Shown: positions 1-64,000 of the stretch, one piece after another
How the letters are laid out: every line of letters starts with the position of its first letter
Position numbering within the stretch: position 1 is the first letter of the stretch
DNA from: Candidatus Poribacteria bacterium
Lineage (GTDB): Bacteria > Poribacteria > WGA-4E > WGA-3G
Assembly (NCBI GenBank): GCA_965198235.1
Contig: OZ240248.1
Span: 2,400,001-2,464,000 of the forward strand
Length of the DNA: 64,000 nucleotides
Reading direction: 5' to 3'
Position numbers and translations under genes: made by a program
The notes under the pieces: model-generated
Databases searched by the model: none
What the model was told of the DNA's origin: nothing
What the model saw: only the letters and a program-made list of their open reading frames with translations

Positions 1-593
1 ATGAATCCGACGCGATATCGGGTTTCGCCTTCCGCGGGTGTAATGTCGCGTATCGTGTATTTCAGTCGCGGTGGTGAGATCTTCGGAAGTAATGATTCCA
101 TCTGCCCGAGTTGTCCCATCAGTTTCAGGATACCCGTTTTTTGAACGAGCCATCGGATACCGAGTCGCTGGTAGAGCCACATCAACTCAAAGATCAGGTC
201 CAGCCGTTCTTTGTTCGGTAGAATGTGTTTAAAGACAAGGTTCGTCCAGAATCGGTAAGTTGCTGAGCGGGGTGCGTTCTGTTCATAGATAGCGCGTGCC
301 TGTTCAAGCAGTTCTCCGAAGTGAACGCCGGAAGGGCAGGCGGTTTCACATGCACGGCAGTCTAAGCACCTATAGATATATTCTGACCATTCCTCGTTGA
401 GTGGGATGGCATCTTCATCCTTGAAGGCACTCCCCATGAGGTATAATCTACCCCTTGGTGAATCCGTTTCTAAACCTAATTCTCGATAGGTTGGACAGGT
501 TGGCAGACAAAGTCCACAGTGTGTGCAAGCATCCCACTTCTTCCAACTAAAGGTCTCTATGCCGATAAGCGGTTGTGTTTGTTGATTGGACAT
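1..593 (-). CDS. glcF: Glycolate oxidase Fe-S subunit (GlcF)-like protein, runs off window start
   Basis: Manual translation from ATG at 593: MSNQQTQ...CTHCGLCLPTCPTY...SPRGR...CLDCRACETACPSGV (two 4Fe-4S motifs typical of GlcF). Not in the ORF track because it is truncated by the window. Confidence 0.8.
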   Translation of the reverse strand, partial: MSNQQTQPLIGIETFSWKKWDACTHCGLCLPTCPTYRELGLETDSPRGRLYLMGSAFKDEDAIPLNEEWSEYIYRCLDCRACETACPSGVHFGELLEQARAIYEQNAPRSATYRFWTNLVFKHILPNKERLDLIFELMWLYQRLGIRWLVQKTGILKLMGQLGQMESLLPKISPPRLKYTIRDITPAEGETRYRVGF

Positions 594-603
594 GTTAAAT
601 TTA

Positions 604-1452
604 TTATGAAGTCGTGACCCCCTCGTTAAGACTCCCGGAACGATACCCCTGCAGGTCGAGCGCGACATGCGTATATCCGAGTGTTTTGAAGTGCATGCTG
701 ATGTCGCGACGAACGGTTTTTGAAAGCATCCGTGAGATCTCCTCTGCTTCGAGTTCAATGCGGGCGAGGTCGCCGTGGTGTCGGACACGGAATTGGCGGA
801 TGCCTAAGTCATAGAGAAATTGCTCAGCAGCATCTACCTGTCGCAGCAGTTCACGGGTGATACGCATGCCGTAAGGAAACCGTGAGGAGAGGCAGGCAAA
901 TGCGGGTTTGTCCCATGTTGGGAGGTTCCACACCTTTGAAATCTCGCGAATCTCTGCTTTCGGCAAGTTAACATCGATCAAGGGAGCTTGGATACCCATC
1001 TTCTTCGCGGCATCCATCCCTGGGCGATGGTCCCCGACATCATCCGGGATTGCGCCGTAGATAATCGTTCCCACGTCGTATTTTTCAGCGATGGGGCGTA
1101 ACTTGTCGAACAACTCGGTCTTGCAGAAAAAGCATCGGTTTGTCGGGTTGCTCGCGTAGCCTTCCAGATCCAATTCTTGCGTGTGGACGGTCTCAAAGCG
1201 GATCCCGATCTGTTTGGCGATATCTTGCGCCGCTCTCATTTCTCGGATCGGATAGGAGTCTGAAATAGCAGTAACGGCAAGAGCGTTATCACCGAGGGCG
1301 TGTTGTGCCGCCTCTGCAAGAAATGTGCTATCAACACCGCCAGAAAATGCAACGATGACTTTCTCATAAGCGTGCAAGCATGCATAGAGGTGGTCCAGCT
1401 TTGTTTGTAGGATAGGTTCAAGTTTCTGTTTTAGCATATTTCTGAATAGCAA
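604..1452 (-). CDS. larE: ATP-dependent sacrificial sulfur transferase LarE family
   Basis: PP-loop AFSGGVDS, RCFFCK, DHRPG, ACLSSRFPYG, RVRHHG, GYRSGSLN motifs. Confidence 0.9.
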   Translation of the reverse strand: MLFRNMLKQKLEPILQTKLDHLYACLHAYEKVIVAFSGGVDSTFLAEAAQHALGDNALAVTAISDSYPIREMRAAQDIAKQIGIRFETVHTQELDLEGYASNPTNRCFFCKTELFDKLRPIAEKYDVGTIIYGAIPDDVGDHRPGMDAAKKMGIQAPLIDVNLPKAEIREISKVWNLPTWDKPAFACLSSRFPYGMRITRELLRQVDAAEQFLYDLGIRQFRVRHHGDLARIELEAEEISRMLSKTVRRDISMHFKTLGYTHVALDLQGYRSGSLNEGVTTS

Positions 1453-1518
1453 GTTTCGGAAACCTATAGGTTACACCGAAATAGCCTCCGTCCGTGGCAC
1501 AGGTTGAAGTTCTCGATG

Positions 1519-2118
1519 TTAAGAGGGTCGCTGGGCGTGTTGCAGTCTCAACAATTCATCGCTCAACAAACGGCGCTTTAATCCGCTAATCCGGTCAATA
1601 AAAAGTACACCATTGAGATGATCTATTTCGTGTAGCAGAACACGCGCGAATAAGCTGGCGGTTTCAATACGGATGAGTTGACCCTGGATATTAATCCCCT
1701 CAACGACAATTCGCTCTGGACGTTTCACATCAGCGGTTACATCGGGGATACTGAGGCATCCTTCCTCAGCAACAATTTCTCCCTCAGAACTCAGAATTTC
1801 GGGGTTAAACAACACCAGAGGTTCATATTCCTCATCGTCAACTTCACCTATGTCGACGATGATGAGTCTCTTCAAAACACCGACTTGGGTCGCAGCGAGT
1901 CCAATACCGTTGCCTGTAGCTTCCAGCGTCATCAGCATCTGTTCAGCGAGCTGGAGTTCTGCATCTGTGATCTCTGCAACTGGTTTGGCTCTTTTACGAA
2001 GGACTGGGTCGCCATAGTAGCGCAGTTGCAAGGGGGCTGTCTCACGCAACACTACGGTATCTTCTTCATTCACGTCCGAGACATCGGCGTTTCTGGGCTT
2101 TTTTCTACGTTTCGGCAT
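1519..2118 (-). CDS. def: Peptide deformylase
   Basis: GIGLAATQVG, EGCLS, HEIDHLNG motifs. Confidence 0.95.
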   Translation of the reverse strand: MPKRRKKPRNADVSDVNEEDTVVLRETAPLQLRYYGDPVLRKRAKPVAEITDAELQLAEQMLMTLEATGNGIGLAATQVGVLKRLIIVDIGEVDDEEYEPLVLFNPEILSSEGEIVAEEGCLSIPDVTADVKRPERIVVEGINIQGQLIRIETASLFARVLLHEIDHLNGVLFIDRISGLKRRLLSDELLRLQHAQRPS

Positions 2119-2293
2119 GTCTTAGGAAGCTCTCCGTTTTTGGTGTATCCCCGACGAAAACAATATTTAATTATGATAGCACTTATTGCAGATTCTGTCA
2201 AGCAAAAAGTTTTTGTGTTCAGCGGTATTTATGGTAAAACCTAAAAATATGTAGACAGTTGTTCAGTGAACGCACCACTCACCCCGCTGGCGA

Positions 2294-2362
2294 GGTGTTT
2301 TTGATAGGGGTGTTTTTGCTTGGGTATTTCTGCGTATTGATAGGGTATTTCTGCGGATTTCC
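2294..2362 (+). repeat. G/T-rich modular tract, copy A, inside the loop of a GGCGAGG...CCTCGCC palindrome
   Basis: GGTGTTTTTGATAGGG GTGTTTTTGCTTGGG TATTTCTGCG TATTGATAGGG TATTTCTGCG GATTTCC; the same units recur at 5720, 50171 and 59832. Confidence 0.8.
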
Positions 2363-2658
2363 TCTAAGTATCCTCGCCTCCCCGCAGTGTGCAAGTAATT
2401 GTGGGTTTTACCATAGTTTTCAGCAATCAGGGGACAGCGGTCAGAAGAATAGCAGTCAGGTTAAAAAGTCGGAAAACCAATCTATAGAAAGCGGTGGAGG
2501 CAGTGGCGATTCGGTGTAAAGGAGTTGGGCTTGGATAGAGGCTTCAGATAGAAATCCACGCTTGTGAACGGATAAGGAGCCTCTATCCTACCTAAGCGTT
2601 AATTCGATGAAGTAATGTGTGGGAAACCGGCACAAGACCTGCCCCTACACTCGTTGTG

Positions 2659-5262
2659 CTACATTTGATGGGTCTCTATCAGTGCCGCGTTAAGGTCGTC
2701 CTTAAATTGATTTTCGTATCTCTCGTGATAGAATGAAGGGACACCGATGACGCGGTATTTGTTATTCTCTGTCAGGATTTTACTGTGGAATTCGGCACGA
2801 ATTTCCTGTAGGAATTTCTCTTTCCACCGGTCAGTGTCTGCGAGATGTTCACCTTTGGGTTCAATGAAGAGTTGGTAACTTAGGGACTCTCCATTTTTCT
2901 CGCGTAAGAACAGCACAAAATCGGGTTGAAAGGGAATGCCATCGGAGAAGTTATAGATGGAAAAATGCCCTTCGTTACGAAGCAGATAGATGTCCTCGTA
3001 GACTTTGTCTGATTCCTGAATCCATCTGTCCAGCATCTGCACGAATGCCTTTTCTTCACTCGTGCCGTAGAGGGTGTCATAAGCGAACCAGTCTCTGAGT
3101 TTGACCAGATACGCCGTGTCGCTGTCATCGGCACGCGGTGTGTCTACACTAAATTTCAAGGTTTTGTCGGTGAAAACAGCGCGGATGTGATGCTCATAAA
3201 AGTGTTGCGTGCCTTGGTATTCGGTAATCTCCTTGCGAATTTCGGATTCGATTTGACTGAGCAGCCCTTCACATGCGGACAATTTTGCGGAGCGATTCTC
3301 TTCCACGTCAGTGAGATTTCCCTTGAAGGTGATTGCTAAGCCGCCCAAATAGTTTTTGGAAGTGATAAATTCTCGGACGGATGCCAAGTGCGGGAAATAC
3401 TGGCTGAGCGAGGCGAACGTGAAAAACGGATTGCGCGCAATGGCAGATCTGACGATATTCTGTTCGATGTCAACTACCTGGACATCCCGACTGTTTTGGT
3501 GTCCCTGTTGCGCCGGCATCTCACTGTTTTCCATGACAGTCGTCACGCCGCCGGTTCCTGTATAGATGGTGTGTTCGTAGTTTTTCTGCCGGACGCTGAG
3601 TTTCGTTAAGTCCGCAAAAGATTGGACGTGTTGATAATCTTTCGGCACCTGTTTGTTGAGCCAGACAACGCCGTGTTTGTAGAGGTCGGTGTCCTTGAAC
3701 TCGGCTTTCAATTTGAGCTCGCGAGTCTCAAGGCGTTCGTCCATCATACCTTCGTCAATCAGTGCGGTGCGGATCTCGGAGATGTAGCGTGAATCGTGGA
3801 TGCTGTGGTAGTGGAGTTCTTCCAGCACGCGCAATTCACGGTCAAGGTCTTCATCAAACTTACGGCGGAACCGGTCTGTGTGGTCAGGTAGGACGAAGGG
3901 GAAATAGCGTGCGCCGCGCCCGATGAGTTGCGCCTCGGATATCGTTGTTTTTCCGATTTTGCTCTTCCCTGAGTCGCGCGCTTCATAACAACGGACGATG
4001 TCGAAGAGGTTCAATACATCCCACCCTTCGTTGAGTTTCTGCACGGCGAAGATGGCACGGATCGGATTTTTTGGGTCTTCAAGGTTGTTAAGGCGGAGCT
4101 GATACGTTTCCTTCTCATTCTCGTTGTTAACCGAGAGGCAGTGTTCCTCACGGAATGCCGATTTTAGGCGTTGGACCAATGCCTCGGTGGTGATGCCTTT
4201 TTCAGCAAAGAAACGGAATGCCTGTTGAACAACTTCGAGACTCGATTCCCGAAACTTATCAATCTGGGCGGCGGTGAGTTCATCAATCAGTTTGTGAAAG
4301 TTTGCCTTATTTTCTTGCGATTGCGCGATTGTCCGTTGTGCCTTGAATAGGATGACAGGCTTTAAATTAATGCCGTTATTCGCCGCGACCTGTTCTTTGT
4401 ACTGATTGAGAATGAGTGCCTGCAAGATGCGTGACTTCTGATCTAAATCAGAATGTACAAGTACGACCTCTTTTGAGAACTGATCCCTCCGAAAATTTAC
4501 CAAATCGTAGCGGTAGATAATTTTGTTCCGATACTTCTCCAGTATGGCAGGCGTTTCGTAATCAAGTGTGGCGGTGAATTCCATCAGTAGGTTATCTTCG
4601 TTCGCGTTAAAAATATTCTCAACTGTGTTTTCCCAACTCGGATCCTGCTTCGCCAGATCCAGTTCCAACTGCTGAGATCTGGTCTGGACGTTCATGTGGT
4701 GCGCTTCATCCGACAAGAGAACGATTTTCTTTTTCGCGAAGTCTTCAAGAGTTAAGCCGTTCTCCTTTTCCGTTGTCAGGTCCGAATGGAGTTTCTGGAT
4801 CGTTGTGAAGCAGATATTGATGGATTTCTCGTTGATTCCCTCAAAATTTTCCGCCTCTGTAACCTCAATACGCTCCCCTTCAATATGGATGTCTTCACTG
4901 AAGAGGTATTTTGAGGAACGCGGGTTGAGAAAGTTGTCCTTCGTTTTTTCAATGATATTGGTGGAGTTGACGAAAAAGAGGAAGTTGCGATAGCCTTTCT
5001 CATAGAGGTAAAGGATCAAGCCTGCCATGATGAGCGTCTTGCCGCTGCCGGTCGCCATGTTGAATAGCAGATGTAGGGGTTTTTCCTTGCCCGGAAGATC
5101 GTTATTGAAGTAGTAAATAAAACTCGCAAACGCGTCTTCTTGGTAGGGACGGAGTTCAAATGCAGGATTCAAATTTTGCGTAATGCTATCCGGCATTTCG
5201 GGTTTGGGGATCCCAAAGTTGAACGCGATTTCGAGTTGTTCATGAAGGAATTGTTCAAGCAT
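2659..5262 (-). CDS. res: Type III restriction endonuclease Res subunit (SF2 helicase + PD-(D/E)xK nuclease)
   Basis: MATGSGKT Walker A, DEAHH, LNEGWDVLN, QLIGRGAR, C-terminal FQPDF...FIEPKG. Confidence 0.9.
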   Translation of the reverse strand: MLEQFLHEQLEIAFNFGIPKPEMPDSITQNLNPAFELRPYQEDAFASFIYYFNNDLPGKEKPLHLLFNMATGSGKTLIMAGLILYLYEKGYRNFLFFVNSTNIIEKTKDNFLNPRSSKYLFSEDIHIEGERIEVTEAENFEGINEKSINICFTTIQKLHSDLTTEKENGLTLEDFAKKKIVLLSDEAHHMNVQTRSQQLELDLAKQDPSWENTVENIFNANEDNLLMEFTATLDYETPAILEKYRNKIIYRYDLVNFRRDQFSKEVVLVHSDLDQKSRILQALILNQYKEQVAANNGINLKPVILFKAQRTIAQSQENKANFHKLIDELTAAQIDKFRESSLEVVQQAFRFFAEKGITTEALVQRLKSAFREEHCLSVNNENEKETYQLRLNNLEDPKNPIRAIFAVQKLNEGWDVLNLFDIVRCYEARDSGKSKIGKTTISEAQLIGRGARYFPFVLPDHTDRFRRKFDEDLDRELRVLEELHYHSIHDSRYISEIRTALIDEGMMDERLETRELKLKAEFKDTDLYKHGVVWLNKQVPKDYQHVQSFADLTKLSVRQKNYEHTIYTGTGGVTTVMENSEMPAQQGHQNSRDVQVVDIEQNIVRSAIARNPFFTFASLSQYFPHLASVREFITSKNYLGGLAITFKGNLTDVEENRSAKLSACEGLLSQIESEIRKEITEYQGTQHFYEHHIRAVFTDKTLKFSVDTPRADDSDTAYLVKLRDWFAYDTLYGTSEEKAFVQMLDRWIQESDKVYEDIYLLRNEGHFSIYNFSDGIPFQPDFVLFLREKNGESLSYQLFIEPKGEHLADTDRWKEKFLQEIRAEFHSKILTENNKYRVIGVPSFYHERYENQFKDDLNAALIETHQM

Positions 5263-5543
5263 CGGACGGTTTCCAATTACCCTTGATCGGCATATGTTTC
5301 ATGAGAGTATCTCCTCTTCATTCCGAAAGCGACGGCTATGGATACTCATTAAGTTTACCTCTTGTTGGACGCAAAAGTCAAGTGAAAACTCAACAGGGGT
5401 GTGTAAATATTTCGGCAGCATCCCTGATGAAAGCAGTTTCAAACATGACCTTTTCTTCGGCTTGCCCGACTCGAATCCCTAAATTCCTATGGACATACCA
5501 CGCTGCTGGTGCGAGAAACTCTCTACCTATTAGAGAGTCTCTT

Positions 5544-5613
5544 TGCTCCAGCGGAGCAATATGTCTATAGAAAAAAATGGTTGGCTTCCCGCACTCCAGC
5601 GGAGTGCTATGTG
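5544..5613 (+). repeat. Bipartite palindromic element (TTGCTCCAGCGGAGCAATATGTCTATAG...GCACTCCAGCGGAGTGCTATG), left copy
   Basis: Two hairpins; reverse-complement copy at 7323-7528, degenerate copy near 7601-7627. Confidence 0.75.
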
Positions 5614-5719
5614 TCAAAGCAAATAATGAGGCATTAGAAAATGGTAAACAGATGAGTGTCAAAAACTATACACATCCCTCAACCAGAGCAATTCAATTGT
5701 CACAAATCACTTTTGTGGG

Positions 5720-5760
5720 AGGGGTGTTTTTGCTTGGGTGTTTCTCCCGATTTCTGCGGA
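5720..5760 (+). repeat. G/T-rich modular tract, copy B
   Basis: GGGGTGTTTTTGCTTGGG TGTTTCTCCC GATTTCTGCG GA. Confidence 0.7.
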
Positions 5761-5823
5761 TAGCCGCGCGTACCTATTCCCAATAATGTACTCAGGAAAC
5801 CGAAAACTGAATGACTCTGCCCC

Positions 5824-7221
5824 TCAACCGAGTATCAAGTTGTTCCAATCGGGGAATTCCCCATCTTCCAGAATCTTTATTATTGATTGCCGACACAAGT
5901 CTTGGGCTTTTGGAATAAATTCTGATGTAGCAATGCGCTCTTCTCCCTTCCTAATCTTAATCTTCTCGGGCATTGCTCCATTGTGAACAGCCTTGGAACG
6001 CAGGTCATATATTGCTTTAAACTCGTCCATTAACCTCTCCCGATCGCCTTTACATTTTCCCAAGTGCCAAGAAGCACGGAGACGGAACTGAAAAGATAAT
6101 TCGGAATTTCCATCTCTGTCTGATAGATAGAGGGATTCAAAGGCTATTCCTAAGTCAATCATTTTATCTTCGGAGGTCTGAGATGTTTTGGACTTTATCC
6201 ATCTATCAATTGCTATCTCAAATTTTCCCCTTGCTTTTTGATCAAATATTTTCAATATCTTGTATAGACGTATTGCCTCCTCTATTTCAGATTGTCCAAC
6301 TTCAACTTTACGTCCAATTGGACCTAAATACCATATTTTCCGTTCTACATCATCTGATCGGAAGACATCAACAGTAGAGAACTCCCAAAAATAATCAAAT
6401 ATAACCATGGTATTGCATGCCAATGATAATGCTTCGCAAAAAGTTTCTCTGAAATCCATTATCATTCCTTGATTGGATAATTTAATATCATCATCCTCAA
6501 CTTGAAATGGTAGGTTGACTATCTGCCCGTCGGCAATATTTGTATCTGAAGGTTTGTGAAATAGGGCATACCTTATGCGTTCAATTATAAGTAATGTTGT
6601 GCCTTTATCACGGTGTCTACGATGTCGATTGTATAAGCTATGATTAAGTTTATATTCAATATTACGTGGTAGAGGAACAAGACGTACTCGTTTATTTATC
6701 TGTATCTCTGTTTCTATTCTGATTCCCTCAAGAGATGTAGTAGAATGATATAAACTATATCTACCTTCTGGGCAACTGTCTTGATCAAAAGATAATACTG
6801 CTTTATCTAAACCGAAAGCAAGGGACATTTTTAATAAGTATTCCAAGATATCGGAGATATCGGACAAATTATAGGTCTGTGGGATGATTCGTTTTACGAG
6901 ACAAAATCCATCTTGAGTACATCCATCCACATTATATGTGGTATATCCAATCTTATTGTCCTCAATAACTTGGTTTAATTCTCTTCTAATAAATTCAAGT
7001 AAATCCGCTTTAGTTTTTTCTTTTGCGATATCTGGTTGATACAGAAGATAATAATTATTTAAGGAGTCATCACTTATTCCATAAAATTCGCATCTTTTTC
7101 GTAGTATTTCTATATATTTCTCCTTTGATATAGTACCGCTTTCAAAACGTACTCGTATAACCAAGTTATTCATTGCTTTCTGTAGCAACTGCCTTAGTTC
7201 CTGTTTTCTTTCATCAGTCAT
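5824..7221 (-). CDS. HEPN domain protein (ApeA-like), putative defence RNase
   Basis: C-terminal IDLGIAFESLY...YDLRSKAVHNG (RxxxxH HEPN motif); visibly AT-rich relative to neighbours. Start taken at ATG 7221. Confidence 0.7.
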   Translation of the reverse strand: MTDERKQELRQLLQKAMNNLVIRVRFESGTISKEKYIEILRKRCEFYGISDDSLNNYYLLYQPDIAKEKTKADLLEFIRRELNQVIEDNKIGYTTYNVDGCTQDGFCLVKRIIPQTYNLSDISDILEYLLKMSLAFGLDKAVLSFDQDSCPEGRYSLYHSTTSLEGIRIETEIQINKRVRLVPLPRNIEYKLNHSLYNRHRRHRDKGTTLLIIERIRYALFHKPSDTNIADGQIVNLPFQVEDDDIKLSNQGMIMDFRETFCEALSLACNTMVIFDYFWEFSTVDVFRSDDVERKIWYLGPIGRKVEVGQSEIEEAIRLYKILKIFDQKARGKFEIAIDRWIKSKTSQTSEDKMIDLGIAFESLYLSDRDGNSELSFQFRLRASWHLGKCKGDRERLMDEFKAIYDLRSKAVHNGAMPEKIKIRKGEERIATSEFIPKAQDLCRQSIIKILEDGEFPDWNNLILG

Positions 7222-7322
7222 TTCTTTGCCTTTCAATACAGAACGATTTATTACTCCCGGATAGAAATATGAGAAAAATTATTTGACATTATACGCATAC
7301 TAAAGTTTGGACAATTTTCAGC

Positions 7323-7528
7323 CATAGCACTCCGCATGAAGATTAACAAATAAATTGGGTAATCTTGGACTACAGGACGTGCGATGAATCGCACTACTAC
7401 GAACAGTTCTGCTTGTCATCGTGTTATTTATAACCCGTTTAGAAATTACCCGATTAAATACTTAAACTTCATCTGGAGTGCCAGGTTGCTGTAATTTACT
7501 GCTATAGACATATTGCTCCGCTGGAGCA
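7323..7528 (-). repeat. Bipartite palindromic element, right (inverted) copy, interrupted by the MITE
   Basis: CTATAGACATATTGCTCCGCTGGAGCAA at ~7502-7528 is the reverse complement of ~5544-5570. Confidence 0.75.
7336..7472. mobile_element. ~137-bp MITE-like insertion with imperfect terminal inverted repeats, inserted in a palindrome
   Basis: Left end ATGAAGATTAACAAATAAATTGGGTAAT vs right end (revcomp) ATGAAGTTTAAGTATTTAATCGGGTAAT. It splits CATAGCACTCCGC|TGGAGTGC. Confidence 0.65.
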
Positions 7529-7640
7529 ACCCCACAGTCTATCTGTTTTCGCAACATAGTTTCCAATAGGTTTAGCCATGCCAGAAGCGATACCGCCCCT
7601 CACACCAGTGGCGTGATATGTATATAGAGACTTACGCAAT

Positions 7641-7761
7641 GCGCAATAAATTGCGCTACTACGAACCGGGGTTCCCACCTGTTACTGGGAAAGGGCACTG
7701 CTTTTGAGAAACACACATCTTTCCAAGGTATATCTGTTTGTAGTAAGGCGATTCATCGCCT
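7641..7761. repeat. Pair of GTAG-type REP-like palindromes
   Basis: GCGCAATAAATTGCGC-TACTAC and GTAGTA-AGGCGATTCATCGCCT; relatives at 7379-7400, 51447-51468, 51497-51518. Confidence 0.7.
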
Positions 7762-7791
7762 GTCTGCGTAGGTCCTATATTTAAAAATTAC

Positions 7792-7820
7792 TTGACTTTT
7801 GAGGAATAATATAGTATTAT
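7792..7820 (+). promoter_or_regulatory. sigma70-type promoter for the small RNA candidate
   Basis: TTGACT (7792-7797) - 17 nt - TATTAT (7815-7820); predicted +1 at about 7827. Confidence 0.65.
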
Positions 7821-7826
7821 ATTATT

Positions 7827-7903
7827 GCCAGGGACGAAATGGCTCCATGCCACGTGATTGTTGGGCTGCGGTTCGCACAATCCTATATCCCTGGCTTTTT
7901 TTT
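7827..7903 (+). ncRNA. Structured small RNA convergent with the DUF3800 gene (DUF3800-associated RNA motif candidate)
   Basis: Closing stem GCCAGGGA/TCCCTGGC, inner stems TGGC/GCCA, GATTG/CAATC, TGCG/CGCA, followed by a T-run; promoter directly upstream. Confidence 0.65.
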
Positions 7904-8744
7904 ATTTCCTCCACCTTAAGGCTGCTGCTGTCAGAGGTTTATTTTGGGTGTAATAGACTCCATAACTGTTTTCCCGCATATCATCAATATCGTGTACAAG
8001 TCGAAAAGAATCCCATAGATATACCAAATATCGCTCCTCACCTCGCTCATAGAGTCTCTGCAATGCCCAAACAAAATAGTCAACGGCTTGCAAACTGGCA
8101 TGCTCCTTTGGTGTCAAGGCAGACACATAGGTGACAGGATTGTTGCTGCTGTCCGGTTCTTGTGTCAGAGACTCGGAGGCAGTTTCAACCAGTTTTCGCA
8201 AAGTGTCAAGTCTGTTAGATTTACCTCGTTTTGAGAAAGTAATATTATACCTACTATGCTGACTCAATCTTTCTTTGAGCAAAAAACCTGTTAGATAGTC
8301 GTAAAGTTCATTCGGATGATACCGATAAGCGGGTTCTCGTTTGTTGCGTTGGCGTACGTACTCAAGAACACTCAATTTATCGGCGACGACGGCAAAAAAG
8401 TGTAACCCCTCAGTGTCCCGTAAAATCTGAAAGACATCCCTGCGGACTTCCGGCAAATCATCTTTGGCATGGAATGCGAGTGCCGTTTTGCGCGCATCTG
8501 GTTGCATAGATGGTACATTCTTGAAATAGGAATCGCTCATCAGTTGTGTTCGCAGTTCATCGAAACGAATCTTTAATGCCGCCGGGTCTGGCACATCCAA
8601 TAAACCGAGTATGAAGAATCGGGAACATCCTTCTGTACCTACCAATGCCTTTCCTGTTCTGGAAAAGAGGGTGCTATCGCCGCCCTCGTCTACAAAATAG
8701 TGGCGGATTGAAGGAGGTGTCTTTGAGGTTTGTTTATTCTCCAT
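7902..8744 (-). CDS. DUF3800 family protein
   Basis: N-terminal YFVDEGGD, FHAKDD, C-terminal LQAVDYFVW (QxxD) pattern typical of DUF3800; start overlaps the mod stop. Confidence 0.75.
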   Translation of the reverse strand: MENKQTSKTPPSIRHYFVDEGGDSTLFSRTGKALVGTEGCSRFFILGLLDVPDPAALKIRFDELRTQLMSDSYFKNVPSMQPDARKTALAFHAKDDLPEVRRDVFQILRDTEGLHFFAVVADKLSVLEYVRQRNKREPAYRYHPNELYDYLTGFLLKERLSQHSRYNITFSKRGKSNRLDTLRKLVETASESLTQEPDSSNNPVTYVSALTPKEHASLQAVDYFVWALQRLYERGEERYLVYLWDSFRLVHDIDDMRENSYGVYYTQNKPLTAAALRWRK

Positions 8745-10691
8745 AGAACGCCCTATTCAACACTTTATCTTCCGCACCAACCTCAAAATCCGCGTCCTCT
8801 ATTTCCGATAGGTTGACATAGAGTTGGTTCTTATCCAGCAGTTCTGCCAGTAGGTGTCTCTGTTTTTCAAGGTCGCCGATGGCGATGAAATCTTCTATTG
8901 CTTCTTCTGGGACTTCAGGGTTGGCGTACCAGTTCAGGAATGCGTTTTCGGCGATGTCTCGCCAGAGTGCTACAAGTGCTTCGGAGGAGTGTGCAGATTG
9001 GATTTTGTCCATATAGGCTTGGTTGTATGGCATCAGTTCGCAATAGATGAAATCATCTTTATTGCTCTGTTCAATCACTTTCCTGACGCGTTCTCTTGTC
9101 ACAGTCTCAACATAGTGCATTTGTTCACAAATGATAAATTTTCGATTTCCACCATCTTTATTTAGTTCCAACACGGCGTGAGCGGTGGTACCACTTCCGC
9201 CGAAAAAGTCTAAAATAATCGCCTCTTTGTCATCTTCTATCACCGAACGCAGACAGTCATAAACATTCCAAAGTGACTTTGGAAAATCGAATTCACAGTC
9301 AGGAACGAGTGATTTAACAAGTTGTGTTCCGTAAATATTAGCATCGTACCTTTTATTTTCCCAAACGGTGCGATACATCCCGAAATCCTTTCCTAACTCT
9401 ATTTCATAACCTTTTTCTGTTTTCCGTGCTCGTAGTAAATGTATAATCTGATCTACGCTCTGTCGCGCATATCTCCATTTACGCTCAACCCCATTTCTAT
9501 CAATTGGGTACACATAACTGCTTTTTTCATGATGGACTGTTTGGGCTGTAGGGTGCTTATCATCATTAAGGACCTCTCCAAACCCGACAATTTTATCATC
9601 TTCCACAATAACAGGATAAAAACAATTCTTTGCATCTTCGCGTCTCGATTCCCCACCCCAGTTTCTGAAATTATTCCAAGTAATTTCTTCAGGAGGGATC
9701 TCCCTATCACCAATTACTTTTTTACCTTGTGGAATAAGAAAAAATGCGTACTCGTGAATATATGAAAAATTTGTTCCTTGGACACCGCGTGGATTGTGAA
9801 CTATAGTAATACAATGTTTTTCACGTTCCGGAAATACCTCATCTAATAAGACCCCAAGATAATTCTGCTCGTTTTCATCAATTGCAACAATCATACTGCC
9901 ATCGTTTCTCAATAACTCTTTAGCGACCTCTAATCTGTTCCTCATAAAAGTTAGCCACGACGAACGCTTGAAATTATTGTTATACATAAAAGTATTCGAT
10001 GGACTATCTGGATTATATGGCGGGTCGATATAAATCAATTTGACCTGTCCACGGAATTGCTGTTTGAGGGTGTGGAGCGCGATGAGGTTGTTACCTTTGA
10101 TGATGAGGTTTTCGCGAATAACCCCGTTCTCGTCCCGCTTAAGTTCGCCAACCTGATTTTCAATATGCTTATCATGAATTACCCCCCCGATTTTGCTGGT
10201 GTTCGCCTTCGGTAGTGTGGCGCTTATAGTTGGTGAGGACCTTTGGATCGAACATGCGGTTGATTTCGTCTTGGGCAAGGATCTCGTTGAAGAAAATCTC
10301 TTTTCGCTTCTCCTCTTCCTTCGTCTGCCCGCCCTCCAAGACGCAATCTTTGTAGGGCCAAACGAGTGAGACTTCGCCGCGCTCACGGAGGAATTTGCCG
10401 CCGATGTTCAAGCCGATTTTGTTGCGGAATTGGGTGTAGGAGTTGGCGAGGAAGTTTTTATCGGTGATGTAGTTAATGAAGGTGTTGTGGTTGAAAATCC
10501 AATGCCCGTCTATCTCGTCAAAGAAGGTTGTCTTTATTTCTTCGTCGGTGAGTAATAGTTTGATGAGGTCGTGGTTGAGTTGCCATGCGTGGTCTCTGAC
10601 GGCGGCGGATAAGTTCGCCTGCGTCGTCAAGGAAGTCGGAATGGGTTTTGAGCAGTGCGGTCAGTTTTTCGTTGAAATTTTCTTTTGGCAT
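8734..10691 (-). pseudogene. mod: Type III R-M Mod (adenine methyltransferase), two frameshifts
   Basis: NLIIKGNNL, IYIDPPYN, FPKS, LDFFGGSGTT. The N-terminus MPKENFNEKL... from ATG 10691 shifts frame near 10607 and again at the G7 tract (10182-10188). Confidence 0.8.
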
Positions 10692-10940
10692 AGAGGATGG
10701 TAACCTTCATTTCATTTAGTGTAGCAGTGGCTTGAGGATAGAGTTTTCCTATCAATATAACTTACTTTAAGTTTACCATGTATCGAGTGGAAAGTCAAGG
10801 CGAATGTTTAGTTTTGAGGAGCGATTTAGCGACAAATGAGGGTCGTGACTGAAAGTCGATCCTACAAAGAGACGGTCAGCGATCAGCCGTCAGAAAGAGT
10901 CGGGATTCGGAGATCCCTCCGACAAGAAGGGAGAATTATA

Positions 10941-12479
10941 TCAAGGGACTGGCATTAGATAGAGATAGAAACCTTCGTCATCAACGATTGAACCTATAAA
11001 TTCGGTGAGGAGATTCAGGTTATGCTGTGAAATCAGTTCCGGGTCTAAAGCGCGGTTCATAATAATGAGAATATCCTGGGATGTCTGGTTCCGCAGGGTG
11101 TTTGCCTCCTCAATGACTTGGATGTCCGGGATGTCGACATCATGCATACGGATGTCGTCCCATTTGACAAAGGAACCGTATCGATTGCCGTGTACATAAT
11201 AAATCTGATCTTTTTGGAGGTATCCGACAATGGTGCTGGCGGCGTAATCTATCTCGCCGACCATCTGCATATCTTGCATGTCGTTCACTTGGATATATTC
11301 AGCCACCTGTTTCCCGTAAGAGAAGACGTGTCGGTGCTCCAGGACAATGGCGGTTATACCTCCGATGAAATGACAGATAAAGATGAAGGTAAAAAACGGG
11401 GCAAACAACCGTTGCGGTAATTCGTTAAGAACTTTGAATCGAAGGTCTATCTCAGGGGAGTCTTTATGAATCCAACCGGTCATCAGGAGTGTAATAAACA
11501 AAAATCCGTGGTGCCGCATGCTACCGTAATACTTGATATAAAAAAAAGACAAAAGTCCAAACATCGCCACGAGATATATGAGGAGTGCTGTCGGGTGCTT
11601 GAGTAATAACAGCACACTGCAAAGCATCAGAAGACAGCAGAACGGGATTTGAATGGATTGAAAGAGGGCGTACGTTTCTAATTGGTGCTTGTTCCAAAAA
11701 TTGAGTGAGAACTCGGGAATAGGGAGAAATGCACGAGAAATGAGTTGGATAACCTCGCTGAACTGTTCCGATTCATAGGCAAACTTCCATTCAACAGCAA
11801 AACCTGTATCTGGTGGAGGATTGAGCTGCAAAACCGATGTCGTGATACCGATTCCAATAAGGATGAACCCGATCCAGACGGCTCGTTTATCTTCTGTAGT
11901 CTCGCCTTCTTGGATAAAGGGGTTTAGACGACAACGGTGACAAACGTATTCGCAGCAAAGTGCGACTCCTACTGCTATCGTGAGAATTAAGGCATGGGCA
12001 CTCGTATGTGCAAGAAGGAATAGCACACAACCCACCCAAACAAAGCGTTTGTAACGCTCCTTGAAAAGGATGCAGAGGACGATGATAAGCAGAAGTCCGA
12101 GCGCATAGTTTCTCGCAAGAATAGTATATTCATAGAGAACGAAGTAGCCGAAACAGAAAAGAAATTTCTGGAGAAGGTTGAAAGGCGCGTAGCGAACGAA
12201 GAGATAAATGGTAACCCCTGCAATCAGGAGGTGAAACACCAGCATAATGACAGGAGAGTGCGTAATGCGCGTGAGTGGCATGAGACACAGATGCCACAAG
12301 CCCGGATGTCCCTCATATTTAAGATGCGCGAAAAGCTCGAAGACTGAGCCACTGTCACGGGCGATCAGCCATGCCTGAATCTCGTCGCGCCACATTTCAT
12401 GATGGCTGGCGGTAAACGCGCTTACCCCAAGGAAAAGAAGTGCCAACCCCAAGGCGTAGTGTTTATCCTTTTTGTGCAT
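10941..12479 (-). CDS. Polytopic membrane protein, GT-C glycosyltransferase-like
   Basis: HEMWRDEIQAW...YEGHPGLW after TM1, many TM helices. Confidence 0.6.
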   Translation of the reverse strand: MHKKDKHYALGLALLFLGVSAFTASHHEMWRDEIQAWLIARDSGSVFELFAHLKYEGHPGLWHLCLMPLTRITHSPVIMLVFHLLIAGVTIYLFVRYAPFNLLQKFLFCFGYFVLYEYTILARNYALGLLLIIVLCILFKERYKRFVWVGCVLFLLAHTSAHALILTIAVGVALCCEYVCHRCRLNPFIQEGETTEDKRAVWIGFILIGIGITTSVLQLNPPPDTGFAVEWKFAYESEQFSEVIQLISRAFLPIPEFSLNFWNKHQLETYALFQSIQIPFCCLLMLCSVLLLLKHPTALLIYLVAMFGLLSFFYIKYYGSMRHHGFLFITLLMTGWIHKDSPEIDLRFKVLNELPQRLFAPFFTFIFICHFIGGITAIVLEHRHVFSYGKQVAEYIQVNDMQDMQMVGEIDYAASTIVGYLQKDQIYYVHGNRYGSFVKWDDIRMHDVDIPDIQVIEEANTLRNQTSQDILIIMNRALDPELISQHNLNLLTEFIGSIVDDEGFYLYLMPVP

Positions 12480-12507
12480 CGGTTATCACCACTAATTGAC
12501 TATAGTT

Positions 12508-13581
12508 TTATTGGATCGTTAGACTTGAAATCGGCAGCCATAAGCCACCCGTATTCTTTGCGATGAACTTCTGAAACGGTTCATCGCGTCCGATAACATC
12601 TACCTTGATTTTAGCAGTTTTCATCTTCACCATCACGTCTATAGAAGAGTACGCACCGCTTACATATTCGTCTGTGACGAATATGAAATGGACCTCAGCG
12701 TCTTGTCGGAACGTAACCTCATCGGCGGCTCGGATGAGTGCGTCCAGACCGTTCTCGTCTCCGCGGAATTTCAACTGTGCCAGCACCTTCTTAATTTGAG
12801 ACACGGAACGCGTTTGGGGGATTACCTCAAAGTCCAAACCGAGTAGACCGTATCCCGTTCCGGTTCGGAAGGTAACGATGCCGATAGTGAAGTCCATATT
12901 TGCGCTGTCGAAGAGATCCGTCATAGCACTGAGGTGTTCGCGCACTGCGGCAACATCGTTTTTCATACTCCCGCTGCCGTCAATAACAAAGACGATATCA
13001 ACGAGGTCAGAGCCACGGTTTGCGACAATATGCCGTCCTACCTTGGTTAGTGCCAGATCGGGAAGCGTTAGTCCTCCAATGTCGGAAGTGGGTTGCGCAT
13101 TCGTTCCCCCTAAAAAGCCGCGGGTAGCACCAGCTTTGCCGTTCCCTGATATACGTGAACCCACTCCACTTCCTGCACCACTGCTGCCTAATCCTGATAC
13201 AGGTTTCGCCCTTAACCCCTCTCCGTAGGTACGCTCTTCTGAAAGGGAGGAAAGATCGGGTGTTTGTAATTCAACGGTGGTGTCTTGATGCGATACGGGT
13301 GCCGCTGATGTCTGAAGCGCGGGAGGTTGCACCTCGACTGTCTCCATCTGTTGCATATTTTCAGGGACTGTGGAGGGTTGTAGAGGCAGGTGGCGAAGCC
13401 TTTTCAATGGACGCACGGAACTCCGCAATCGAATTTTGATGATGTCAAACTCCGTGACGGGTTTGGGCTGCCAATCGAGTCTTTGTCGATATAAGGTCCC
13501 AAGTAGCGTCATCAGGAGAATATGAAGCCCGATGGAAATGAGAAGGGCATTTGGAATGTTTTTCTTAAAGAGGACCTTCAT
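12508..13581 (-). CDS. Membrane-anchored VWA domain protein
   Basis: N-terminal SIGLH anchor, Gly-rich linker, DIVFVIDGSGSM MIDAS motif. Confidence 0.75.
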   Translation of the reverse strand: MKVLFKKNIPNALLISIGLHILLMTLLGTLYRQRLDWQPKPVTEFDIIKIRLRSSVRPLKRLRHLPLQPSTVPENMQQMETVEVQPPALQTSAAPVSHQDTTVELQTPDLSSLSEERTYGEGLRAKPVSGLGSSGAGSGVGSRISGNGKAGATRGFLGGTNAQPTSDIGGLTLPDLALTKVGRHIVANRGSDLVDIVFVIDGSGSMKNDVAAVREHLSAMTDLFDSANMDFTIGIVTFRTGTGYGLLGLDFEVIPQTRSVSQIKKVLAQLKFRGDENGLDALIRAADEVTFRQDAEVHFIFVTDEYVSGAYSSIDVMVKMKTAKIKVDVIGRDEPFQKFIAKNTGGLWLPISSLTIQ

Positions 13582-13867
13582 TTTCGATTTTACCTGCCTT
13601 GATGATGTGTTCAGGTACTGTCTGCAAGTCCAAAAATTATTATAGCACTGTCTATACAGTTATTTCAAGCAAAGAAAAAATTACCGGAATTCGTGGGGAT
13701 TTTATAATATACTTGAGAAAAAAGGTTCTCTTTCGGTACAGGCATACTCCTATTTATGAGATAGGCGCTACTCAATTCTCCGTGTCCATCTCCTGAGTGC
13801 GGTTTACCCCGTGAAGTTGATAGAAAATCTATAACTGGGATGGCTCTGGTCGATTATGAGAAAAAAG

Positions 13868-13896
13868 TTGACGGAAATGTTAAAATTTGGTATCAT
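13868..13896 (+). promoter_or_regulatory. sigma70-type promoter
   Basis: TTGACG - 17 nt - TATCAT. Confidence 0.5.
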
Positions 13897-14001
13897 ATAA
13901 ACGCTGATAAGGAGAGAGTTTCGGTTTATCCAGCAACCGAGTCGGTTTTTAAAAAACGCAATGTTTTGCTACGATTATCCGCGTCCTGAAATTCTACTAC
14001 T

Positions 14002-14067
14002 AAAACACCGAAACTCGCGTTTGACCATGCTGAAATAATCCGAAAGGCACTGAAAAAACTAAGATGA
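14002..14067 (+). pseudogene. 3' remnant of a NUDIX hydrolase gene
   Basis: Reads KTPKLAFDHAEIIRKALKKLR*; LAFDH is a typical NUDIX C-terminus; the stop overlaps the next ATG (ATGA). Confidence 0.5.
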
Positions 14068-14396
14068 AACACTACGGCTTAACGCTGAATCTCAAAAACG
14101 ATCCGTCTGTTATTGAAACGTATAAAGCGTACCACCGAGAGGCATGGCCCGAAGTGATTGATGCGCTAAAATCAGTTGGCATCACGAAAATGAATATCTA
14201 CCTGCTGGGATGCCGTCTGTTTATGGCAATGGAAACGATTGATACCTTTGATATAGGGCGCGATTTTCCGCGCTATCTCGAAGAGAACCCGAAATGCAAA
14301 GCTTGGGATGAGTTGATGAGAACCTTCCAAGAACCAGTAGCGGAGGCACAGCCAGACGAATGGTGGGCACATATGGAGCCTGTCTTTGAATTATAA
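14064..14396 (+). CDS. L-rhamnose mutarotase family protein
   Basis: YKAYHREAWPEV...GITKMNIY...W...MEPVFEL. Confidence 0.85.
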   Translation: MKHYGLTLNLKNDPSVIETYKAYHREAWPEVIDALKSVGITKMNIYLLGCRLFMAMETIDTFDIGRDFPRYLEENPKCKAWDELMRTFQEPVAEAQPDEWWAHMEPVFEL

Positions 14397-15255
14397 CGCG
14401 AAAATGAATATATCCTCTCCAATGCCTACGACTTTTCTGTCGGTCGGTCATTTCTGTTATGATGTCTCGCCAAATGGTTATATCCTTGGTGGATCTGCTT
14501 CGTACTCAACACTAATTGCGCGAAACCTCGGGCACTATGCTCGAGCAGTTACGGCTGTTGGCTCGAACTTTGATCGGGAGAATCCACTTTTGGAAGGTAT
14601 CAAGACAGTCTATCATGAATCTTCTGAGACAACAATCTTTGATAACCAATATGACGCAAAGGGACATAGGCAGCAATTTATCCTTGGGAGTGCACAACAA
14701 TTAAAGGGACGCGATATTCCTGTCGAGTGGCGTACGAGTGATATAGCCTACTTGTGTCCGATTGCAAATGAGGTTTCCGCTGAAGTCGTTCACTGTTTTA
14801 GTGATGAAACGTTAATAGGTGCTACACCGCAAGGCTGGCTCCGACAGTGGGATGCCAGCGGTAGGGTTGAGGCAAAGCGGTGGGGGACAGCGAAGGACAT
14901 CTTGCCTCATATTGACGTATTAATTCTGAGTGATGAGGATCTTCGTAGTTATCCGGATGAACTCGAAAAATATATCGGATTAACCTCGATTGTTGTCCTG
15001 ACACAGGGCGCGCAGGGTGCAACCCTTTTTCAAGATGGGACGCAACTTGAATCCGCTGCCTATTCCGTTACAGAGGTAGACCCGACGGGTGCTGGTGATG
15101 TTTTCGCGACCGCCTTTTTGATTAACTATTATCAAAGCCGTTCTGTCAAGGAGGCACTGAACTTCGCACATTGTGTCGCATCTTTCGCTGTAGAAGGGGT
15201 TGGCACCTCTTGCATACCGAAACTCGCACAGGTCATGTCGAGGTTACAGACGTAG
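14386..15255 (+). CDS. PfkB family carbohydrate kinase
   Basis: GGSASY, DPTGAGDVFA signature. Confidence 0.85.
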   Translation: MNYNAKMNISSPMPTTFLSVGHFCYDVSPNGYILGGSASYSTLIARNLGHYARAVTAVGSNFDRENPLLEGIKTVYHESSETTIFDNQYDAKGHRQQFILGSAQQLKGRDIPVEWRTSDIAYLCPIANEVSAEVVHCFSDETLIGATPQGWLRQWDASGRVEAKRWGTAKDILPHIDVLILSDEDLRSYPDELEKYIGLTSIVVLTQGAQGATLFQDGTQLESAAYSVTEVDPTGAGDVFATAFLINYYQSRSVKEALNFAHCVASFAVEGVGTSCIPKLAQVMSRLQT

Positions 15256-15362
15256 TTCGCGAAAGTTAGGATGTCGTAATTTGTAGGTTAACCTGCAGAA
15301 AAGGCATCAAGATTCAGAGGTCGCTTTTACAAAAATGAATGCTTTCATGAAAAGAGAAAACT

Positions 15363-16253
15363 ATGGCAATTACCTACGACTTCATTGTATACAGCAGTAA
15401 AACATCGACAACGGGGTGGATTCTCGGGATGAAGGCTGTTCACGGGGAGGTGCCACTGGATATCGTCATACCTGACGAGTATGGGTCATCAGATGCTGAC
15501 GATCCCGAAGTCGTCGGCGTTTTAACGACTGAAGGGTTGGAACGCGGGAGCCCCGATGGATTGGAACTCTACCGGTACCTCCGGCAGTTGAATCCAAAGA
15601 AAAATAACTCATTCGGATACAATGAGGTAGTGATTCGGAATATACATGCCCGTCTCAGTGCCCTGAAGGTTGATGAAGAGATACGGGTGCAAGTTACATA
15701 CAGCGAGCGGAGAGAAACTTATACTCTGTTTTCGTATCATATTAAGTTAATCGGCATTTTTGGAGGCACAGATGCCGCCGCGCCGGTTAACCAATCGGAT
15801 GAAATTGCCGCGCCATTTTCACCAGAAAAGAGCCTGCCGCTTCAGGAGCAAAAAAATCTTAGTAATCCAGGACAGCCGGTTTATAAAACAACGAATACCT
15901 TAGAAAAATTAATCAGTTTTACGCAAAATCTCCAAAAAGAGTTGACGCAGACACGCAGGGAACTCGCTGACACGGCTGATAGAGTTCGGCAACTCGAAGA
16001 TGAACGACAGCTGGTTGAAGACGAACGGCGGAGGTTCAGCGAAATGCAGAACCTGATTGAAGACATTCTCGACCGACTCAGCCGCTTGGAGATTTTCGAT
16101 TCACGAATTCAGGACCTTGAGGAGGACCGGCACCAACTCCAATATCTTCAGCAAACCTTGCGGAAATTTCTCTCAGTGTTACACCAGCAGACCCGGATAT
16201 CCCTTCAAGAATACGTTGATAAGACAGAAGACGAGTTGGACGAACGCACTTGA
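15363..16253 (+). CDS. Hypothetical protein with C-terminal coiled coil
   Basis: Long ORF; heptad-rich C-terminal third. Confidence 0.6.
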   Translation: MAITYDFIVYSSKTSTTGWILGMKAVHGEVPLDIVIPDEYGSSDADDPEVVGVLTTEGLERGSPDGLELYRYLRQLNPKKNNSFGYNEVVIRNIHARLSALKVDEEIRVQVTYSERRETYTLFSYHIKLIGIFGGTDAAAPVNQSDEIAAPFSPEKSLPLQEQKNLSNPGQPVYKTTNTLEKLISFTQNLQKELTQTRRELADTADRVRQLEDERQLVEDERRRFSEMQNLIEDILDRLSRLEIFDSRIQDLEEDRHQLQYLQQTLRKFLSVLHQQTRISLQEYVDKTEDELDERT

Positions 16254-16294
16254 AAGTGCCCCCGCCATTAGGACAAAAAAAGGAGAGCACCGTT

Positions 16295-17095
16295 ATGATA
16301 AAATTAGGGACTATGTCTCTGAATGTGAGAAATACTACTGCTGCTGCTTTCGCACAAATCGTGTACGATCTCGGTTTTGATGTTATTGAGTTACATTCAA
16401 GCGCGTTTGAATCCACCGATGCAGACTATCTACGAGACTTGAAGAAAGATCTTGCGCGGAAAGGATTACCGTTAGGTTATATCGGGGTTAGCAACAACTT
16501 TGGTCGTCCTGTTGCCGAACATCCGGAACAAGTTGCGCTAATCAAGCAGTGGATTGACGTTGCCGCTTTTATGAGTTGCCCGCTTGTCCGGGTCTTCGCC
16601 GCCTATGTTCCTGAGGACTGCGATGATGAAGAGACTTTATGGCCACCGATGATTGAAGCCTTCAAGGAGGTTGCTGAATACGGCTATGAATCAGGAATCC
16701 TCGTCGGGTTACAGAATCACAACCACAACAACGTTACACGCGATGGTGCTGCTGTTTTACGCGCTCTGAATGAAACGGGTCATCCCTATTTCACACATAT
16801 CTTAGACACTGGACAATATGCAGGATCCCCCGGTGCGAGTGGACACCGAGGCTCCTCACATCCGGGCTACGACTGCTATGCAAGTATTGAGCAGACAGCA
16901 CCGCACGCCGTCTATGTCCGTACGAAGTTTTATCAGATCGATAGCGGTGTGGAGGAATGGTTGGATTACCCTCGCGTTTTAGATATTTTACGAGGGGTTG
17001 ACTATAACGGATGCCTTTCGGTTGTCTATGAAGGTGAATCAGATCCGGTTGACTCCATGCGAAAGGCGAGAAGTTATCTGGATTCCTTATTGTAA
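16295..17095 (+). CDS. Sugar phosphate isomerase/epimerase (TIM barrel)
   Basis: GFDVIEL, VRVF, LQNHN, LDTGQ, SVVYEG; RBS AGGAG before ATG 16295. Confidence 0.8.
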   Translation: MIKLGTMSLNVRNTTAAAFAQIVYDLGFDVIELHSSAFESTDADYLRDLKKDLARKGLPLGYIGVSNNFGRPVAEHPEQVALIKQWIDVAAFMSCPLVRVFAAYVPEDCDDEETLWPPMIEAFKEVAEYGYESGILVGLQNHNHNNVTRDGAAVLRALNETGHPYFTHILDTGQYAGSPGASGHRGSSHPGYDCYASIEQTAPHAVYVRTKFYQIDSGVEEWLDYPRVLDILRGVDYNGCLSVVYEGESDPVDSMRKARSYLDSLL

Positions 17096-17124
17096 GCGTA
17101 CTGCACTGTAGAGGGAGCGAAGAC

Positions 17125-18228
17125 ATGAAAACGCGTGCTGCTGTTATGTATGAACATAACCAACCTGTCGTTGTTGAGGAACTTGAATTAGATGATCCGA
17201 AGGAAAACGAGGTTCTCGTTCGCACCGCGGCGAGTGGTGTCTGTCATTCCGATCTATCCGTGGTGACCGGGACGATTTACTACGACGCGGCTGTCGCACT
17301 CGGACACGAGGGGGCTGGCGTGATTGAGCACGTTGGTAGGGATGTAACCGGTTTTCAGCCCGGTGATCCTGTAATTTTGTCTTTTGTGAGTTATTGTGGC
17401 AGTTGTCGGATGTGTCAGATGGAACGGGTTTGCCTCTGCCAAACATACGATGTGCCTCGCGGATTCCTATTGGATGGCACTTACCGTCTCCACAACAGCT
17501 CAGGTGATGGGATTCTCCAGATGGCACGGATCGCAACGATGTCGGAATACATGGTTGTTCCACAACAGAATCTCGTCAAAATTGACCCACATTATTCGTT
17601 AGAGAAAGCCGCACTCGTAGGATGTGGCGTGACGACAGGAGTCGGCGCGGTCCTTAACACCGCAAAGGTTGAGCCCGGCAGCACTGTAGCGGTTATCGGG
17701 ACCGGCGGCGTCGGTTTGAACGCCATCCAAGGTGCCGTGCTGGCACAAGCAGAACGGATTATCGCTGTTGATATTGCGGAGAAGAAACTCAGTTTTGCGA
17801 AAAATTTCGGGGCAACGGATGTCGTTAACGCTGCTGAAGGTGATCCGGTTGAAGCTGTTCGCGAGTTAACAGATGGCTTGGGAGTAGATTACGCATTTGA
17901 GGTCATTGGGAATCCGAAAACGATTGTACAGGCATACGATATGGTCCGGCCTGCTGGGAGTGCCGTCATTGTAGGTATGGCACATCATGAATCCGAATTC
18001 AGCATTCCGGCGCAACGCTTCGTCTCAAGTGAGAAAAGGTTAATCGGTTCGTTTTACGGATCCTGCCAACCACGGGTGGATATGCCGAAACTTCTGAATC
18101 TGTATACAGAAGGCAAATTGAAACTGGATGAACTGATTACACGCCACTATCGACTTGAGCAAATTAATGAGGCTTTTGCGGATATGGAAGCGGGAGAAAA
18201 CGCGCGCGGGGTTATTGTTTTCAATTAA
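17125..18228 (+). CDS. Zn-dependent alcohol dehydrogenase
   Basis: GVCHSD, GHEGAG, CGSCRMC, GCGVTTG, GTGGVG. Confidence 0.9.
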   Translation: MKTRAAVMYEHNQPVVVEELELDDPKENEVLVRTAASGVCHSDLSVVTGTIYYDAAVALGHEGAGVIEHVGRDVTGFQPGDPVILSFVSYCGSCRMCQMERVCLCQTYDVPRGFLLDGTYRLHNSSGDGILQMARIATMSEYMVVPQQNLVKIDPHYSLEKAALVGCGVTTGVGAVLNTAKVEPGSTVAVIGTGGVGLNAIQGAVLAQAERIIAVDIAEKKLSFAKNFGATDVVNAAEGDPVEAVRELTDGLGVDYAFEVIGNPKTIVQAYDMVRPAGSAVIVGMAHHESEFSIPAQRFVSSEKRLIGSFYGSCQPRVDMPKLLNLYTEGKLKLDELITRHYRLEQINEAFADMEAGENARGVIVFN

Positions 18229-18418
18229 TCCTGTAGGTTGTGTTGGACATTGCGGTTGGGCGTTGTGGCGGTGACCTGTATGATAGAAATGCGGGTGAGT
18301 CAAATACGGCTCAGAGAAGAAGTCTTAAAAACCGTACAAATCTCCAATCGCGTTGGACTTCATTAGAAACCGTTGTGAAACGAAGTGGAGCAACGCCCAG
18401 GAGCCAATAAATTAAAAA

Positions 18419-19195
18419 ATGAAATCCATACACACAGCGGTTCGAGACCAGTTTAGCCAACATGCCGACTACTACGCGCAGAGTAGCGTACATGCCAAAG
18501 GAAATACGCTAAACGTACTCCTCGACTTTGCAGATCCCAAAGGCACGGAACAGACGTTGGATATTGCGACAGGAACAGGTTTCACGGCGTTTGCCCTCGC
18601 ATCCAAAGTAGCACATGTTGTAGCAACCGACCTAACTCCGGAAATGGTCGAGAAGGCGGTTGAACTTGCACAAGAACAGGCGATAAGGAATATTGCATTT
18701 TCTGTCGCTGCTGCCGAGGCGTTGCCGTTTGCTGATGCCTCGTTGGATTTGGTAACCTGTCGGCTGGCACCCCACCACTTTCAAGATGTCCGGGCATTTT
18801 TAAGCGAGGTCCATCGGGTTTTACGGACAGATGGACTCTTCTGCATGACGGATTCTGTCTCACCGGAATTAGAGAAGCTAATAGCGTGGCAAAACCGCGT
18901 AGAGACACTCCGAGATAACTCGCACGTATACGGCTATCCGCCATCACAATGGGATGCCATGATTACAGGTGCTGGATTTTCTCTTGAAAAGACAGCACAC
19001 GTCCGAAATGCACAGATGTCGTTTCTCTGGTGGGTCCGTCCGGAGAAAAACCCACCGGAGATCGTGCAGGAGATCCGTGATGCGTTTGCGCAACTCTCGC
19101 CTGATGAGGCACGAGAGCACTACACTGTCCGTCCAGAAGGTGATGACTTTTATTTCTCTTGGCCCATGTACATTGTTAAAGCAAAGCGAAGATAG
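18419..19195 (+). CDS. Class I SAM methyltransferase (UbiE/YafE-like)
   Basis: LDIATGTG, LPFADASLDLV, APHHF. Confidence 0.85.
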   Translation: MKSIHTAVRDQFSQHADYYAQSSVHAKGNTLNVLLDFADPKGTEQTLDIATGTGFTAFALASKVAHVVATDLTPEMVEKAVELAQEQAIRNIAFSVAAAEALPFADASLDLVTCRLAPHHFQDVRAFLSEVHRVLRTDGLFCMTDSVSPELEKLIAWQNRVETLRDNSHVYGYPPSQWDAMITGAGFSLEKTAHVRNAQMSFLWWVRPEKNPPEIVQEIRDAFAQLSPDEAREHYTVRPEGDDFYFSWPMYIVKAKRR

Positions 19196-19674
19196 GACGT
19201 TACGTCATCTGAAATTGTTGTTAGATTCACTTCGACACAAAAGCACGTCACTACACTACGTGTAAATGTTCCACGCTCAAGTGGCATGCACCCGTTCCTT
19301 TTCACCTTCCATTAGTTGTAAATTCTGTCCATAATTGCTCAATCTAATTGCTCGATACTACAATTTCGCGTCGCTCTACTACAAATTTTGCGCACTCGCG
19401 ATAGATAGAGTTCGCAAACGAACGCCTGTTACTATAACTTTTTAGAGAAAAGAGAAGGCATTCGCTAATCTCGATAAACCCAGTGTAAGTCTGTATTTTA
19501 AACAGATTACAATTAAAAATATATTTGGAATTTCAACGGTTTTGAGAAAAAATATAACGCTCTCTTGAAGGCAGTGGCACGAAACTTGCTTATAACTTAA
19601 TGTGATCCGGTTTTGTAGTAAAATCACAAAATATATACAAATACTAAAAGTATCAATCACTTAGGAGAAGAACA

Positions 19675-20598
19675 GTGTTTCATAGAAACGTGTCACAAAA
19701 AAGAATTGCTGTCGGTACTGGGTTGGTTACACTTGGCAATGTCTGGAAAATGATAAAAATCATCTCAATTCCTTGCATAGTGTTCGCATTGCTCACTGGC
19801 TGCAGAACGCCTAACCCTAATACTAACGATGAAGCGAACATGGTTCTGATTCCCGCGGGCAAATTTAAGATGGGAAACAATGAAACTGTTGAATATGGTC
19901 CCTACGGTCCTCAGGAAGACGAATCCCCGGTGCATACCGTCTACGTAGACGCGTTCTATATGGACACATACGAAGTAACAAATGTGGACTATAAAAAATT
20001 CATTGATGCGAATCCGGAATGGCAAAAGGGAAATGTAGAATTCCAGAGTGGTGAACCATATCTGCCCGATTGGGAAGGGAACAACTATCCGCCCCGGAAA
20101 GACAATCATCCCGTTCGCGTGAATTGGTATGCAGCAATGGCTTATGCAAAATGGGTTGGTAAGAGACTGCCGACAGAAGCGGAATGGGAGAAGGCTGCGC
20201 GCGGTGGATTGAAAAATAAACGCTACCCGTGGGGTGATTCAATTACGACCAATCTGGCAAATTACGAGGTAAATCCCTCCACAGTATCTGTTGGATCTTA
20301 TCCTCCAAATGACTATGGTTTGTACGATATGGCGGGTAACGTGGAGGAGTGGTGTCTTGATGAATATCAAGTCGATTTTTATAAAGATTCACCTAAGCGG
20401 AATCCGATTGCCGGTGCGGATAGCATTACGGATATCGTAAAAAACTATAAAGATGTAAAAAGTCCTCGTGTATTGCGTGGTGGCGGATGGATCTTTGGAC
20501 CTGATCATGTGAGGGTTTCCAGGCGGACGAGACTGTCTCCGGGAGGCAGCAGCCACACCACCACGGGTTTTCGTTGTGTGGAGCCGGTAAAGCCATAA
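19675..20598 (+). CDS. Formylglycine-generating enzyme (FGE-sulfatase) domain lipoprotein
   Basis: LTGC lipobox, IPAGKFKMG, RLPTEAEWEKAARGG, YDMAGNV, GFRCV. Confidence 0.85.
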   Translation: MFHRNVSQKRIAVGTGLVTLGNVWKMIKIISIPCIVFALLTGCRTPNPNTNDEANMVLIPAGKFKMGNNETVEYGPYGPQEDESPVHTVYVDAFYMDTYEVTNVDYKKFIDANPEWQKGNVEFQSGEPYLPDWEGNNYPPRKDNHPVRVNWYAAMAYAKWVGKRLPTEAEWEKAARGGLKNKRYPWGDSITTNLANYEVNPSTVSVGSYPPNDYGLYDMAGNVEEWCLDEYQVDFYKDSPKRNPIAGADSITDIVKNYKDVKSPRVLRGGGWIFGPDHVRVSRRTRLSPGGSSHTTTGFRCVEPVKP

Positions 20599-20735
20599 TT
20601 CAGCACAATTTGGTCTTGGGTCCACTCCTAAAACTTGGAGCGAAGCATTCTGAGGTAGGGTAGAGGCAAATTTCACCTTTCAGTTTGGCACCTTCTGAAG
20701 ACGCTGACGCGGCTAATTTTCTCTTGCTATCAAAC

Positions 20736-20948
20736 TCAGAAAGTCTGCGTCAAGCGTACCATCGACAAACGTCCGATTTTTGGAGACCCGATAAATTGTT
20801 GGTGCCTACGGTTCAGAAGATTTTGGACCGTCAACGAAAGGCGCGGTCTGGGACCGATTGACAATTCGTAACCTGCGTTTAAGTCGATTGTGTAATACGA
20901 TTCAAGATCGCCGACGTAAACCCCGGATCTCACAGGGAAGCCAGCCAC
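20736..20948 (-). pseudogene. C-terminal remnant of a TonB-dependent receptor
   Basis: YYTIDLNAGY...LTVQNLLNRRH...GR...terminal F; only ~70 aa. Confidence 0.6.
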
Positions 20949-21005
20949 AAAAAATGCTTCTGCTTAACATTTGCAGAGGTTTCCCCGAATTCATTCGGGG
21001 GTCTA

Positions 21006-21956
21006 TCACAGGAAACGTTCAATATCGGAAGGGGTCGGTAGTGCCGGAATTACGCCGACCTTTTGAGTCGCCAACGCTCCTGCTGCATTCGCATATCGCA
21101 TAATAGTGTCGAGTCGGTCCTTTTCAAGCGATGTAAGGTCTGCATGCTGCATGAGTTGGGTAAGCATCGCAGCGACGAATGCATCCCCTGCACCGAGTGT
21201 GTCCACGACATCAACCTCAAAGCCATCAATGTAGCCTTCAGCGATACCGTTCGTGTAATAGCACCCGCGTTCGCCTAATGTGACAACGAGCAGTTTCGCA
21301 CCGAGTCCAAGAATGCGGTCGACTCCATTTGCCAATTCGATGTCGTCCGTGATAAATTCCCACTCCTCTTCCGAAATTTTGACGATATCTGCGTAAGGCA
21401 TCACCTCCCAGATCCAGTGCTTGGCATCGTTGGCGTTATCCCAGAGCATCAACCGCAAATTCGGGTCGTAGGAGAGCCTCGCACCACCCGTTTTTGCAGA
21501 CTGGATTGCGTGAAGTGTTGCTTCTCGACTCGGCGAGTGACTGAGACTGACGGAGCCGTAGTGGAACAGTTCTGCTGATTTGAGATAGTCAGTGTCGATT
21601 TCGTCAGGGGAGAGTTGGATGTCGGCACCCGGGTGTCGATAGAAGGTGATGTCCTTCATACCGTCAGAGCGCGTGGCGACGAAGGCTAAGGTCGTACGGG
21701 ACCCTTCACCTGCGATGAGGTAGTCGGTATTGACACTGTTCTGTTGGAGCGTCTCGCGAAGGAAATCGCCAAACGCATCTGCGCCGACTTTACCGATAAA
21801 CCCGGCATCCATACCGAGTTTCGCTAAGCCGACAGCAACGTTGGCAGGGGCACCCCCTGGGGCTTTGACAAATCCTGGGGCTTCGGCGAGTGTCACATCA
21901 GGTGTTGTAGAGACAAAGTCGATAAGGAGTTCACCGATACATAAAGCTTTTGGCAT
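21006..21956 (-). CDS. PfkB family kinase (fructokinase-like)
   Basis: PGGAPANVA, YDPNLR, DTLGAGDAF. Confidence 0.9.
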   Translation of the reverse strand: MPKALCIGELLIDFVSTTPDVTLAEAPGFVKAPGGAPANVAVGLAKLGMDAGFIGKVGADAFGDFLRETLQQNSVNTDYLIAGEGSRTTLAFVATRSDGMKDITFYRHPGADIQLSPDEIDTDYLKSAELFHYGSVSLSHSPSREATLHAIQSAKTGGARLSYDPNLRLMLWDNANDAKHWIWEVMPYADIVKISEEEWEFITDDIELANGVDRILGLGAKLLVVTLGERGCYYTNGIAEGYIDGFEVDVVDTLGAGDAFVAAMLTQLMQHADLTSLEKDRLDTIMRYANAAGALATQKVGVIPALPTPSDIERFL

Positions 21957-21979
21957 AGATTGTAATTCCTCGGCGAGTT

Positions 21980-22300
21980 TCAGCACTCAATGTAGACAAT
22001 TTGGTGAGATTGAATATTTCTTAGGACTTCGTGTAACTGAGGCATCAAAGGCAGTAGCAACTCTAATCGATTTCGAGGTGCGATAAGCACGACGACTGCA
22101 ATGTCAAAGCGTCTGAGGTTTTGTTGCGATTCAATGTTCTGATCGGCAGTCAGCCAAACTTCAAATTCATGTTCCGCTCTACTAAGCAATTCGCCGTTTT
22201 TCATGCCAGCCCAGCCTTTTTCTTGCACCGTGAGAGCGGTATGTTCAAAGAGTTCCCGCTTCAGTTTTTTGGGCAGGCATTCGTCAATGAGAATTCGCAT
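21980..22300 (-). CDS. DUF5615 PIN-like toxin
   Basis: MRILIDECLP, KNGELL, LTADQN. Confidence 0.8.
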   Translation of the reverse strand: MRILIDECLPKKLKRELFEHTALTVQEKGWAGMKNGELLSRAEHEFEVWLTADQNIESQQNLRRFDIAVVVLIAPRNRLELLLPLMPQLHEVLRNIQSHQIVYIEC

Positions 22301-22535
22301 AGGCGTGTGTTAGAAGCATCTCTTTCGCGAGTTCCAATGCCTTGACAGCTTGATCGCGACTGACAGACGGAAAATCCTCCAAAAATTCATCGAGTGTCTC
22401 TCCACCCTCCAAATAGTCAATGAGGTTTTTTATGGGGACGCGGGTGTTCTTGAAGACCGGTGTTCCGCTCATGACCTCGTTGTCACAAGTGATGAGTCCT
22501 TCAACTGCCTGCGTTGTCCTTTCATCAAATTTCAT
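22284..22535 (-). CDS. DUF433 antitoxin
   Basis: MSGTPVFKNTRVP...FLEDFPSV; overlaps the PIN gene. Confidence 0.85.
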   Translation of the reverse strand: MKFDERTTQAVEGLITCDNEVMSGTPVFKNTRVPIKNLIDYLEGGETLDEFLEDFPSVSRDQAVKALELAKEMLLTHAYANSH

Positions 22536-22659
22536 GGGCAATTCTCCGTTTTCATACAATCTCTGTATTTTAAGAATACCGTAAAGTTCTGTAGATGTCA
22601 AGTCTTAGGTACGCTCGGGAAGCGTGCCTAAAAAGAGAGCTAAAAACAGACAAGTAAAA

Positions 22660-23742
22660 TTAAAATGTAGTGCGTAGATCTTGCGCCTGTTCTGTCTGCG
22701 CAGATCGATATCCCGCATCAAAAATTTCTATGACATGCCGTGCATGTTCCGCTGTGACTATCGTCGGTTTATCCTCGCGAATCCAATCCACCAACTGCAT
22801 AATGTCCTCATAGACGTGCGATTCCTGAATGCTACGATGCGGTCCTACAACATGTGGGAGTTCCCCGTCCGGTGCGTCAATGGGTTTACCATTCAGCAAA
22901 TTGCCTTCAATCGTGCCACCGGTGCCGTGGATTGCCAGCCGACCTCTGACGACAGAACCTGCGGCGGCACCGTAGACAAAGCCGTAGAATGCCTCACCGA
23001 AGTCAAGGAGAATAAAGGTGTTATCGTCCATATCGCAAGGGAGCATCTCGCCTCGGAATTCCCGTTCCTTGAGGCGAACACCGGAGAATGCGGTTACACG
23101 TTTCGCAGGTCCGAGGATGCCGGTCAGCGTATGCAAGCCGTAAACAGTCATGTCGTAGAGCGGTCCGCCGCCCGGCTTGCGGAAATACCATGCCGGATTA
23201 ATATTAGAGAGCGGATCGTCACCCTGCCTAACAGATTCGTTTTCGTGGTATCTTCCAAAAGCGGAACCAGCGGCTGCCCAGGTCAACGTTCCGATGGCAC
23301 CGTCGGCAATAAGACTGCGAATCTCTTGATGGATCGGACGGAGCATCTCCCCAGGGGAAGCCACTAATTTTACACCTTTACGCGCCGCCGATTCAATGAG
23401 ATCGTCCGCTTCATCGACGGTAGTTGTCATTGTTTTGTTGAAGTGGGCGTGGAGACCGTGTTCAATGGCGAGTTTTCCCTGCTCATAATGCAAACCGATA
23501 GGCGATGCGATGCTGACTGCATCTACATGTCCGTCTGCTAAGAGTGCCTCGTAGGTTTCATACGCATACGGGACGTTGAATTTCTCAGATGCCGCTTGTG
23601 CTCTACCGGGAACAGGGTCACAAACAGCCGTTACCTGTAATCTATCTTGGACATCGTCCTGGGTGAGATGGGGAAGGATGCCGCGCACGGAGATGCTCCC
23701 GACACCGACGACACCGATCCTTACTCTATCATTGGTTGACAT
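22660..23742 (-). CDS. Gfo/Idh/MocA oxidoreductase
   Basis: IGVVGVG, HYEQ, GGGPLYD. Confidence 0.85.
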   Translation of the reverse strand: MSTNDRVRIGVVGVGSISVRGILPHLTQDDVQDRLQVTAVCDPVPGRAQAASEKFNVPYAYETYEALLADGHVDAVSIASPIGLHYEQGKLAIEHGLHAHFNKTMTTTVDEADDLIESAARKGVKLVASPGEMLRPIHQEIRSLIADGAIGTLTWAAAGSAFGRYHENESVRQGDDPLSNINPAWYFRKPGGGPLYDMTVYGLHTLTGILGPAKRVTAFSGVRLKEREFRGEMLPCDMDDNTFILLDFGEAFYGFVYGAAAGSVVRGRLAIHGTGGTIEGNLLNGKPIDAPDGELPHVVGPHRSIQESHVYEDIMQLVDWIREDKPTIVTAEHARHVIEIFDAGYRSAQTEQAQDLRTTF

Positions 23743-23829
23743 GATATTCCTCCAGAGGCAAAGAAGTTATATTATTGCTTTGTCCATCTAAATTTTGTGG
23801 CTTGCGGGTCGCTCCTACAAGAAGACGCA

Positions 23830-24717
23830 CTATTGCCGCCATGATGTTTCGTGTTGCCATCCAACAGCATTTTTAAGTTTATCGCAATTAATAAACGATT
23901 GATGTCCCTTAAGCGATCTCACCTTCAGAAGAAATTCAGGTTTAAAACGCTCCACCAGTTCTTGGGAAGGTTCCAACGCTGAAGTATCATCTGCGTTGAG
24001 AAAATAGACATCGTGTGGAGGCAGTATGTCTGCCCTTTCCATAATCAGGCGGTGTGCGCTGGCGACATCTTCGCTGCCCACCCAACACCAGAGCCACGGT
24101 GTCCAAGCGGTTGTCGGTTTAGCACCTTCTGCCATCTGCTTTCTCCGTTCTTCTGGACTGATACCGGCGGGACGTGTAACATAGGTTCGGATACCATACG
24201 CGCGGGTATAACTCGCCAAGAGGTCTTCGCCGCAGCGTTTAGAGAAGCTATAGGAATCTTCAGGATAACACGGGTGTTCTTCATCAATCGGTAGGTAGTC
24301 TATCGGAATGTGGGTTTTGCTAATTCGGAAGCCGTGTCCTAATGCGCAATTACTGCCAGACATCACGACTGCTTGGACATCTGCTTCAATCGCGGCTTGC
24401 ATGAGGTAGTAGGTACCGAGCATGTTCGTTTTGAAGGTTGCGTCAAAGTGGATGCCTCTTTCCTCAGCACCTTCCCGTAAATCCGGATGATCGACGGGAC
24501 CCGGTTGTGCGCCGAGGTGCTGGATAGCGTCAACACCCTCAACAGCGCGCTGACAGTCTTCAAAGTTGTTCAGGTCGCCCTGAATAAAAGGCAGGTGCGA
24601 GAATTCATCGGGCGGCGTTCTGCGCGACATTAGGACGAGCGAGTGTTCCGCCGCCAATTCTCGGATTACATACGCGCCGAGTTTACCGCTCGCGCCAGTT
24701 ATCAATACTTTCATCAA
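23830..24717 (-). CDS. NAD-dependent epimerase/dehydratase
   Basis: ITGASGKLG, YSFSK. Confidence 0.85.
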   Translation of the reverse strand: MMKVLITGASGKLGAYVIRELAAEHSLVLMSRRTPPDEFSHLPFIQGDLNNFEDCQRAVEGVDAIQHLGAQPGPVDHPDLREGAEERGIHFDATFKTNMLGTYYLMQAAIEADVQAVVMSGSNCALGHGFRISKTHIPIDYLPIDEEHPCYPEDSYSFSKRCGEDLLASYTRAYGIRTYVTRPAGISPEERRKQMAEGAKPTTAWTPWLWCWVGSEDVASAHRLIMERADILPPHDVYFLNADDTSALEPSQELVERFKPEFLLKVRSLKGHQSFINCDKLKNAVGWQHETSWRQ

Positions 24718-24860
24718 AAAACCCTTTCGTAAATTGAGTTGACAGGCGGGGGTGTATCCTCTATTATGTCTTAGAACTTATGTGGAAGCACAGTTGCCAA
24801 CATTATAGCAGTGCTGAAAATTTTGTCAAGTGAACCGCATCCATAAAGGAGAGAATCGTA

Positions 24861-25889
24861 ATGTATAACGCCGCAACGCATTTTAAAACCTTATACGATA
24901 CCGTTCCGAGAGAGTTTGAATTTCGGGCGACCACACGGGAAGATTTGTTGGCATGGCAAGCGAATTTTCGTCCGAAGTTGCGAGAGATCCTCGGTTTGGA
25001 CAACATGGAATCCGATCTGAAAGGGTACGTCCCGAAAGCAGAACAACTCGAAGTCTTAGATATGGATAATCATTTCCGAGAGAGTTGGTATTTATGGGTA
25101 GAGCCGACGGTGCCATTACCGTTTTACCTACTTCGTCCAAAAAACATTGAGGGCAAAGTGCCGCTGATCCTCGCACCGCACGGGCACAACCATCCGCATC
25201 TCTATGCTGGCATTGCACATACGGAGGCAGAGGAAGAACATATGCTGGAAGGTGAGCGCGACATCGCACGGCAGGCTGCTGTCGAGGAAGGCTACATCGC
25301 GATTGCACCGACAACACGAGCGTTCGGAGAGACCCGAACCGACGCAGATAAACAGGACAATAATACGCACTCCTGCCGACACCAATTGGTTCATAGTATA
25401 CTCGTTGGACGTACCCCAATTGGTGAACGGGTGTGGGATATGTCACGACTCATTGATTGGGCGATAGAGGACTTACCGATAGATGCCGAACGCATCGCGA
25501 TTACCGGTAATTCTGGTGGTGGAACCGTCTCACTTTTCGCCGCGGCATGTGAAACCCGCATTGCAGTTGCCGTGCCGAGTTGTTATTTCTGTACGTTTGA
25601 AGGGAGCATCGGCATGATCCGGCATTGCGAATGCAACTATGTGCCAGGAGTTATGCGGCTTGGGGAGATGTACGATGTCGCAGGCTTAATCGCACCACGT
25701 CCGTTTTGCGCGATTGCAGGACGAGATGACGGTATTTTTCCGATAGACCATGTTGAGCTGGCTTATGAACGCTTGAAAACTATCTACACGGTTGCCGGCG
25801 TTGCGGACAGGTGTGAACTCTTTATCGGGCAGGGTGGACACCGCTATTACAAAGCGGGCGCGTGGCCCTTTGTGCGGCGGTATTTTTAG
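24861..25889 (+). CDS. Alpha/beta hydrolase (dienelactone hydrolase/esterase-like)
   Basis: PHGH, GNSGGG nucleophile elbow, DGIF, GGHRY. Confidence 0.8.
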   Translation: MYNAATHFKTLYDTVPREFEFRATTREDLLAWQANFRPKLREILGLDNMESDLKGYVPKAEQLEVLDMDNHFRESWYLWVEPTVPLPFYLLRPKNIEGKVPLILAPHGHNHPHLYAGIAHTEAEEEHMLEGERDIARQAAVEEGYIAIAPTTRAFGETRTDADKQDNNTHSCRHQLVHSILVGRTPIGERVWDMSRLIDWAIEDLPIDAERIAITGNSGGGTVSLFAAACETRIAVAVPSCYFCTFEGSIGMIRHCECNYVPGVMRLGEMYDVAGLIAPRPFCAIAGRDDGIFPIDHVELAYERLKTIYTVAGVADRCELFIGQGGHRYYKAGAWPFVRRYF

Positions 25890-25891
25890 AA

Positions 25892-27388
25892 TTAGCGCGA
25901 ACCCTTTATAATTGCCCATAACGTCTTCAAGATGATTTTGATATCCAAGGCGAGAGACCAATTTTCGATGTAATATCGGTCATAAGAGATCCGCTCTTCA
26001 AGGGAGGTATTGCCCCGCAAGCCGTTGACTTGTGCCCATCCGGTCATACCAGATTTAACGCGCTGCCGAGCAAGATAGTGCGGAATCGATTCGCTGAACG
26101 TATCGATTAATCCAGACATCTCTGGACGGGGACCGATGAGGCTCATATCGCCCTTGAGAACGTTGAAGAATTGCGGCAGTTCGTCTAAACTCCAGCGTCT
26201 CAGGAATTTTCCAAGTGGGGTTTGCCGCGGGTCATCGCTTTTTGCCCATACATGTCCAACTTTTTCCTCAGCATCGGCGCGCATGGAACGGAATTTGTAA
26301 ATCTTGAACCGCTTTCCACCTCTACCGACCCGTTCCTGACGGAAAATCGCTCTGCCGGGTGAGGTCAAGCGTATAGCGATCGCGATTGTTAACATGAGCG
26401 GGCTTAGCACTATCAACGCGGATACGCTAAGGACAATGTCTATAAGACGCTTGACGATGCCGCGTCCGCCCTGCATCGGTGTCTCCCTTAATTGGAGTGC
26501 CGGTATACCATCAAAAAAGGTAATAGTGTCCCTGCTGTCTCTGATAAATTCGGAGAGTTCGGGCAGGACATTGATTTGGACTGGCACCCCTTCGCACGCG
26601 TGGAGAATCTGCAGGATAGTGTCATTCGGCACCGTCGGTGATACGATGAAAAGCGTATCAAGTCGATGTTTTCGCACCAATTCAAGTACATCTTGACTTT
26701 TCCCAAGGGACTGCAATTGGCGTTCGGCGTTCGGCGTTCGGCGTTCGGTTAAGAGGTTGTGGGAGGGGTTTGTAACCCCGATTTCCCTCTGGCTGACTGC
26801 TGATGGCTGACTGCTGATGGCTGTTTCATCGATTATCCCTACTACTTCGTAACCACTATCCGCTTTAGCATTCAGGACGTTGATGAATTGTTCGACGCGG
26901 GTGTCGTAGTTTCCGACGATTGCCAGTCGCTGGACGCCGACCCCTTGGGCGTGAATTGATTGTCGGAAACGATGAAGGACCAATCGACCCAAGAACAACC
27001 CTACGAGACTGAAACCGGTAGCTAAGAGCATAACCCAGCGCGAGTAGGCATCGTGATGATAGATGAAAAAGAGTGTGGCTAACGTGGCGATAAGCGAGAT
27101 ACCAGCGGCTTTGCAGAGTGTCCAGAACGCTGAAAACGTCGCATTGCTTTCTGGTCGATAGAGCTTCAAAACTTTCAACGTCATTAACCAGATAATCACC
27201 ATCAGCGGGATGAGCCGAAAATAGTCGTCAAGGGGCGGGGGACCCCCTTTGTGCAGGGCGAGGGCTTCAGGTGTCCAACCCGATTCAAATCGGACCCAGT
27301 ATGCTACGACAATTGCGGTGGCGACGAAACAGAGATCTAATAGAACTGTAATCGCGATGAGCAAATGATCGAGCGTTTTGTTGTTCAT
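25892..27388 (-). CDS. Undecaprenyl-phosphate glucose phosphotransferase (WcaJ family) with an in-frame repeat insertion
   Basis: KRLIDI, FRQERVG, KFRSM, SLDELPQF, GPRPE, GMTGWAQVNG. Confidence 0.9.
   Translation of the reverse strand: MNNKTLDHLLIAITVLLDLCFVATAIVVAYWVRFESGWTPEALALHKGGPPPLDDYFRLIPLMVIIWLMTLKVLKLYRPESNATFSAFWTLCKAAGISLIATLATLFFIYHHDAYSRWVMLLATGFSLVGLFLGRLVLHRFRQSIHAQGVGVQRLAIVGNYDTRVEQFINVLNAKADSGYEVVGIIDETAISSQPSAVSQREIGVTNPSHNLLTERRTPNAERQLQSLGKSQDVLELVRKHRLDTLFIVSPTVPNDTILQILHACEGVPVQINVLPELSEFIRDSRDTITFFDGIPALQLRETPMQGGRGIVKRLIDIVLSVSALIVLSPLMLTIAIAIRLTSPGRAIFRQERVGRGGKRFKIYKFRSMRADAEEKVGHVWAKSDDPRQTPLGKFLRRWSLDELPQFFNVLKGDMSLIGPRPEMSGLIDTFSESIPHYLARQRVKSGMTGWAQVNGLRGNTSLEERISYDRYYIENWSLALDIKIILKTLWAIIKGSR
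26719..26823. repeat. Heptamer-repeat + REP element inside the WcaJ-like CDS
   Basis: (GGCGTTC)x4, GTGGGAGGGGTTTGTAACCCCG palindrome, (GGCTGACTGCTGAT)x2; similar intergenic elements at ~36053-36160, ~10874-10893, ~2421-2460. Confidence 0.7.
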
Positions 27389-27429
27389 TACCTAATTTCG
27401 TAGAGTATCTTTGAGATATCCGTTTATTT

Positions 27430-28386
27430 TTATAATTCACTGTCGTTAGCGCCCTCAAAAAGAGTTCCTTGTCTGTCGTCTTTTTCGTCATTTGTAGGAC
27501 GATATTTCCCCATATTCTTGCCTTGCATCCTACGTTCCTGCGCGGTTGTCTCCACATTATGCAACGCGAGCTCCTCGTGGATTTTCGGCATTTCATTGGG
27601 AGCATTCTCCAATCTGTCACACGCCATTTTTATATATGCCTCGCTTCTGTCAATACCTATATATTTATGTCCTAAAAGTTTTGCTGCAACAACAGTCGTG
27701 CCACTGCCAACGTAAGGATCTAGCACAACGCCTTGTGTCTCTGTACCCAAGATGGATATAATCACACGGGCTGGCAACCAGAGTGGAAAGGGGGCAGGAT
27801 GCGGATTTTTTCTACCATCTTCAGGCACACCACGCCATATAGATGTCAACTTCGCATCACTGGATTTCAATTCTTTGCCGATTAAGTAATTCCCTATAGG
27901 TTTATACAACCAATAAACGCGCTCCTCTACTTGCCAAAATCGCCAGCCTCGTATATTTGCGGCAATGACTCTGTCCCAGATGATTTCCTGCTTCACTGTC
28001 CACTCTGTTTTACGCAACCAGTCGATAGGATGGTACATGTTGCCTCTATCCCATCGGAGTTTATGATTGTAGAAAAACGAACCCCCTGGCGCGGTTACGC
28101 GGTAAATCTCATTTAGCACATTGCCTTGGTGCTGCTGATACTCCGGTTCAGGCACAGCATCTTTGTAGACATCATAGACCACATTTTTTACGAGCCACCC
28201 TTTCTGTTTTTCTTGCTTGTTATAGGGGGGTGACGTAATGCCCACATTGACGACATCATCATCTATTTTCTTCAGAACATTGAGCGTATCGCCTTCAATG
28301 AGCTTGCCTTCGCCGAGTGTGTCCGTTGTAATTTGTTTACTTTCCAGTGAGTTGTCTTTAAGAAGATGTTGTTTAGTAATACTCAT
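27430..28386 (-). CDS. Orphan site-specific DNA methyltransferase (beta-class, N4C/N6A)
   Basis: TSPPYN, HPAPFP, VLDPYVGSGTT; no adjacent endonuclease. Confidence 0.85.
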   Translation of the reverse strand: MSITKQHLLKDNSLESKQITTDTLGEGKLIEGDTLNVLKKIDDDVVNVGITSPPYNKQEKQKGWLVKNVVYDVYKDAVPEPEYQQHQGNVLNEIYRVTAPGGSFFYNHKLRWDRGNMYHPIDWLRKTEWTVKQEIIWDRVIAANIRGWRFWQVEERVYWLYKPIGNYLIGKELKSSDAKLTSIWRGVPEDGRKNPHPAPFPLWLPARVIISILGTETQGVVLDPYVGSGTTVVAAKLLGHKYIGIDRSEAYIKMACDRLENAPNEMPKIHEELALHNVETTAQERRMQGKNMGKYRPTNDEKDDRQGTLFEGANDSEL

Positions 28387-28593
28387 TGTGGTATCTTCCC
28401 CAAATCGTTAGACAATCACTTTTTATGGTATCCTAACACATTTAGCATAAGTTTTTCAAGTAAAAAGATTTGCTGCACATTCCCAAGAAACTTTACTGAT
28501 AAATTGCGCACAATGTGCTATGCTATCATTATAGACTTCGTAGAGCAAGTTTTGAAAATCGAAAAATTATGCTGAAAACGGAGGAGATACAGA

Positions 28594-29685
28594 ATGGCGA
28601 ATCAACTGAAAGTGGGGATTGTAGGGGCACATCGCGGGAGTTCCTATGCCGCACCATTTAAAGCGATAGCGGAAACCGATATGACGGCGGTTTGTGATGT
28701 CAATGAAACGACACTCCAAAGCGTTGCAGAACGGTTTGATATTCCCCAACAGTTTACAGATTATCAAGCAATGCTGGATGCTGTCGATCTTGTCGTCCTC
28801 GCTACACCTGAAAACCTGCACGTGCCACAGGCAATCGAAGCATTAGAAGCGGGGAAACATGTTATCAGTGAGGTGACCGCTGCTGTCAAGTTGGAAGAGT
28901 GTTACGACTTAGTTCGGGCGGTTCGGAAGGCATCTGCCAAATACACGATGGCTGAAAATACGTGTTACTCCAAACCAAATGTGCTAATCCGCAGCATGGT
29001 AGAAGCGGGCATGTTCGGCGATGTCTATTTCGGAGAGGGGGAATACCTCCACAACATCAAGTCGCTCCATCATGATGAAAGTGGCAATCCGACGTGGCGT
29101 TACTACTGGCAGGTAGGCATTAATCGGTGCAACTATGCGACACATAGCCTCGGTCCGGTGCTCCAGTGGTTTGGTGGGCGCGTTGCGAGTGTCTGCTGTC
29201 TCGGTACTGGCGTTAATACCGATCCCGAGCATGCGATGGAAGATACAGTAATGATGTTGTGTAAAACAGATTCTGGTGGGTTAATCAAGATCCGAATTGA
29301 CATGCTCTCAAATCGCCCTGCGAATTCGTATTTCAGTTTGCAAGGCACAAAAGGGTGTTATGAGAGTTCACGTGGGCTCGGTGCTGCACCGAAGATTTGG
29401 TTGAGTGAGTTCGGAGTAAACGAACAGTGGAGACCGCTCTCCCAATTTGAAGACCTCCTGCCTGAACGGTGGAAAAACCCACCTGCTGAGGCAGAAAATG
29501 CTGGCGACCTCGGCGAGTATTTTAAAGTACGGGATTTTGTGGATAGCGTCCTCACTGATACACCGCCGCCGCTTGATGTCTATACGGCGATGGATTTCAC
29601 TGTGCCGGGCTTGGTTTCAGAGCAGTCAATCGCAAATGGTGGGACACCGATGGAAGTTCCAAATTTTCGGGAAATTGATTTTTAA
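28594..29685 (+). CDS. Gfo/Idh/MocA oxidoreductase
   Basis: VGIVGA, LHVPQA...GKHVISE, YATHSLGP. Confidence 0.85.
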   Translation: MANQLKVGIVGAHRGSSYAAPFKAIAETDMTAVCDVNETTLQSVAERFDIPQQFTDYQAMLDAVDLVVLATPENLHVPQAIEALEAGKHVISEVTAAVKLEECYDLVRAVRKASAKYTMAENTCYSKPNVLIRSMVEAGMFGDVYFGEGEYLHNIKSLHHDESGNPTWRYYWQVGINRCNYATHSLGPVLQWFGGRVASVCCLGTGVNTDPEHAMEDTVMMLCKTDSGGLIKIRIDMLSNRPANSYFSLQGTKGCYESSRGLGAAPKIWLSEFGVNEQWRPLSQFEDLLPERWKNPPAEAENAGDLGEYFKVRDFVDSVLTDTPPPLDVYTAMDFTVPGLVSEQSIANGGTPMEVPNFREIDF

Positions 29686-29877
29686 TTTTACCTTGCGGAG
29701 GAATCAGGTGAGTTTTGGACTTGACGCATCTTCCTTAAATCCGCCCTCCACTACGTTACGGGCTTACGTTTCTGGGTACTCGGAGGACAAAGGTTTCCTA
29801 CAGTTTCCGATCGGTTCCGCACGCGCCGATGTTGCGTGCTACAATTTTTGGTGGATTGGATCCAGAAACAGCGAGGT

Positions 29878-30051
29878 TTACTCTTCTTCTACAGGAGCAA
29901 AGACGAGCCCACAGCTACTACAGCGGTATCCACTTTCAGGCTTTAATTCAACCATAGGGAAGAGCATGCCACAACAGATAGGGCAAGGTTCATCAATTTC
30001 CATTTCGGCTTGTTCTATTTCACCTGAACGGTTTTCAAATTCGACGATCAT
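29878..30051 (-). CDS. Small zinc-ribbon protein
   Basis: CPICC...CSSC; RBS GAGGAG before ATG 30051. Confidence 0.55.
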   Translation of the reverse strand: MIVEFENRSGEIEQAEMEIDEPCPICCGMLFPMVELKPESGYRCSSCGLVFAPVEEE

Positions 30052-30064
30052 AAGGGTTCTCCTC

Positions 30065-30637
30065 TTAATCAGCAACCGTAACGCGCGTATAGATGTCCCG
30101 CAAGGATATCTCGCATCCAATTGAAATGAGTGACATCACATCTTCGGGGGCACAAAATTCGGTGCGTTCCCACTGCAGACCTTGCCGCTGATAATGCTCA
30201 ACGCCGCACCTGTTCTGTGAAATAAGGATGTAGTCTTGCAACGACGTAAGTTGCTGATAGTGTTCAAATTTCTCCCCTCGGTCATAGGCTGCAGTAGAGG
30301 GCGAAAGCACCTCTACGATAACGGTCGGGTTCAGGAGTGTGTCGAAAACATCATCCTCAAAGCGAGGTTCACCACAGGCAACGACGACATCTGGATAGAA
30401 GTAGGCTGTCGGGCTCGGCTGTACGCGCATATCGCTAGAATAGACTTCACAATCTGATGCCACCAATTGGTTGTAAAGTCTATTAAATATGTTTCCTGTG
30501 ATAAGATTATGTGCCCGACTCGCCCCGGACATTGCAAATATCTGCCCGCTGAGGTATTCACTTTTGTGCAGTGCCTTTCGTTCTTGGGTGATGTACCCCT
30601 CGGGAGTGAAGAGGGTTCGTGCGGGAAGAGATGCCAT
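30065..30637 (-). CDS. Uma2 family endonuclease
   Basis: MSGASRAH, YPDV, VEVLSPST, DRGEKF. Confidence 0.9.
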   Translation of the reverse strand: MASLPARTLFTPEGYITQERKALHKSEYLSGQIFAMSGASRAHNLITGNIFNRLYNQLVASDCEVYSSDMRVQPSPTAYFYPDVVVACGEPRFEDDVFDTLLNPTVIVEVLSPSTAAYDRGEKFEHYQQLTSLQDYILISQNRCGVEHYQRQGLQWERTEFCAPEDVMSLISIGCEISLRDIYTRVTVAD

Positions 30638-30767
30638 GCGTATTTCCTTGAATAGAAGTAATATTAACAGTATAGTACCACATTCTTAGGCAAAAGTCAA
30701 TCTTTTTTTCTGAGTCCCGTTTGTCGGTCCACCTTAGCAAAAGTACGCGGATTTCACGAAAAAGACG

Positions 30768-31106
30768 CTAACTATAACGCTTCAGGCTTGGATCAATTTC
30801 CGCTGCCCACTGGTCGATACCACCTGCGAGATTTTTGGCATCACGAAATCCGTTTTGGTGTAAGTAGGCGATGGCATAGAGACTCCGCGTCCCATGATGG
30901 CAATAGACGACAATTTCTTGGTCTGATGGGAGATTATCGACGTGGTGTGGCAGTGTGTTAAGCGGTATTAGCTGCGCACCTTCAAGGTGCACAATGTCAT
31001 ATTCGCTCGGTTCGCGAACATCTAATAAAAACACGGATTCGTTTTCGTCCAGTTTCTGTTTCAGTTCACGCGGCGAAATTTCAGGAAGTGACGGCGTAGT
31101 TTGCAT
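30768..31106 (-). CDS. Rhodanese-like protein
   Basis: LDVREPSEY, YCHHGTRS, LAGGIDQW. Confidence 0.9.
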   Translation of the reverse strand: MQTTPSLPEISPRELKQKLDENESVFLLDVREPSEYDIVHLEGAQLIPLNTLPHHVDNLPSDQEIVVYCHHGTRSLYAIAYLHQNGFRDAKNLAGGIDQWAAEIDPSLKRYS

Positions 31107-31109
31107 TAC

Positions 31110-31496
31110 TCAGTTTTCTTCCTCCGTTTGGATGGGTGACTTTTCATAGAGAGGCGCACATTCCGGGCAAGGACACGTCTCACGTAGGACTTCAAATGGG
31201 TAGATACCGGTATCGTGTCCATCATTCCAACTGAATTGGAGGGCATAACGACCGACTAACTGGATGTCGAGGGGTTGAATATCGTCTGAAACTTCAATGA
31301 GGGTTATATCTCCGTCGCCTTGCGGGGCAAAGAGGGAATGAACGTCTCTACCTTTGTGCCGGATGATAGCACATTCAGCGCACGGACACATCTGTCGGAG
31401 ATAGACATACGGATACCAACTGACATGTCCGTCCTTCCACTCTACCTGAAAGGCGTTGGGATGCTTCTTGAGGAGTTTCGGACTTTTTTCTATCAT
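31110..31496 (-). CDS. DUF971 / GBBH-like N-terminal domain protein
   Basis: WKDGH...LRQMCPCAEC, VGRYAL...DGHDTGIY. Confidence 0.85.
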   Translation of the reverse strand: MIEKSPKLLKKHPNAFQVEWKDGHVSWYPYVYLRQMCPCAECAIIRHKGRDVHSLFAPQGDGDITLIEVSDDIQPLDIQLVGRYALQFSWNDGHDTGIYPFEVLRETCPCPECAPLYEKSPIQTEEEN

Positions 31497-31659
31497 ATTT
31501 CTGACAATGGACTTCTTATCATTGTTCCACTACGTTCCACAATGGTTTTGGGTCAATTTTGCGGCGTACTCGCCCATAAGCGATCTGCTTCAAGCAATTC
31601 CTTTTTGAACCCCGTAGGGGTGAAATCTCTGTAGAGGAACGATGCCCAGGATCCCATAG

Positions 31660-31959
31660 TTAGAAAATACCGAGTTCGTCCTTTGCGTCTTCAGTCATCA
31701 GTTCTGCTGTCCAACGCGGTGTCCAGACGACGTTAACATTGACTTCGTCAATACCGTCCATCTGCTGCGTGACGTGTTGTGTGCCGTTCACAATTTGTCC
31801 GCCAGCGGGGCATCCAGGGCTCGTTAGGGTCATTGTAATATCTACAGTCGTGTCGTTGATGTCAACACCGTAGATAAGTCCCATATCGACGATATTGATG
31901 CCAATTTCCGGGTCAATAATTTGCTTGATAGCTTCTAATACGGTTTCTTCGGATACCAT
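31660..31959 (-). CDS. DUF59 / SufT-type metal-sulfur cluster assembly factor
   Basis: DPEIGINIVDMGLIY, TLTSPGCP. Confidence 0.9.
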   Translation of the reverse strand: MVSEETVLEAIKQIIDPEIGINIVDMGLIYGVDINDTTVDITMTLTSPGCPAGGQIVNGTQHVTQQMDGIDEVNVNVVWTPRWTAELMTEDAKDELGIF

Positions 31960-31992
31960 CGAGATTTCCTCCTATGAGGTTCGGGTAATTAA

Positions 31993-32304
31993 TTAGTCAA
32001 GGCTGACCAGAATATCATCGTCCTCAATTTTGACGGTGTAACAATCGACGGGTGTGACAGCGGGCATACAGAGAGGTTTTCCGGTTTTCACACAAAAACG
32101 TGCGCCGTGCCGCGGACATTCTATCTCCTCACCGTTGAACCAACCTTCCCCCAAGGGACCGCCGTCGTGTGTGCAAACGTCCTCTATGGCATAGAACTCG
32201 CCATTAATGTTGAAGAGTAGCACGGGAACGAAGTCAACTTCGACTAATTGTTTCGTGCCGGGTGGCACTTCACTCACTTTCGCAACTTTATAGAATTCTG
32301 GCAT
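31993..32304 (-). CDS. Rieske-type ferredoxin
   Basis: CTHD...CPRHG. Confidence 0.9.
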   Translation of the reverse strand: MPEFYKVAKVSEVPPGTKQLVEVDFVPVLLFNINGEFYAIEDVCTHDGGPLGEGWFNGEEIECPRHGARFCVKTGKPLCMPAVTPVDCYTVKIEDDDILVSLD

Positions 32305-32471
32305 ATTCGCGTTCTTCTTCCTATCCTTTGCGTGTTAGGTAGGCACAAACTAACAGTTTATGCTACAAGGTACCTTTACCGAACGAATGAGGCTTTCTAG
32401 CTGTTGAACACTCAGTGTGACTTTAGTTTCCGGTGTTGCTGTTACATTGTCCCTCATTGTGTCGCGCCTCC

Positions 32472-32861
32472 TTATTCATCTTCTTCGCCGGGCCAGCCTT
32501 TGACCCCGTAAGCACCGGCTTTGAGAACCTTGAGTGCCAATAACGCGCATTTGAGGCGGACGGGTCCCAAAGGGATGCCTATCATATCTAAGATGTCGTC
32601 TCGTGTGAGCTTCTTGACTTCGGTAAGGCTTTTACCTTCAATTTCCTCAGTTAACATAGAGGCAGCAGCTTGACTAATGGTACAACCGTGTCCGCAAAAA
32701 CGCACCTCTGTAATAACGTCGTCTTCAACAACGAGGTCGATGCGGATCCGATCCCCACAAAGCGGATTGTCTTCTTCATGGGAAATGTGAGGATTCGGCA
32801 ATGTTCCGTAGTTGCTCGGATTCTCGTAATGATCAAGTAGATCTTCCTGATATACGTTCAT
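32472..32861 (-). CDS. sufU: SUF scaffold SufU
   Basis: NPLCGD, GCTISQA, RLKCALL. Confidence 0.9.
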   Translation of the reverse strand: MNVYQEDLLDHYENPSNYGTLPNPHISHEEDNPLCGDRIRIDLVVEDDVITEVRFCGHGCTISQAAASMLTEEIEGKSLTEVKKLTRDDILDMIGIPLGPVRLKCALLALKVLKAGAYGVKGWPGEEDE

Positions 32862-34117
32862 CCTGCTCTCCTTCTCTGGCTCCGAGTCATCAACTTTTGT
32901 GTTTTACACAACCCTTCATATAACCGGTCCACGTCTTCAATTGTATTATAAAGGTAAAAACTCGCACGGGCGGTGGCGATAACATCTAATCTCTTCATGA
33001 GCGGTTGTGCACAGTGGTGTCCCGCACGGATAGCGATACCGTGCGTATCCAATACTCCAGCCACATCGTGTGGATGGATACCCTCCAGATTAAAGGAGAT
33101 AACCCCCGCTTTTTGATGCGGGGAAGATGGTCCATAGAGGGTGATACCTTCGATTTCTTGTAAGCGATTATGTGCGTATTTTAGGAGTTCTTGTTCGTGA
33201 ACCTGAAGTGCTGCTAAATTTGCTTGTGTAATATAGTCGACTGCATGCCCAAGCCCGATCGCTTCGGCGATACTTGGGGTGCCCGCCTCGAATTTGGCGG
33301 GAAGTTCAGCATAACTTGATACGTCGCGTTCAACGCTCCGAATCATTGAACCGCCACCGAGGAAGGGCGGCATCTCTTCAAGGAGTTCCAATTTACCGTA
33401 TAGGACACCGATACCCGTCGGACCACACATTTTATGTCCAGAGAACGCGAGGAAATCGCAATCCAGTTGCTGAACGTCAACCTGAAAATGCGGCACCGAT
33501 TGTGCGGCATCAATGACTACCTTTGCCCCAACAGCATGCGCAGCCGTAATGACAGACTGGATCGGATTGATTGTCCCGAGTACGTTAGAAACGTGACCTA
33601 TAGCGACAAGTTTCGTTTTTTCAGTGAGGAGGTCCTCAAGTTGTGTGAAGTCGAGTAACCCTTCGTCAGTTATCTCCATGAATCGGAGCACCGCGCCAGT
33701 ACGCTGTGCCAGCAACTGCCAAGGCACAAGGTTGCTATGGTGTTCCATGACGGTGAGAACAATTTCGTCGCCTTCTTGGATGTTCGCGCTGCCCCAACTG
33801 TAAGCGACGAGGTTAATGGATTCCGTCGTGTTCCGCGTAAAGATAATCTGTCGGGTCCGCGGGGCGTTAACTAACGCTGCTACCTTCTCACGAGCGCGTT
33901 CATATTGTGCCGTTGCCTCTTCCGAGATACGATAGATACCGCGATGGATATTAGAACGATACGTATCGTAATAGGCATCCATCGCTTCAACGACTGGGCG
34001 CGGTGTTTGCGTTGACGCTGCATTATCGAGAAAAGCCAACGGTGGGGTCGTCGCGAAGATCGGAAAATCCTTGCGGATTCTTTCTACATCAAGGGGACGA
34101 AAGTGCGAGGTGTGCAT
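32858..34117 (-). CDS. sufS: Cysteine desulfurase SufS
   Basis: LDNAAS, EHHSN, SGHKMCGP, RAGHHCA. Confidence 0.95.
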   Translation of the reverse strand: MHTSHFRPLDVERIRKDFPIFATTPPLAFLDNAASTQTPRPVVEAMDAYYDTYRSNIHRGIYRISEEATAQYERAREKVAALVNAPRTRQIIFTRNTTESINLVAYSWGSANIQEGDEIVLTVMEHHSNLVPWQLLAQRTGAVLRFMEITDEGLLDFTQLEDLLTEKTKLVAIGHVSNVLGTINPIQSVITAAHAVGAKVVIDAAQSVPHFQVDVQQLDCDFLAFSGHKMCGPTGIGVLYGKLELLEEMPPFLGGGSMIRSVERDVSSYAELPAKFEAGTPSIAEAIGLGHAVDYITQANLAALQVHEQELLKYAHNRLQEIEGITLYGPSSPHQKAGVISFNLEGIHPHDVAGVLDTHGIAIRAGHHCAQPLMKRLDVIATARASFYLYNTIEDVDRLYEGLCKTQKLMTRSQRRRAG

Positions 34118-34202
34118 TGTGTTGTCATCCTATGCAGTAGCCGCGCCTCCGGGCAGGCGCGCCCATCTGAACGCGCCCACCTTGGAGACTTGGAAGATAA
34201 AA

Positions 34203-34544
34203 CTATCTGCTGGGGAAACCAATATTGACAACAGACGGTCCATGGTCCTCACACGCCTGATCGGTTGGGACATCGGTTTCAGTATCACTGGATCGGATAA
34301 GCCCTGCCGAAACCAGATACTGTTCCACTTCATCGCCGCTGACATCGGCGAGCATTATATCGTCAATCTGGACGCACGGCTGATAGGGCTGCCGCGTCTT
34401 CTGAACCATTTCACGATAGTTGTTTTCGTTGTTAATGATGTCTCTATCTTCATACTCCAAACCGTACTTGGCGAAGATGGCACGGACACCATTGCTCCAT
34501 CCACAGACGGGCTTCATGTAAGCGATAATTTTCGGTTGACTCAT
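34203..34544 (-). CDS. Monothiol glutaredoxin-like protein
   Basis: KPVCGWS active-site motif, QPYQPCV; located within the suf operon. Confidence 0.7.
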   Translation of the reverse strand: MSQPKIIAYMKPVCGWSNGVRAIFAKYGLEYEDRDIINNENNYREMVQKTRQPYQPCVQIDDIMLADVSGDEVEQYLVSAGLIRSSDTETDVPTDQACEDHGPSVVNIGFPSR

Positions 34545-34658
34545 TGTGAGTTGCTCCTTGCTGGCGAGGTTTGAAACCTCGCTTGATTAGTTAGACGTAC
34601 TCAGGAGAGCACACCTATGGAAAGTTGTGGCGGCACCGTGAACGCTGCGCCATAAAAT

Positions 34659-36032
34659 CTATTGTGATTCGCCTATAAGTTTGCGTGTAACGGATGTACT
34701 CAGCTCTTCACGAACTGATTCTAACGGAATACGTTCCATGACAGGGGCAAAAAACCCGTCAACAATCAATTTTTCTGCTTGTGCGTAAGGCACACCGCGA
34801 CTCATTAAGTAAAAGACCTGCTCGGCGTCAATCTTCCCAGCGGTTGCGCCGTGTGTACAACGCACCTCATGTGCTTGAATTTCCAATCCGGGCAGCGTAT
34901 CCGCATGCGCACGTTCGCTGAGCAGTAGGTTGTCGTTTTTCTGGTACGCATCGGTGTGGTTCGCCGACGGATAAACGTAAATGTTCCCACCCCACGCCGT
35001 CTGCGACCTATCTTTCAGGACAGTCCGATAGAGCAGATCGCTGAAGGTATGCGGTGAAATGTGTTCCTGGGCAGTGCTAATATCCAAGCGTTGCCGCGCA
35101 TCAGTGAAAGCCAAGCCCAACATTTGGGCGTTACATCCGGCACCTTCCAAGACAACAGCTTGGTTTACCTTGCTCAGCCTCCCGCCGAAAGTAGCGGTTA
35201 CCCAACAGAGTTGCGCGTCCCTGGCAACCATAGCGCGGTGCGAGGCGAAGTTCCAAACCTGACGATTCCAATGTTGAACCTGCACGTAAGTCACGTTCGC
35301 ATTCTGTTCCGCGAAAATTTCTACCGCTCCACTATGTAAGCCACCGGCATTTGGGTCGATCGATGAATTGTCCTCCAAGATCACAACCTCGCTACCCTCT
35401 TCAGCGATGATGAGCGTATGCGATAGGTCGGCGTGTTCTGCTTCGGACATCTTGATATAAACCCGCAGCGGCACTTCAACTCGGACACCTTTAGGGATAT
35501 GCAGTACGTAACCACCTTGCCAAAAAGCACCGTGAAGTGCGTCAAATTTATTATGCTGGGCAATGTTCCCGCTTTTTAACGCCGTCTCCAAAGTCACTGC
35601 CTTACTCATAAAATAAGTACGAAGCAACTCCGGTTGCTCGTGTAGCGCGGTGTGGAGATCTGCGAAGTATACGCCTTTTTTTTTCAGCGTTTCAGTAGTC
35701 GAGACGTGTTGGAGTTGCCCATCAACTTGCACGAGCACGCCTGCTGTCTCTTCGTCGTTGTCGTCTAAAGCATCGGCGGATGGTTTACCGTTCGTTGGAG
35801 TACTTGGATGATATTTTTCGAGTGCGAAGCCTCGGAGATGTCGCCGAGTGCGCCGCCAATAATCTTGGGTACGCATATCAACGGTGCGTCGCCATACATC
35901 ATCTTTAGTCGTATGGGGCATCGGCAAGGATTCGTAAAATGCGTAAGCCTCCAACCGTTTCTCACGCATCCATTCTGGCTCAGTTGCTGCTATCTTTTGA
36001 AGAAATTCTTTTGAAAACTGTCCCTTTTGCAA
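34659..36032 (-). CDS. sufD: SufD
   Basis: PGLEIQAHEVRCTHGAT, FYLMSRG. Confidence 0.9.
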   Translation of the reverse strand: MQKGQFSKEFLQKIAATEPEWMREKRLEAYAFYESLPMPHTTKDDVWRRTVDMRTQDYWRRTRRHLRGFALEKYHPSTPTNGKPSADALDDNDEETAGVLVQVDGQLQHVSTTETLKKKGVYFADLHTALHEQPELLRTYFMSKAVTLETALKSGNIAQHNKFDALHGAFWQGGYVLHIPKGVRVEVPLRVYIKMSEAEHADLSHTLIIAEEGSEVVILEDNSSIDPNAGGLHSGAVEIFAEQNANVTYVQVQHWNRQVWNFASHRAMVARDAQLCWVTATFGGRLSKVNQAVVLEGAGCNAQMLGLAFTDARQRLDISTAQEHISPHTFSDLLYRTVLKDRSQTAWGGNIYVYPSANHTDAYQKNDNLLLSERAHADTLPGLEIQAHEVRCTHGATAGKIDAEQVFYLMSRGVPYAQAEKLIVDGFFAPVMERIPLESVREELSTSVTRKLIGESQ

Positions 36033-36052
36033 TTTTTTTTGATCCTTTATTG

Positions 36053-36160
36053 GCTATCAGAGGAATAGCCGTCAGCTGTCAGCCATCAGCCGTCAGTAAA
36101 GAGGTGTTCACTACACAGAATCTCCTACTGATTGCCGATTGCTGATTGCCGACAGCCATT
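36053..36160. repeat. Intergenic heptamer-periodic element
   Basis: GCCGTCA/GCTGTCA/GCCATCA units and complementary CTGATTG/CCGATTG units forming a long imperfect hairpin. Confidence 0.65.
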
Positions 36161-36175
36161 AAAGCCGACTGCCAC

Positions 36176-37594
36176 TTAACCGACTGAACCTTCCATCTGA
36201 AGTTGGATGAGACGGTTCATCTCGACAGCGTATTCCATCGGAAGTTCCTTGACGAGGGGTTCGATAAACCCATTGACAATCATTGTGGAAGCTTCTTCTT
36301 CGGAAAGCCCACGACTCATCAGATAGAAGAGTTGCTCTTCCCCGATTTTGCTGACACGCGCCTCGTGTTCAATGTTCGTATCGTTCTCACCGATCTCAAT
36401 GACCGGATAAGTGTCTGAACGGGAGTCTTTATCAAGAATGAGCGCATCGCAGACGACGTGTGATTTACATCCCTTCGCGCCTTTCGCGACATCGACCCAC
36501 CCACGATAACTGGATCTACCGCCATCTTTACTGATGCTCTTTGAGGTTATCTGCGAAGTGGTGTGCGGTGCGCAATGATAGACCTTTGCCCCTGCGTCTT
36601 GGTGCTGTCCCTTGCTTGCGAACGCAATAGAGAGAATGTCGCCGCGCGCACCGGGTTCCATCATATAGACACTCGGATACTTCATCGTCAACTTACTGCC
36701 GAGGTTGCCATCAACCCACTCCATCTGCGCGTCCTCATAGGCAAATGCTCGTTTCGTGACGAGATTATATACATTATTCGCCCAATTCTGAATAGTCGTG
36801 TAGCGGACTCGCGAACCTTTCATACAAACAATCTCGACGACCGCGCTGTGTAAGGATGCACTGCTGTATGTTGGTGCGGTGCAACCCTCAACGTAATGAA
36901 CCTGTGAGCCTTCATCGGCGATGATGAGCGTGCGTTCAAATTGCCCCATGTTCTCGCTGTTGATTCGGAAATAGGCTTGCAGTGGGTATTCTACCTTTAC
37001 GCCGGGCGGAACATAAACGAAACTTCCACCGCTCCAGGCAGCACTGTTGAGTGCCGCGAACTGATTATCCGCAGATGGGATAATAGTCCCGAAGTATTTC
37101 TTCACCAAGTCGGGGTACTCTTTGACAGCGGTATCGGTATCGAGGAAAACAACACCGATTTTGTCCAATTCTTCGACGATGTTATGGTAAACGACTTCTG
37201 AGTCGTACTGTGCCCCAACACCTGCGAGGAATTTCCGTTCCGCTTCCGGGATACCGAGCCGATCGAAGGTTTTCTTGATGTCATCCGGTACATCGTCCCA
37301 ACTTCGCTCGCTCCGGTCAGAGGCTTTGACATAATAATAGATGTCGTCAAAATCGAGTTGTGAGAGGTCGCCTCCCCATTTAGTCATCGGCTTTTGCTTG
37401 AAAATTTTGTAAGCATCAAGCCGATACTGGCGCATCCAGTCGGGTTCCCCTTTGATGTCGGACATTTGATTGATAACCTCTTCATCCAACCCCTTCCGCG
37501 ACTTGAATGTAGGTTTAATATCGTCGTGGAACCCGTATTGGTACTCTTTACTAATTCCGAGTTCTTCTATGGTGTTCGTTTCAGAATTTGCCAT
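36176..37594 (-). CDS. sufB: SufB
   Basis: [29 protein letters not shown]. Confidence 0.95.
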
Positions 37595-37644
37595 TTCACT
37601 TCTCCTATTACATTAGCGGGGGTGCCGAGCGCCACCACTCCGAA

Positions 37645-38430
37645 TTACGCCTCGGTAATATCGTATTTTTCACGAATTGGGTCGTAGCCCTCTGCTTCTA
37701 ACATCTGTGCGAGTTCCCATCCGCCGGATTCAACGATCCTACCGTCGAGCAGGATATGCACGAACTGCGGACGAATGTAGTCTAATAACCGTGGATAGTG
37801 CGTGATAATCAACACACCCAACTCCGGTCCAATCAGTTGACTAACACTTTCACCCACGACGCGGATAGCATCAATATCGAGTCCGGAATCCGTCTCATCA
37901 AGGATCGCAATTTGGGGTTCAAGCATTGCGAGTTGTAGGATCTCGGCACGTTTCTTTTCGCCACCGGAAAACCCGTCATTAAGGTATCGCCTTGCGAAGG
38001 AATCGTCAATACCGAGTTGTTTCATTTTTTCGCGAAGTTCACGACGAAATTCGCGCATCGGAATGAGTCGGTCGTCTCCGGAACCGTTCTCTTCTTTGGC
38101 GCGGACTGCGCTCACTGCGAGCCGTAGGAAATTAGCCAAGCTGACTCCGGGAATCGCCGTTGGATACTGAAAAGCGAGGAAAAGTCCGAGTTTCGCGCGT
38201 TCGTTGGGTTCCAACTCCAGAATATCGACCCCGTTAAAAACCACTTCGCCGGAATCAATATCGTAGAGAGGATGCCCCATCAAGCCATTCGCGAGGGTGC
38301 TTTTGCCAGACCCGTTTGGACCCATAAGCGCATGGATTTCACCCTGTTTGACAGTTAAATTTAATCCTTTGATAATTGGTTTTTCTTGCACGCTGATATG
38401 CAAGTCTTTAATCATCAAGTCTCTGCTCAT
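37645..38430 (-). CDS. sufC: SufC ATPase
   Basis: GPNGSGKS, FSGGEKKR, LDETDSGLD. Confidence 0.95.
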   Translation of the reverse strand: MSRDLMIKDLHISVQEKPIIKGLNLTVKQGEIHALMGPNGSGKSTLANGLMGHPLYDIDSGEVVFNGVDILELEPNERAKLGLFLAFQYPTAIPGVSLANFLRLAVSAVRAKEENGSGDDRLIPMREFRRELREKMKQLGIDDSFARRYLNDGFSGGEKKRAEILQLAMLEPQIAILDETDSGLDIDAIRVVGESVSQLIGPELGVLIITHYPRLLDYIRPQFVHILLDGRIVESGGWELAQMLEAEGYDPIREKYDITEA

Positions 38431-38549
38431 CCGTTGTTTTGAACTCCTTCATAAAATTTGTAAGGGCGGTTCCAAAATTATTTTTTATTGTGTTGACCTC
38501 ACGCCTACAGCGCGATTTTTTTAACGCATCTGTCGCTACCGGAAACGCT

Positions 38550-39545
38550 TTAACCGCCGATTCTTGACATATTTCTTTCTGGTTTAATGAAGTCTGCTGC
38601 GTTAATCTTATGCCCTGCTTCTTTTTGTGAGACTGCGTCGAGGATTAACTCCGCAATCCCCTCATCTGGCACCCCTTCGCGTAGCGGTGTAAGCAGATCT
38701 GTTTCTGTTAATGAGAAGAGACAGGTCCGAAACTTTCCATCAGCAGTGAGGCGAACCCGGTTACAGTTTTCACAAAACGGCTCACTCACAGAGGATATGA
38801 CACCTACGTCGTTACCGTTATCTGCGAAGCGATAACGTTGCGCAGTATCGCTCTTCGCCTCACCGTTTAAGGCTACTTGTGTAAGTGGATAGACGGCGTT
38901 AATTTTTTCGATAATCTCTTTTCCGGGGATGTACATGTTACGTCCCCACACATCGTCGGCATCGAGCGGCATAAATTCGATGAATCGGAGTTGATAATCG
39001 TTTTGACGTGCGAAGGTGGCTAAATCAACGATCTCATCATCGGTAAAACCGCGCATTGCGACAGCGTTGACTTTAATCGGGTTGAAACCACATTCGTGCG
39101 CGGTTTTAAGCCCCTGAAGCACGCGTGAGAGCACCTTCCGGCGCGTCATCTGCTCGAATTTCTCTTCATTAAGCGTATCTAAGCTGACATTGATACGGCG
39201 GAGCCCGGCATCGTAAAGTGCTTGTGCTTGCTTAATAAGACCGATGCCGTTTGTTGTCAAACTGATGTCTTTCAGTCCTTCCAGCTGCGTCAATCGGCTT
39301 ATGAGTGTAGGCACACCGGGTCGGACAAGCGGCTCACCACCGGTAATACGTACCTTGTTAGCGCCGAGCGCGACGAAAATGCGGGCGAGGTGCAGAATCT
39401 CATCGAACGTCATCAGGGCCGCGTCTGGCATGAAGGTCATGTCTTCTGGCATACAGTAGATGCAACGAAAGTTACATACATCTGTAACCGAGATCCTGAG
39501 ATTTGTATGGATCCGTCCAAAGCGGTCGAGCATCTGTTGTTTCAT
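38550..39545 (-). CDS. moaA: GTP 3',8-cyclase MoaA
   Basis: CNFRCIYC, TGGEP, CENCNR, C-terminal IGG. Confidence 0.95.
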   Translation of the reverse strand: MKQQMLDRFGRIHTNLRISVTDVCNFRCIYCMPEDMTFMPDAALMTFDEILHLARIFVALGANKVRITGGEPLVRPGVPTLISRLTQLEGLKDISLTTNGIGLIKQAQALYDAGLRRINVSLDTLNEEKFEQMTRRKVLSRVLQGLKTAHECGFNPIKVNAVAMRGFTDDEIVDLATFARQNDYQLRFIEFMPLDADDVWGRNMYIPGKEIIEKINAVYPLTQVALNGEAKSDTAQRYRFADNGNDVGVISSVSEPFCENCNRVRLTADGKFRTCLFSLTETDLLTPLREGVPDEGIAELILDAVSQKEAGHKINAADFIKPERNMSRIGG

Positions 39546-39754
39546 ATTAATTCAGACAGGCAAATTCAAATTTATTAATAGTATATCACATCCCTATATT
39601 TTTTGCAAGTTTTTTTATAGTAAAAACTATAAAAAAGATTTCTCGGTAAAGTGAAGGAGATTAATACGCACGCCGAGAAGGACGTTTTGTATTGACACAG
39701 TTATAATTGTGATGTATAATGTCTCTATATTTCTGAAAGTTGGGGGAAAAAGCG

Positions 39755-40123
39755 ATGAATGAAAAAGTGTTCCACGTCGGTGGTATTGAACTTCACGTAG
39801 ATCAACGCAATTTTGGAGCGGACGGCGGTCCCTCCGTACGTGTTTACGGCGAGGTGGATGGTGAAAATGTTCAGCTGCTCCGCTTCGACTGTTTTCGCAA
39901 GGACCCGCACTATCATTACGATCCTTCTGGGAAGAACGATCAGCGGTCCCTCGATAAAACGAGTGTGCCAGATTCAGTTGCTTGGACGATTGAGCAATTA
40001 GGACAAAATCTCGTGGAGATGATTCACACAGCAGGTTATACCAGTGTTGCTGAAGAGGTCGATCAAACCGCGGTGACGCAGGTGCTGCCTGAGGTGGAAT
40101 CCTTGATGCGAAGCGAAGACTAA
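39755..40123 (+). CDS. Hypothetical protein (RFDCF...PHYHY motif)
   Basis: Coherent ORF with an upstream TTGACA-17-TATAAT promoter (~39692-39720). Confidence 0.65.
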   Translation: MNEKVFHVGGIELHVDQRNFGADGGPSVRVYGEVDGENVQLLRFDCFRKDPHYHYDPSGKNDQRSLDKTSVPDSVAWTIEQLGQNLVEMIHTAGYTSVAEEVDQTAVTQVLPEVESLMRSED

Positions 40124-40163
40124 TTTTGTAGATGCGCTTTAGCACGCAGAGGAGAAAGTTAAC

Positions 40164-40289
40164 ATGACGAAGTTTATTACTGTAGGTGTGTTTCTGCTCA
40201 CAGTGCTCATAGGTTTGAGTGCCTTTGCAGGAACCCCACAGGAATTATCGAACTCACGTGATTACCTTTCTAAACAATTACCGTCCTGA
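40164..40289 (+). pseudogene. Truncated secreted-protein gene (signal peptide only)
   Basis: RBS GAGGAG, MTKFITVGVFLLTVLIGLSAFA-G then stop after 41 aa, colliding with the AlkB fragment. Confidence 0.45.
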
Positions 40290-40586
40290 ATGTTAGCGAT
40301 ATTCGTCGCTGCCGCGCATACTTACGTCCATCCCATACATCCGATTTTCTGGCGGGAATACCGTGCCACCACGTATATCTCGCCGCCTCCCTCAATACAG
40401 CGATACTTCTTGGGGCAAGCCAAACTGGAACCTTTTTCGTTTTGTCATATTGGTTTGTGAATTCCATAATACAACTCGATCCGAGACTCAAAGAGATAAT
40501 TGTATCCTTAAACCACGGTTCGCGATTGATATGGCCTCCAATGCCTTGCCCGGGTTGGTATTCGCTGACAAGCACCTGATTTGGGA
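40270..40586 (-). pseudogene. AlkB-like dioxygenase paralog, 5'-truncated
   Basis: Aligns to the C-terminal half of 41670..42320; HxD motif reads HIN. Confidence 0.75.
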
Positions 40587-41492
40587 CTAAAGTATCTCAT
40601 AGTAGACCTTGGCACTATTGTGCAGTAAACCATTTATGAGTCTACAATAAGAAAAAGTTTCAACATTTGATTGGGTTACTTGACTTCTAAACACCGAAAG
40701 GTTAGTTTTAAGTTTTTCCCATTTGCCGTACAATTTCAAACGGCGTGCCCCGGATAATGATCGATGATCAGGATTTTGGTATATTAAGCACATTTTATGC
40801 TGATTGTATTCCTTCATAATCTGGATGAGTACATCAGATAAACTATTAATGTCTAATATCGGACTCGAAAAAAAATAACAGAAATTAAATATAATCTGTG
40901 TCCTATCACCGTTTTCAATGTATTTGTCCAATAATCTCGTCAAGTGATCGTGACCGTAGTCGCGAATTAACGCAATTTTGTCAAAGAAAGGATCTCTATA
41001 CGTGTTGGGACCATATTTGTTGATTGTTGTCGCCTTATCAAGCATAGTTCGCGAACTATCAATTCCTAAATAAGTAATGTCGCATTGTCCTGCAAAAGCT
41101 CGAAAAGCAATACCTGAAGTTAGTGGACCACAACCGAAATCAATGAATACAACTTTATTCTTTTTCCTTATCGGTGTGAGGCAATTCGTAAAAATGTGAT
41201 AAGAACCAAAAAGGTGCCTCGGCATATGATGGACACAATAGATAGATACCTTGTCTTTTGGAAAATAATATTCATTGGATGGTTTATCAAATGATACTTT
41301 ATCAAAATCGCTCTGTCCTTGTTTCAGGATGCGCGCTATATCTTCCCAGTAGTATATTCTGTTATTTTTAACATCTTCCGATAGTGCTGGTAGATCGTGT
41401 TCAAAGGGTTGTATGATGAGCTCTTCAAACAGATGTTTTAGGCTTTCACCGGGCTTATAATGGTTATCGTGGGAGCAATATATGTAGGACAA
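40587..41492 (-). CDS. SAM-methyltransferase-like protein, copy 2
   Basis: VFIDFGCGPLTSGIAF, YLGIDSS; paralog of 42335..43273. Confidence 0.7.
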   Translation of the reverse strand: MSYIYCSHDNHYKPGESLKHLFEELIIQPFEHDLPALSEDVKNNRIYYWEDIARILKQGQSDFDKVSFDKPSNEYYFPKDKVSIYCVHHMPRHLFGSYHIFTNCLTPIRKKNKVVFIDFGCGPLTSGIAFRAFAGQCDITYLGIDSSRTMLDKATTINKYGPNTYRDPFFDKIALIRDYGHDHLTRLLDKYIENGDRTQIIFNFCYFFSSPILDINSLSDVLIQIMKEYNQHKMCLIYQNPDHRSLSGARRLKLYGKWEKLKTNLSVFRSQVTQSNVETFSYCRLINGLLHNSAKVYYEIL

Positions 41493-41669
41493 ACTTTGAG
41501 GGTCCTTCTCTCTTTAGTTTTGAAGGTGAACTGGAAGACGATTTGAATCGGGATACGCCTTTCCCTGTTGATGCCAGAGAAAAATTGGCGGACGCAGTAG
41601 GGCAAGATTAAAGCAGAACGGTTCTAAAAACGTTCGTTTGATTCTATGAGACGCGGTCGGGAGACCGCG

Positions 41670-42320
41670 CTACTGTTTTATAATCACCTTCCTAAATGTT
41701 AGCGACACCCGTCGCTGCCGCTCATACCTATGTCCATCCAATTCATCCCATTTTCTGGCGGCAATACCGTGCAACCACCTATATCTCGCTTCCTCACTCA
41801 ACACGACAAGGCTTCTTGGCGCAAGCCAAACCGGAATCTTCTTCTTATCGGATTTGTTTGTGAAATCCATAACACAACCCGATCCCAAACTCAAAGAGAC
41901 AATCGTATCTTTAAAACAGGGTTCGCAATCAATGTGACTTGAGATTCCTTGTCCGGGCAGGTATTCATTGACAATCACCTGATCGGCGACTTCCGGCATG
42001 TACCTGTCCTCATATAATTTTTCACTCAGTCGGTTCAGCCATTCTGGTAACTCGCCAATATGCATGTCCATGTCCACTTTCCGTGCTTTGTAGTTGTACT
42101 TAAAACCGTAATGCTGAACCCGCCGCTTTAGGTCATCGAGCCATTGGTGTTTGTCAATCCGCGCTAACGACCAATCATGTTGTACCTCGTCAATATAGTT
42201 TTCTACATATCGGAGACCTCCGATTATCGCAATCGCTTCCTGATTCCTTGACCGTAATTGTTGTTTAGCAGATTGCTCCTGCGGTACGGAAGTGAAGTCA
42301 AATTTTAATTGTTGTTGCAT
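41670..42320 (-). CDS. AlkB-like 2OG-Fe(II) dioxygenase
   Basis: RRVQHYG, NEYLPGQGISSHID, SLSLGS, WLHGI, RVSLTFR. Confidence 0.9.
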   Translation of the reverse strand: MQQQLKFDFTSVPQEQSAKQQLRSRNQEAIAIIGGLRYVENYIDEVQHDWSLARIDKHQWLDDLKRRVQHYGFKYNYKARKVDMDMHIGELPEWLNRLSEKLYEDRYMPEVADQVIVNEYLPGQGISSHIDCEPCFKDTIVSLSLGSGCVMDFTNKSDKKKIPVWLAPRSLVVLSEEARYRWLHGIAARKWDELDGHRYERQRRVSLTFRKVIIKQ

Positions 42321-42334
42321 GGATTAATTCTCCA

Positions 42335-43273
42335 TTAAAAAATAGAGGGTAACTCAAATGGATCGTTGGAAAGCTCAGACGGATCGTTAGAAAGTATATC
42401 AAAGTATACATCAATCGGTAAACTTTTACGCCAGATTAACCGCTCATTTTGTAATCTGAACCAATGACAACTAAATTTCTCACTATTTGATTGGGTTATT
42501 TGACTTCTAAAAGTCGAAAGTTTTTCTTTGATAGTAAACCAGTTGCGATGTGAGTCCGGGGACTTGATGGGATTCTGATATATCATGCACATTTTATGTT
42601 GATTGTATTCCGTCACAATCTGAGTAAGGCAGTCAGATAAGGCACCTATGTTTAATGTGTTTAATGTGTTGCTTGCAAGAAAATAGCAAAAGTTAAATAT
42701 GATTTGTGTCCGATCGCCCCTCGTGATGTAATCAGTCAAGTAGTGGTATAATCGGTTGTAGTCAGAAATGTACCAACCTTTTGGAAAGAAAGACTCATCT
42801 TCGTAAGGTCCATGTCGGTTGATTTCCTGAGCCTTATGACGCATATAATGCGAATTATCGATTCCTAAATAAGTGATGTTGCGATGTCTTGCAAAAGTTG
42901 TCCAAAACGCAATGCCTGAAGTTAAAGGTCCGCAACCAAAGTCAACAAATACAACTTTATCGTTCACGGATGGGAGGTAATTCGTGAAAATATGATAAGA
43001 ACCAAAAAGGTGCATCGGCATATAATGGAGACAATAGATTAACACCTTTTCTTTTCCAGTAAGTCCTTCGAAAGGTTCATCAAAATTGGTCCGCCCTTGT
43101 TCTAGGATTGTCTCCCTATAGTATTTGAAGTCTTTGTTTCTCACATGGTCTACCCATGCTTGGGTCAGTGGATTAGGATCTTCAAATGGTTTAACTACTA
43201 ATTCTTTAAACAACTCTGATAAACTTTCACCAGGCGTATAGTAGTTATCGTGATGGGAGATAATATAGGACAT
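42335..43273 (-). CDS. SAM-methyltransferase-like protein, copy 1
   Basis: YMPMHL, VFVDFGCGPLTSGIAF, YLGIDNS; RBS AGGAG before ATG 43273. Confidence 0.7.
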   Translation of the reverse strand: MSYIISHHDNYYTPGESLSELFKELVVKPFEDPNPLTQAWVDHVRNKDFKYYRETILEQGRTNFDEPFEGLTGKEKVLIYCLHYMPMHLFGSYHIFTNYLPSVNDKVVFVDFGCGPLTSGIAFWTTFARHRNITYLGIDNSHYMRHKAQEINRHGPYEDESFFPKGWYISDYNRLYHYLTDYITRGDRTQIIFNFCYFLASNTLNTLNIGALSDCLTQIVTEYNQHKMCMIYQNPIKSPDSHRNWFTIKEKLSTFRSQITQSNSEKFSCHWFRLQNERLIWRKSLPIDVYFDILSNDPSELSNDPFELPSIF

Positions 43274-43384
43274 TGTTTTAGGATTCTCCTGTAAAATATC
43301 GCGTCCCGTATTCCGCCGTCGAGTAGCGGCTGATAGGAACAATTTTTACTATTTCTCAACAGCATCATATAGTCTCTCCACCGC

Positions 43385-44625
43385 TAGTGTTATGTCAACC
43401 TTGTGTTGATGGATAGAGTTTCTTGAGTTTGATACGTGCGTCGTCGGTAGTAAACTGCCACTTTACAGTAGTATCTTGTTGATTTCTTCGGCTTTGCCAA
43501 GCCTGAATCTCGTGCTTGAGGGTCTGTTGGTCCGGTATACGCCTACAAAGACATTGTCGAGATAGCACGGAAAGTTCAATCTCCGCCACATTTAGCCAAC
43601 TTCCATGCTTCGGAGTATAGTGAAACTCAATCTTTTCAGCAATACGCCTGGCTTGATGTGCTGGAAACGCTTTATACAACGAAGCCGGCTTATGCGTATT
43701 GAGATTATCGCAAACCAACAGGATCTTTTCGGCATTTGGGAAATGAGCATCCACCAAATCTCGGCAGATGTGAGCAAAATCAATACTTGTGCGTCTATCA
43801 GTGACTTCAACATGCCGAAATCCCTGAAGCGGCGCAAAAATCATGAACAGATTGCTCACGCCATTGCGCTCGTATTCAGAATCATATCGGCTCGGGGAGC
43901 CTGCGATGACCGGCAGAGGTTGCCGAGTTTCTTTGATGTGTTGTTGACTCGTTTCATCAACACAAACTAAAGGATTCACAGCGTCTTTGGGGCACTGATA
44001 GAGGTCTAAGACATCTTCCATCGCAGCGACGAACGCTGCCGAGGCTTTAGGGGGAATACACCATTGTTCCTTTAACCAAGGTCTGAGTTCGTTTTTTTTA
44101 GAACCTGTCGTATCGTTTCATGAGAAATACTTGAAAAATGGTTGAGTTCTACCATTTTCTCTGCTAAGAGGCGAAGCGTCCACCTTGAGAAACCCTTTGG
44201 GGCTTCTGAACAGGCTAAAGCGATCAGATGTGCCTCTTTTTCGCCATCAAACTTTTGCCGTCTTGGAGCCTCGGAACGCTTTTGAGGAGTCAGAGCGGCT
44301 GCGAATCCTTGAAGGACAAAGACCTTACGGACTCGCTGAATCGTGGGGATTGAGACTTCAATGGCTGCTTCTATCTGTTCATCAGTGTAGGCGGGACCAA
44401 ACTCGCCTGCGTCCGCTTTCAACAAGATTCTCGCACGCGTGAGTTTTCGAGCCGATTCTCTGCCCGAAGATATCAAATCAATGAGAGAATCTCGTTGACA
44501 GGGATCAAGTTCGACTATGTATCGTTTCGCTGGCATAAGAGACTCCAAGTTATAGCATTTATATTCTTGAGTCTAAGAATACCATCTTTCACATTAACTA
44601 TCAAACTAATTTTGACAGACCACTA
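43385..44625 (-). mobile_element. IS630-family insertion sequence
   Basis: Imperfect IRs TAGTGTTATGTCAA / (revcomp) TAGTGGTCTGTCAA, CTAG at both junctions, two-ORF transposase. Confidence 0.9.
43395..44548 (-). CDS. IS630 transposase, orfA+orfB joined by a probable -1 frameshift at A8 (44092-44099)
   Basis: HTH orfA (RWTLRLLA), DDE orfB (VDETS, CDNLNTH, SWLNVAEIE); the shifted frame reads LKKNELRPWLKEQWCIPP. Confidence 0.85.
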
Positions 44626-44708
44626 GATGCATTAATTGAAAACTTGCGTCGTCTTGCTAACGTTCAATGTGAGTTGTTTACCAGCAATTTATCTGGTGCC
44701 ATAGGAAT

Positions 44709-44737
44709 AGTATAACGGGTAACATCACCTTTTTCAA
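44709..44737 (-). promoter_or_regulatory. sigma70-type promoter facing the MTase/AlkB genes, on the far side of IS630
   Basis: TTGAAA - 17 nt - TATACT on the minus strand. Confidence 0.55.
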
Positions 44738-44958
44738 GGCAATCTTTGCTTTACACAGACACAGAGACGGGACTGGTTTCCAATTCACCACGATTCGGGC
44801 GCGAGCAGAGATCCTCCCACTTAATTCGTTAAAATGATAACATATTTGCAAAGCAGATTAAGGAAAAAACGGATGAGGAGCAGATGTGTTTAGGTGCTGC
44901 TATGCGCAAATCAGCAGCGCATCGACACTAACAAAACCGAGATGATAGGGGATTGAGA

Positions 44959-45972
44959 CTACAGATCGGCGACTAATTCCTCGTGGTATGCAAAGAGTGC
45001 CGGGGTACCGCCCGTGTGCAAGAAAATGACGGTATCGTCGCGTCCCAGTTTGCCCTGTTGGATGTGGTCAATAAGGCATGCCATCGCTTTGGCGGTATAG
45101 ACGGGGTCAAGGAAGATACCCTCCGTTTTGGCAACGAGTTTGAGGGCATCAATACATTCTGGTGTGAGATAGCCGTAAGCCTCTCCAATGTAGTCATCTG
45201 TATTTTGAATATCCGCTTCGGTAACGCGGGTGTCCAATCCTAAAAGGTCAGCGGCACTGTTTGCAGCAGCACTGAGCCGTTCAAGTTTATTCTCCCAAAC
45301 AATGGGGGCAATACCGAACGGCTTCATTTTCAACCCAAGCGTTTTGGTGCCGAGGACAAGTCCTGCCTGTGTGCCACCTACGGAAGCGGTATAAATCCAA
45401 TCGGCATCAATACCCAGTTGTTCTTGCTGTTGTGCAATTTCAGCGATGCACCATGTAAAAGCAACAGCGGCAAGCGCAGTGGACCGCGGTGATGCAACGA
45501 CATAAGGCTTCAGACCTCGTTTCTTGAGATCTTCCGCCAGTTCGTATTTTACGATGTCTAATTCGGGTCCGAATGGAACATCGACAACTTCGACTTCGGC
45601 ACCTGCTAAGTTATCTAACAGTAGATTGCCTTGAAGGATACTCTTGTGGTCCCGTGCGAGACGCAAGTAGCAGTTGAGCCCAAGTTTACCGCAAGCAGCG
45701 GCGGCTTGTCTACAGTGATTGGATTGCGATGCCGCGCCGTGTACAATCGTATCGGCACCTTGTGCAACAGCATCACCAATTGTGAAGGTGAGTTGTCTGA
45801 CCTTGTTTCCGCCAAATGCCAAACCCGAGCAGTCTTCACGTTTGATGAAAATGCGCGGACCGCTGAGTGCCTCAGAGAGTCGTGGGCATTCCTCAAGCGG
45901 TGTCGGAAAGTGGCCGAGGTCGACTTGTGGTATCTGTGAAACTTTCTGAATTAAGTCCTTACCAATCTTCAT
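44959..45972 (-). CDS. D-cysteine desulfhydrase / ACC deaminase family PLP enzyme
   Basis: FPTPLE, KREDC, GGNKVR, QSNH, LDPVYTAK, HTGG. Confidence 0.9.
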   Translation of the reverse strand: MKIGKDLIQKVSQIPQVDLGHFPTPLEECPRLSEALSGPRIFIKREDCSGLAFGGNKVRQLTFTIGDAVAQGADTIVHGAASQSNHCRQAAAACGKLGLNCYLRLARDHKSILQGNLLLDNLAGAEVEVVDVPFGPELDIVKYELAEDLKKRGLKPYVVASPRSTALAAVAFTWCIAEIAQQQEQLGIDADWIYTASVGGTQAGLVLGTKTLGLKMKPFGIAPIVWENKLERLSAAANSAADLLGLDTRVTEADIQNTDDYIGEAYGYLTPECIDALKLVAKTEGIFLDPVYTAKAMACLIDHIQQGKLGRDDTVIFLHTGGTPALFAYHEELVADL

Positions 45973-45976
45973 CTGT

Positions 45977-47572
45977 CTACTCCGCTTCAATAACGACAGC
46001 CATTTGACTGACCCGTTTTCCATCCTTGGACTGTAAGCCTGGTGTGACGACCTCAATGATGGTTTCTGAGTCAAATTCACTGATGCAGGCACCTTTTACC
46101 TTGTGATGATTAGATGATACCTTCGTTTTCCCGGTTTCAATCGGAATGACTTCGGAATCAACAAGATCTAAAAACCAAGTGAGACGTTTGGGTAACGCGT
46201 TACTGTGCGTGCTTTTGGCGATCTCAACAAAAAGAAAATCGCGGACGAACTCGATGAGGAACTTCTTGAAAACGATCACCTCAATCTTCGCTGCGTGTTT
46301 CTTTTCCTGCTCGATTAACTTTTTCGTGAAGCGTTGGAGATAGGCATCACATTCGCTCTGAATTTTCTCCACATCGCGTTCGTTTTCGGCGAGAAGATCA
46401 GGGAATAATGTTGGTGAGGGTGTAGAAACACCACGTGTCTGCTTGAGTGTCTGTCTGAGTCGCATGCCGATCTCAGTGAGCGTTTCAACAAGCTGTTTGG
46501 TTTCAGGTGTAGCACGCCTTGTCTCTTTCTGCCATGCGGTTACCTCGTTCACCATGAGGTTAAGAAGAAAAATTGCGGTTTCCTCTTCACAGAGCGTCTC
46601 TGGATCCCAATCGCTGAGATTGAGCCCATAGCCTTCATTGTAATCCTTCTCTAACTTGGAGAGTTTATCCTGAAATTCGTCTTGAATGGTTTCGCTTCTT
46701 GCCTGATAGTAAGCCTTGCTACGTCTTCTGTCAGCAGGAAATCCCAATGCTTGAGCAAACTGCCCCAAAATTCCTTTCCTTTTCTGTTTTGAAGTTGCTC
46801 TACCGGTATGAGGGGAGTTATCTGTCCCTGTTGCTGTCGCCTGCGGTTTCCCTCGCTTTGCAAGCGTGCTTGCTGGCAGGGACGGAACTGTGATTTTAAA
46901 CTCAAGGTTAGTGTCTACATTGACTGCCCGTGATTTAGGAACAACATGTATAGACGAGGATACTTCTGTCGGTTCCTGTTCGATTTCAGGGGCGATCGGC
47001 GGTGCCGGTTCTGCAGTATGTGCTTCGGGATCGCTCGGGATCACAGGTGCTTCTACTGGTTCAGGTTCGTGCCGAACGACTACTTTTTCAACAGGTTCTT
47101 CTACTGGTTTAGGCTCACGAGGAACGACTACTTTTTCAGCGTGTTGTGTTGTTGCAATCTCGGATTCGAGATGAGTGTATTTGTCTATGTTACTGTGGTT
47201 CCTCAAAAGGGATGTATCAGCCACAGGCACGGGGTCCTCTACTAAATCCTCTGCTGGCAATTTAACTCTGAGTTGGTCCAATTCCGCCAATATTTTTTCG
47301 ATACGAGCGGAAATCGGATCCGCATTATCAATAAAAAAGGTCAGTCGGTGTGCTTCGAGGACCTCCGCTGGGAGGTGCAGCAAGACAGGTGTGGCGGTTA
47401 ACTGAAACTGCCTCCAATTGGCGAGTCCGCTCATGGCTAATTTCTGATACATTACGCGCACTTGTCTTTCGTCGCTAATCAGATTCCGGAGACTCATATA
47501 GGTACGAGTGCCTTCAATACTAAATGATATCTCAATATCTCGGAAACGACCTGTTACGCTATTCCTGGACAT
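45977..47572 (-). CDS. Hypothetical protein, Pro/Glu-rich linker and GrpE-like C-terminus
   Basis: EKVVVP/REP repeats; C-terminal IIEVVTPGLQ...RV..AVV resembles the GrpE beta-domain. Confidence 0.5.
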   Translation of the reverse strand: MSRNSVTGRFRDIEISFSIEGTRTYMSLRNLISDERQVRVMYQKLAMSGLANWRQFQLTATPVLLHLPAEVLEAHRLTFFIDNADPISARIEKILAELDQLRVKLPAEDLVEDPVPVADTSLLRNHSNIDKYTHLESEIATTQHAEKVVVPREPKPVEEPVEKVVVRHEPEPVEAPVIPSDPEAHTAEPAPPIAPEIEQEPTEVSSSIHVVPKSRAVNVDTNLEFKITVPSLPASTLAKRGKPQATATGTDNSPHTGRATSKQKRKGILGQFAQALGFPADRRRSKAYYQARSETIQDEFQDKLSKLEKDYNEGYGLNLSDWDPETLCEEETAIFLLNLMVNEVTAWQKETRRATPETKQLVETLTEIGMRLRQTLKQTRGVSTPSPTLFPDLLAENERDVEKIQSECDAYLQRFTKKLIEQEKKHAAKIEVIVFKKFLIEFVRDFLFVEIAKSTHSNALPKRLTWFLDLVDSEVIPIETGKTKVSSNHHKVKGACISEFDSETIIEVVTPGLQSKDGKRVSQMAVVIEAE

Positions 47573-47796
47573 GTTATGCTTCTCCTTGAAAATCTCTCAT
47601 ATAATATAATTAAGACCGAACATGAGCTTAATGGATAGTATCAGATTAAGCAATTTAACGTTTTTTGTCCATTGGCGTTACAAAATTTTTTCTGTTCGGC
47701 TGTTTTCTTAACCAAGATTCACAGAATTAGAGCCCTGATTTACGAAATTAGAGGGCTTCTGGACTACAACAATTGTTCCGAGTAAGAATAGAAAAT

Positions 47797-50700
47797 TCAC
47801 CTCTTGATGAGCATTTTCCGAGTCGCATGGAAAGTTCCAGTTTGAATTGCGTAAAAATATACGCCGCTTGCGACAGATTCACCGGTGGCGTTACGACCAT
47901 CCCAATAAGCGGTGTGTGAACCTGCCTTGCGGTAGCCGAGTGCTTTAAAATAGATACGCCTCCCTTGGGCATCATAAATATGAAGGGACACGTTCATATC
48001 TGAGGCGAGTTGATACGGGATCCATGTCTCTGGGTTAAATGGGTTAGGGAAATTTTGGTTTAAACGGTTGACTAACGTAGGTTTAACGGCGTTGGGAGTC
48101 CAGTCAGATTGCGTAGGTTCTTCCACAGCAAGCGAATAGCCTTCTGGGTGCACACGAAAGATCCGAAGTTGATACAGATCCGCGACATAGAGGGCACTTC
48201 CTACTGACTTCAATTCAAACGGGAACCTGAGTCCACGAAAGCTTGAGGTGGCTGTCAACGTGCGTGTGTCAATAACCTGAACGCTATTGCTATCGAGTAG
48301 ATAGAGAGAGTCGCCACTTACGGTCGCATCGATTGGGAGGGCATCATTCTCGTATGCGTCTTGCAACTTCGGGTTGTTCGGTTCAGACACATCAAGCACT
48401 GCGACACCGATGCTACTGTCCAACAGGTAAGCACGTTCATCCGAGAGCGCAACGCCTGTTGCATTTCCTTGCGTAGCGTAACTTCCGACCAGACGCGGGA
48501 CTGCCGGTCCTGTAATGTCGAAAACGTGCAGTCCTCCTTCAAGAGCGGCGACATAGGCGTGTACAGGTGGGTTGGTATCGACGACAACACGATAAGCACT
48601 CCCTGGCATGTCGCGTTTGGATACAATTCTGCTTTGCTGAGGAGCCCGACTATCAACAACAATGAGGGATCCTGTGCAGAGGTAGGCGTAACCTTCGTGT
48701 AACGCGATGTCCGAAACGGGTGAAGTTGTCGGAATATGCGAGGCAATCGTATCTGTAGCGAGATTGACAACGTACATTCCCGTCTCAGCAGCGACGAAGC
48801 CATACCCATTTTGGACGCGAATTTTGGTGCCGCTTGCAGCCTCAAACTGGTTGTTAGAGGTGATGATCTTCGTAGACAACGGCAGTTTTTTTGTCACGCT
48901 GCCATGATAAGGTGTCGTAAATTCGAGGGCTTTCAATCCGCCTACACCGTTTGCGACGTAGACAGTCCGTTCGCCCGCGTCTGTCTCAACGATGTCAAGT
49001 CCATAAGCTGTGCCACCAGATGCGTACCGATGTAACCACTTCGGCGATTCTGATTCGCTTATGTCTATTGTTTGGATTCCGCCCTTTCCATCAGCGATGT
49101 ATGCGAGTGTATCTCTGAGGACTATATCGGTTGCATTGCCGGATGTAGGTTGTGTGGAAATTCGCCGTGGCTGTTGTGGGTTACGCACATTGATAATATG
49201 GAGTCCTGTTTGCCGGTCCGTAAGATAAACGGTGTCGTTACGGAATTGAATACCTGTGGCAAGTCCTGGTGTATTAAGGCGGAAATCTATTTCGGGATTT
49301 TGGTTATCCGTAACATCCACTAAGATGAGGTTGCCTGAGGCGACATAGGCGTGGGTTGTCCCTCGTGTCTCTTCGATCTCATGGGCAGTGGCTAAAATTG
49401 GCACAACACTGCGCACAACAAAATCACCGAATGGACTTGGATCAAGAATAAGAAGCCCATGTCTATCATCACTGAAATAGACAGTACCGTTGTGGATGGC
49501 AACATTGATCGGCGTGCCTGCAGTGCGAAAGAAACGTCGGGGTCGAGGCACTTGCATATTGTGGACATCCCGTAAGTTGAAAACAAGCATTCCGCGCTCA
49601 CGGTCAAGCGCGTATAGTTTGTCATCAGCGACTCGAACTCTGTGTACACTTGTAAACCCACCAAGTGTCTTTACAATACTCGGCTTGCTTGGGACTGCAA
49701 TATCAATGACCTGTACACCTATAGCACCGTCAGCGACGTAAGCAGTATCTCCCGCAACGGCGACAGATCGCGCCCTGCCCGGCGTGGCAATCTCACCAAT
49801 TCGGGCGGGTTGTGTCGGTTCTATCAACGTGAAGATTTCAAGCCCCCAATCACTCGCTGCGTAAAGATGGGAGGCATTCGGATCACCGATTACAAGGTCG
49901 GTATAATCACTGGCAAGATGAATTTGGGTCCTCGGTTCAAGCTGCGTTTCCGGTGTAAGCTTCGCGGGCGAAGCACTCCGTTGGGTGAGATTGCCGAGGG
50001 CGTAGGTTACAGCGTCAGGCATAGTGTCCGACGCACGCTGGCGTGGGACCTCTACTGCGCCACCGTTGTTGGCGGCGGGCAAATCCACGGCGACATAGCG
50101 GAATGTCTGTGGAACATCTGCCGTTACCATTAGCACAATCTTACCGTCGCGCAGGAGTCCTTCTCGGCGAGGAAACGCCCAAGCAAAAACCCCTCTGTTT
50201 TTCGTGTTAAATGGGATGGGTGTAACAACGGGACGTCCGTTGGATGGCAGATAAAGGGTTGTCGCGTAGAGGTTTCCTGAGCCACTGCCGATCACCGATA
50301 GATTCAAGGTTTCGGGTAGATTCTCAAAGACAATATAGTACGCCCCCCATTGGTCGATGGGAATATTGTTCGCCTCGTTCGGGTAGCTGCGGACGCGCGG
50401 TGTTACAGCACTCACCTTTCGGTTACGTAGGGCAGCGTAACCGAGTTGTTTATTTTGAGCCTGCGTATTGGTCCAATTCGCAAGCCCCCATTTCAGAAAG
50501 ACTTCAGGAAATCTGTCACTCTTTCCGTCGCCTGCCAGGGCAGCGTCAATCGCTTGTTCACCGAGTGCGTCCGTCTCTATAATGCTGCGGATAATCTCCG
50601 GGCCTCCATACTGCTCATAGAGGTAGAGCATGAGCAAAAAGGTCCCGCCGTAATACACATCCGACGTGTTTGTATAGGCAAGCGAAATGCTGGGGTTTGC

Positions 50701-51402
50701 CAGATAGCCATCAACAAAAATGTTATGTACAGTGCCGTAAACTGCCCATTCAACGAAACTCGCTGTGCCTTCTTCTAACCACCGCTGGTCAGTGGTCCCA
50801 CCGTTCTGGAACCAATTGATGAGATGCGCGAGTTCGTGTGCGAGACTGCTATAAAAAGTATGTCGAGCCCGTTCTCTGAACTGGAAAACGTCCATATAGA
50901 GCATTTCGCGACGGTTGCTGTTCGGTAGTGTGGGCAACTGATCGGTGGGCGAGAAATAGCCACCGTAGTCTCGTCCGGAGTTGTTCATACCGACATCGTG
51001 CATCAACAAGGTAATGCGGTTGTCTCTGTCGAGTCCGGGTTTCCATTCAGTTCCCATCCACTTTCGAACGTCCGGGTAGATGCGGTTGTCAAATTCTCTT
51101 GCTACGGCGGTAGCTTCGGCATCCGTGAACAGATCGCGCACCGAATTGTCGACATAGACATAGAGATGTTCACTCTTCGCAATACAGGTGGCTATTACCT
51201 CTGTCTCAGGAATGTGAATAAAAAATCGCTCTACGTGTCCAATTTGAACGGGTGCGGCGGGGGCAGTGGGAATTTCTTCAGGGAAGTGTTGATTGATGTG
51301 TTCTTGATGCAAGAGCGGTGTCCCACACAACCACGGCTCCTCGGACACGGAAGCACCAACGACGCAAAAAATAAGAAAGGTTGATATTATTAAAAGTCGC
51401 AT
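47797..51402 (-). CDS. Secreted zinc metalloprotease-like + LVIVD repeats + FlgD-Ig/secretion C-terminal domain
   Basis: Signal peptide, HELAH...WLEEG, repeated AYVADG.G...ID...P, NFPNPFNPETWIPYQL...WDGRN...SGVYFY. Confidence 0.8.
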   Translation of the reverse strand: MRLLIISTFLIFCVVGASVSEEPWLCGTPLLHQEHINQHFPEEIPTAPAAPVQIGHVERFFIHIPETEVIATCIAKSEHLYVYVDNSVRDLFTDAEATAVAREFDNRIYPDVRKWMGTEWKPGLDRDNRITLLMHDVGMNNSGRDYGGYFSPTDQLPTLPNSNRREMLYMDVFQFRERARHTFYSSLAHELAHLINWFQNGGTTDQRWLEEGTASFVEWAVYGTVHNIFVDGYLANPSISLAYTNTSDVYYGGTFLLMLYLYEQYGGPEIIRSIIETDALGEQAIDAALAGDGKSDRFPEVFLKWGLANWTNTQAQNKQLGYAALRNRKVSAVTPRVRSYPNEANNIPIDQWGAYYIVFENLPETLNLSVIGSGSGNLYATTLYLPSNGRPVVTPIPFNTKNRGVFAWAFPRREGLLRDGKIVLMVTADVPQTFRYVAVDLPAANNGGAVEVPRQRASDTMPDAVTYALGNLTQRSASPAKLTPETQLEPRTQIHLASDYTDLVIGDPNASHLYAASDWGLEIFTLIEPTQPARIGEIATPGRARSVAVAGDTAYVADGAIGVQVIDIAVPSKPSIVKTLGGFTSVHRVRVADDKLYALDRERGMLVFNLRDVHNMQVPRPRRFFRTAGTPINVAIHNGTVYFSDDRHGLLILDPSPFGDFVVRSVVPILATAHEIEETRGTTHAYVASGNLILVDVTDNQNPEIDFRLNTPGLATGIQFRNDTVYLTDRQTGLHIINVRNPQQPRRISTQPTSGNATDIVLRDTLAYIADGKGGIQTIDISESESPKWLHRYASGGTAYGLDIVETDAGERTVYVANGVGGLKALEFTTPYHGSVTKKLPLSTKIITSNNQFEAASGTKIRVQNGYGFVAAETGMYVVNLATDTIASHIPTTSPVSDIALHEGYAYLCTGSLIVVDSRAPQQSRIVSKRDMPGSAYRVVVDTNPPVHAYVAALEGGLHVFDITGPAVPRLVGSYATQGNATGVALSDERAYLLDSSIGVAVLDVSEPNNPKLQDAYENDALPIDATVSGDSLYLLDSNSVQVIDTRTLTATSSFRGLRFPFELKSVGSALYVADLYQLRIFRVHPEGYSLAVEEPTQSDWTPNAVKPTLVNRLNQNFPNPFNPETWIPYQLASDMNVSLHIYDAQGRRIYFKALGYRKAGSHTAYWDGRNATGESVASGVYFYAIQTGTFHATRKMLIKR
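50171..50193 (-). repeat. G/T-rich modular tract, short copy inside a CDS
   Basis: Minus strand GGGGTTTTTGCTTGGGCGTTTCC (encodes GVFAWAF). Confidence 0.6.
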
Positions 51403-51442
51403 TAGATGTGTAGTGTTCTATTGAGTTTGAATTTTAGTGTAG

Positions 51443-51523
51443 GTTTGTAGTCGTGCGATTTATCGCACTGCTTCGCAGTGAGAACGGGTGAACGACGGGC
51501 AATGAATTGCCCTACTACAAACC
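51443..51523. repeat. Inverted pair of GTAG-type REP palindromes (REPIN-like)
   Basis: GGTTTGTAGTCGTGCGATTTATCGCAC ... GGGCAATGAATTGCCCTACTACAAACC. Confidence 0.7.
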
Positions 51524-51733
51524 AAAGCAGGCACCCATAATTTGAAAGTAGATGAAGTAGTCGTTATTCCTCAGCAGACGTACTAATTCAACAAATTTCA
51601 GTAATCATTAATTTCACTATTATCTATTTTACAATAGTTGTGCTGTAAATTCAACCGATACCAGAAATCCCTTTACAGACCACAATCCCTCTGCTATACT
51701 TATATGTAAAGACACCAAAAAGGAGCAACCTCA

Positions 51734-52759
51734 ATGTATCGTGTCGGTATCATCGGATTGGGCAGTATCGCCTCCCGTTATTCAACGCCAAATGACCCTT
51801 ATCCCTATTGCCACACAGGCGGCATCCGTTTTTGTGAGACCACCGAATTGGTCGCAGTCGCGGACATGTCCCACGAACGCCAAACGGAGTTTCAACAGGT
51901 GTGGGGACCTGCTTTCCCAGATAATTCCATAAACTACTACGAAACGGATACACAGATGCTTGAAAGTGAAGATTTAGACATCGTTGCTGTCTGTGTGCGC
52001 GGACCGCATCATTTCGCGGTGATGCAAAACGTTTTGAAGGCGGACATAAAAGCCATCTTCCTTGAAAAACCAGCCGGATGTTCACTCGAAGAGGTTGACA
52101 CGATGACCGCAGGGGCTGACGCAAAAGGAATTCCTATTGTCGTGGACTACACACGGCACTGGGCACCACACCTCATCCATCTCCAATCGCTCATCAAGGA
52201 TGGACTCATCGGTGAGGTGCAAACCGTCATCGGTTATTGCGGCGGCGGTGTGCTCTCCTTCGCTATCCACACGACGGATATGATTTGCCAGTTTGCTGGC
52301 TATGATCCCGTTTCTGTGACTGGGTTCGTTGAGGGGGGTGGGGATGTGCCAGAGCCTTATGAACCTGAACCGGCGATTGTCGGCTCGACCATTCAATTTG
52401 AGAGTGGTGTTGTCGGTTTCCATGTCGGGAACCATGGAACACGTGGCGGATTCTCTGTTGATGTTCTCGGTAGTGAAGGCAGCGTTCAGGCAGGATTTTA
52501 TAGCGACACGACCGTCCATAAAGAAGGGAAGTTAGTTGATAATGCTACCCTCGATCTTCCTGAAAACGCCGGTCCGTTCGATGTCGCATATAAACAGATT
52601 ACCGATTACTTAGACGGCGGACCGTTACCCGATTGTGCCCGTGATGATTATACCGCTGTCAATGAAATTGGCTTTGCGACTATCGAAAGCGGCATAACCG
52701 GACAGACGGTCCGACTCCCGTGCCAGAACAGGAAACGGCTCATCTTCGCGAACGGCTAA
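51734..52759 (+). CDS. Gfo/Idh/MocA oxidoreductase
   Basis: VGIIGLG, FLEKP. Confidence 0.85.
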   Translation: MYRVGIIGLGSIASRYSTPNDPYPYCHTGGIRFCETTELVAVADMSHERQTEFQQVWGPAFPDNSINYYETDTQMLESEDLDIVAVCVRGPHHFAVMQNVLKADIKAIFLEKPAGCSLEEVDTMTAGADAKGIPIVVDYTRHWAPHLIHLQSLIKDGLIGEVQTVIGYCGGGVLSFAIHTTDMICQFAGYDPVSVTGFVEGGGDVPEPYEPEPAIVGSTIQFESGVVGFHVGNHGTRGGFSVDVLGSEGSVQAGFYSDTTVHKEGKLVDNATLDLPENAGPFDVAYKQITDYLDGGPLPDCARDDYTAVNEIGFATIESGITGQTVRLPCQNRKRLIFANG

Positions 52760-52772
52760 CGCCGAGGTTTCT

Positions 52773-53534
52773 ATGGCATCTATATTCAAACTGGACAATT
52801 TATACCGGTTCTTTATGAGGGCATACCCCATCAAGTCTTATGGCACACCTCCTAACGCACCCCTTCACAAGGAATTAAACCGATGCCGTGTCGCGCTAAT
52901 TACAACTGCTGGATTACATCTCCAGGAACAAACGCCTTACGATGATAGGATTATAGGTGGAGATTGTTCATACCGAGAAATACCAAATACAATCGAGACA
53001 CAAGTTCTTGCTCTTGGGCATAGAAGTAAGGCTTTCGACTCAAGTGGCACAGAAAGTGATATAAACCTGGTATTTCCACTGGATCGATTTCGAGAATTAG
53101 AAAACGAACGTAAAGTCGGTTCACTCAACGATAGGCATTTCAGTTTCATGGGATCAATTACAAAACCGAAACTACTCATTGAAAAAACCGCACCTGAGGT
53201 TGCACAGATGCTGAAATCGGATGGTGTAGACGTTGCTTTCTTAACCCCTGTATGACCGATGTGCAATCAGTCTGTAGGATTGATACAACGTGCTGTTGAA
53301 GAAAGGGGAATATCGACTATCTCCATAACGCTTGATGAAAGCATAACGAAAAGGGTGAAACCACCACGGGCGTTATCAGTGCCGTATAGATTTGGTTATC
53401 CGCTTGGAGAGCCAAACAACCCATCACTGCAACACGCACTCATCGCTGAAGCACTCGCGCTCTTGGAGGACGAGACCCCACCTCCCATTCTTAAAAGTAG
53501 CAAACACACACCAAAGGAGAAAACACATGGATAG
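52773..53534 (+). CDS. GrdB/PrdB-like (glycine/proline reductase B family) selenoprotein; TGA 53253-53255 read as Sec
   Basis: VALITTAG, DINLVFPLDR, FSFMG, then FLTPV-TGA-PMCNQSVGLI in the same frame (UxxC), followed by PPRAL...GYPLG. Confidence 0.8.
53266..53284 (+). promoter_or_regulatory. Bacterial SECIS-like hairpin
   Basis: ATCAGTC-TGTAG-GATTGAT stem-loop starting at the 11th nt after the TGA. Confidence 0.6.
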
Positions 53535-54588
53535 AGTCAAAGTTGGCGTTATCGGATGTGGCGGTATTTTCCGCGCGCTCCATGCCCCTTATTACCAAGA
53601 ACCGACGCGACGCGCAGACATCGTCGCAATCGCCGATGTCAATGAGGCATCTGCAAATGAGCAAGCAGACCGGTTTGGTGCCGATGCCTACACGGACTAC
53701 CGCGCGCTCCTCGACAGACAAGATATAGACGCTGTTGATGTCTGTGCCCATCCACGTCCACACCTTGAAATCACCCGTGCTGCCGCTGCTGCCGGCAAAC
53801 ACATCTTGATGGAGAAGCCGATGTGTTGTAACGTCGCGGAGGGTGAAGCAATGATCGCCGCCGCTGAAGATGCCGGTGTTCTCCTGATGGTCGCCTATAT
53901 GATGCGGTTCAACCCGGGTTACATGAAACTGAAGTCGTTATTGGACGATGGCACGCTCGGCACACTGCAGATGGCGTATTCCAATCAGGTCGGTTGGTTC
54001 TCACCGGAACGGCATCCGTGGCTCTTTGTGAAGGCAGAATCGGGCGGTATGTTAGTGGAGCAAGCCATTCACGAACTCGATATCTGGTTGTGGTTATACG
54101 GTCCCGCCTCCACTGTCTACGGGTTCACCAGTCATGTTCCGCTCGGTGGCACCTACCCACCTGCCGAACAAGCTGTGGAAAACAATGCCGTGCTGACCGT
54201 GCATTTCAAAAACGGTGGTGTCGGTATGATGATGAAGAGTTGGGCATCTGAGATTCGGAACAGCGGTAACGGTCTTGTCACCAGCAAAGGTTCTGCGACA
54301 TTGATTCAGAATGGACTCCGTTGGAAAACCCACGACATGGCAGAGGCGGAAGAGTTCACTGCGCCGGTGCCAGATGACGGCACCTACCGCAATGTGCCGG
54401 ATGCACATCGCCAACAGCGGTATTGGGGCATGGCAGCGAAAGGCACGAGCATCGACCATTGGCTCCAGTGCATCGCTGGTGAAGCAGAACCGACAACCCA
54501 CGGACGTATCGGCAGAGACGGTATCGAGTTGGCAGAGGCAACGTATCGTTCCTCCCAAATCGGCGCGCCGATTTCGTTGCCACTGTAG
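53527..54588 (+). CDS. Gfo/Idh/MocA oxidoreductase
   Basis: VGVIGCGG, GKHILMEKP, SGGMLVEQAIHELD. Confidence 0.9.
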   Translation: MDRVKVGVIGCGGIFRALHAPYYQEPTRRADIVAIADVNEASANEQADRFGADAYTDYRALLDRQDIDAVDVCAHPRPHLEITRAAAAAGKHILMEKPMCCNVAEGEAMIAAAEDAGVLLMVAYMMRFNPGYMKLKSLLDDGTLGTLQMAYSNQVGWFSPERHPWLFVKAESGGMLVEQAIHELDIWLWLYGPASTVYGFTSHVPLGGTYPPAEQAVENNAVLTVHFKNGGVGMMMKSWASEIRNSGNGLVTSKGSATLIQNGLRWKTHDMAEAEEFTAPVPDDGTYRNVPDAHRQQRYWGMAAKGTSIDHWLQCIAGEAEPTTHGRIGRDGIELAEATYRSSQIGAPISLPL

Positions 54589-54711
54589 CTGTGTCTCCTT
54601 TTTTTGTAGAAACAATCCCACAATATCAGCCCATACGCTGTAGGGCGGACTTCACTATCCGCCCCTTACTACCTAAAATTTGCTTTTCAAGCCAAAGAGG
54701 AGAGGGAAGCT

Positions 54712-55656
54712 ATGACTGCAGGAATCGTGTTGGTTTTAATGGGGCTTGCATCATCCCAAATTATTAGCAACAACATAATAGGAAGCATTGAAGTAACGCC
54801 GAGCATCGAAATCGTGGAGATACCGAGCGAGTTTTCTGCTTTCAGGCAAGTGGGCTGTAACAAATATGTCAACGTTTTCGGGATTCACATCTTCGCAAGC
54901 CTAACGACATCTGAAGATAAGCTCTCTCACGCCGCAGGAGTTTTGGCACAATACCTCGATAACGACGAAGACGGTGTTCCTGACAACACGCGGGTTCTCA
55001 GTCATCTGGTGAGCCGAAACGTCTTCATCATTATGCCCGGAACAGAGGCGGAGATGGAGGGGTTGGAAATGGATCTGGTAGCAGAGTCGGATTATCGATT
55101 TGGTCAAGACCTGTATGGCGAAGAAACCAAGCCGGATTTCCTTGTTGATGGCAAAATCAACGTCCCCGATGGCGGATACTACGACGGCGCTTTAGAGGAA
55201 ATTCTGCATCCTATTACACAACATGGTTATGCCAACGCTTACCCCGAGGTGTTCGGGGAGGAACGGGGGTCCATCTTAGCGAAGTGCATGGATGCCGCCC
55301 GTGGTGGATATTTCGAGCAAGTGCCACAAGGGGGTCCCAAGAGCGGGTATCCGGCAGAAGCTTGGTATCACTATACGGATGAAACCTGTGACTATGGTTG
55401 CATGGTTACGGAGTATATCTATTGGGCTTTGACATCGATATTGGGGACACAGGACTTTCCAGGACGACACGAGGCACTTGAAGTCGAATGGGAATTGAAT
55501 ACCAGAGAACGGGTTAGAACTGGGGATGCTGCAGTATATGCACTTCTGACAGACCCTCAGTACAAATTTCCGACCAAAGCACCGGATGGAAACTACAAAC
55601 CATCGGCGTTTCCCGTTACAGTTGTTCCTATCATCGCTATTAAAGATGAAGATTAA
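54712..55656 (+). CDS. Secreted hypothetical protein, zincin-like (LEEILH)
   Basis: QYLDNDEDG, LEEILHPI, TEYIYW. Confidence 0.55.
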   Translation: MTAGIVLVLMGLASSQIISNNIIGSIEVTPSIEIVEIPSEFSAFRQVGCNKYVNVFGIHIFASLTTSEDKLSHAAGVLAQYLDNDEDGVPDNTRVLSHLVSRNVFIIMPGTEAEMEGLEMDLVAESDYRFGQDLYGEETKPDFLVDGKINVPDGGYYDGALEEILHPITQHGYANAYPEVFGEERGSILAKCMDAARGGYFEQVPQGGPKSGYPAEAWYHYTDETCDYGCMVTEYIYWALTSILGTQDFPGRHEALEVEWELNTRERVRTGDAAVYALLTDPQYKFPTKAPDGNYKPSAFPVTVVPIIAIKDED

Positions 55657-55776
55657 TGGGGGTAGTAGCACCTTATGAAACAACAGATCGCAGTGTTGCA
55701 GTAGGAGATAGAGGCACGCAAATAAGAATAACCAACCTGATTGCACGCCGCAATCGGAAATCAGAAGGCGTTCATA

Positions 55777-56955
55777 ATGAGAATTCGTTTTATGTTTCAC
55801 AAAGCCGTTTCTCTTTTTTGCTTTGTGGTTTTAATTTCTATGCACTTTGTGCATGAAGGCTATTCCCAAACGCAAATCGAACAAAGCGTTTCCTTAAAAG
55901 AGCAGCAGGAAGGTAGGACCCTATTGGTTGGTGCTGCAACACTATCTGGGCTTCTCCTCTACGGACCGGGGACAGCGCGCCTCCTTGAGATTGAATCAGG
56001 GAGTCAATTCGCTGGATTGGAACTACTCATTGGTGGCGGTTCTTTTATAGGTGCCCTTCAACTCACAAAAAATCATCGACTCGGTGTTGGACGATCCAAT
56101 TTAATCCTATCGGGCAGCTTCGCCGGGACCCTATATGGGTTCGGGGTGCCAGTGTTGTTTGAATCAGAGAATGACAAGGCTTACTTTGCTTCTGCGATGC
56201 TTGCTACGCCAATAGGGGGTCTGATTGCCCATAGACTTACTGCTCACAGATGGTTTAAAAAGGGTGAATCATATTTGATGACCAACGGCGGATTTGTGGG
56301 TGGATTGTACGGGCTTGCGGTTCCATATATCGCCAATATCGAAAATCTTGAAGATTGGACGCAAACCAAAATCTATGTTGTGTCCGCAATGGTTGGAGTC
56401 CCTATCGGGACATGGGCGACAACAAAGTTGATTTACAACAAACCGATTAATGAAGGGCGATCACATCTCATCTCCTTTGGCGGATTAGTTGGTAGTGCCT
56501 ATGCAAATGGAATTGTTTCCCTACTGGATATAGAATCATCGCGAGCCTATGTGTTAGCCTCCATGGTCGGCTTACCAACGGTAGCATATCTTGGCTATAA
56601 ATTGACGACTGCGGGTGAATACACACCCGGTAGGGCAGCTTTGATACAAATTGGCGCGTATGCGGGTGCTCTGTTTGGCAATGGGGTCGTTCTGCTGGCT
56701 GAGGCGGAAAGCCATAAACCTTATGTTGTCGCGAGTATGCTTGGATCAGCCGCTGGCATGTGGTTTGCACACCATTCTACACGAGGTTGGGGCGAGAAAA
56801 CTCCTTTTACGAGAAACGATCTCATACCTAAATCAGAAGAGTTCACCGTTTCCTTGCCTTCAATCGATAAATGGTTTACGCTCGGTTTGATGGCACTCCG
56901 TAAACCAGCTTTCATGGCTAATTTTCCTGTGGAATTGGTCCGAATCTCATTCTAA
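55777..56955 (+). CDS. Gly-rich multi-pass membrane protein with internal repeats
   Basis: Signal peptide; repeated GR..LI..GG..G units. Confidence 0.6.
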   Translation: MRIRFMFHKAVSLFCFVVLISMHFVHEGYSQTQIEQSVSLKEQQEGRTLLVGAATLSGLLLYGPGTARLLEIESGSQFAGLELLIGGGSFIGALQLTKNHRLGVGRSNLILSGSFAGTLYGFGVPVLFESENDKAYFASAMLATPIGGLIAHRLTAHRWFKKGESYLMTNGGFVGGLYGLAVPYIANIENLEDWTQTKIYVVSAMVGVPIGTWATTKLIYNKPINEGRSHLISFGGLVGSAYANGIVSLLDIESSRAYVLASMVGLPTVAYLGYKLTTAGEYTPGRAALIQIGAYAGALFGNGVVLLAEAESHKPYVVASMLGSAAGMWFAHHSTRGWGEKTPFTRNDLIPKSEEFTVSLPSIDKWFTLGLMALRKPAFMANFPVELVRISF

Positions 56956-57071
56956 TCAAAACGGCAGGGTCATTTGGTTTCCAATGCGAATCCGAGTATA
57001 GAGAGGTTTCCAACCCTAATCGTTATACCGTGGGGTGAGATCTTCGTGCCTCACCCTTACAGCACGCACGT

Positions 57072-59813
57072 TCACATCGAAATCCCCAATAACCCCCGCG
57101 TCAACTGAAAATCCGTATTTCCTTTGCCGTGCAGTTTCGGGGTATACTGCCGCGAAGCCACCTCCACGATTAACGCTAATAGGTCGTCAACATTAGCAGA
57201 TGTCAAGTCCAGGTCTGCGCCGTAATTGGCTTGTGTTGCGGCATCTGTAGATATCTGAATCAGCGGCACCATCACATGCGATTGCAGAGGGGCACCGACG
57301 ATATGCGCAAGTGCCAGATCCACACCCGTCGCGCCTAAGCCTGTCAGCGTCTCCGTCTGTTGATCGGTAGGAGTCTCCATGATATGGAAGCCCGCCTTTT
57401 CAACCCGCTGTCCATACGCCAGTGTCGGCGTAATAGTTTTCGGCGTGTCTGTCAGAGAAACTACTGACGGTTTCCATTCCGCATTCGCTGGCACGACAAC
57501 CGTTCCACCTGCCGCGACAACTCTGTGCGTCAATTGCGTCAACGACTCCGAGACTTCTTCAATTATTGTCCCAGTTGATGTCACGGCGATGCAAAGGTGT
57601 TCTAATCCCGCATCAACAACTGGAACAGACGGTTTATTGGAAAGTTCGTCCGAGAACCAGGCTTGCACCTTGTCAATAACAGCATCAATTCCGCCATCCA
57701 ATTGCACGCTCGCCCAACCGTAGTGTTCCGGTGATATACCGAGTTTCTGGATCTCATGTCGGACGTGGTCGTTGTGGGTTTTCTCACAACCGTGTTCAAG
57801 GAGTAGACCGAGGGCAACCGTCGGATGCGTGAGGTGTCCAATCATCGTGCGGGTGTAAATCTCCTCGGAACGTCCACTGGAGACACCACATCCTTCCGTA
57901 TGCGGTAGCGCAACAAAGCGTGATATGCCTTGCTTTTCCCCGATTCTCCGCTCGTTGCAACGGTGCGCGATCATTTGTGCAATCTGACCCGAACAGAGGC
58001 TGGTCGGTAAAATCAGTCCCACCTGATCTGTGCGATATCCGACTTCTGTTTGGAGCGCACGGAATTGTAATTTTGGGGGGAGTCGCGATTCGGAGATCGC
58101 TCCTACCAGGGAGGTTTCAATCGGAATCGGTTCACCAGATTTCAATTCGGATTCTATCAAAAGTGGGTCTAAATCTACGGGACCCGTCTGCTTCCAATCG
58201 CGCCACAGTGAAACCTGGGAGTGTCCCGCTTTCTCCCCAACAGAACGTTCACCCGATGCGATGTCCACCGTCAAGTCAAGCATAGACTCACCGAGTTCTT
58301 CCATCGGTATGCCGTCAAGATACGCACCGGCATTCACGTCCATATCCTTGGAAAGCATTTCATATCGTCCGGTTGTGGTGACGATCTTGATTGTCGGCAC
58401 GAAGGGAAAATTGGTAATTGACCCGTTGCCTGTTACAAAGAAAATCATGTTGGAACCGGATGCCACCTGCCCGGCGATGCTTTCCAAATCGTTGCCGGGA
58501 CTGTCCATGAAATAGTAACCCGGTTTTTCCATGAGTTGACTGTAATCAATGACATGATCAAGGCAGACATCGGGATGCCGTTTCATTGCCGCGCCGATCG
58601 ATTTAATGGCGATGTTATAGAGTCCACGGAAGTTGTTGCCACCAGATGGATTCGCCTCTGTGGAGTGTCCGTGCCACGCGGCACGCTCCTTGAAACGTTC
58701 AATCGTCCTGAGGAACGTACGCGCTGTCGGTAGGTCACGGGCGTTCTGCAACACATAAGCCTCGGAGCCAATAAGTTCGTCGGTTTCTGCGAGGTTGGCA
58801 CACCCGCCATAACGGATGACCTCTTTCGCAACGTAAGCGGCGAGTGGATTGCCCGATACACCCGAAAACGCATCGGAACCGCCACACTGCAGGGCGATTT
58901 TGAGATGTTCCAGAGATTGCGAGGCGCGCGCGACGCTGTTCACGCTGTCCAGCCATCCGTTGATAATCTTCGCACCACTGGCTAAGTCTGTGTCGAAACT
59001 CCCCTGTAGTTGATAGAAGTGGTGGATGATGTCACCCAAATCATATCCTTCGCGCAGCATATACGCCTTGAGCATTTCGTTTGTAACCGCTTCAGTACCA
59101 TAGTCAACGAGCAGTATTGCACCGATGTTCGGATGGACGGTGAAACCTGCGAGCGTTCGGAGCAGCATATCAATGTTATTGGGAGTCTTGCTTTCACCCC
59201 CCTCGGTGTGCGTTACGGCAACAATACCGTCTATGTTCGGATAGGCTTCAGCACTCTCTGAACACATGTCGGCAAGTCTTCTCGCGAAGCCAGAGGTCCG
59301 TGCAGTCGTCCCCATAACGACGATGTAATTTCGCGTGCCAACGCCACGATTACCGGGACGTTGATAACCGAGGAAGGGACGTTCGTCCGCATGACGCGGC
59401 ACCTGTTTCCCTGAGCGGAATTCTGCTTCATCCAACGCATAGGGTGCCATTTTATCGCTGAAGTTAGGTGTCTCCAGCAATTCAAAGGGTAGGTTTCTAA
59501 TCGATAACGAATCGATCATCTTCTGATTGCACACGTAATCGCCGGGAGCGATGGAACGTGTGGCAAAACCGAAAGGTAGACCCCACGACAAGAGTGGCTC
59601 GGTTTCCGAAATCGATTGGACAGCGAACCGATGTCCTTCTAAAATAGTGTGCGATAGTTGAAGATGCTGCCCATCATAATGGATACCCGTACCACCCTCT
59701 AAGGTTTGTGTTGCGATGGCAACGTTATCGTCCGGCGAAGGCAGCCGTGCAACAGAGGTAAAATCATTTTTTAATTTACCTTGCGGTTCGGTCAAGTGGT
59801 TTGTGGTTTTCAT
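57072..59813 (-). CDS. UxaA/GarD-family dehydratase with SAF domain and a duplicated C-terminal module
   Basis: DNVAIA, VGTRNY, HTEGG, LQCGGSDAFSG, TGNGS; second HTEGCG...GCEK; RBS GGAGGAG before ATG 59813. Confidence 0.85.
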   Translation of the reverse strand: MKTTNHLTEPQGKLKNDFTSVARLPSPDDNVAIATQTLEGGTGIHYDGQHLQLSHTILEGHRFAVQSISETEPLLSWGLPFGFATRSIAPGDYVCNQKMIDSLSIRNLPFELLETPNFSDKMAPYALDEAEFRSGKQVPRHADERPFLGYQRPGNRGVGTRNYIVVMGTTARTSGFARRLADMCSESAEAYPNIDGIVAVTHTEGGESKTPNNIDMLLRTLAGFTVHPNIGAILLVDYGTEAVTNEMLKAYMLREGYDLGDIIHHFYQLQGSFDTDLASGAKIINGWLDSVNSVARASQSLEHLKIALQCGGSDAFSGVSGNPLAAYVAKEVIRYGGCANLAETDELIGSEAYVLQNARDLPTARTFLRTIERFKERAAWHGHSTEANPSGGNNFRGLYNIAIKSIGAAMKRHPDVCLDHVIDYSQLMEKPGYYFMDSPGNDLESIAGQVASGSNMIFFVTGNGSITNFPFVPTIKIVTTTGRYEMLSKDMDVNAGAYLDGIPMEELGESMLDLTVDIASGERSVGEKAGHSQVSLWRDWKQTGPVDLDPLLIESELKSGEPIPIETSLVGAISESRLPPKLQFRALQTEVGYRTDQVGLILPTSLCSGQIAQMIAHRCNERRIGEKQGISRFVALPHTEGCGVSSGRSEEIYTRTMIGHLTHPTVALGLLLEHGCEKTHNDHVRHEIQKLGISPEHYGWASVQLDGGIDAVIDKVQAWFSDELSNKPSVPVVDAGLEHLCIAVTSTGTIIEEVSESLTQLTHRVVAAGGTVVVPANAEWKPSVVSLTDTPKTITPTLAYGQRVEKAGFHIMETPTDQQTETLTGLGATGVDLALAHIVGAPLQSHVMVPLIQISTDAATQANYGADLDLTSANVDDLLALIVEVASRQYTPKLHGKGNTDFQLTRGLLGISM
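58081..58106. repeat. REP palindrome inside the UxaA-like CDS
   Basis: AGTCGCGATTCGGAGATCGCTCCTAC, 23/26 identical to intergenic 10898-10923. Confidence 0.7.
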
Positions 59814-59831
59814 GTTCTCCTCCGTAGATTT

Positions 59832-59912
59832 GAAGAAACACCCAAGCAATACGCAGAAATACGCAGAAATCCACAGAAATACCCAAGCAAAAACCCCTAT
59901 CAAAAACACCCC
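59832..59912 (-). repeat. G/T-rich modular tract, copy C
   Basis: Minus: GGGGTGTTTTTGATAGGG GTTTTTGCTTGGG TATTTCTGTG GATTTCTGCG TATTTCTGCG TATTGCTTGGG TGTTTCTTC. Confidence 0.8.
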
Positions 59913-59979
59913 TCCACTTCGTTACAGGCTTGAGGCTTTGGATTTTAGGAAGGATTGCGGACATTTGTGTAGAAGAGAA

Positions 59980-60549
59980 TTAATAACGATAGATGCTAAC
60001 TTCGATTGCGTCCTGTTTCACCCATGGTAGGTCGATGTCAAACCAATGTGTTTCGGATTCATAACGCTCTCGGACATGCTCCAGATAATCCGCCATTGAT
60101 TCGGCACCGATACCGACGTTGTCCGCCACGACGGTTGCGGGATTCGTCAACTGCGATTCAATTGCCTGAAAACAGGGAAAGTAGTTGTTGAAATTGTTAT
60201 CGAGGAGCAGAAAGTCGACAGGGTCTTGAATGCTCTTGAGGACTTCTTGTGCATCACCGATGCGTGAGTCGACGAGGTCAGCCATTCCGGCGCGCTCGAA
60301 ATTCATTCGCGCTTGCGATGCACGATCAGCATCTATTTCAATCGTTATCAAGTGTCCGGTGCCGGCGGCTTTCAACACACGTAGCATCCAGAGTCCGGAA
60401 TAACCGATAGCGGTTCCACATTCGACAATGAGGGACGGTTTTGCCTTTTCAACGCAGGCGGCGAGAAATTTCGCCTTTTCTTCCCCCAACATCGGGATTC
60501 TCTCTTCTTTACACTGTGCCTCAACTTCTTGTAAAACTTGATCAAACAT
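59980..60549 (-). CDS. O-methyltransferase (Methyltransf_3-like)
   Basis: VECGTAIGYSGLW, GDA, VVADNV. Confidence 0.85.
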   Translation of the reverse strand: MFDQVLQEVEAQCKEERIPMLGEEKAKFLAACVEKAKPSLIVECGTAIGYSGLWMLRVLKAAGTGHLITIEIDADRASQARMNFERAGMADLVDSRIGDAQEVLKSIQDPVDFLLLDNNFNNYFPCFQAIESQLTNPATVVADNVGIGAESMADYLEHVRERYESETHWFDIDLPWVKQDAIEVSIYRY

Positions 60550-60839
60550 GTAAACCTCCATCTGAAAGCGAGTGTTCCGTTCTGAAGTTGACATCTGTTA
60601 TATAGATATGCTAAATTTTTGTAAGAGTGTAATGCTTTATCAAAATAATCATACACGAAAACCCGCTTTGAGGTCAATTTTTTAACTATGGTCCCTCCGC
60701 TCTGATTGTTGCTGGCGAGGTTTCCTAATCTCGCTTATGAGAACAATCAGTTCAGAAGTCTCATAGTTAGAAATAAAAAATTTGCAACCAAATCTGAAGT
60801 TTGGTGTATATTATGGATAAGCACCTCCGGAGGGACCTG

Positions 60840-61439
60840 ATGCTTGACTTAGATAATGAATTAATGGAACGCTACCAAAAAGGGGATGAAGGCGCGTTTA
60901 CGCTTCTCGTACGCCGCCATCAGCAACCGCTCATTAATTTCATTGCTCGCTTCATCAATGATAGGGATAACGCCGAGGATTTGGCGCAGGAGACGTTCAT
61001 TCGCATGTTTAAAGCGGCAGACCGTTATGAACCCGGACGGGCGCATTTTAAAACGTGGATGTATCACATTGCCAAGAACCTCTGTAAAAATGAAATCCGA
61101 AATCGAGAACGGCGGGACAAATACAGAGTTGATAACGTTGTGAACAGCAGAAGTGATAGTAATAACGACACAGAAGAAATTGATTTGATTGCAAATGCAC
61201 CCGCGAATCCTGTTTTCCAACCGGAAGTGGAACTTGAACGCAAGGAATTACGCAACGCTATCCAAAAAGCGATCGCAGAATTACCAGAACAGTACAGACT
61301 CCCTCTCGTCTTACGGGACCTGCAGGGACTGAGTTACGACGAAATCAGTGAGGTATTGGAACTTCGGAGCGGGACAACGAAATCTCGCATCAACCGTGCC
61401 CGACTCATGCTTAAAGATAAGTTAAAACCGTTTTTTTAA
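60840..61439 (+). CDS. ECF RNA polymerase sigma factor
   Basis: AEDLAQETF, FKTWMYHIAKN, LSYDEI...GTTKSRINRAR. Confidence 0.95.
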   Translation: MLDLDNELMERYQKGDEGAFTLLVRRHQQPLINFIARFINDRDNAEDLAQETFIRMFKAADRYEPGRAHFKTWMYHIAKNLCKNEIRNRERRDKYRVDNVVNSRSDSNNDTEEIDLIANAPANPVFQPEVELERKELRNAIQKAIAELPEQYRLPLVLRDLQGLSYDEISEVLELRSGTTKSRINRARLMLKDKLKPFF

Positions 61440-61488
61440 CTATGGTCCTCCTCTAATTTTAATAATTATCCAGTGTTCATAGGAGTCG

Positions 61489-62070
61489 TTGATGAACTGT
61501 CTACAGGCTGGGGAACATTTCTCCGATCATTTTGAGGACACACTTGATTATCAGACGTTGCAGGGCTTCCTCTCCCACCTCGCGGCGTGTGAGGCGTGTC
61601 AGCAGGAATATGCCAGATTTCAGGAATCTGTTAAGGCGGTCCAGCAGTTGCCACAGATTGAACCTTCACCCTACTTTATGCCAGCGTTGGTGCAACGGAT
61701 CTCCGAAGAACAGCACGAGATCGGCGGGGTTAAGGAAATAGCGACAACAGGTTGGAAGCAGTTGCTGGATGTATTTCGCCGTCCGGTATGGGCATTCAGT
61801 GGCATTCTGGCGTTAATTCTCGCCGTAACTGGCACCTATCTCTATCAAGACGGATTCCTGTTCGATCGAGACTCCGGTTCAACTGCGATAACATCTGAGT
61901 CTCAAGAAATACGAGTTGCGACCTCACCGGTAGGGACGCGGCGTGTCGTGGGAAACGGCAGTCAGCTTCTACCGGGCGGTGTTATCTCAACGCCGGTGCG
62001 CCCAATGCAGCAACATTACGTCTTAAAACAGGTGAGTTATACCAACGCGTCCACACGGGGTGGGCTTTAG
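61489..62070 (+). CDS. Anti-sigma factor (zf-HC2 + TM)
   Basis: HLAACEAC, single TM helix, downstream of the ECF sigma. Confidence 0.85.
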   Translation: MMNCLQAGEHFSDHFEDTLDYQTLQGFLSHLAACEACQQEYARFQESVKAVQQLPQIEPSPYFMPALVQRISEEQHEIGGVKEIATTGWKQLLDVFRRPVWAFSGILALILAVTGTYLYQDGFLFDRDSGSTAITSESQEIRVATSPVGTRRVVGNGSQLLPGGVISTPVRPMQQHYVLKQVSYTNASTRGGL

Positions 62071-62188
62071 AAAGTTTGCGAGTGTTCTAAAGTTAGACAG
62101 TTGATAGGTTGCTACAAACCTCACCACAAGTTTAGCGCACTTTGGAACTTTACGGACTTTAGCACACTTTCCTTCAAGGAAGTAAAGC

Positions 62189-63343
62189 ATGTACACGCCA
62201 AAATTAAAACGCCAACTACTGATAATTGGATCGCTGAGTCTACTCTTCTCTGTTGTCATTCCCGGTTTCGCGAATGAGAGCGTCTTGCAGATGCTTGAAA
62301 AGGATTTTCAGAGAGTCGTCACTGATGCACGTCCGGCAGTTGTAAAGGTTGTCGCGACGCAGGTGATGTCAGTACCACTTCCATCGAACACAGAAAAGTT
62401 GGCATTTACGCGTCAAAATATCGGTTCTGGTATTGTTATCGACACCGCTGGACACGTTGTGACAACCACTTTCGAGATGGAAACTCCGGGCAAGATTGAG
62501 GTTATCTTTAGCGATAAAAAGGTGTCTTCGGCAAAATTGATCGGCACTGATAGACTCACTGATATTGCTGTACTTCGGATTGCAAATATGCCGCGCGAAT
62601 CCGCACCACCAACGAATGCTGTCAAGCCAACAGCCCCTGGCGAATGGATCGAACTCGCGCCACCTCGTAAGTGGGGCGATTCTTCAAAAATTGATACCGG
62701 TTCTTGGGTGGTGACAATAGGGAGTACCTATGGACATAGCCCTATTGTCTCTTTCGGTGTTGTGGGAGGTTGGGACACCTTGCCTAATCAATTGTGTGGA
62801 GAATTAATTAAGATCAACGCGGCGGTTACACCCGGTAACAGTGGAGGGGCAGTTGTAAACACTTCAGGAGAGGTCGTTGGGATGATTCTGGCAGTCCTGA
62901 CGGAACCCACCCGCACTCATTCGCCTGCTGATGTGCTGTTCAATAAACAGGACGATATAGACATTACACAACTGTTTGTTCAATCGCCACTACTGGGAAT
63001 TCGTAATCAGGAAATCACCTTTGCTATCCCGATAGAGACAGTTCAGGCTGTTGCCAAAGAAATTATAGAACACGGAAAGGTCGCTCGTGGCTGGCTCGGT
63101 GTTGAAGTTGATGTCGGCGAGTTGGGGATCTTCGTTACGGGCGTGATTGAAAACAGTCCAGCACATAAAGGCGGACTTTTACCCAAAGATCTTATCCTCG
63201 AATTTAACGAAATCCCTGTCCACTCCTACGCCGAGTTGTTAAGATGCGTTGTCAGCAAGCGACCCGATACAGAAGTTCGGCTTAAGGTCGGTAGGAACGG
63301 TGCTGAACAACATTGTACCGTGATATTAGGTGAAAAGCGTTAA
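62189..63343 (+). CDS. HtrA/DegS-like trypsin + PDZ protein (catalytic His apparently absent)
   Basis: GSGIVID, TDIAVL, PGNSGG, RGWLGV...SPA PDZ. Confidence 0.8.
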   Translation: MYTPKLKRQLLIIGSLSLLFSVVIPGFANESVLQMLEKDFQRVVTDARPAVVKVVATQVMSVPLPSNTEKLAFTRQNIGSGIVIDTAGHVVTTTFEMETPGKIEVIFSDKKVSSAKLIGTDRLTDIAVLRIANMPRESAPPTNAVKPTAPGEWIELAPPRKWGDSSKIDTGSWVVTIGSTYGHSPIVSFGVVGGWDTLPNQLCGELIKINAAVTPGNSGGAVVNTSGEVVGMILAVLTEPTRTHSPADVLFNKQDDIDITQLFVQSPLLGIRNQEITFAIPIETVQAVAKEIIEHGKVARGWLGVEVDVGELGIFVTGVIENSPAHKGGLLPKDLILEFNEIPVHSYAELLRCVVSKRPDTEVRLKVGRNGAEQHCTVILGEKR

Positions 63344-64000
63344 CGAGTGACCCGGTTAAACTCAGTGAGGTAGGCTTCGGCGATATCGGGGTTTCCTTTG
63401 ATAATCAATAGATTCTCGCTATTGCGCTCCTCCGCGTTTTTGGAGAAGTTGTACGAACCTGTAATCACGGTCTTCTCATCGATAACAATTACCTTATGAT
63501 GCATAGTTCCCCTATTTCTATCCTGAACAACCGACATACCTGCTGCCTTCATCGGTTCATATTCAGAGTATCGACTAACTTGTCGTTCTTCAAACACACC
63601 CTGTACATCAATCCCTGATTCAAAGCGGTCCCGCATCGCACTGCCGAGTGCATCTTGCGTGAACGAAAACGCCATAAAATGAATCGACTTCTTGGCAGAT
63701 CCAATCTCCCTTAGAAGCGACGAAGCAATGTCGTTTTCTGGTGAAAAATAAGTGAATATCTGCGTCCCGTCACTGAGTGTCACTTTCGGATGCACAACAG
63801 ACGCGCCAGAAGATTTTTCAACCCGCATTTGCCGAAACAGCTCTCGGAACTCCTGCGTGAAGTTATACGCCAGCGGGACAGAATCAATGAATATTACGTT
63901 ATTCTTGTTTCTATAGGCGCCGTTATAAGTGATGTTATAGGAGCCGGTCCAGACGTACTGCTCATCAATCACAATGAATTTGTGGTGCATGTAACTGTCG
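63340..64000 (-). CDS. Phospholipase D family protein, two HKD motifs, 5' end beyond the window
   Basis: MHHKFIVID...GSYN and MHHKVIVID...GSYNFS; frame open to the window end. Confidence 0.85.
   Translation of the reverse strand, partial: DSYMHHKFIVIDEQYVWTGSYNITYNGAYRNKNNVIFIDSVPLAYNFTQEFRELFRQMRVEKSSGASVVHPKVTLSDGTQIFTYFSPENDIASSLLREIGSAKKSIHFMAFSFTQDALGSAMRDRFESGIDVQGVFEERQVSRYSEYEPMKAAGMSVVQDRNRGTMHHKVIVIDEKTVITGSYNFSKNAEERNSENLLIIKGNPDIAEAYLTEFNRVTR

Follow-up and report, generated by a model that had tools for sequence, protein, structure and literature searches.

The spread of repeats far shorter than transposons has been a question ever since small dispersed repeats (SDRs) of cyanobacteria were described. 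According to what Elhai and colleagues are said to have reported in 2008, SDRs are about 21-27 nt long and insert into other repeats or specific short sites by an unknown mechanism. In two papers that cite them, SDR5 is stated to insert precisely between nucleotides 3 and 4 of HIP1 (PMC4390886) and SDRs to be found only in Nostocaceae (PMC5861425). Here, tracts of short G/T-rich units in a Candidatus Poribacteria genome are compared with these and other repeats. They share with Nostocaceae SDR4, SDR5 and SDR6 a dispersed unit of ~21-27 nt, many copies, a lineage-restricted occurrence and the absence of transposon-like ends, a likeness in kind; the unit found here, 21 nt in 232 tracts with neither TIR nor TSD, falls within the SDR size range. 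Unlike SDRs, the tracts occur in another phylum and target a G-run or hairpin top instead of HIP1 (GCGATCGC), which was not enriched. A cyanobacterial origin of the DNA was rejected on that ground and because matching records are titled Poribacteria. The Poribacteria module also splits into L and R sub-units, forms arrays of strict grammar and overwrites its old copies, though the overlap with SDRs may be larger than this comparison shows.

REP/REPIN-RAYT systems are likewise short, abundant, genus-specific and hairpin-associated, the tracts are hosted by REP-like hairpins, and RAYT-like genes flanked by REPs exist in the genome; the tract itself, however, is unstructured and not palindromic, is inserted into hairpins and does not flank the RAYT-like genes. 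Pneumococcal BOX A-Bn-C elements and E. coli BIMEs are modular and dispersed, with a variable number of internal modules. Compared with these, the modules described here are 10-15 nt long, strand-asymmetric and co-oriented, and enter coding sequence in frame. IS200/IS605 elements have in common with the module the lack of TIR and TSD and a single orientation 3' of a short target, but the module has no subterminal hairpins; the TIR and TSD of a MITE were absent from tract junctions compared with empty sites. Telomerase, and defence reverse transcriptases making rolling-circle cDNA, also produce short units repeated in one orientation with slips of register, whereas here no gene for a reverse transcriptase was found in the genome, the sites are internal to the chromosome and the apparent templates are other DNA copies.

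Results

Four tracts and their empty host hairpins

The window analysed is a stretch of 64,000 nt from genome G000, a Candidatus Poribacteria MAG (5.17 Mb, 96% complete, 2 contigs). Four tracts were parsed in it at about the coordinates proposed by an earlier sequence-only reading, together with the uninterrupted hairpins which that reading had listed:

2226..2415, plus strand: MITE-like host repeat of ~190 nt bearing a hairpin and tract 1, with copies elsewhere in G000
2295..2361, plus strand: tract 1, six-unit array (L15a L15c R10 P11a R10 E6) between GCTGGCGAGG and TTTCC..CCTCGCC of the host hairpin
5724..5744, plus strand: tract 2, one minimal module (21 nt) occupying the loop of TGTGGGAGGGG..CCCGATT
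26758..26784, plus strand: empty host hairpin TGTGGGAGGGGTTTGTAACCCCGATTT
29737..29765, minus strand: empty copy of the GCCCGTAACG.AGTGGAGGGCGGATTT element
34560..34582, plus strand: empty host hairpin GCTGGCGAGG-TTTGAAA-CCTCGC
50172..50192, minus strand: tract 3, minimal module lying in frame within an LVIVD/T9SS-tail gene (1201 aa)
59835..59909, minus strand: tract 4, seven-unit array (L15a L13c R10 R10 R10 P11c E6) 3' of GTAACGAAGTGGAGGG, inside a cassette upstream of the start of a dehydratase gene
60711..60734, plus strand: empty host hairpin GCTGGCGAGGTTTCCTAATCTCGC

TTTTTGCTTGGG, with at most one mismatch allowed, matched four times in the window against 0.37 expected, and ATTTCTGCG matched five times against 0.85 expected. 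A chance origin of the window tracts was excluded because none of 100 shuffles reached either count. Inverted ends and target duplications were not found at the window tracts, and Rfam returned no match within the window. DNA folding of the tracts was no better than that of shuffles (z = +1.4, -0.8 and +0.65), in contrast to the empty host hairpin at 34560..34582 (z = -4.5).

Tract 3 had been placed in frame within a protease gene. The frame was confirmed, the tract encoding the peptide GVFAWAF, but Pfam identified the 1201-aa product as an LVIVD-repeat protein with a T9SS sorting domain and found no protease domain in it. The net gain at this site was 15 nt, with 21 new nucleotides and ~6 nt replaced, and the tract was absent from all 26 orthologs spanning the site. 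The ~190-nt host repeat of tract 1 was missing from the orthologous def-helicase spacer of four relatives (alignment of G061, G073, G006 and G075), and the whole cassette of tract 4 was absent in G006. At tract 2, the CCCGATTTCTGCGGAT next to the module, or R-like tail, to ~5762 can be read as host or as tract; an empty copy in G061 was rejected as an ortholog of this site, being only paralogous. Five complete relatives had none of the four window tracts over 57-88 kb of synteny, where they held 0-2 tracts placed elsewhere.

A 21-nt module and arrays of strict order

The core 12-mer TTTTTGCTTGGG is the commonest 12-mer of the 5.17-Mb genome G000 (260 copies). A total of 232 tracts were parsed genome-wide, and 125 of these correspond to the minimal module of 21 nt, TGTTTTTG(CTT/ATA)GGG(T/C)GTTTC(C). 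About 100 tracts are arrays of strict order, in which 5' units are followed by 3' units and then by a truncated "return" unit; array counts are lower bounds, because the tokeniser breaks off a chain at unit types outside its list. The first unit was L or P in 231 of the 232 tracts, and a full L unit never directly followed an R unit. All 56 returns took the truncated TATTG form (46 after R10 and 10 after R12), which corresponds to a switch within a T-run. Tandem periods of 10, 13 and 15 nt were seen in the arrays, and unit number varied inside one host family. L-L junctions had periods of 13 and 15, a period of 14 being met once (by eye). As had been proposed, junctions lay at microhomologies (GGG, TTT/TTTC), and the tracts, which have neither TIR nor TSD, are not a fixed-sequence MITE. 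A variant with the termini of the module around a 48-nt middle was found in 11 copies.

Target sites and recent insertions

Tracts lie 3' of a G-run and in many cases occupy the apex of a REP-like hairpin, in agreement with the earlier proposal of tracts that begin in G-runs of the host and take the place of hairpin loops. The claim that flanks are not shared was wrong: the 5' flank is a purine/G-run (G at -1 in 215/226 and at -3 in 211/226), the 3' flank begins with CCC or TTC, and the target is described by a loose RRGG(T/G)G motif. Host hairpins often have a 5' GTAG, like REPs; GTAG has a role in RAYT cleavage. Both orientations were seen, copies within coding sequence occurred on either strand, and many modules were found in cassettes that lie a short way 5' of a start codon. 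At least 15 host contexts, unrelated to one another, carry the tract, which also occurs as bare 21-nt inserts within genes, and a decay of one long MITE into pieces was therefore rejected. A sequencing or assembly artefact was ruled out by the presence of the module in dozens of MAGs from different assemblers.

Empty orthologous sites exist in related genomes, as anticipated from the sequence alone. At six coding-region events the gain over the empty site was +15, +18, +21, +21, +21 and +57 nt, always a multiple of 3, and comparison of the junctions with the empty sites revealed no TSD or TIR at any of them. In each of the five minimal events 21-23 nt were new, with 1-6 nt of target sometimes replaced; insertions were clean and exactly 21 nt long at three loci. 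Several empty sites resembled the flanks of donor families: ACGAGT..TGG that of family d, G.GAGT.GTG..CGCG that of family e, GAGG..TCGCC that of family h and GTAG.TTGGGTT that of family i. These homologies span only 3-7 nt and were judged by eye for 4-5 events, without statistical control. At one locus, ~20 nt of the donor hairpin had travelled with the tract.

Among the genomes tested the module is confined to one genus, and its sites turn over

A 19-mer core (at most one mismatch) was detected in 24/24 genomes of the same genus and in 0/16 genomes of other genera; four of five further same-genus genomes also carried it (28/29 in all), the exception being G074. Exact matches in public records were nearly all from Candidatus Poribacteria, assembled with different assemblers. 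The sequence of the units is kept across species whose genes are 65-90% identical, but the sites are not, and they turn over between species. Arrays abound in some species and are scarce in others, in a patchy pattern among close relatives; the P junction, for example, has 23 copies in G000 and none in G006, G024, G014 or G061. This pattern hints at a trans-acting factor, for which a candidate gene was not found. Loss of mismatch repair as the cause of array activity was ruled out by the presence of MutS_V in 61/61 genomes. A metagenome scan for within-species polymorphism gave 76 matches to an 18-mer, of which only one was homologous (85% identical, with an empty site). Viral contigs yielded a single, uninformative match, and a literature search on small repeats in Poribacteria had nothing relevant among the papers listed.

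A lineage-specific variant has moved between loci

The junction GGGTGTTTCCTCTGCGGATTTC occurs in seven copies in G000; of 60 relatives, three carry 2, 1 and 1 copies and the other 57 none. At five of the seven loci G000 has a pristine 60-nt composite where relatives have a minimal copy only, often mutated; some relatives are empty at two of the five (4768747 and 1098221). At a third of the five, 1415071, no module is found in G006 or G024, and at 5054472 ATA units in G000 stand against a CTT unit in G024. One locus was occupied in 6/6 species compared, with decayed minimal copies in five relatives. Older minimal copies have thus given way to a lineage-specific array variant at five loci, which indicates that sequence moves between copies.

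Discussion

Our best reading, to which we give about an even chance, is that the tracts form a genus-wide family of very small, SDR-like mobile repeats in Candidatus Poribacteria, which spreads by DNA-templated copying at short homologies and by hitch-hiking on host repeats. The founding unit would be the non-palindromic, G/T-rich 21-nt module TGTTTTTG(CTT/ATA)GGG(T/C)GTTTCC. It would seed directly 3' of a purine/G-run, mostly at the apical end of the 5' arm in a REP-like hairpin or a lookalike, without target duplication and at times replacing 1-6 nt of the target. Three routes of spread may then operate: passive transport aboard host repeats bearing copies, overwriting or extension of existing copies from other copies in a gene-conversion-like manner, and local gain and loss of sub-units. 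The chemistry is probably copy-choice or break-repair synthesis templated by DNA; a 3' end in GGG or TT(T) would anneal to another copy, copy it, slip at GGG/TTTC microhomologies and go back to its own locus through a short match. An RNA template or reverse transcriptase would not be needed. Other genomic DNA copies are the likeliest templates because no RVT_1 gene was found, the module inserts as a unit, array variants are transferred whole and copies ride in host repeats. We infer the enzymology (the initiating nick or break and the polymerase) and the direction of bias. RecA recombination normally needs longer homology than the 3-7 nt involved here, and the three exact 21-nt insertions and the variant with a 48-nt middle count against this reading, looking like the products of a defined-end element handled by an enzyme. 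The patchy distribution of arrays and the joint absence of the module and of Y1 transposase hits from G074 also speak against it.

Such an element is the first alternative to consider: a non-autonomous unit of 21 nt, with longer versions having the same termini, moved by a nuclease or transposase in trans, for instance a HUH Y1 enzyme of the RAYT or IS200-IS605 kind acting on single-stranded DNA at the G-run or hairpin, with arrays arising by repeated insertion and slippage. We regard it as possible but unlikely. It fits the exact insertions, which share one orientation, lie 3' of a short target rich in G and lack TSD and TIR, as well as the identical termini around the 48-nt cargo and the REP-like 5' GTAG of many host hairpins. 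G000 encodes six Y1_Tnp genes, three of them RAYT-like, and a Y1 transposase was hit in 60/61 genomes, the exception being G074, which also lacks the module. The module, however, has no hairpin of its own, and the three RAYT-like genes are flanked by REPs of other sequence, with no tract adjoining except by distance. Tracts are split 119 to 110 between the leading and lagging strands, the GC-skew origin and terminus being asymmetric and uncertain. Across 30 related genomes, the number of Y1 genes correlated weakly with the number of modules (rho 0.34, p 0.07) and of arrays (rho 0.32, p 0.09); G024, with 195 modules, gave at best a weak Y1 match (E 1.2e-16). Nested insertion of whole modules cannot yield R units or the truncated return unit, and inserted segments sometimes include donor flank.

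A functional cis-element under selection, be it an RNA motif or a site bound by a protein, with its strength tuned by the arrays, seems improbable to us. Extreme conservation of sequence across the genus and the frequent placing of modules near start codons would suit it, but old copies at orthologous sites have decayed by point mutation in five relatives, positions are not conserved, the module occurs in both orientations and in coding sequence on either strand, and neither an Rfam match in the window nor a predicted structure was obtained.

The sequence-only reading had favoured a short dedicated RNA or DNA template, recopied onto breaks by a reverse transcriptase or primase-polymerase encoded elsewhere. 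We do not think that such telomere-like addition made the tracts and hold a dedicated template to be slightly more improbable still. The part of the proposal concerning templated copying survives, in that co-oriented units of 10-15 nt in variable number, joined at microhomologies under a strict grammar, have the look of template switching; that unit sequence is conserved across species and sites are not would also suit it. A single short template read by a reverse transcriptase is not supported: a profile search of G000, which is 96% complete in two contigs, gave no RVT_1 hit whereas control genomes did, despite recent spread of the array variant in this lineage. The variant is lineage-specific and coexists with other architectures, which many DNA templates fit better than one master; old copies were overwritten at fixed loci, and a non-exhaustive look revealed no conserved locus that might serve as the sole template. 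Slippage during replication, acting at each site with no sequence moving between loci, could give tandem periods of 10, 13 and 15 nt and the variable unit numbers within one host family, but as sole cause it is very improbable and already contradicted by a rare variant junction common to seven unrelated loci, by the ATA and CTT units at 5054472 and by L-L periods of 13 and 15 instead of 14, the period expected from slippage on the minimal module.

Returning to DNA-templated copying, a stronger version, which we find doubtful, is a writing of DNA without reverse transcriptase: nicks at the G-run or hairpin, possibly made by a REP-associated HUH enzyme, would prime stuttering copy-choice on other copies, and thereby install, lengthen and rewrite a module of less than 30 nt, overwriting shorter alleles in the manner of a homing drive. 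If true, elements too small for recognisable ends would have a distinct way of moving, which could also explain the cyanobacterial SDRs.

The genus comprises more than 60 species with many closed genomes, and because empty, minimal, decayed and expanded states are visible at the same loci, rates, donors and associated genes are directly testable. The module is of use in strain typing; to short-read assembly and gene calling it poses a hazard. In one sponge-dwelling genus, copying has put this module and its sub-units at hundreds of sites, genes included. The in-frame insertions of 5 to 19 codons in real proteins (largest: a 60-nt, 20-codon composite) are a source of protein variation, and the module, lying in repeat cassettes beside start codons, may affect expression.

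A 21-nt module recurs across the genome in strictly ordered units

All four G/T-rich tracts claimed by the sequence-only reading were found in the window as it described them.

Tracts in the window
Site 1: 2295-2361, plus strand
Site 2: 5724-5744, plus strand
Site 3: 50172-50192, minus strand
Site 4: 59835-59909, minus strand

Searches of the window returned 4 matches to TTTTTGCTTGGG (0.37 expected) and 5 to ATTTCTGCG (0.85 expected), numbers that 0 of 100 shuffles attained in either case. Across the source genome, G000 (5.17 Mb, 2 contigs, 48% G+C), in which the window spans 2400001-2464000 of contig C1, TTTTTGCTTGGG is the commonest 12-mer, with 260 copies. A tokeniser accepting the units in any order parsed 232 tracts totalling 9,609 bases, the longest being 197 nt; an unknown unit type ends a chain, so array sizes are lower bounds. 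The minimal form, a single L unit followed by [T/C]GTTTC, accounts for 125 of the 232 tracts, and arrays of several units for about 100.

Units of the module
L: (GTG/G)TTTTTG(CTT/ATA)GGG
R: [TGC][AG]TTTC(CC/CTC)TG[CT]G
P: TATTG(CTT/ATA)GGG
E, closing unit: [TC][GA]TTTC

Unit order in the 232 chains followed a strict grammar. Chains started with L or P in 231 cases; L was followed only by L, R or E, and R only by R, P or E, a full L directly after R never being seen. Returns to the L state all passed through the truncated P form (56/56; 46 after R10 and 10 after R12), which amounts to a switch within the T-run. This R-to-P junction is patchy, occurring in 37 of 61 genus genomes, with 23 copies in G000, 1 in its relative G018 and none in G006, G024, G014 or G061. 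An L-unit variant with a 48-nt middle (CAATGTAATACAAGGAATGG...CTAAATCCGG) in place of CTTGGG was found at 11 loci of G000 outside the window (e.g. 2704937, 3727187 and 895469 on contig C1); some of these copies contain their internal 20-22-nt pieces twice.

Tracts reside in many small repeat families

The consensus 5' of the T-run is RRGG(T/G)G; on the 3' side, TTTC leads into CCC or TTC and then an A. Folded as single strands, tracts showed no structure relative to shuffles (z +1.4, -0.8 and +0.65); an empty host hairpin folds tightly (z -4.5). An Rfam search of the window gave no match. The small repeats that host tracts fall into at least 15 families, every one of which is also found tract-free.

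Filled and empty copies of host families
GCTGGCGAGG: 16 filled, 136 empty
GTAGGAGCGA: 11 filled, 124 empty
TGTGGGAGGG: 9 filled, 51 empty
GTAA.G.A.TGGAGG: 17 filled, 44 empty
GTTAAAGCACGA: 12 filled, 17 empty

Comparison of filled and empty copies placed the tract 3' of a G-run, in place of a few loop bases (GAGG^TTTCC, GGAGGG-CG-GAT, GCGAG-TTGTG-CTCGC). Perfect stems of 6 bp or more enclose 53 of the 232 tracts, where shuffled flank pairs gave 19 ± 4, indicating that loops are favoured, yet are not the rule. For 7 tracts the host is itself an older minimal tract, in reverse complement, giving the form GAAACACC^...^AAGCAAAAAC (e.g. 2815162, 2703547 and 4184479 on C1); a strand switch in synthesis would give such nested inverted copies.

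Other repeats were observed. A start-codon cassette (window 59780-59945, minus strand; CCGCAAGG[ATG]AAA) has 152 copies in G000, with an ATG 4-14 nt downstream in 77 of them; a hairpin, GCC(C/T)GTAA(C/T)GAA(G/A)TGGAGGGC, makes up its upstream half. In the window it adjoins the conserved start of a galactarate/altronate dehydratase gene, where G006 has no cassette; a role as mobile leader or translation-start module is possible. Short tandem repeats (GGCGTTC x4, GCTGACTGCTGATG x2) lie at 26719-26746 and 26792-26819, and related CTGCTGA runs are expanded within an ORF linker at the G014 ortholog of the 1415071 locus of G000. A CRISPR-like array lies outside the window at C1 2733923-2738066; probing with its 24-nt core GTTTCAATCTCGTAATCGAGATGC gave 56 copies at ~77 nt spacing.

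De novo insertions show neither target duplications nor inverted ends

Orthologous empty sites, which the sequence-only reading had proposed to seek, were found for six coding-region events, and its statement that inverted ends and target duplications are absent holds at all six.

Coding-region events and their empty orthologs
Site 3: net +15 nt; AGAGG-GGTTTTTGCTTGGGCGTTTCC-TCGCC in G000, AGAGG-(G/A)CATCT-TCGCC in orthologs; empty in 26/26 site-spanning orthologs, two further sequences stopping at the site
5063800: +21 nt; common to G000 and G018, empty in 4 relatives
1707267: +21 nt, clean; AAG-TGTTTTTGCTTGGGCGTTTCC-TCGATGG; filled in G000, G018 and G024, empty in 3 relatives
990806: +21 nt; placed in a hairpin loop, the hairpin element being itself an earlier entrant to the gene
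3099641: +18 nt; 5 nt replaced by 23 new nt
4768747: +57 nt against the empty state; 60-nt composite in G000

The length changes are all multiples of 3, as expected if genes tolerate only frame-preserving events. At 990806, the hairpin of G014 is tract-free, with a short TTCC loop; that of G061 holds another insert; and in three relatives there is no hairpin at all. At 4768747, two relatives are empty, one has a minimal copy and two have decayed minimal copies. Judged by eye, empty sites resemble host-family flanks over 3-7 nt per side; two events also show either a few flank bases shifted to the donor type or ~20 nt of co-transferred donor hairpin. At 1707267, G024 is 91% identical to G000 and elsewhere groups with G006, a pattern that suggests interspecies allele exchange or repeated use of the site.

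Five closed relatives, compared over their syntenic regions (57-88 kb), lack all four window tracts and hold 0-2 tracts each there, at different positions. The site-1 host repeat (~190 nt) is absent from the orthologous def-helicase spacer in the 4 relatives keeping synteny, and the site-1 tract therefore came, or stayed, as a passenger. For site 2, a tract-free copy of the hairpin in G061 was considered as an ortholog and rejected as a paralog.

Sequence is transferred between copies

G000 contains the R variant junction GGGTGTTTCCTCTGCGGATTTC 7 times; three relatives contain it 2, 1 and 1 times, and it is absent from the other 57 of 60. Five of the 7 lie in one identical 60-nt composite at unrelated loci, where relatives, if they have the module, carry a minimal copy only. 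At 2775702, point-mutated copies occur in 5/5 relatives, with some mutations common to G006 and G024; at 4768747 and 1098221 some relatives are empty; and at 1415071, G006 and G024 lack the module. The 5054472 locus has three ATA units in G000 and a single CTT unit in G024. Since a recent lineage-specific sequence cannot appear independently at five old sites, we conclude that sequence moved between loci, overwriting older copies. The 48-nt-middle variant, at its 11 loci, provides a second example.

The module is genus-wide

In a species-level genome collection, records matching the 19-mer core exactly were nearly all titled Candidatus Poribacteria, the exceptions among the 80 matches listed being two 'uncultured bacterium' and one Pyrinomonadales. 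With up to 1 mismatch, the core was found in 24/24 same-genus genomes (9-195 copies each) and in 0/16 genomes of other genera within the order; the reversed pattern, used as control, gave 0 in every genome. This spread, in Poribacteria records built by several different assembly pipelines, rules out an artefact. Five more same-genus genomes had the module in 4 cases, the exception being G074 (4.4 Mb).

Y1_Tnp genes number six in G000. Three belong to IS200/IS605 copies, in which a second long ORF, presumably tnpB, lies immediately downstream. The other three, RAYT-like (C1 606000-607900, 1898300-1899600 and 3853300-3854600), are flanked by their own, other REP families (GCACTCCAGCGGAGTGC...ATGTCTATAGAAA; CACCCCGTAGGGGTG), and one has four tandem repeats of ~120 nt upstream. 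Among 61 genomes of the genus, 60 have Y1 genes and all 61 have MutS. Across 30 related genomes, Y1 and module counts correlated only weakly (rho 0.34, p 0.07). No leading/lagging bias of tracts was seen (119 vs 110, with uncertain origin and terminus positions). G074, the smallest genome, with few repeats, is the sole module-free one of 29 same-genus genomes tested and the sole one of 61 without a Y1 (HUH) transposase match.

Interpretation

The module fails at least one defining feature of REPs, of MITEs, of IS200/IS605-type elements and of RT-templated addition. Nearest in kind are the small dispersed repeats of Nostocaceae, which we compared through citing descriptions, so the overlap may be larger. 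In the parts of the literature covered by our search, no published description of small repeats in Poribacteria was found.

A serious rival is that an enzyme recognising the module ends moves it. Inserts of exactly 21 nt, the same termini around the 48-nt cargo, the patchiness of array activity among genomes and the coincidence in G074, with neither module nor Y1, all favour such an enzyme. From the telomere-like addition proposed by the sequence-only reading, our reading keeps templated copying with re-priming at microhomologies; it drops the dedicated template and the reverse transcriptase, no RVT_1 gene having been found in G000.

The observations are consistent with a very small dispersed repeat in which copies act as templates for each other. 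Copying would be seeded at short matches beside G-runs, and tracts would then be lengthened and rewritten through switches at GGG and T-run microhomologies, while host repeats would carry copies passively.
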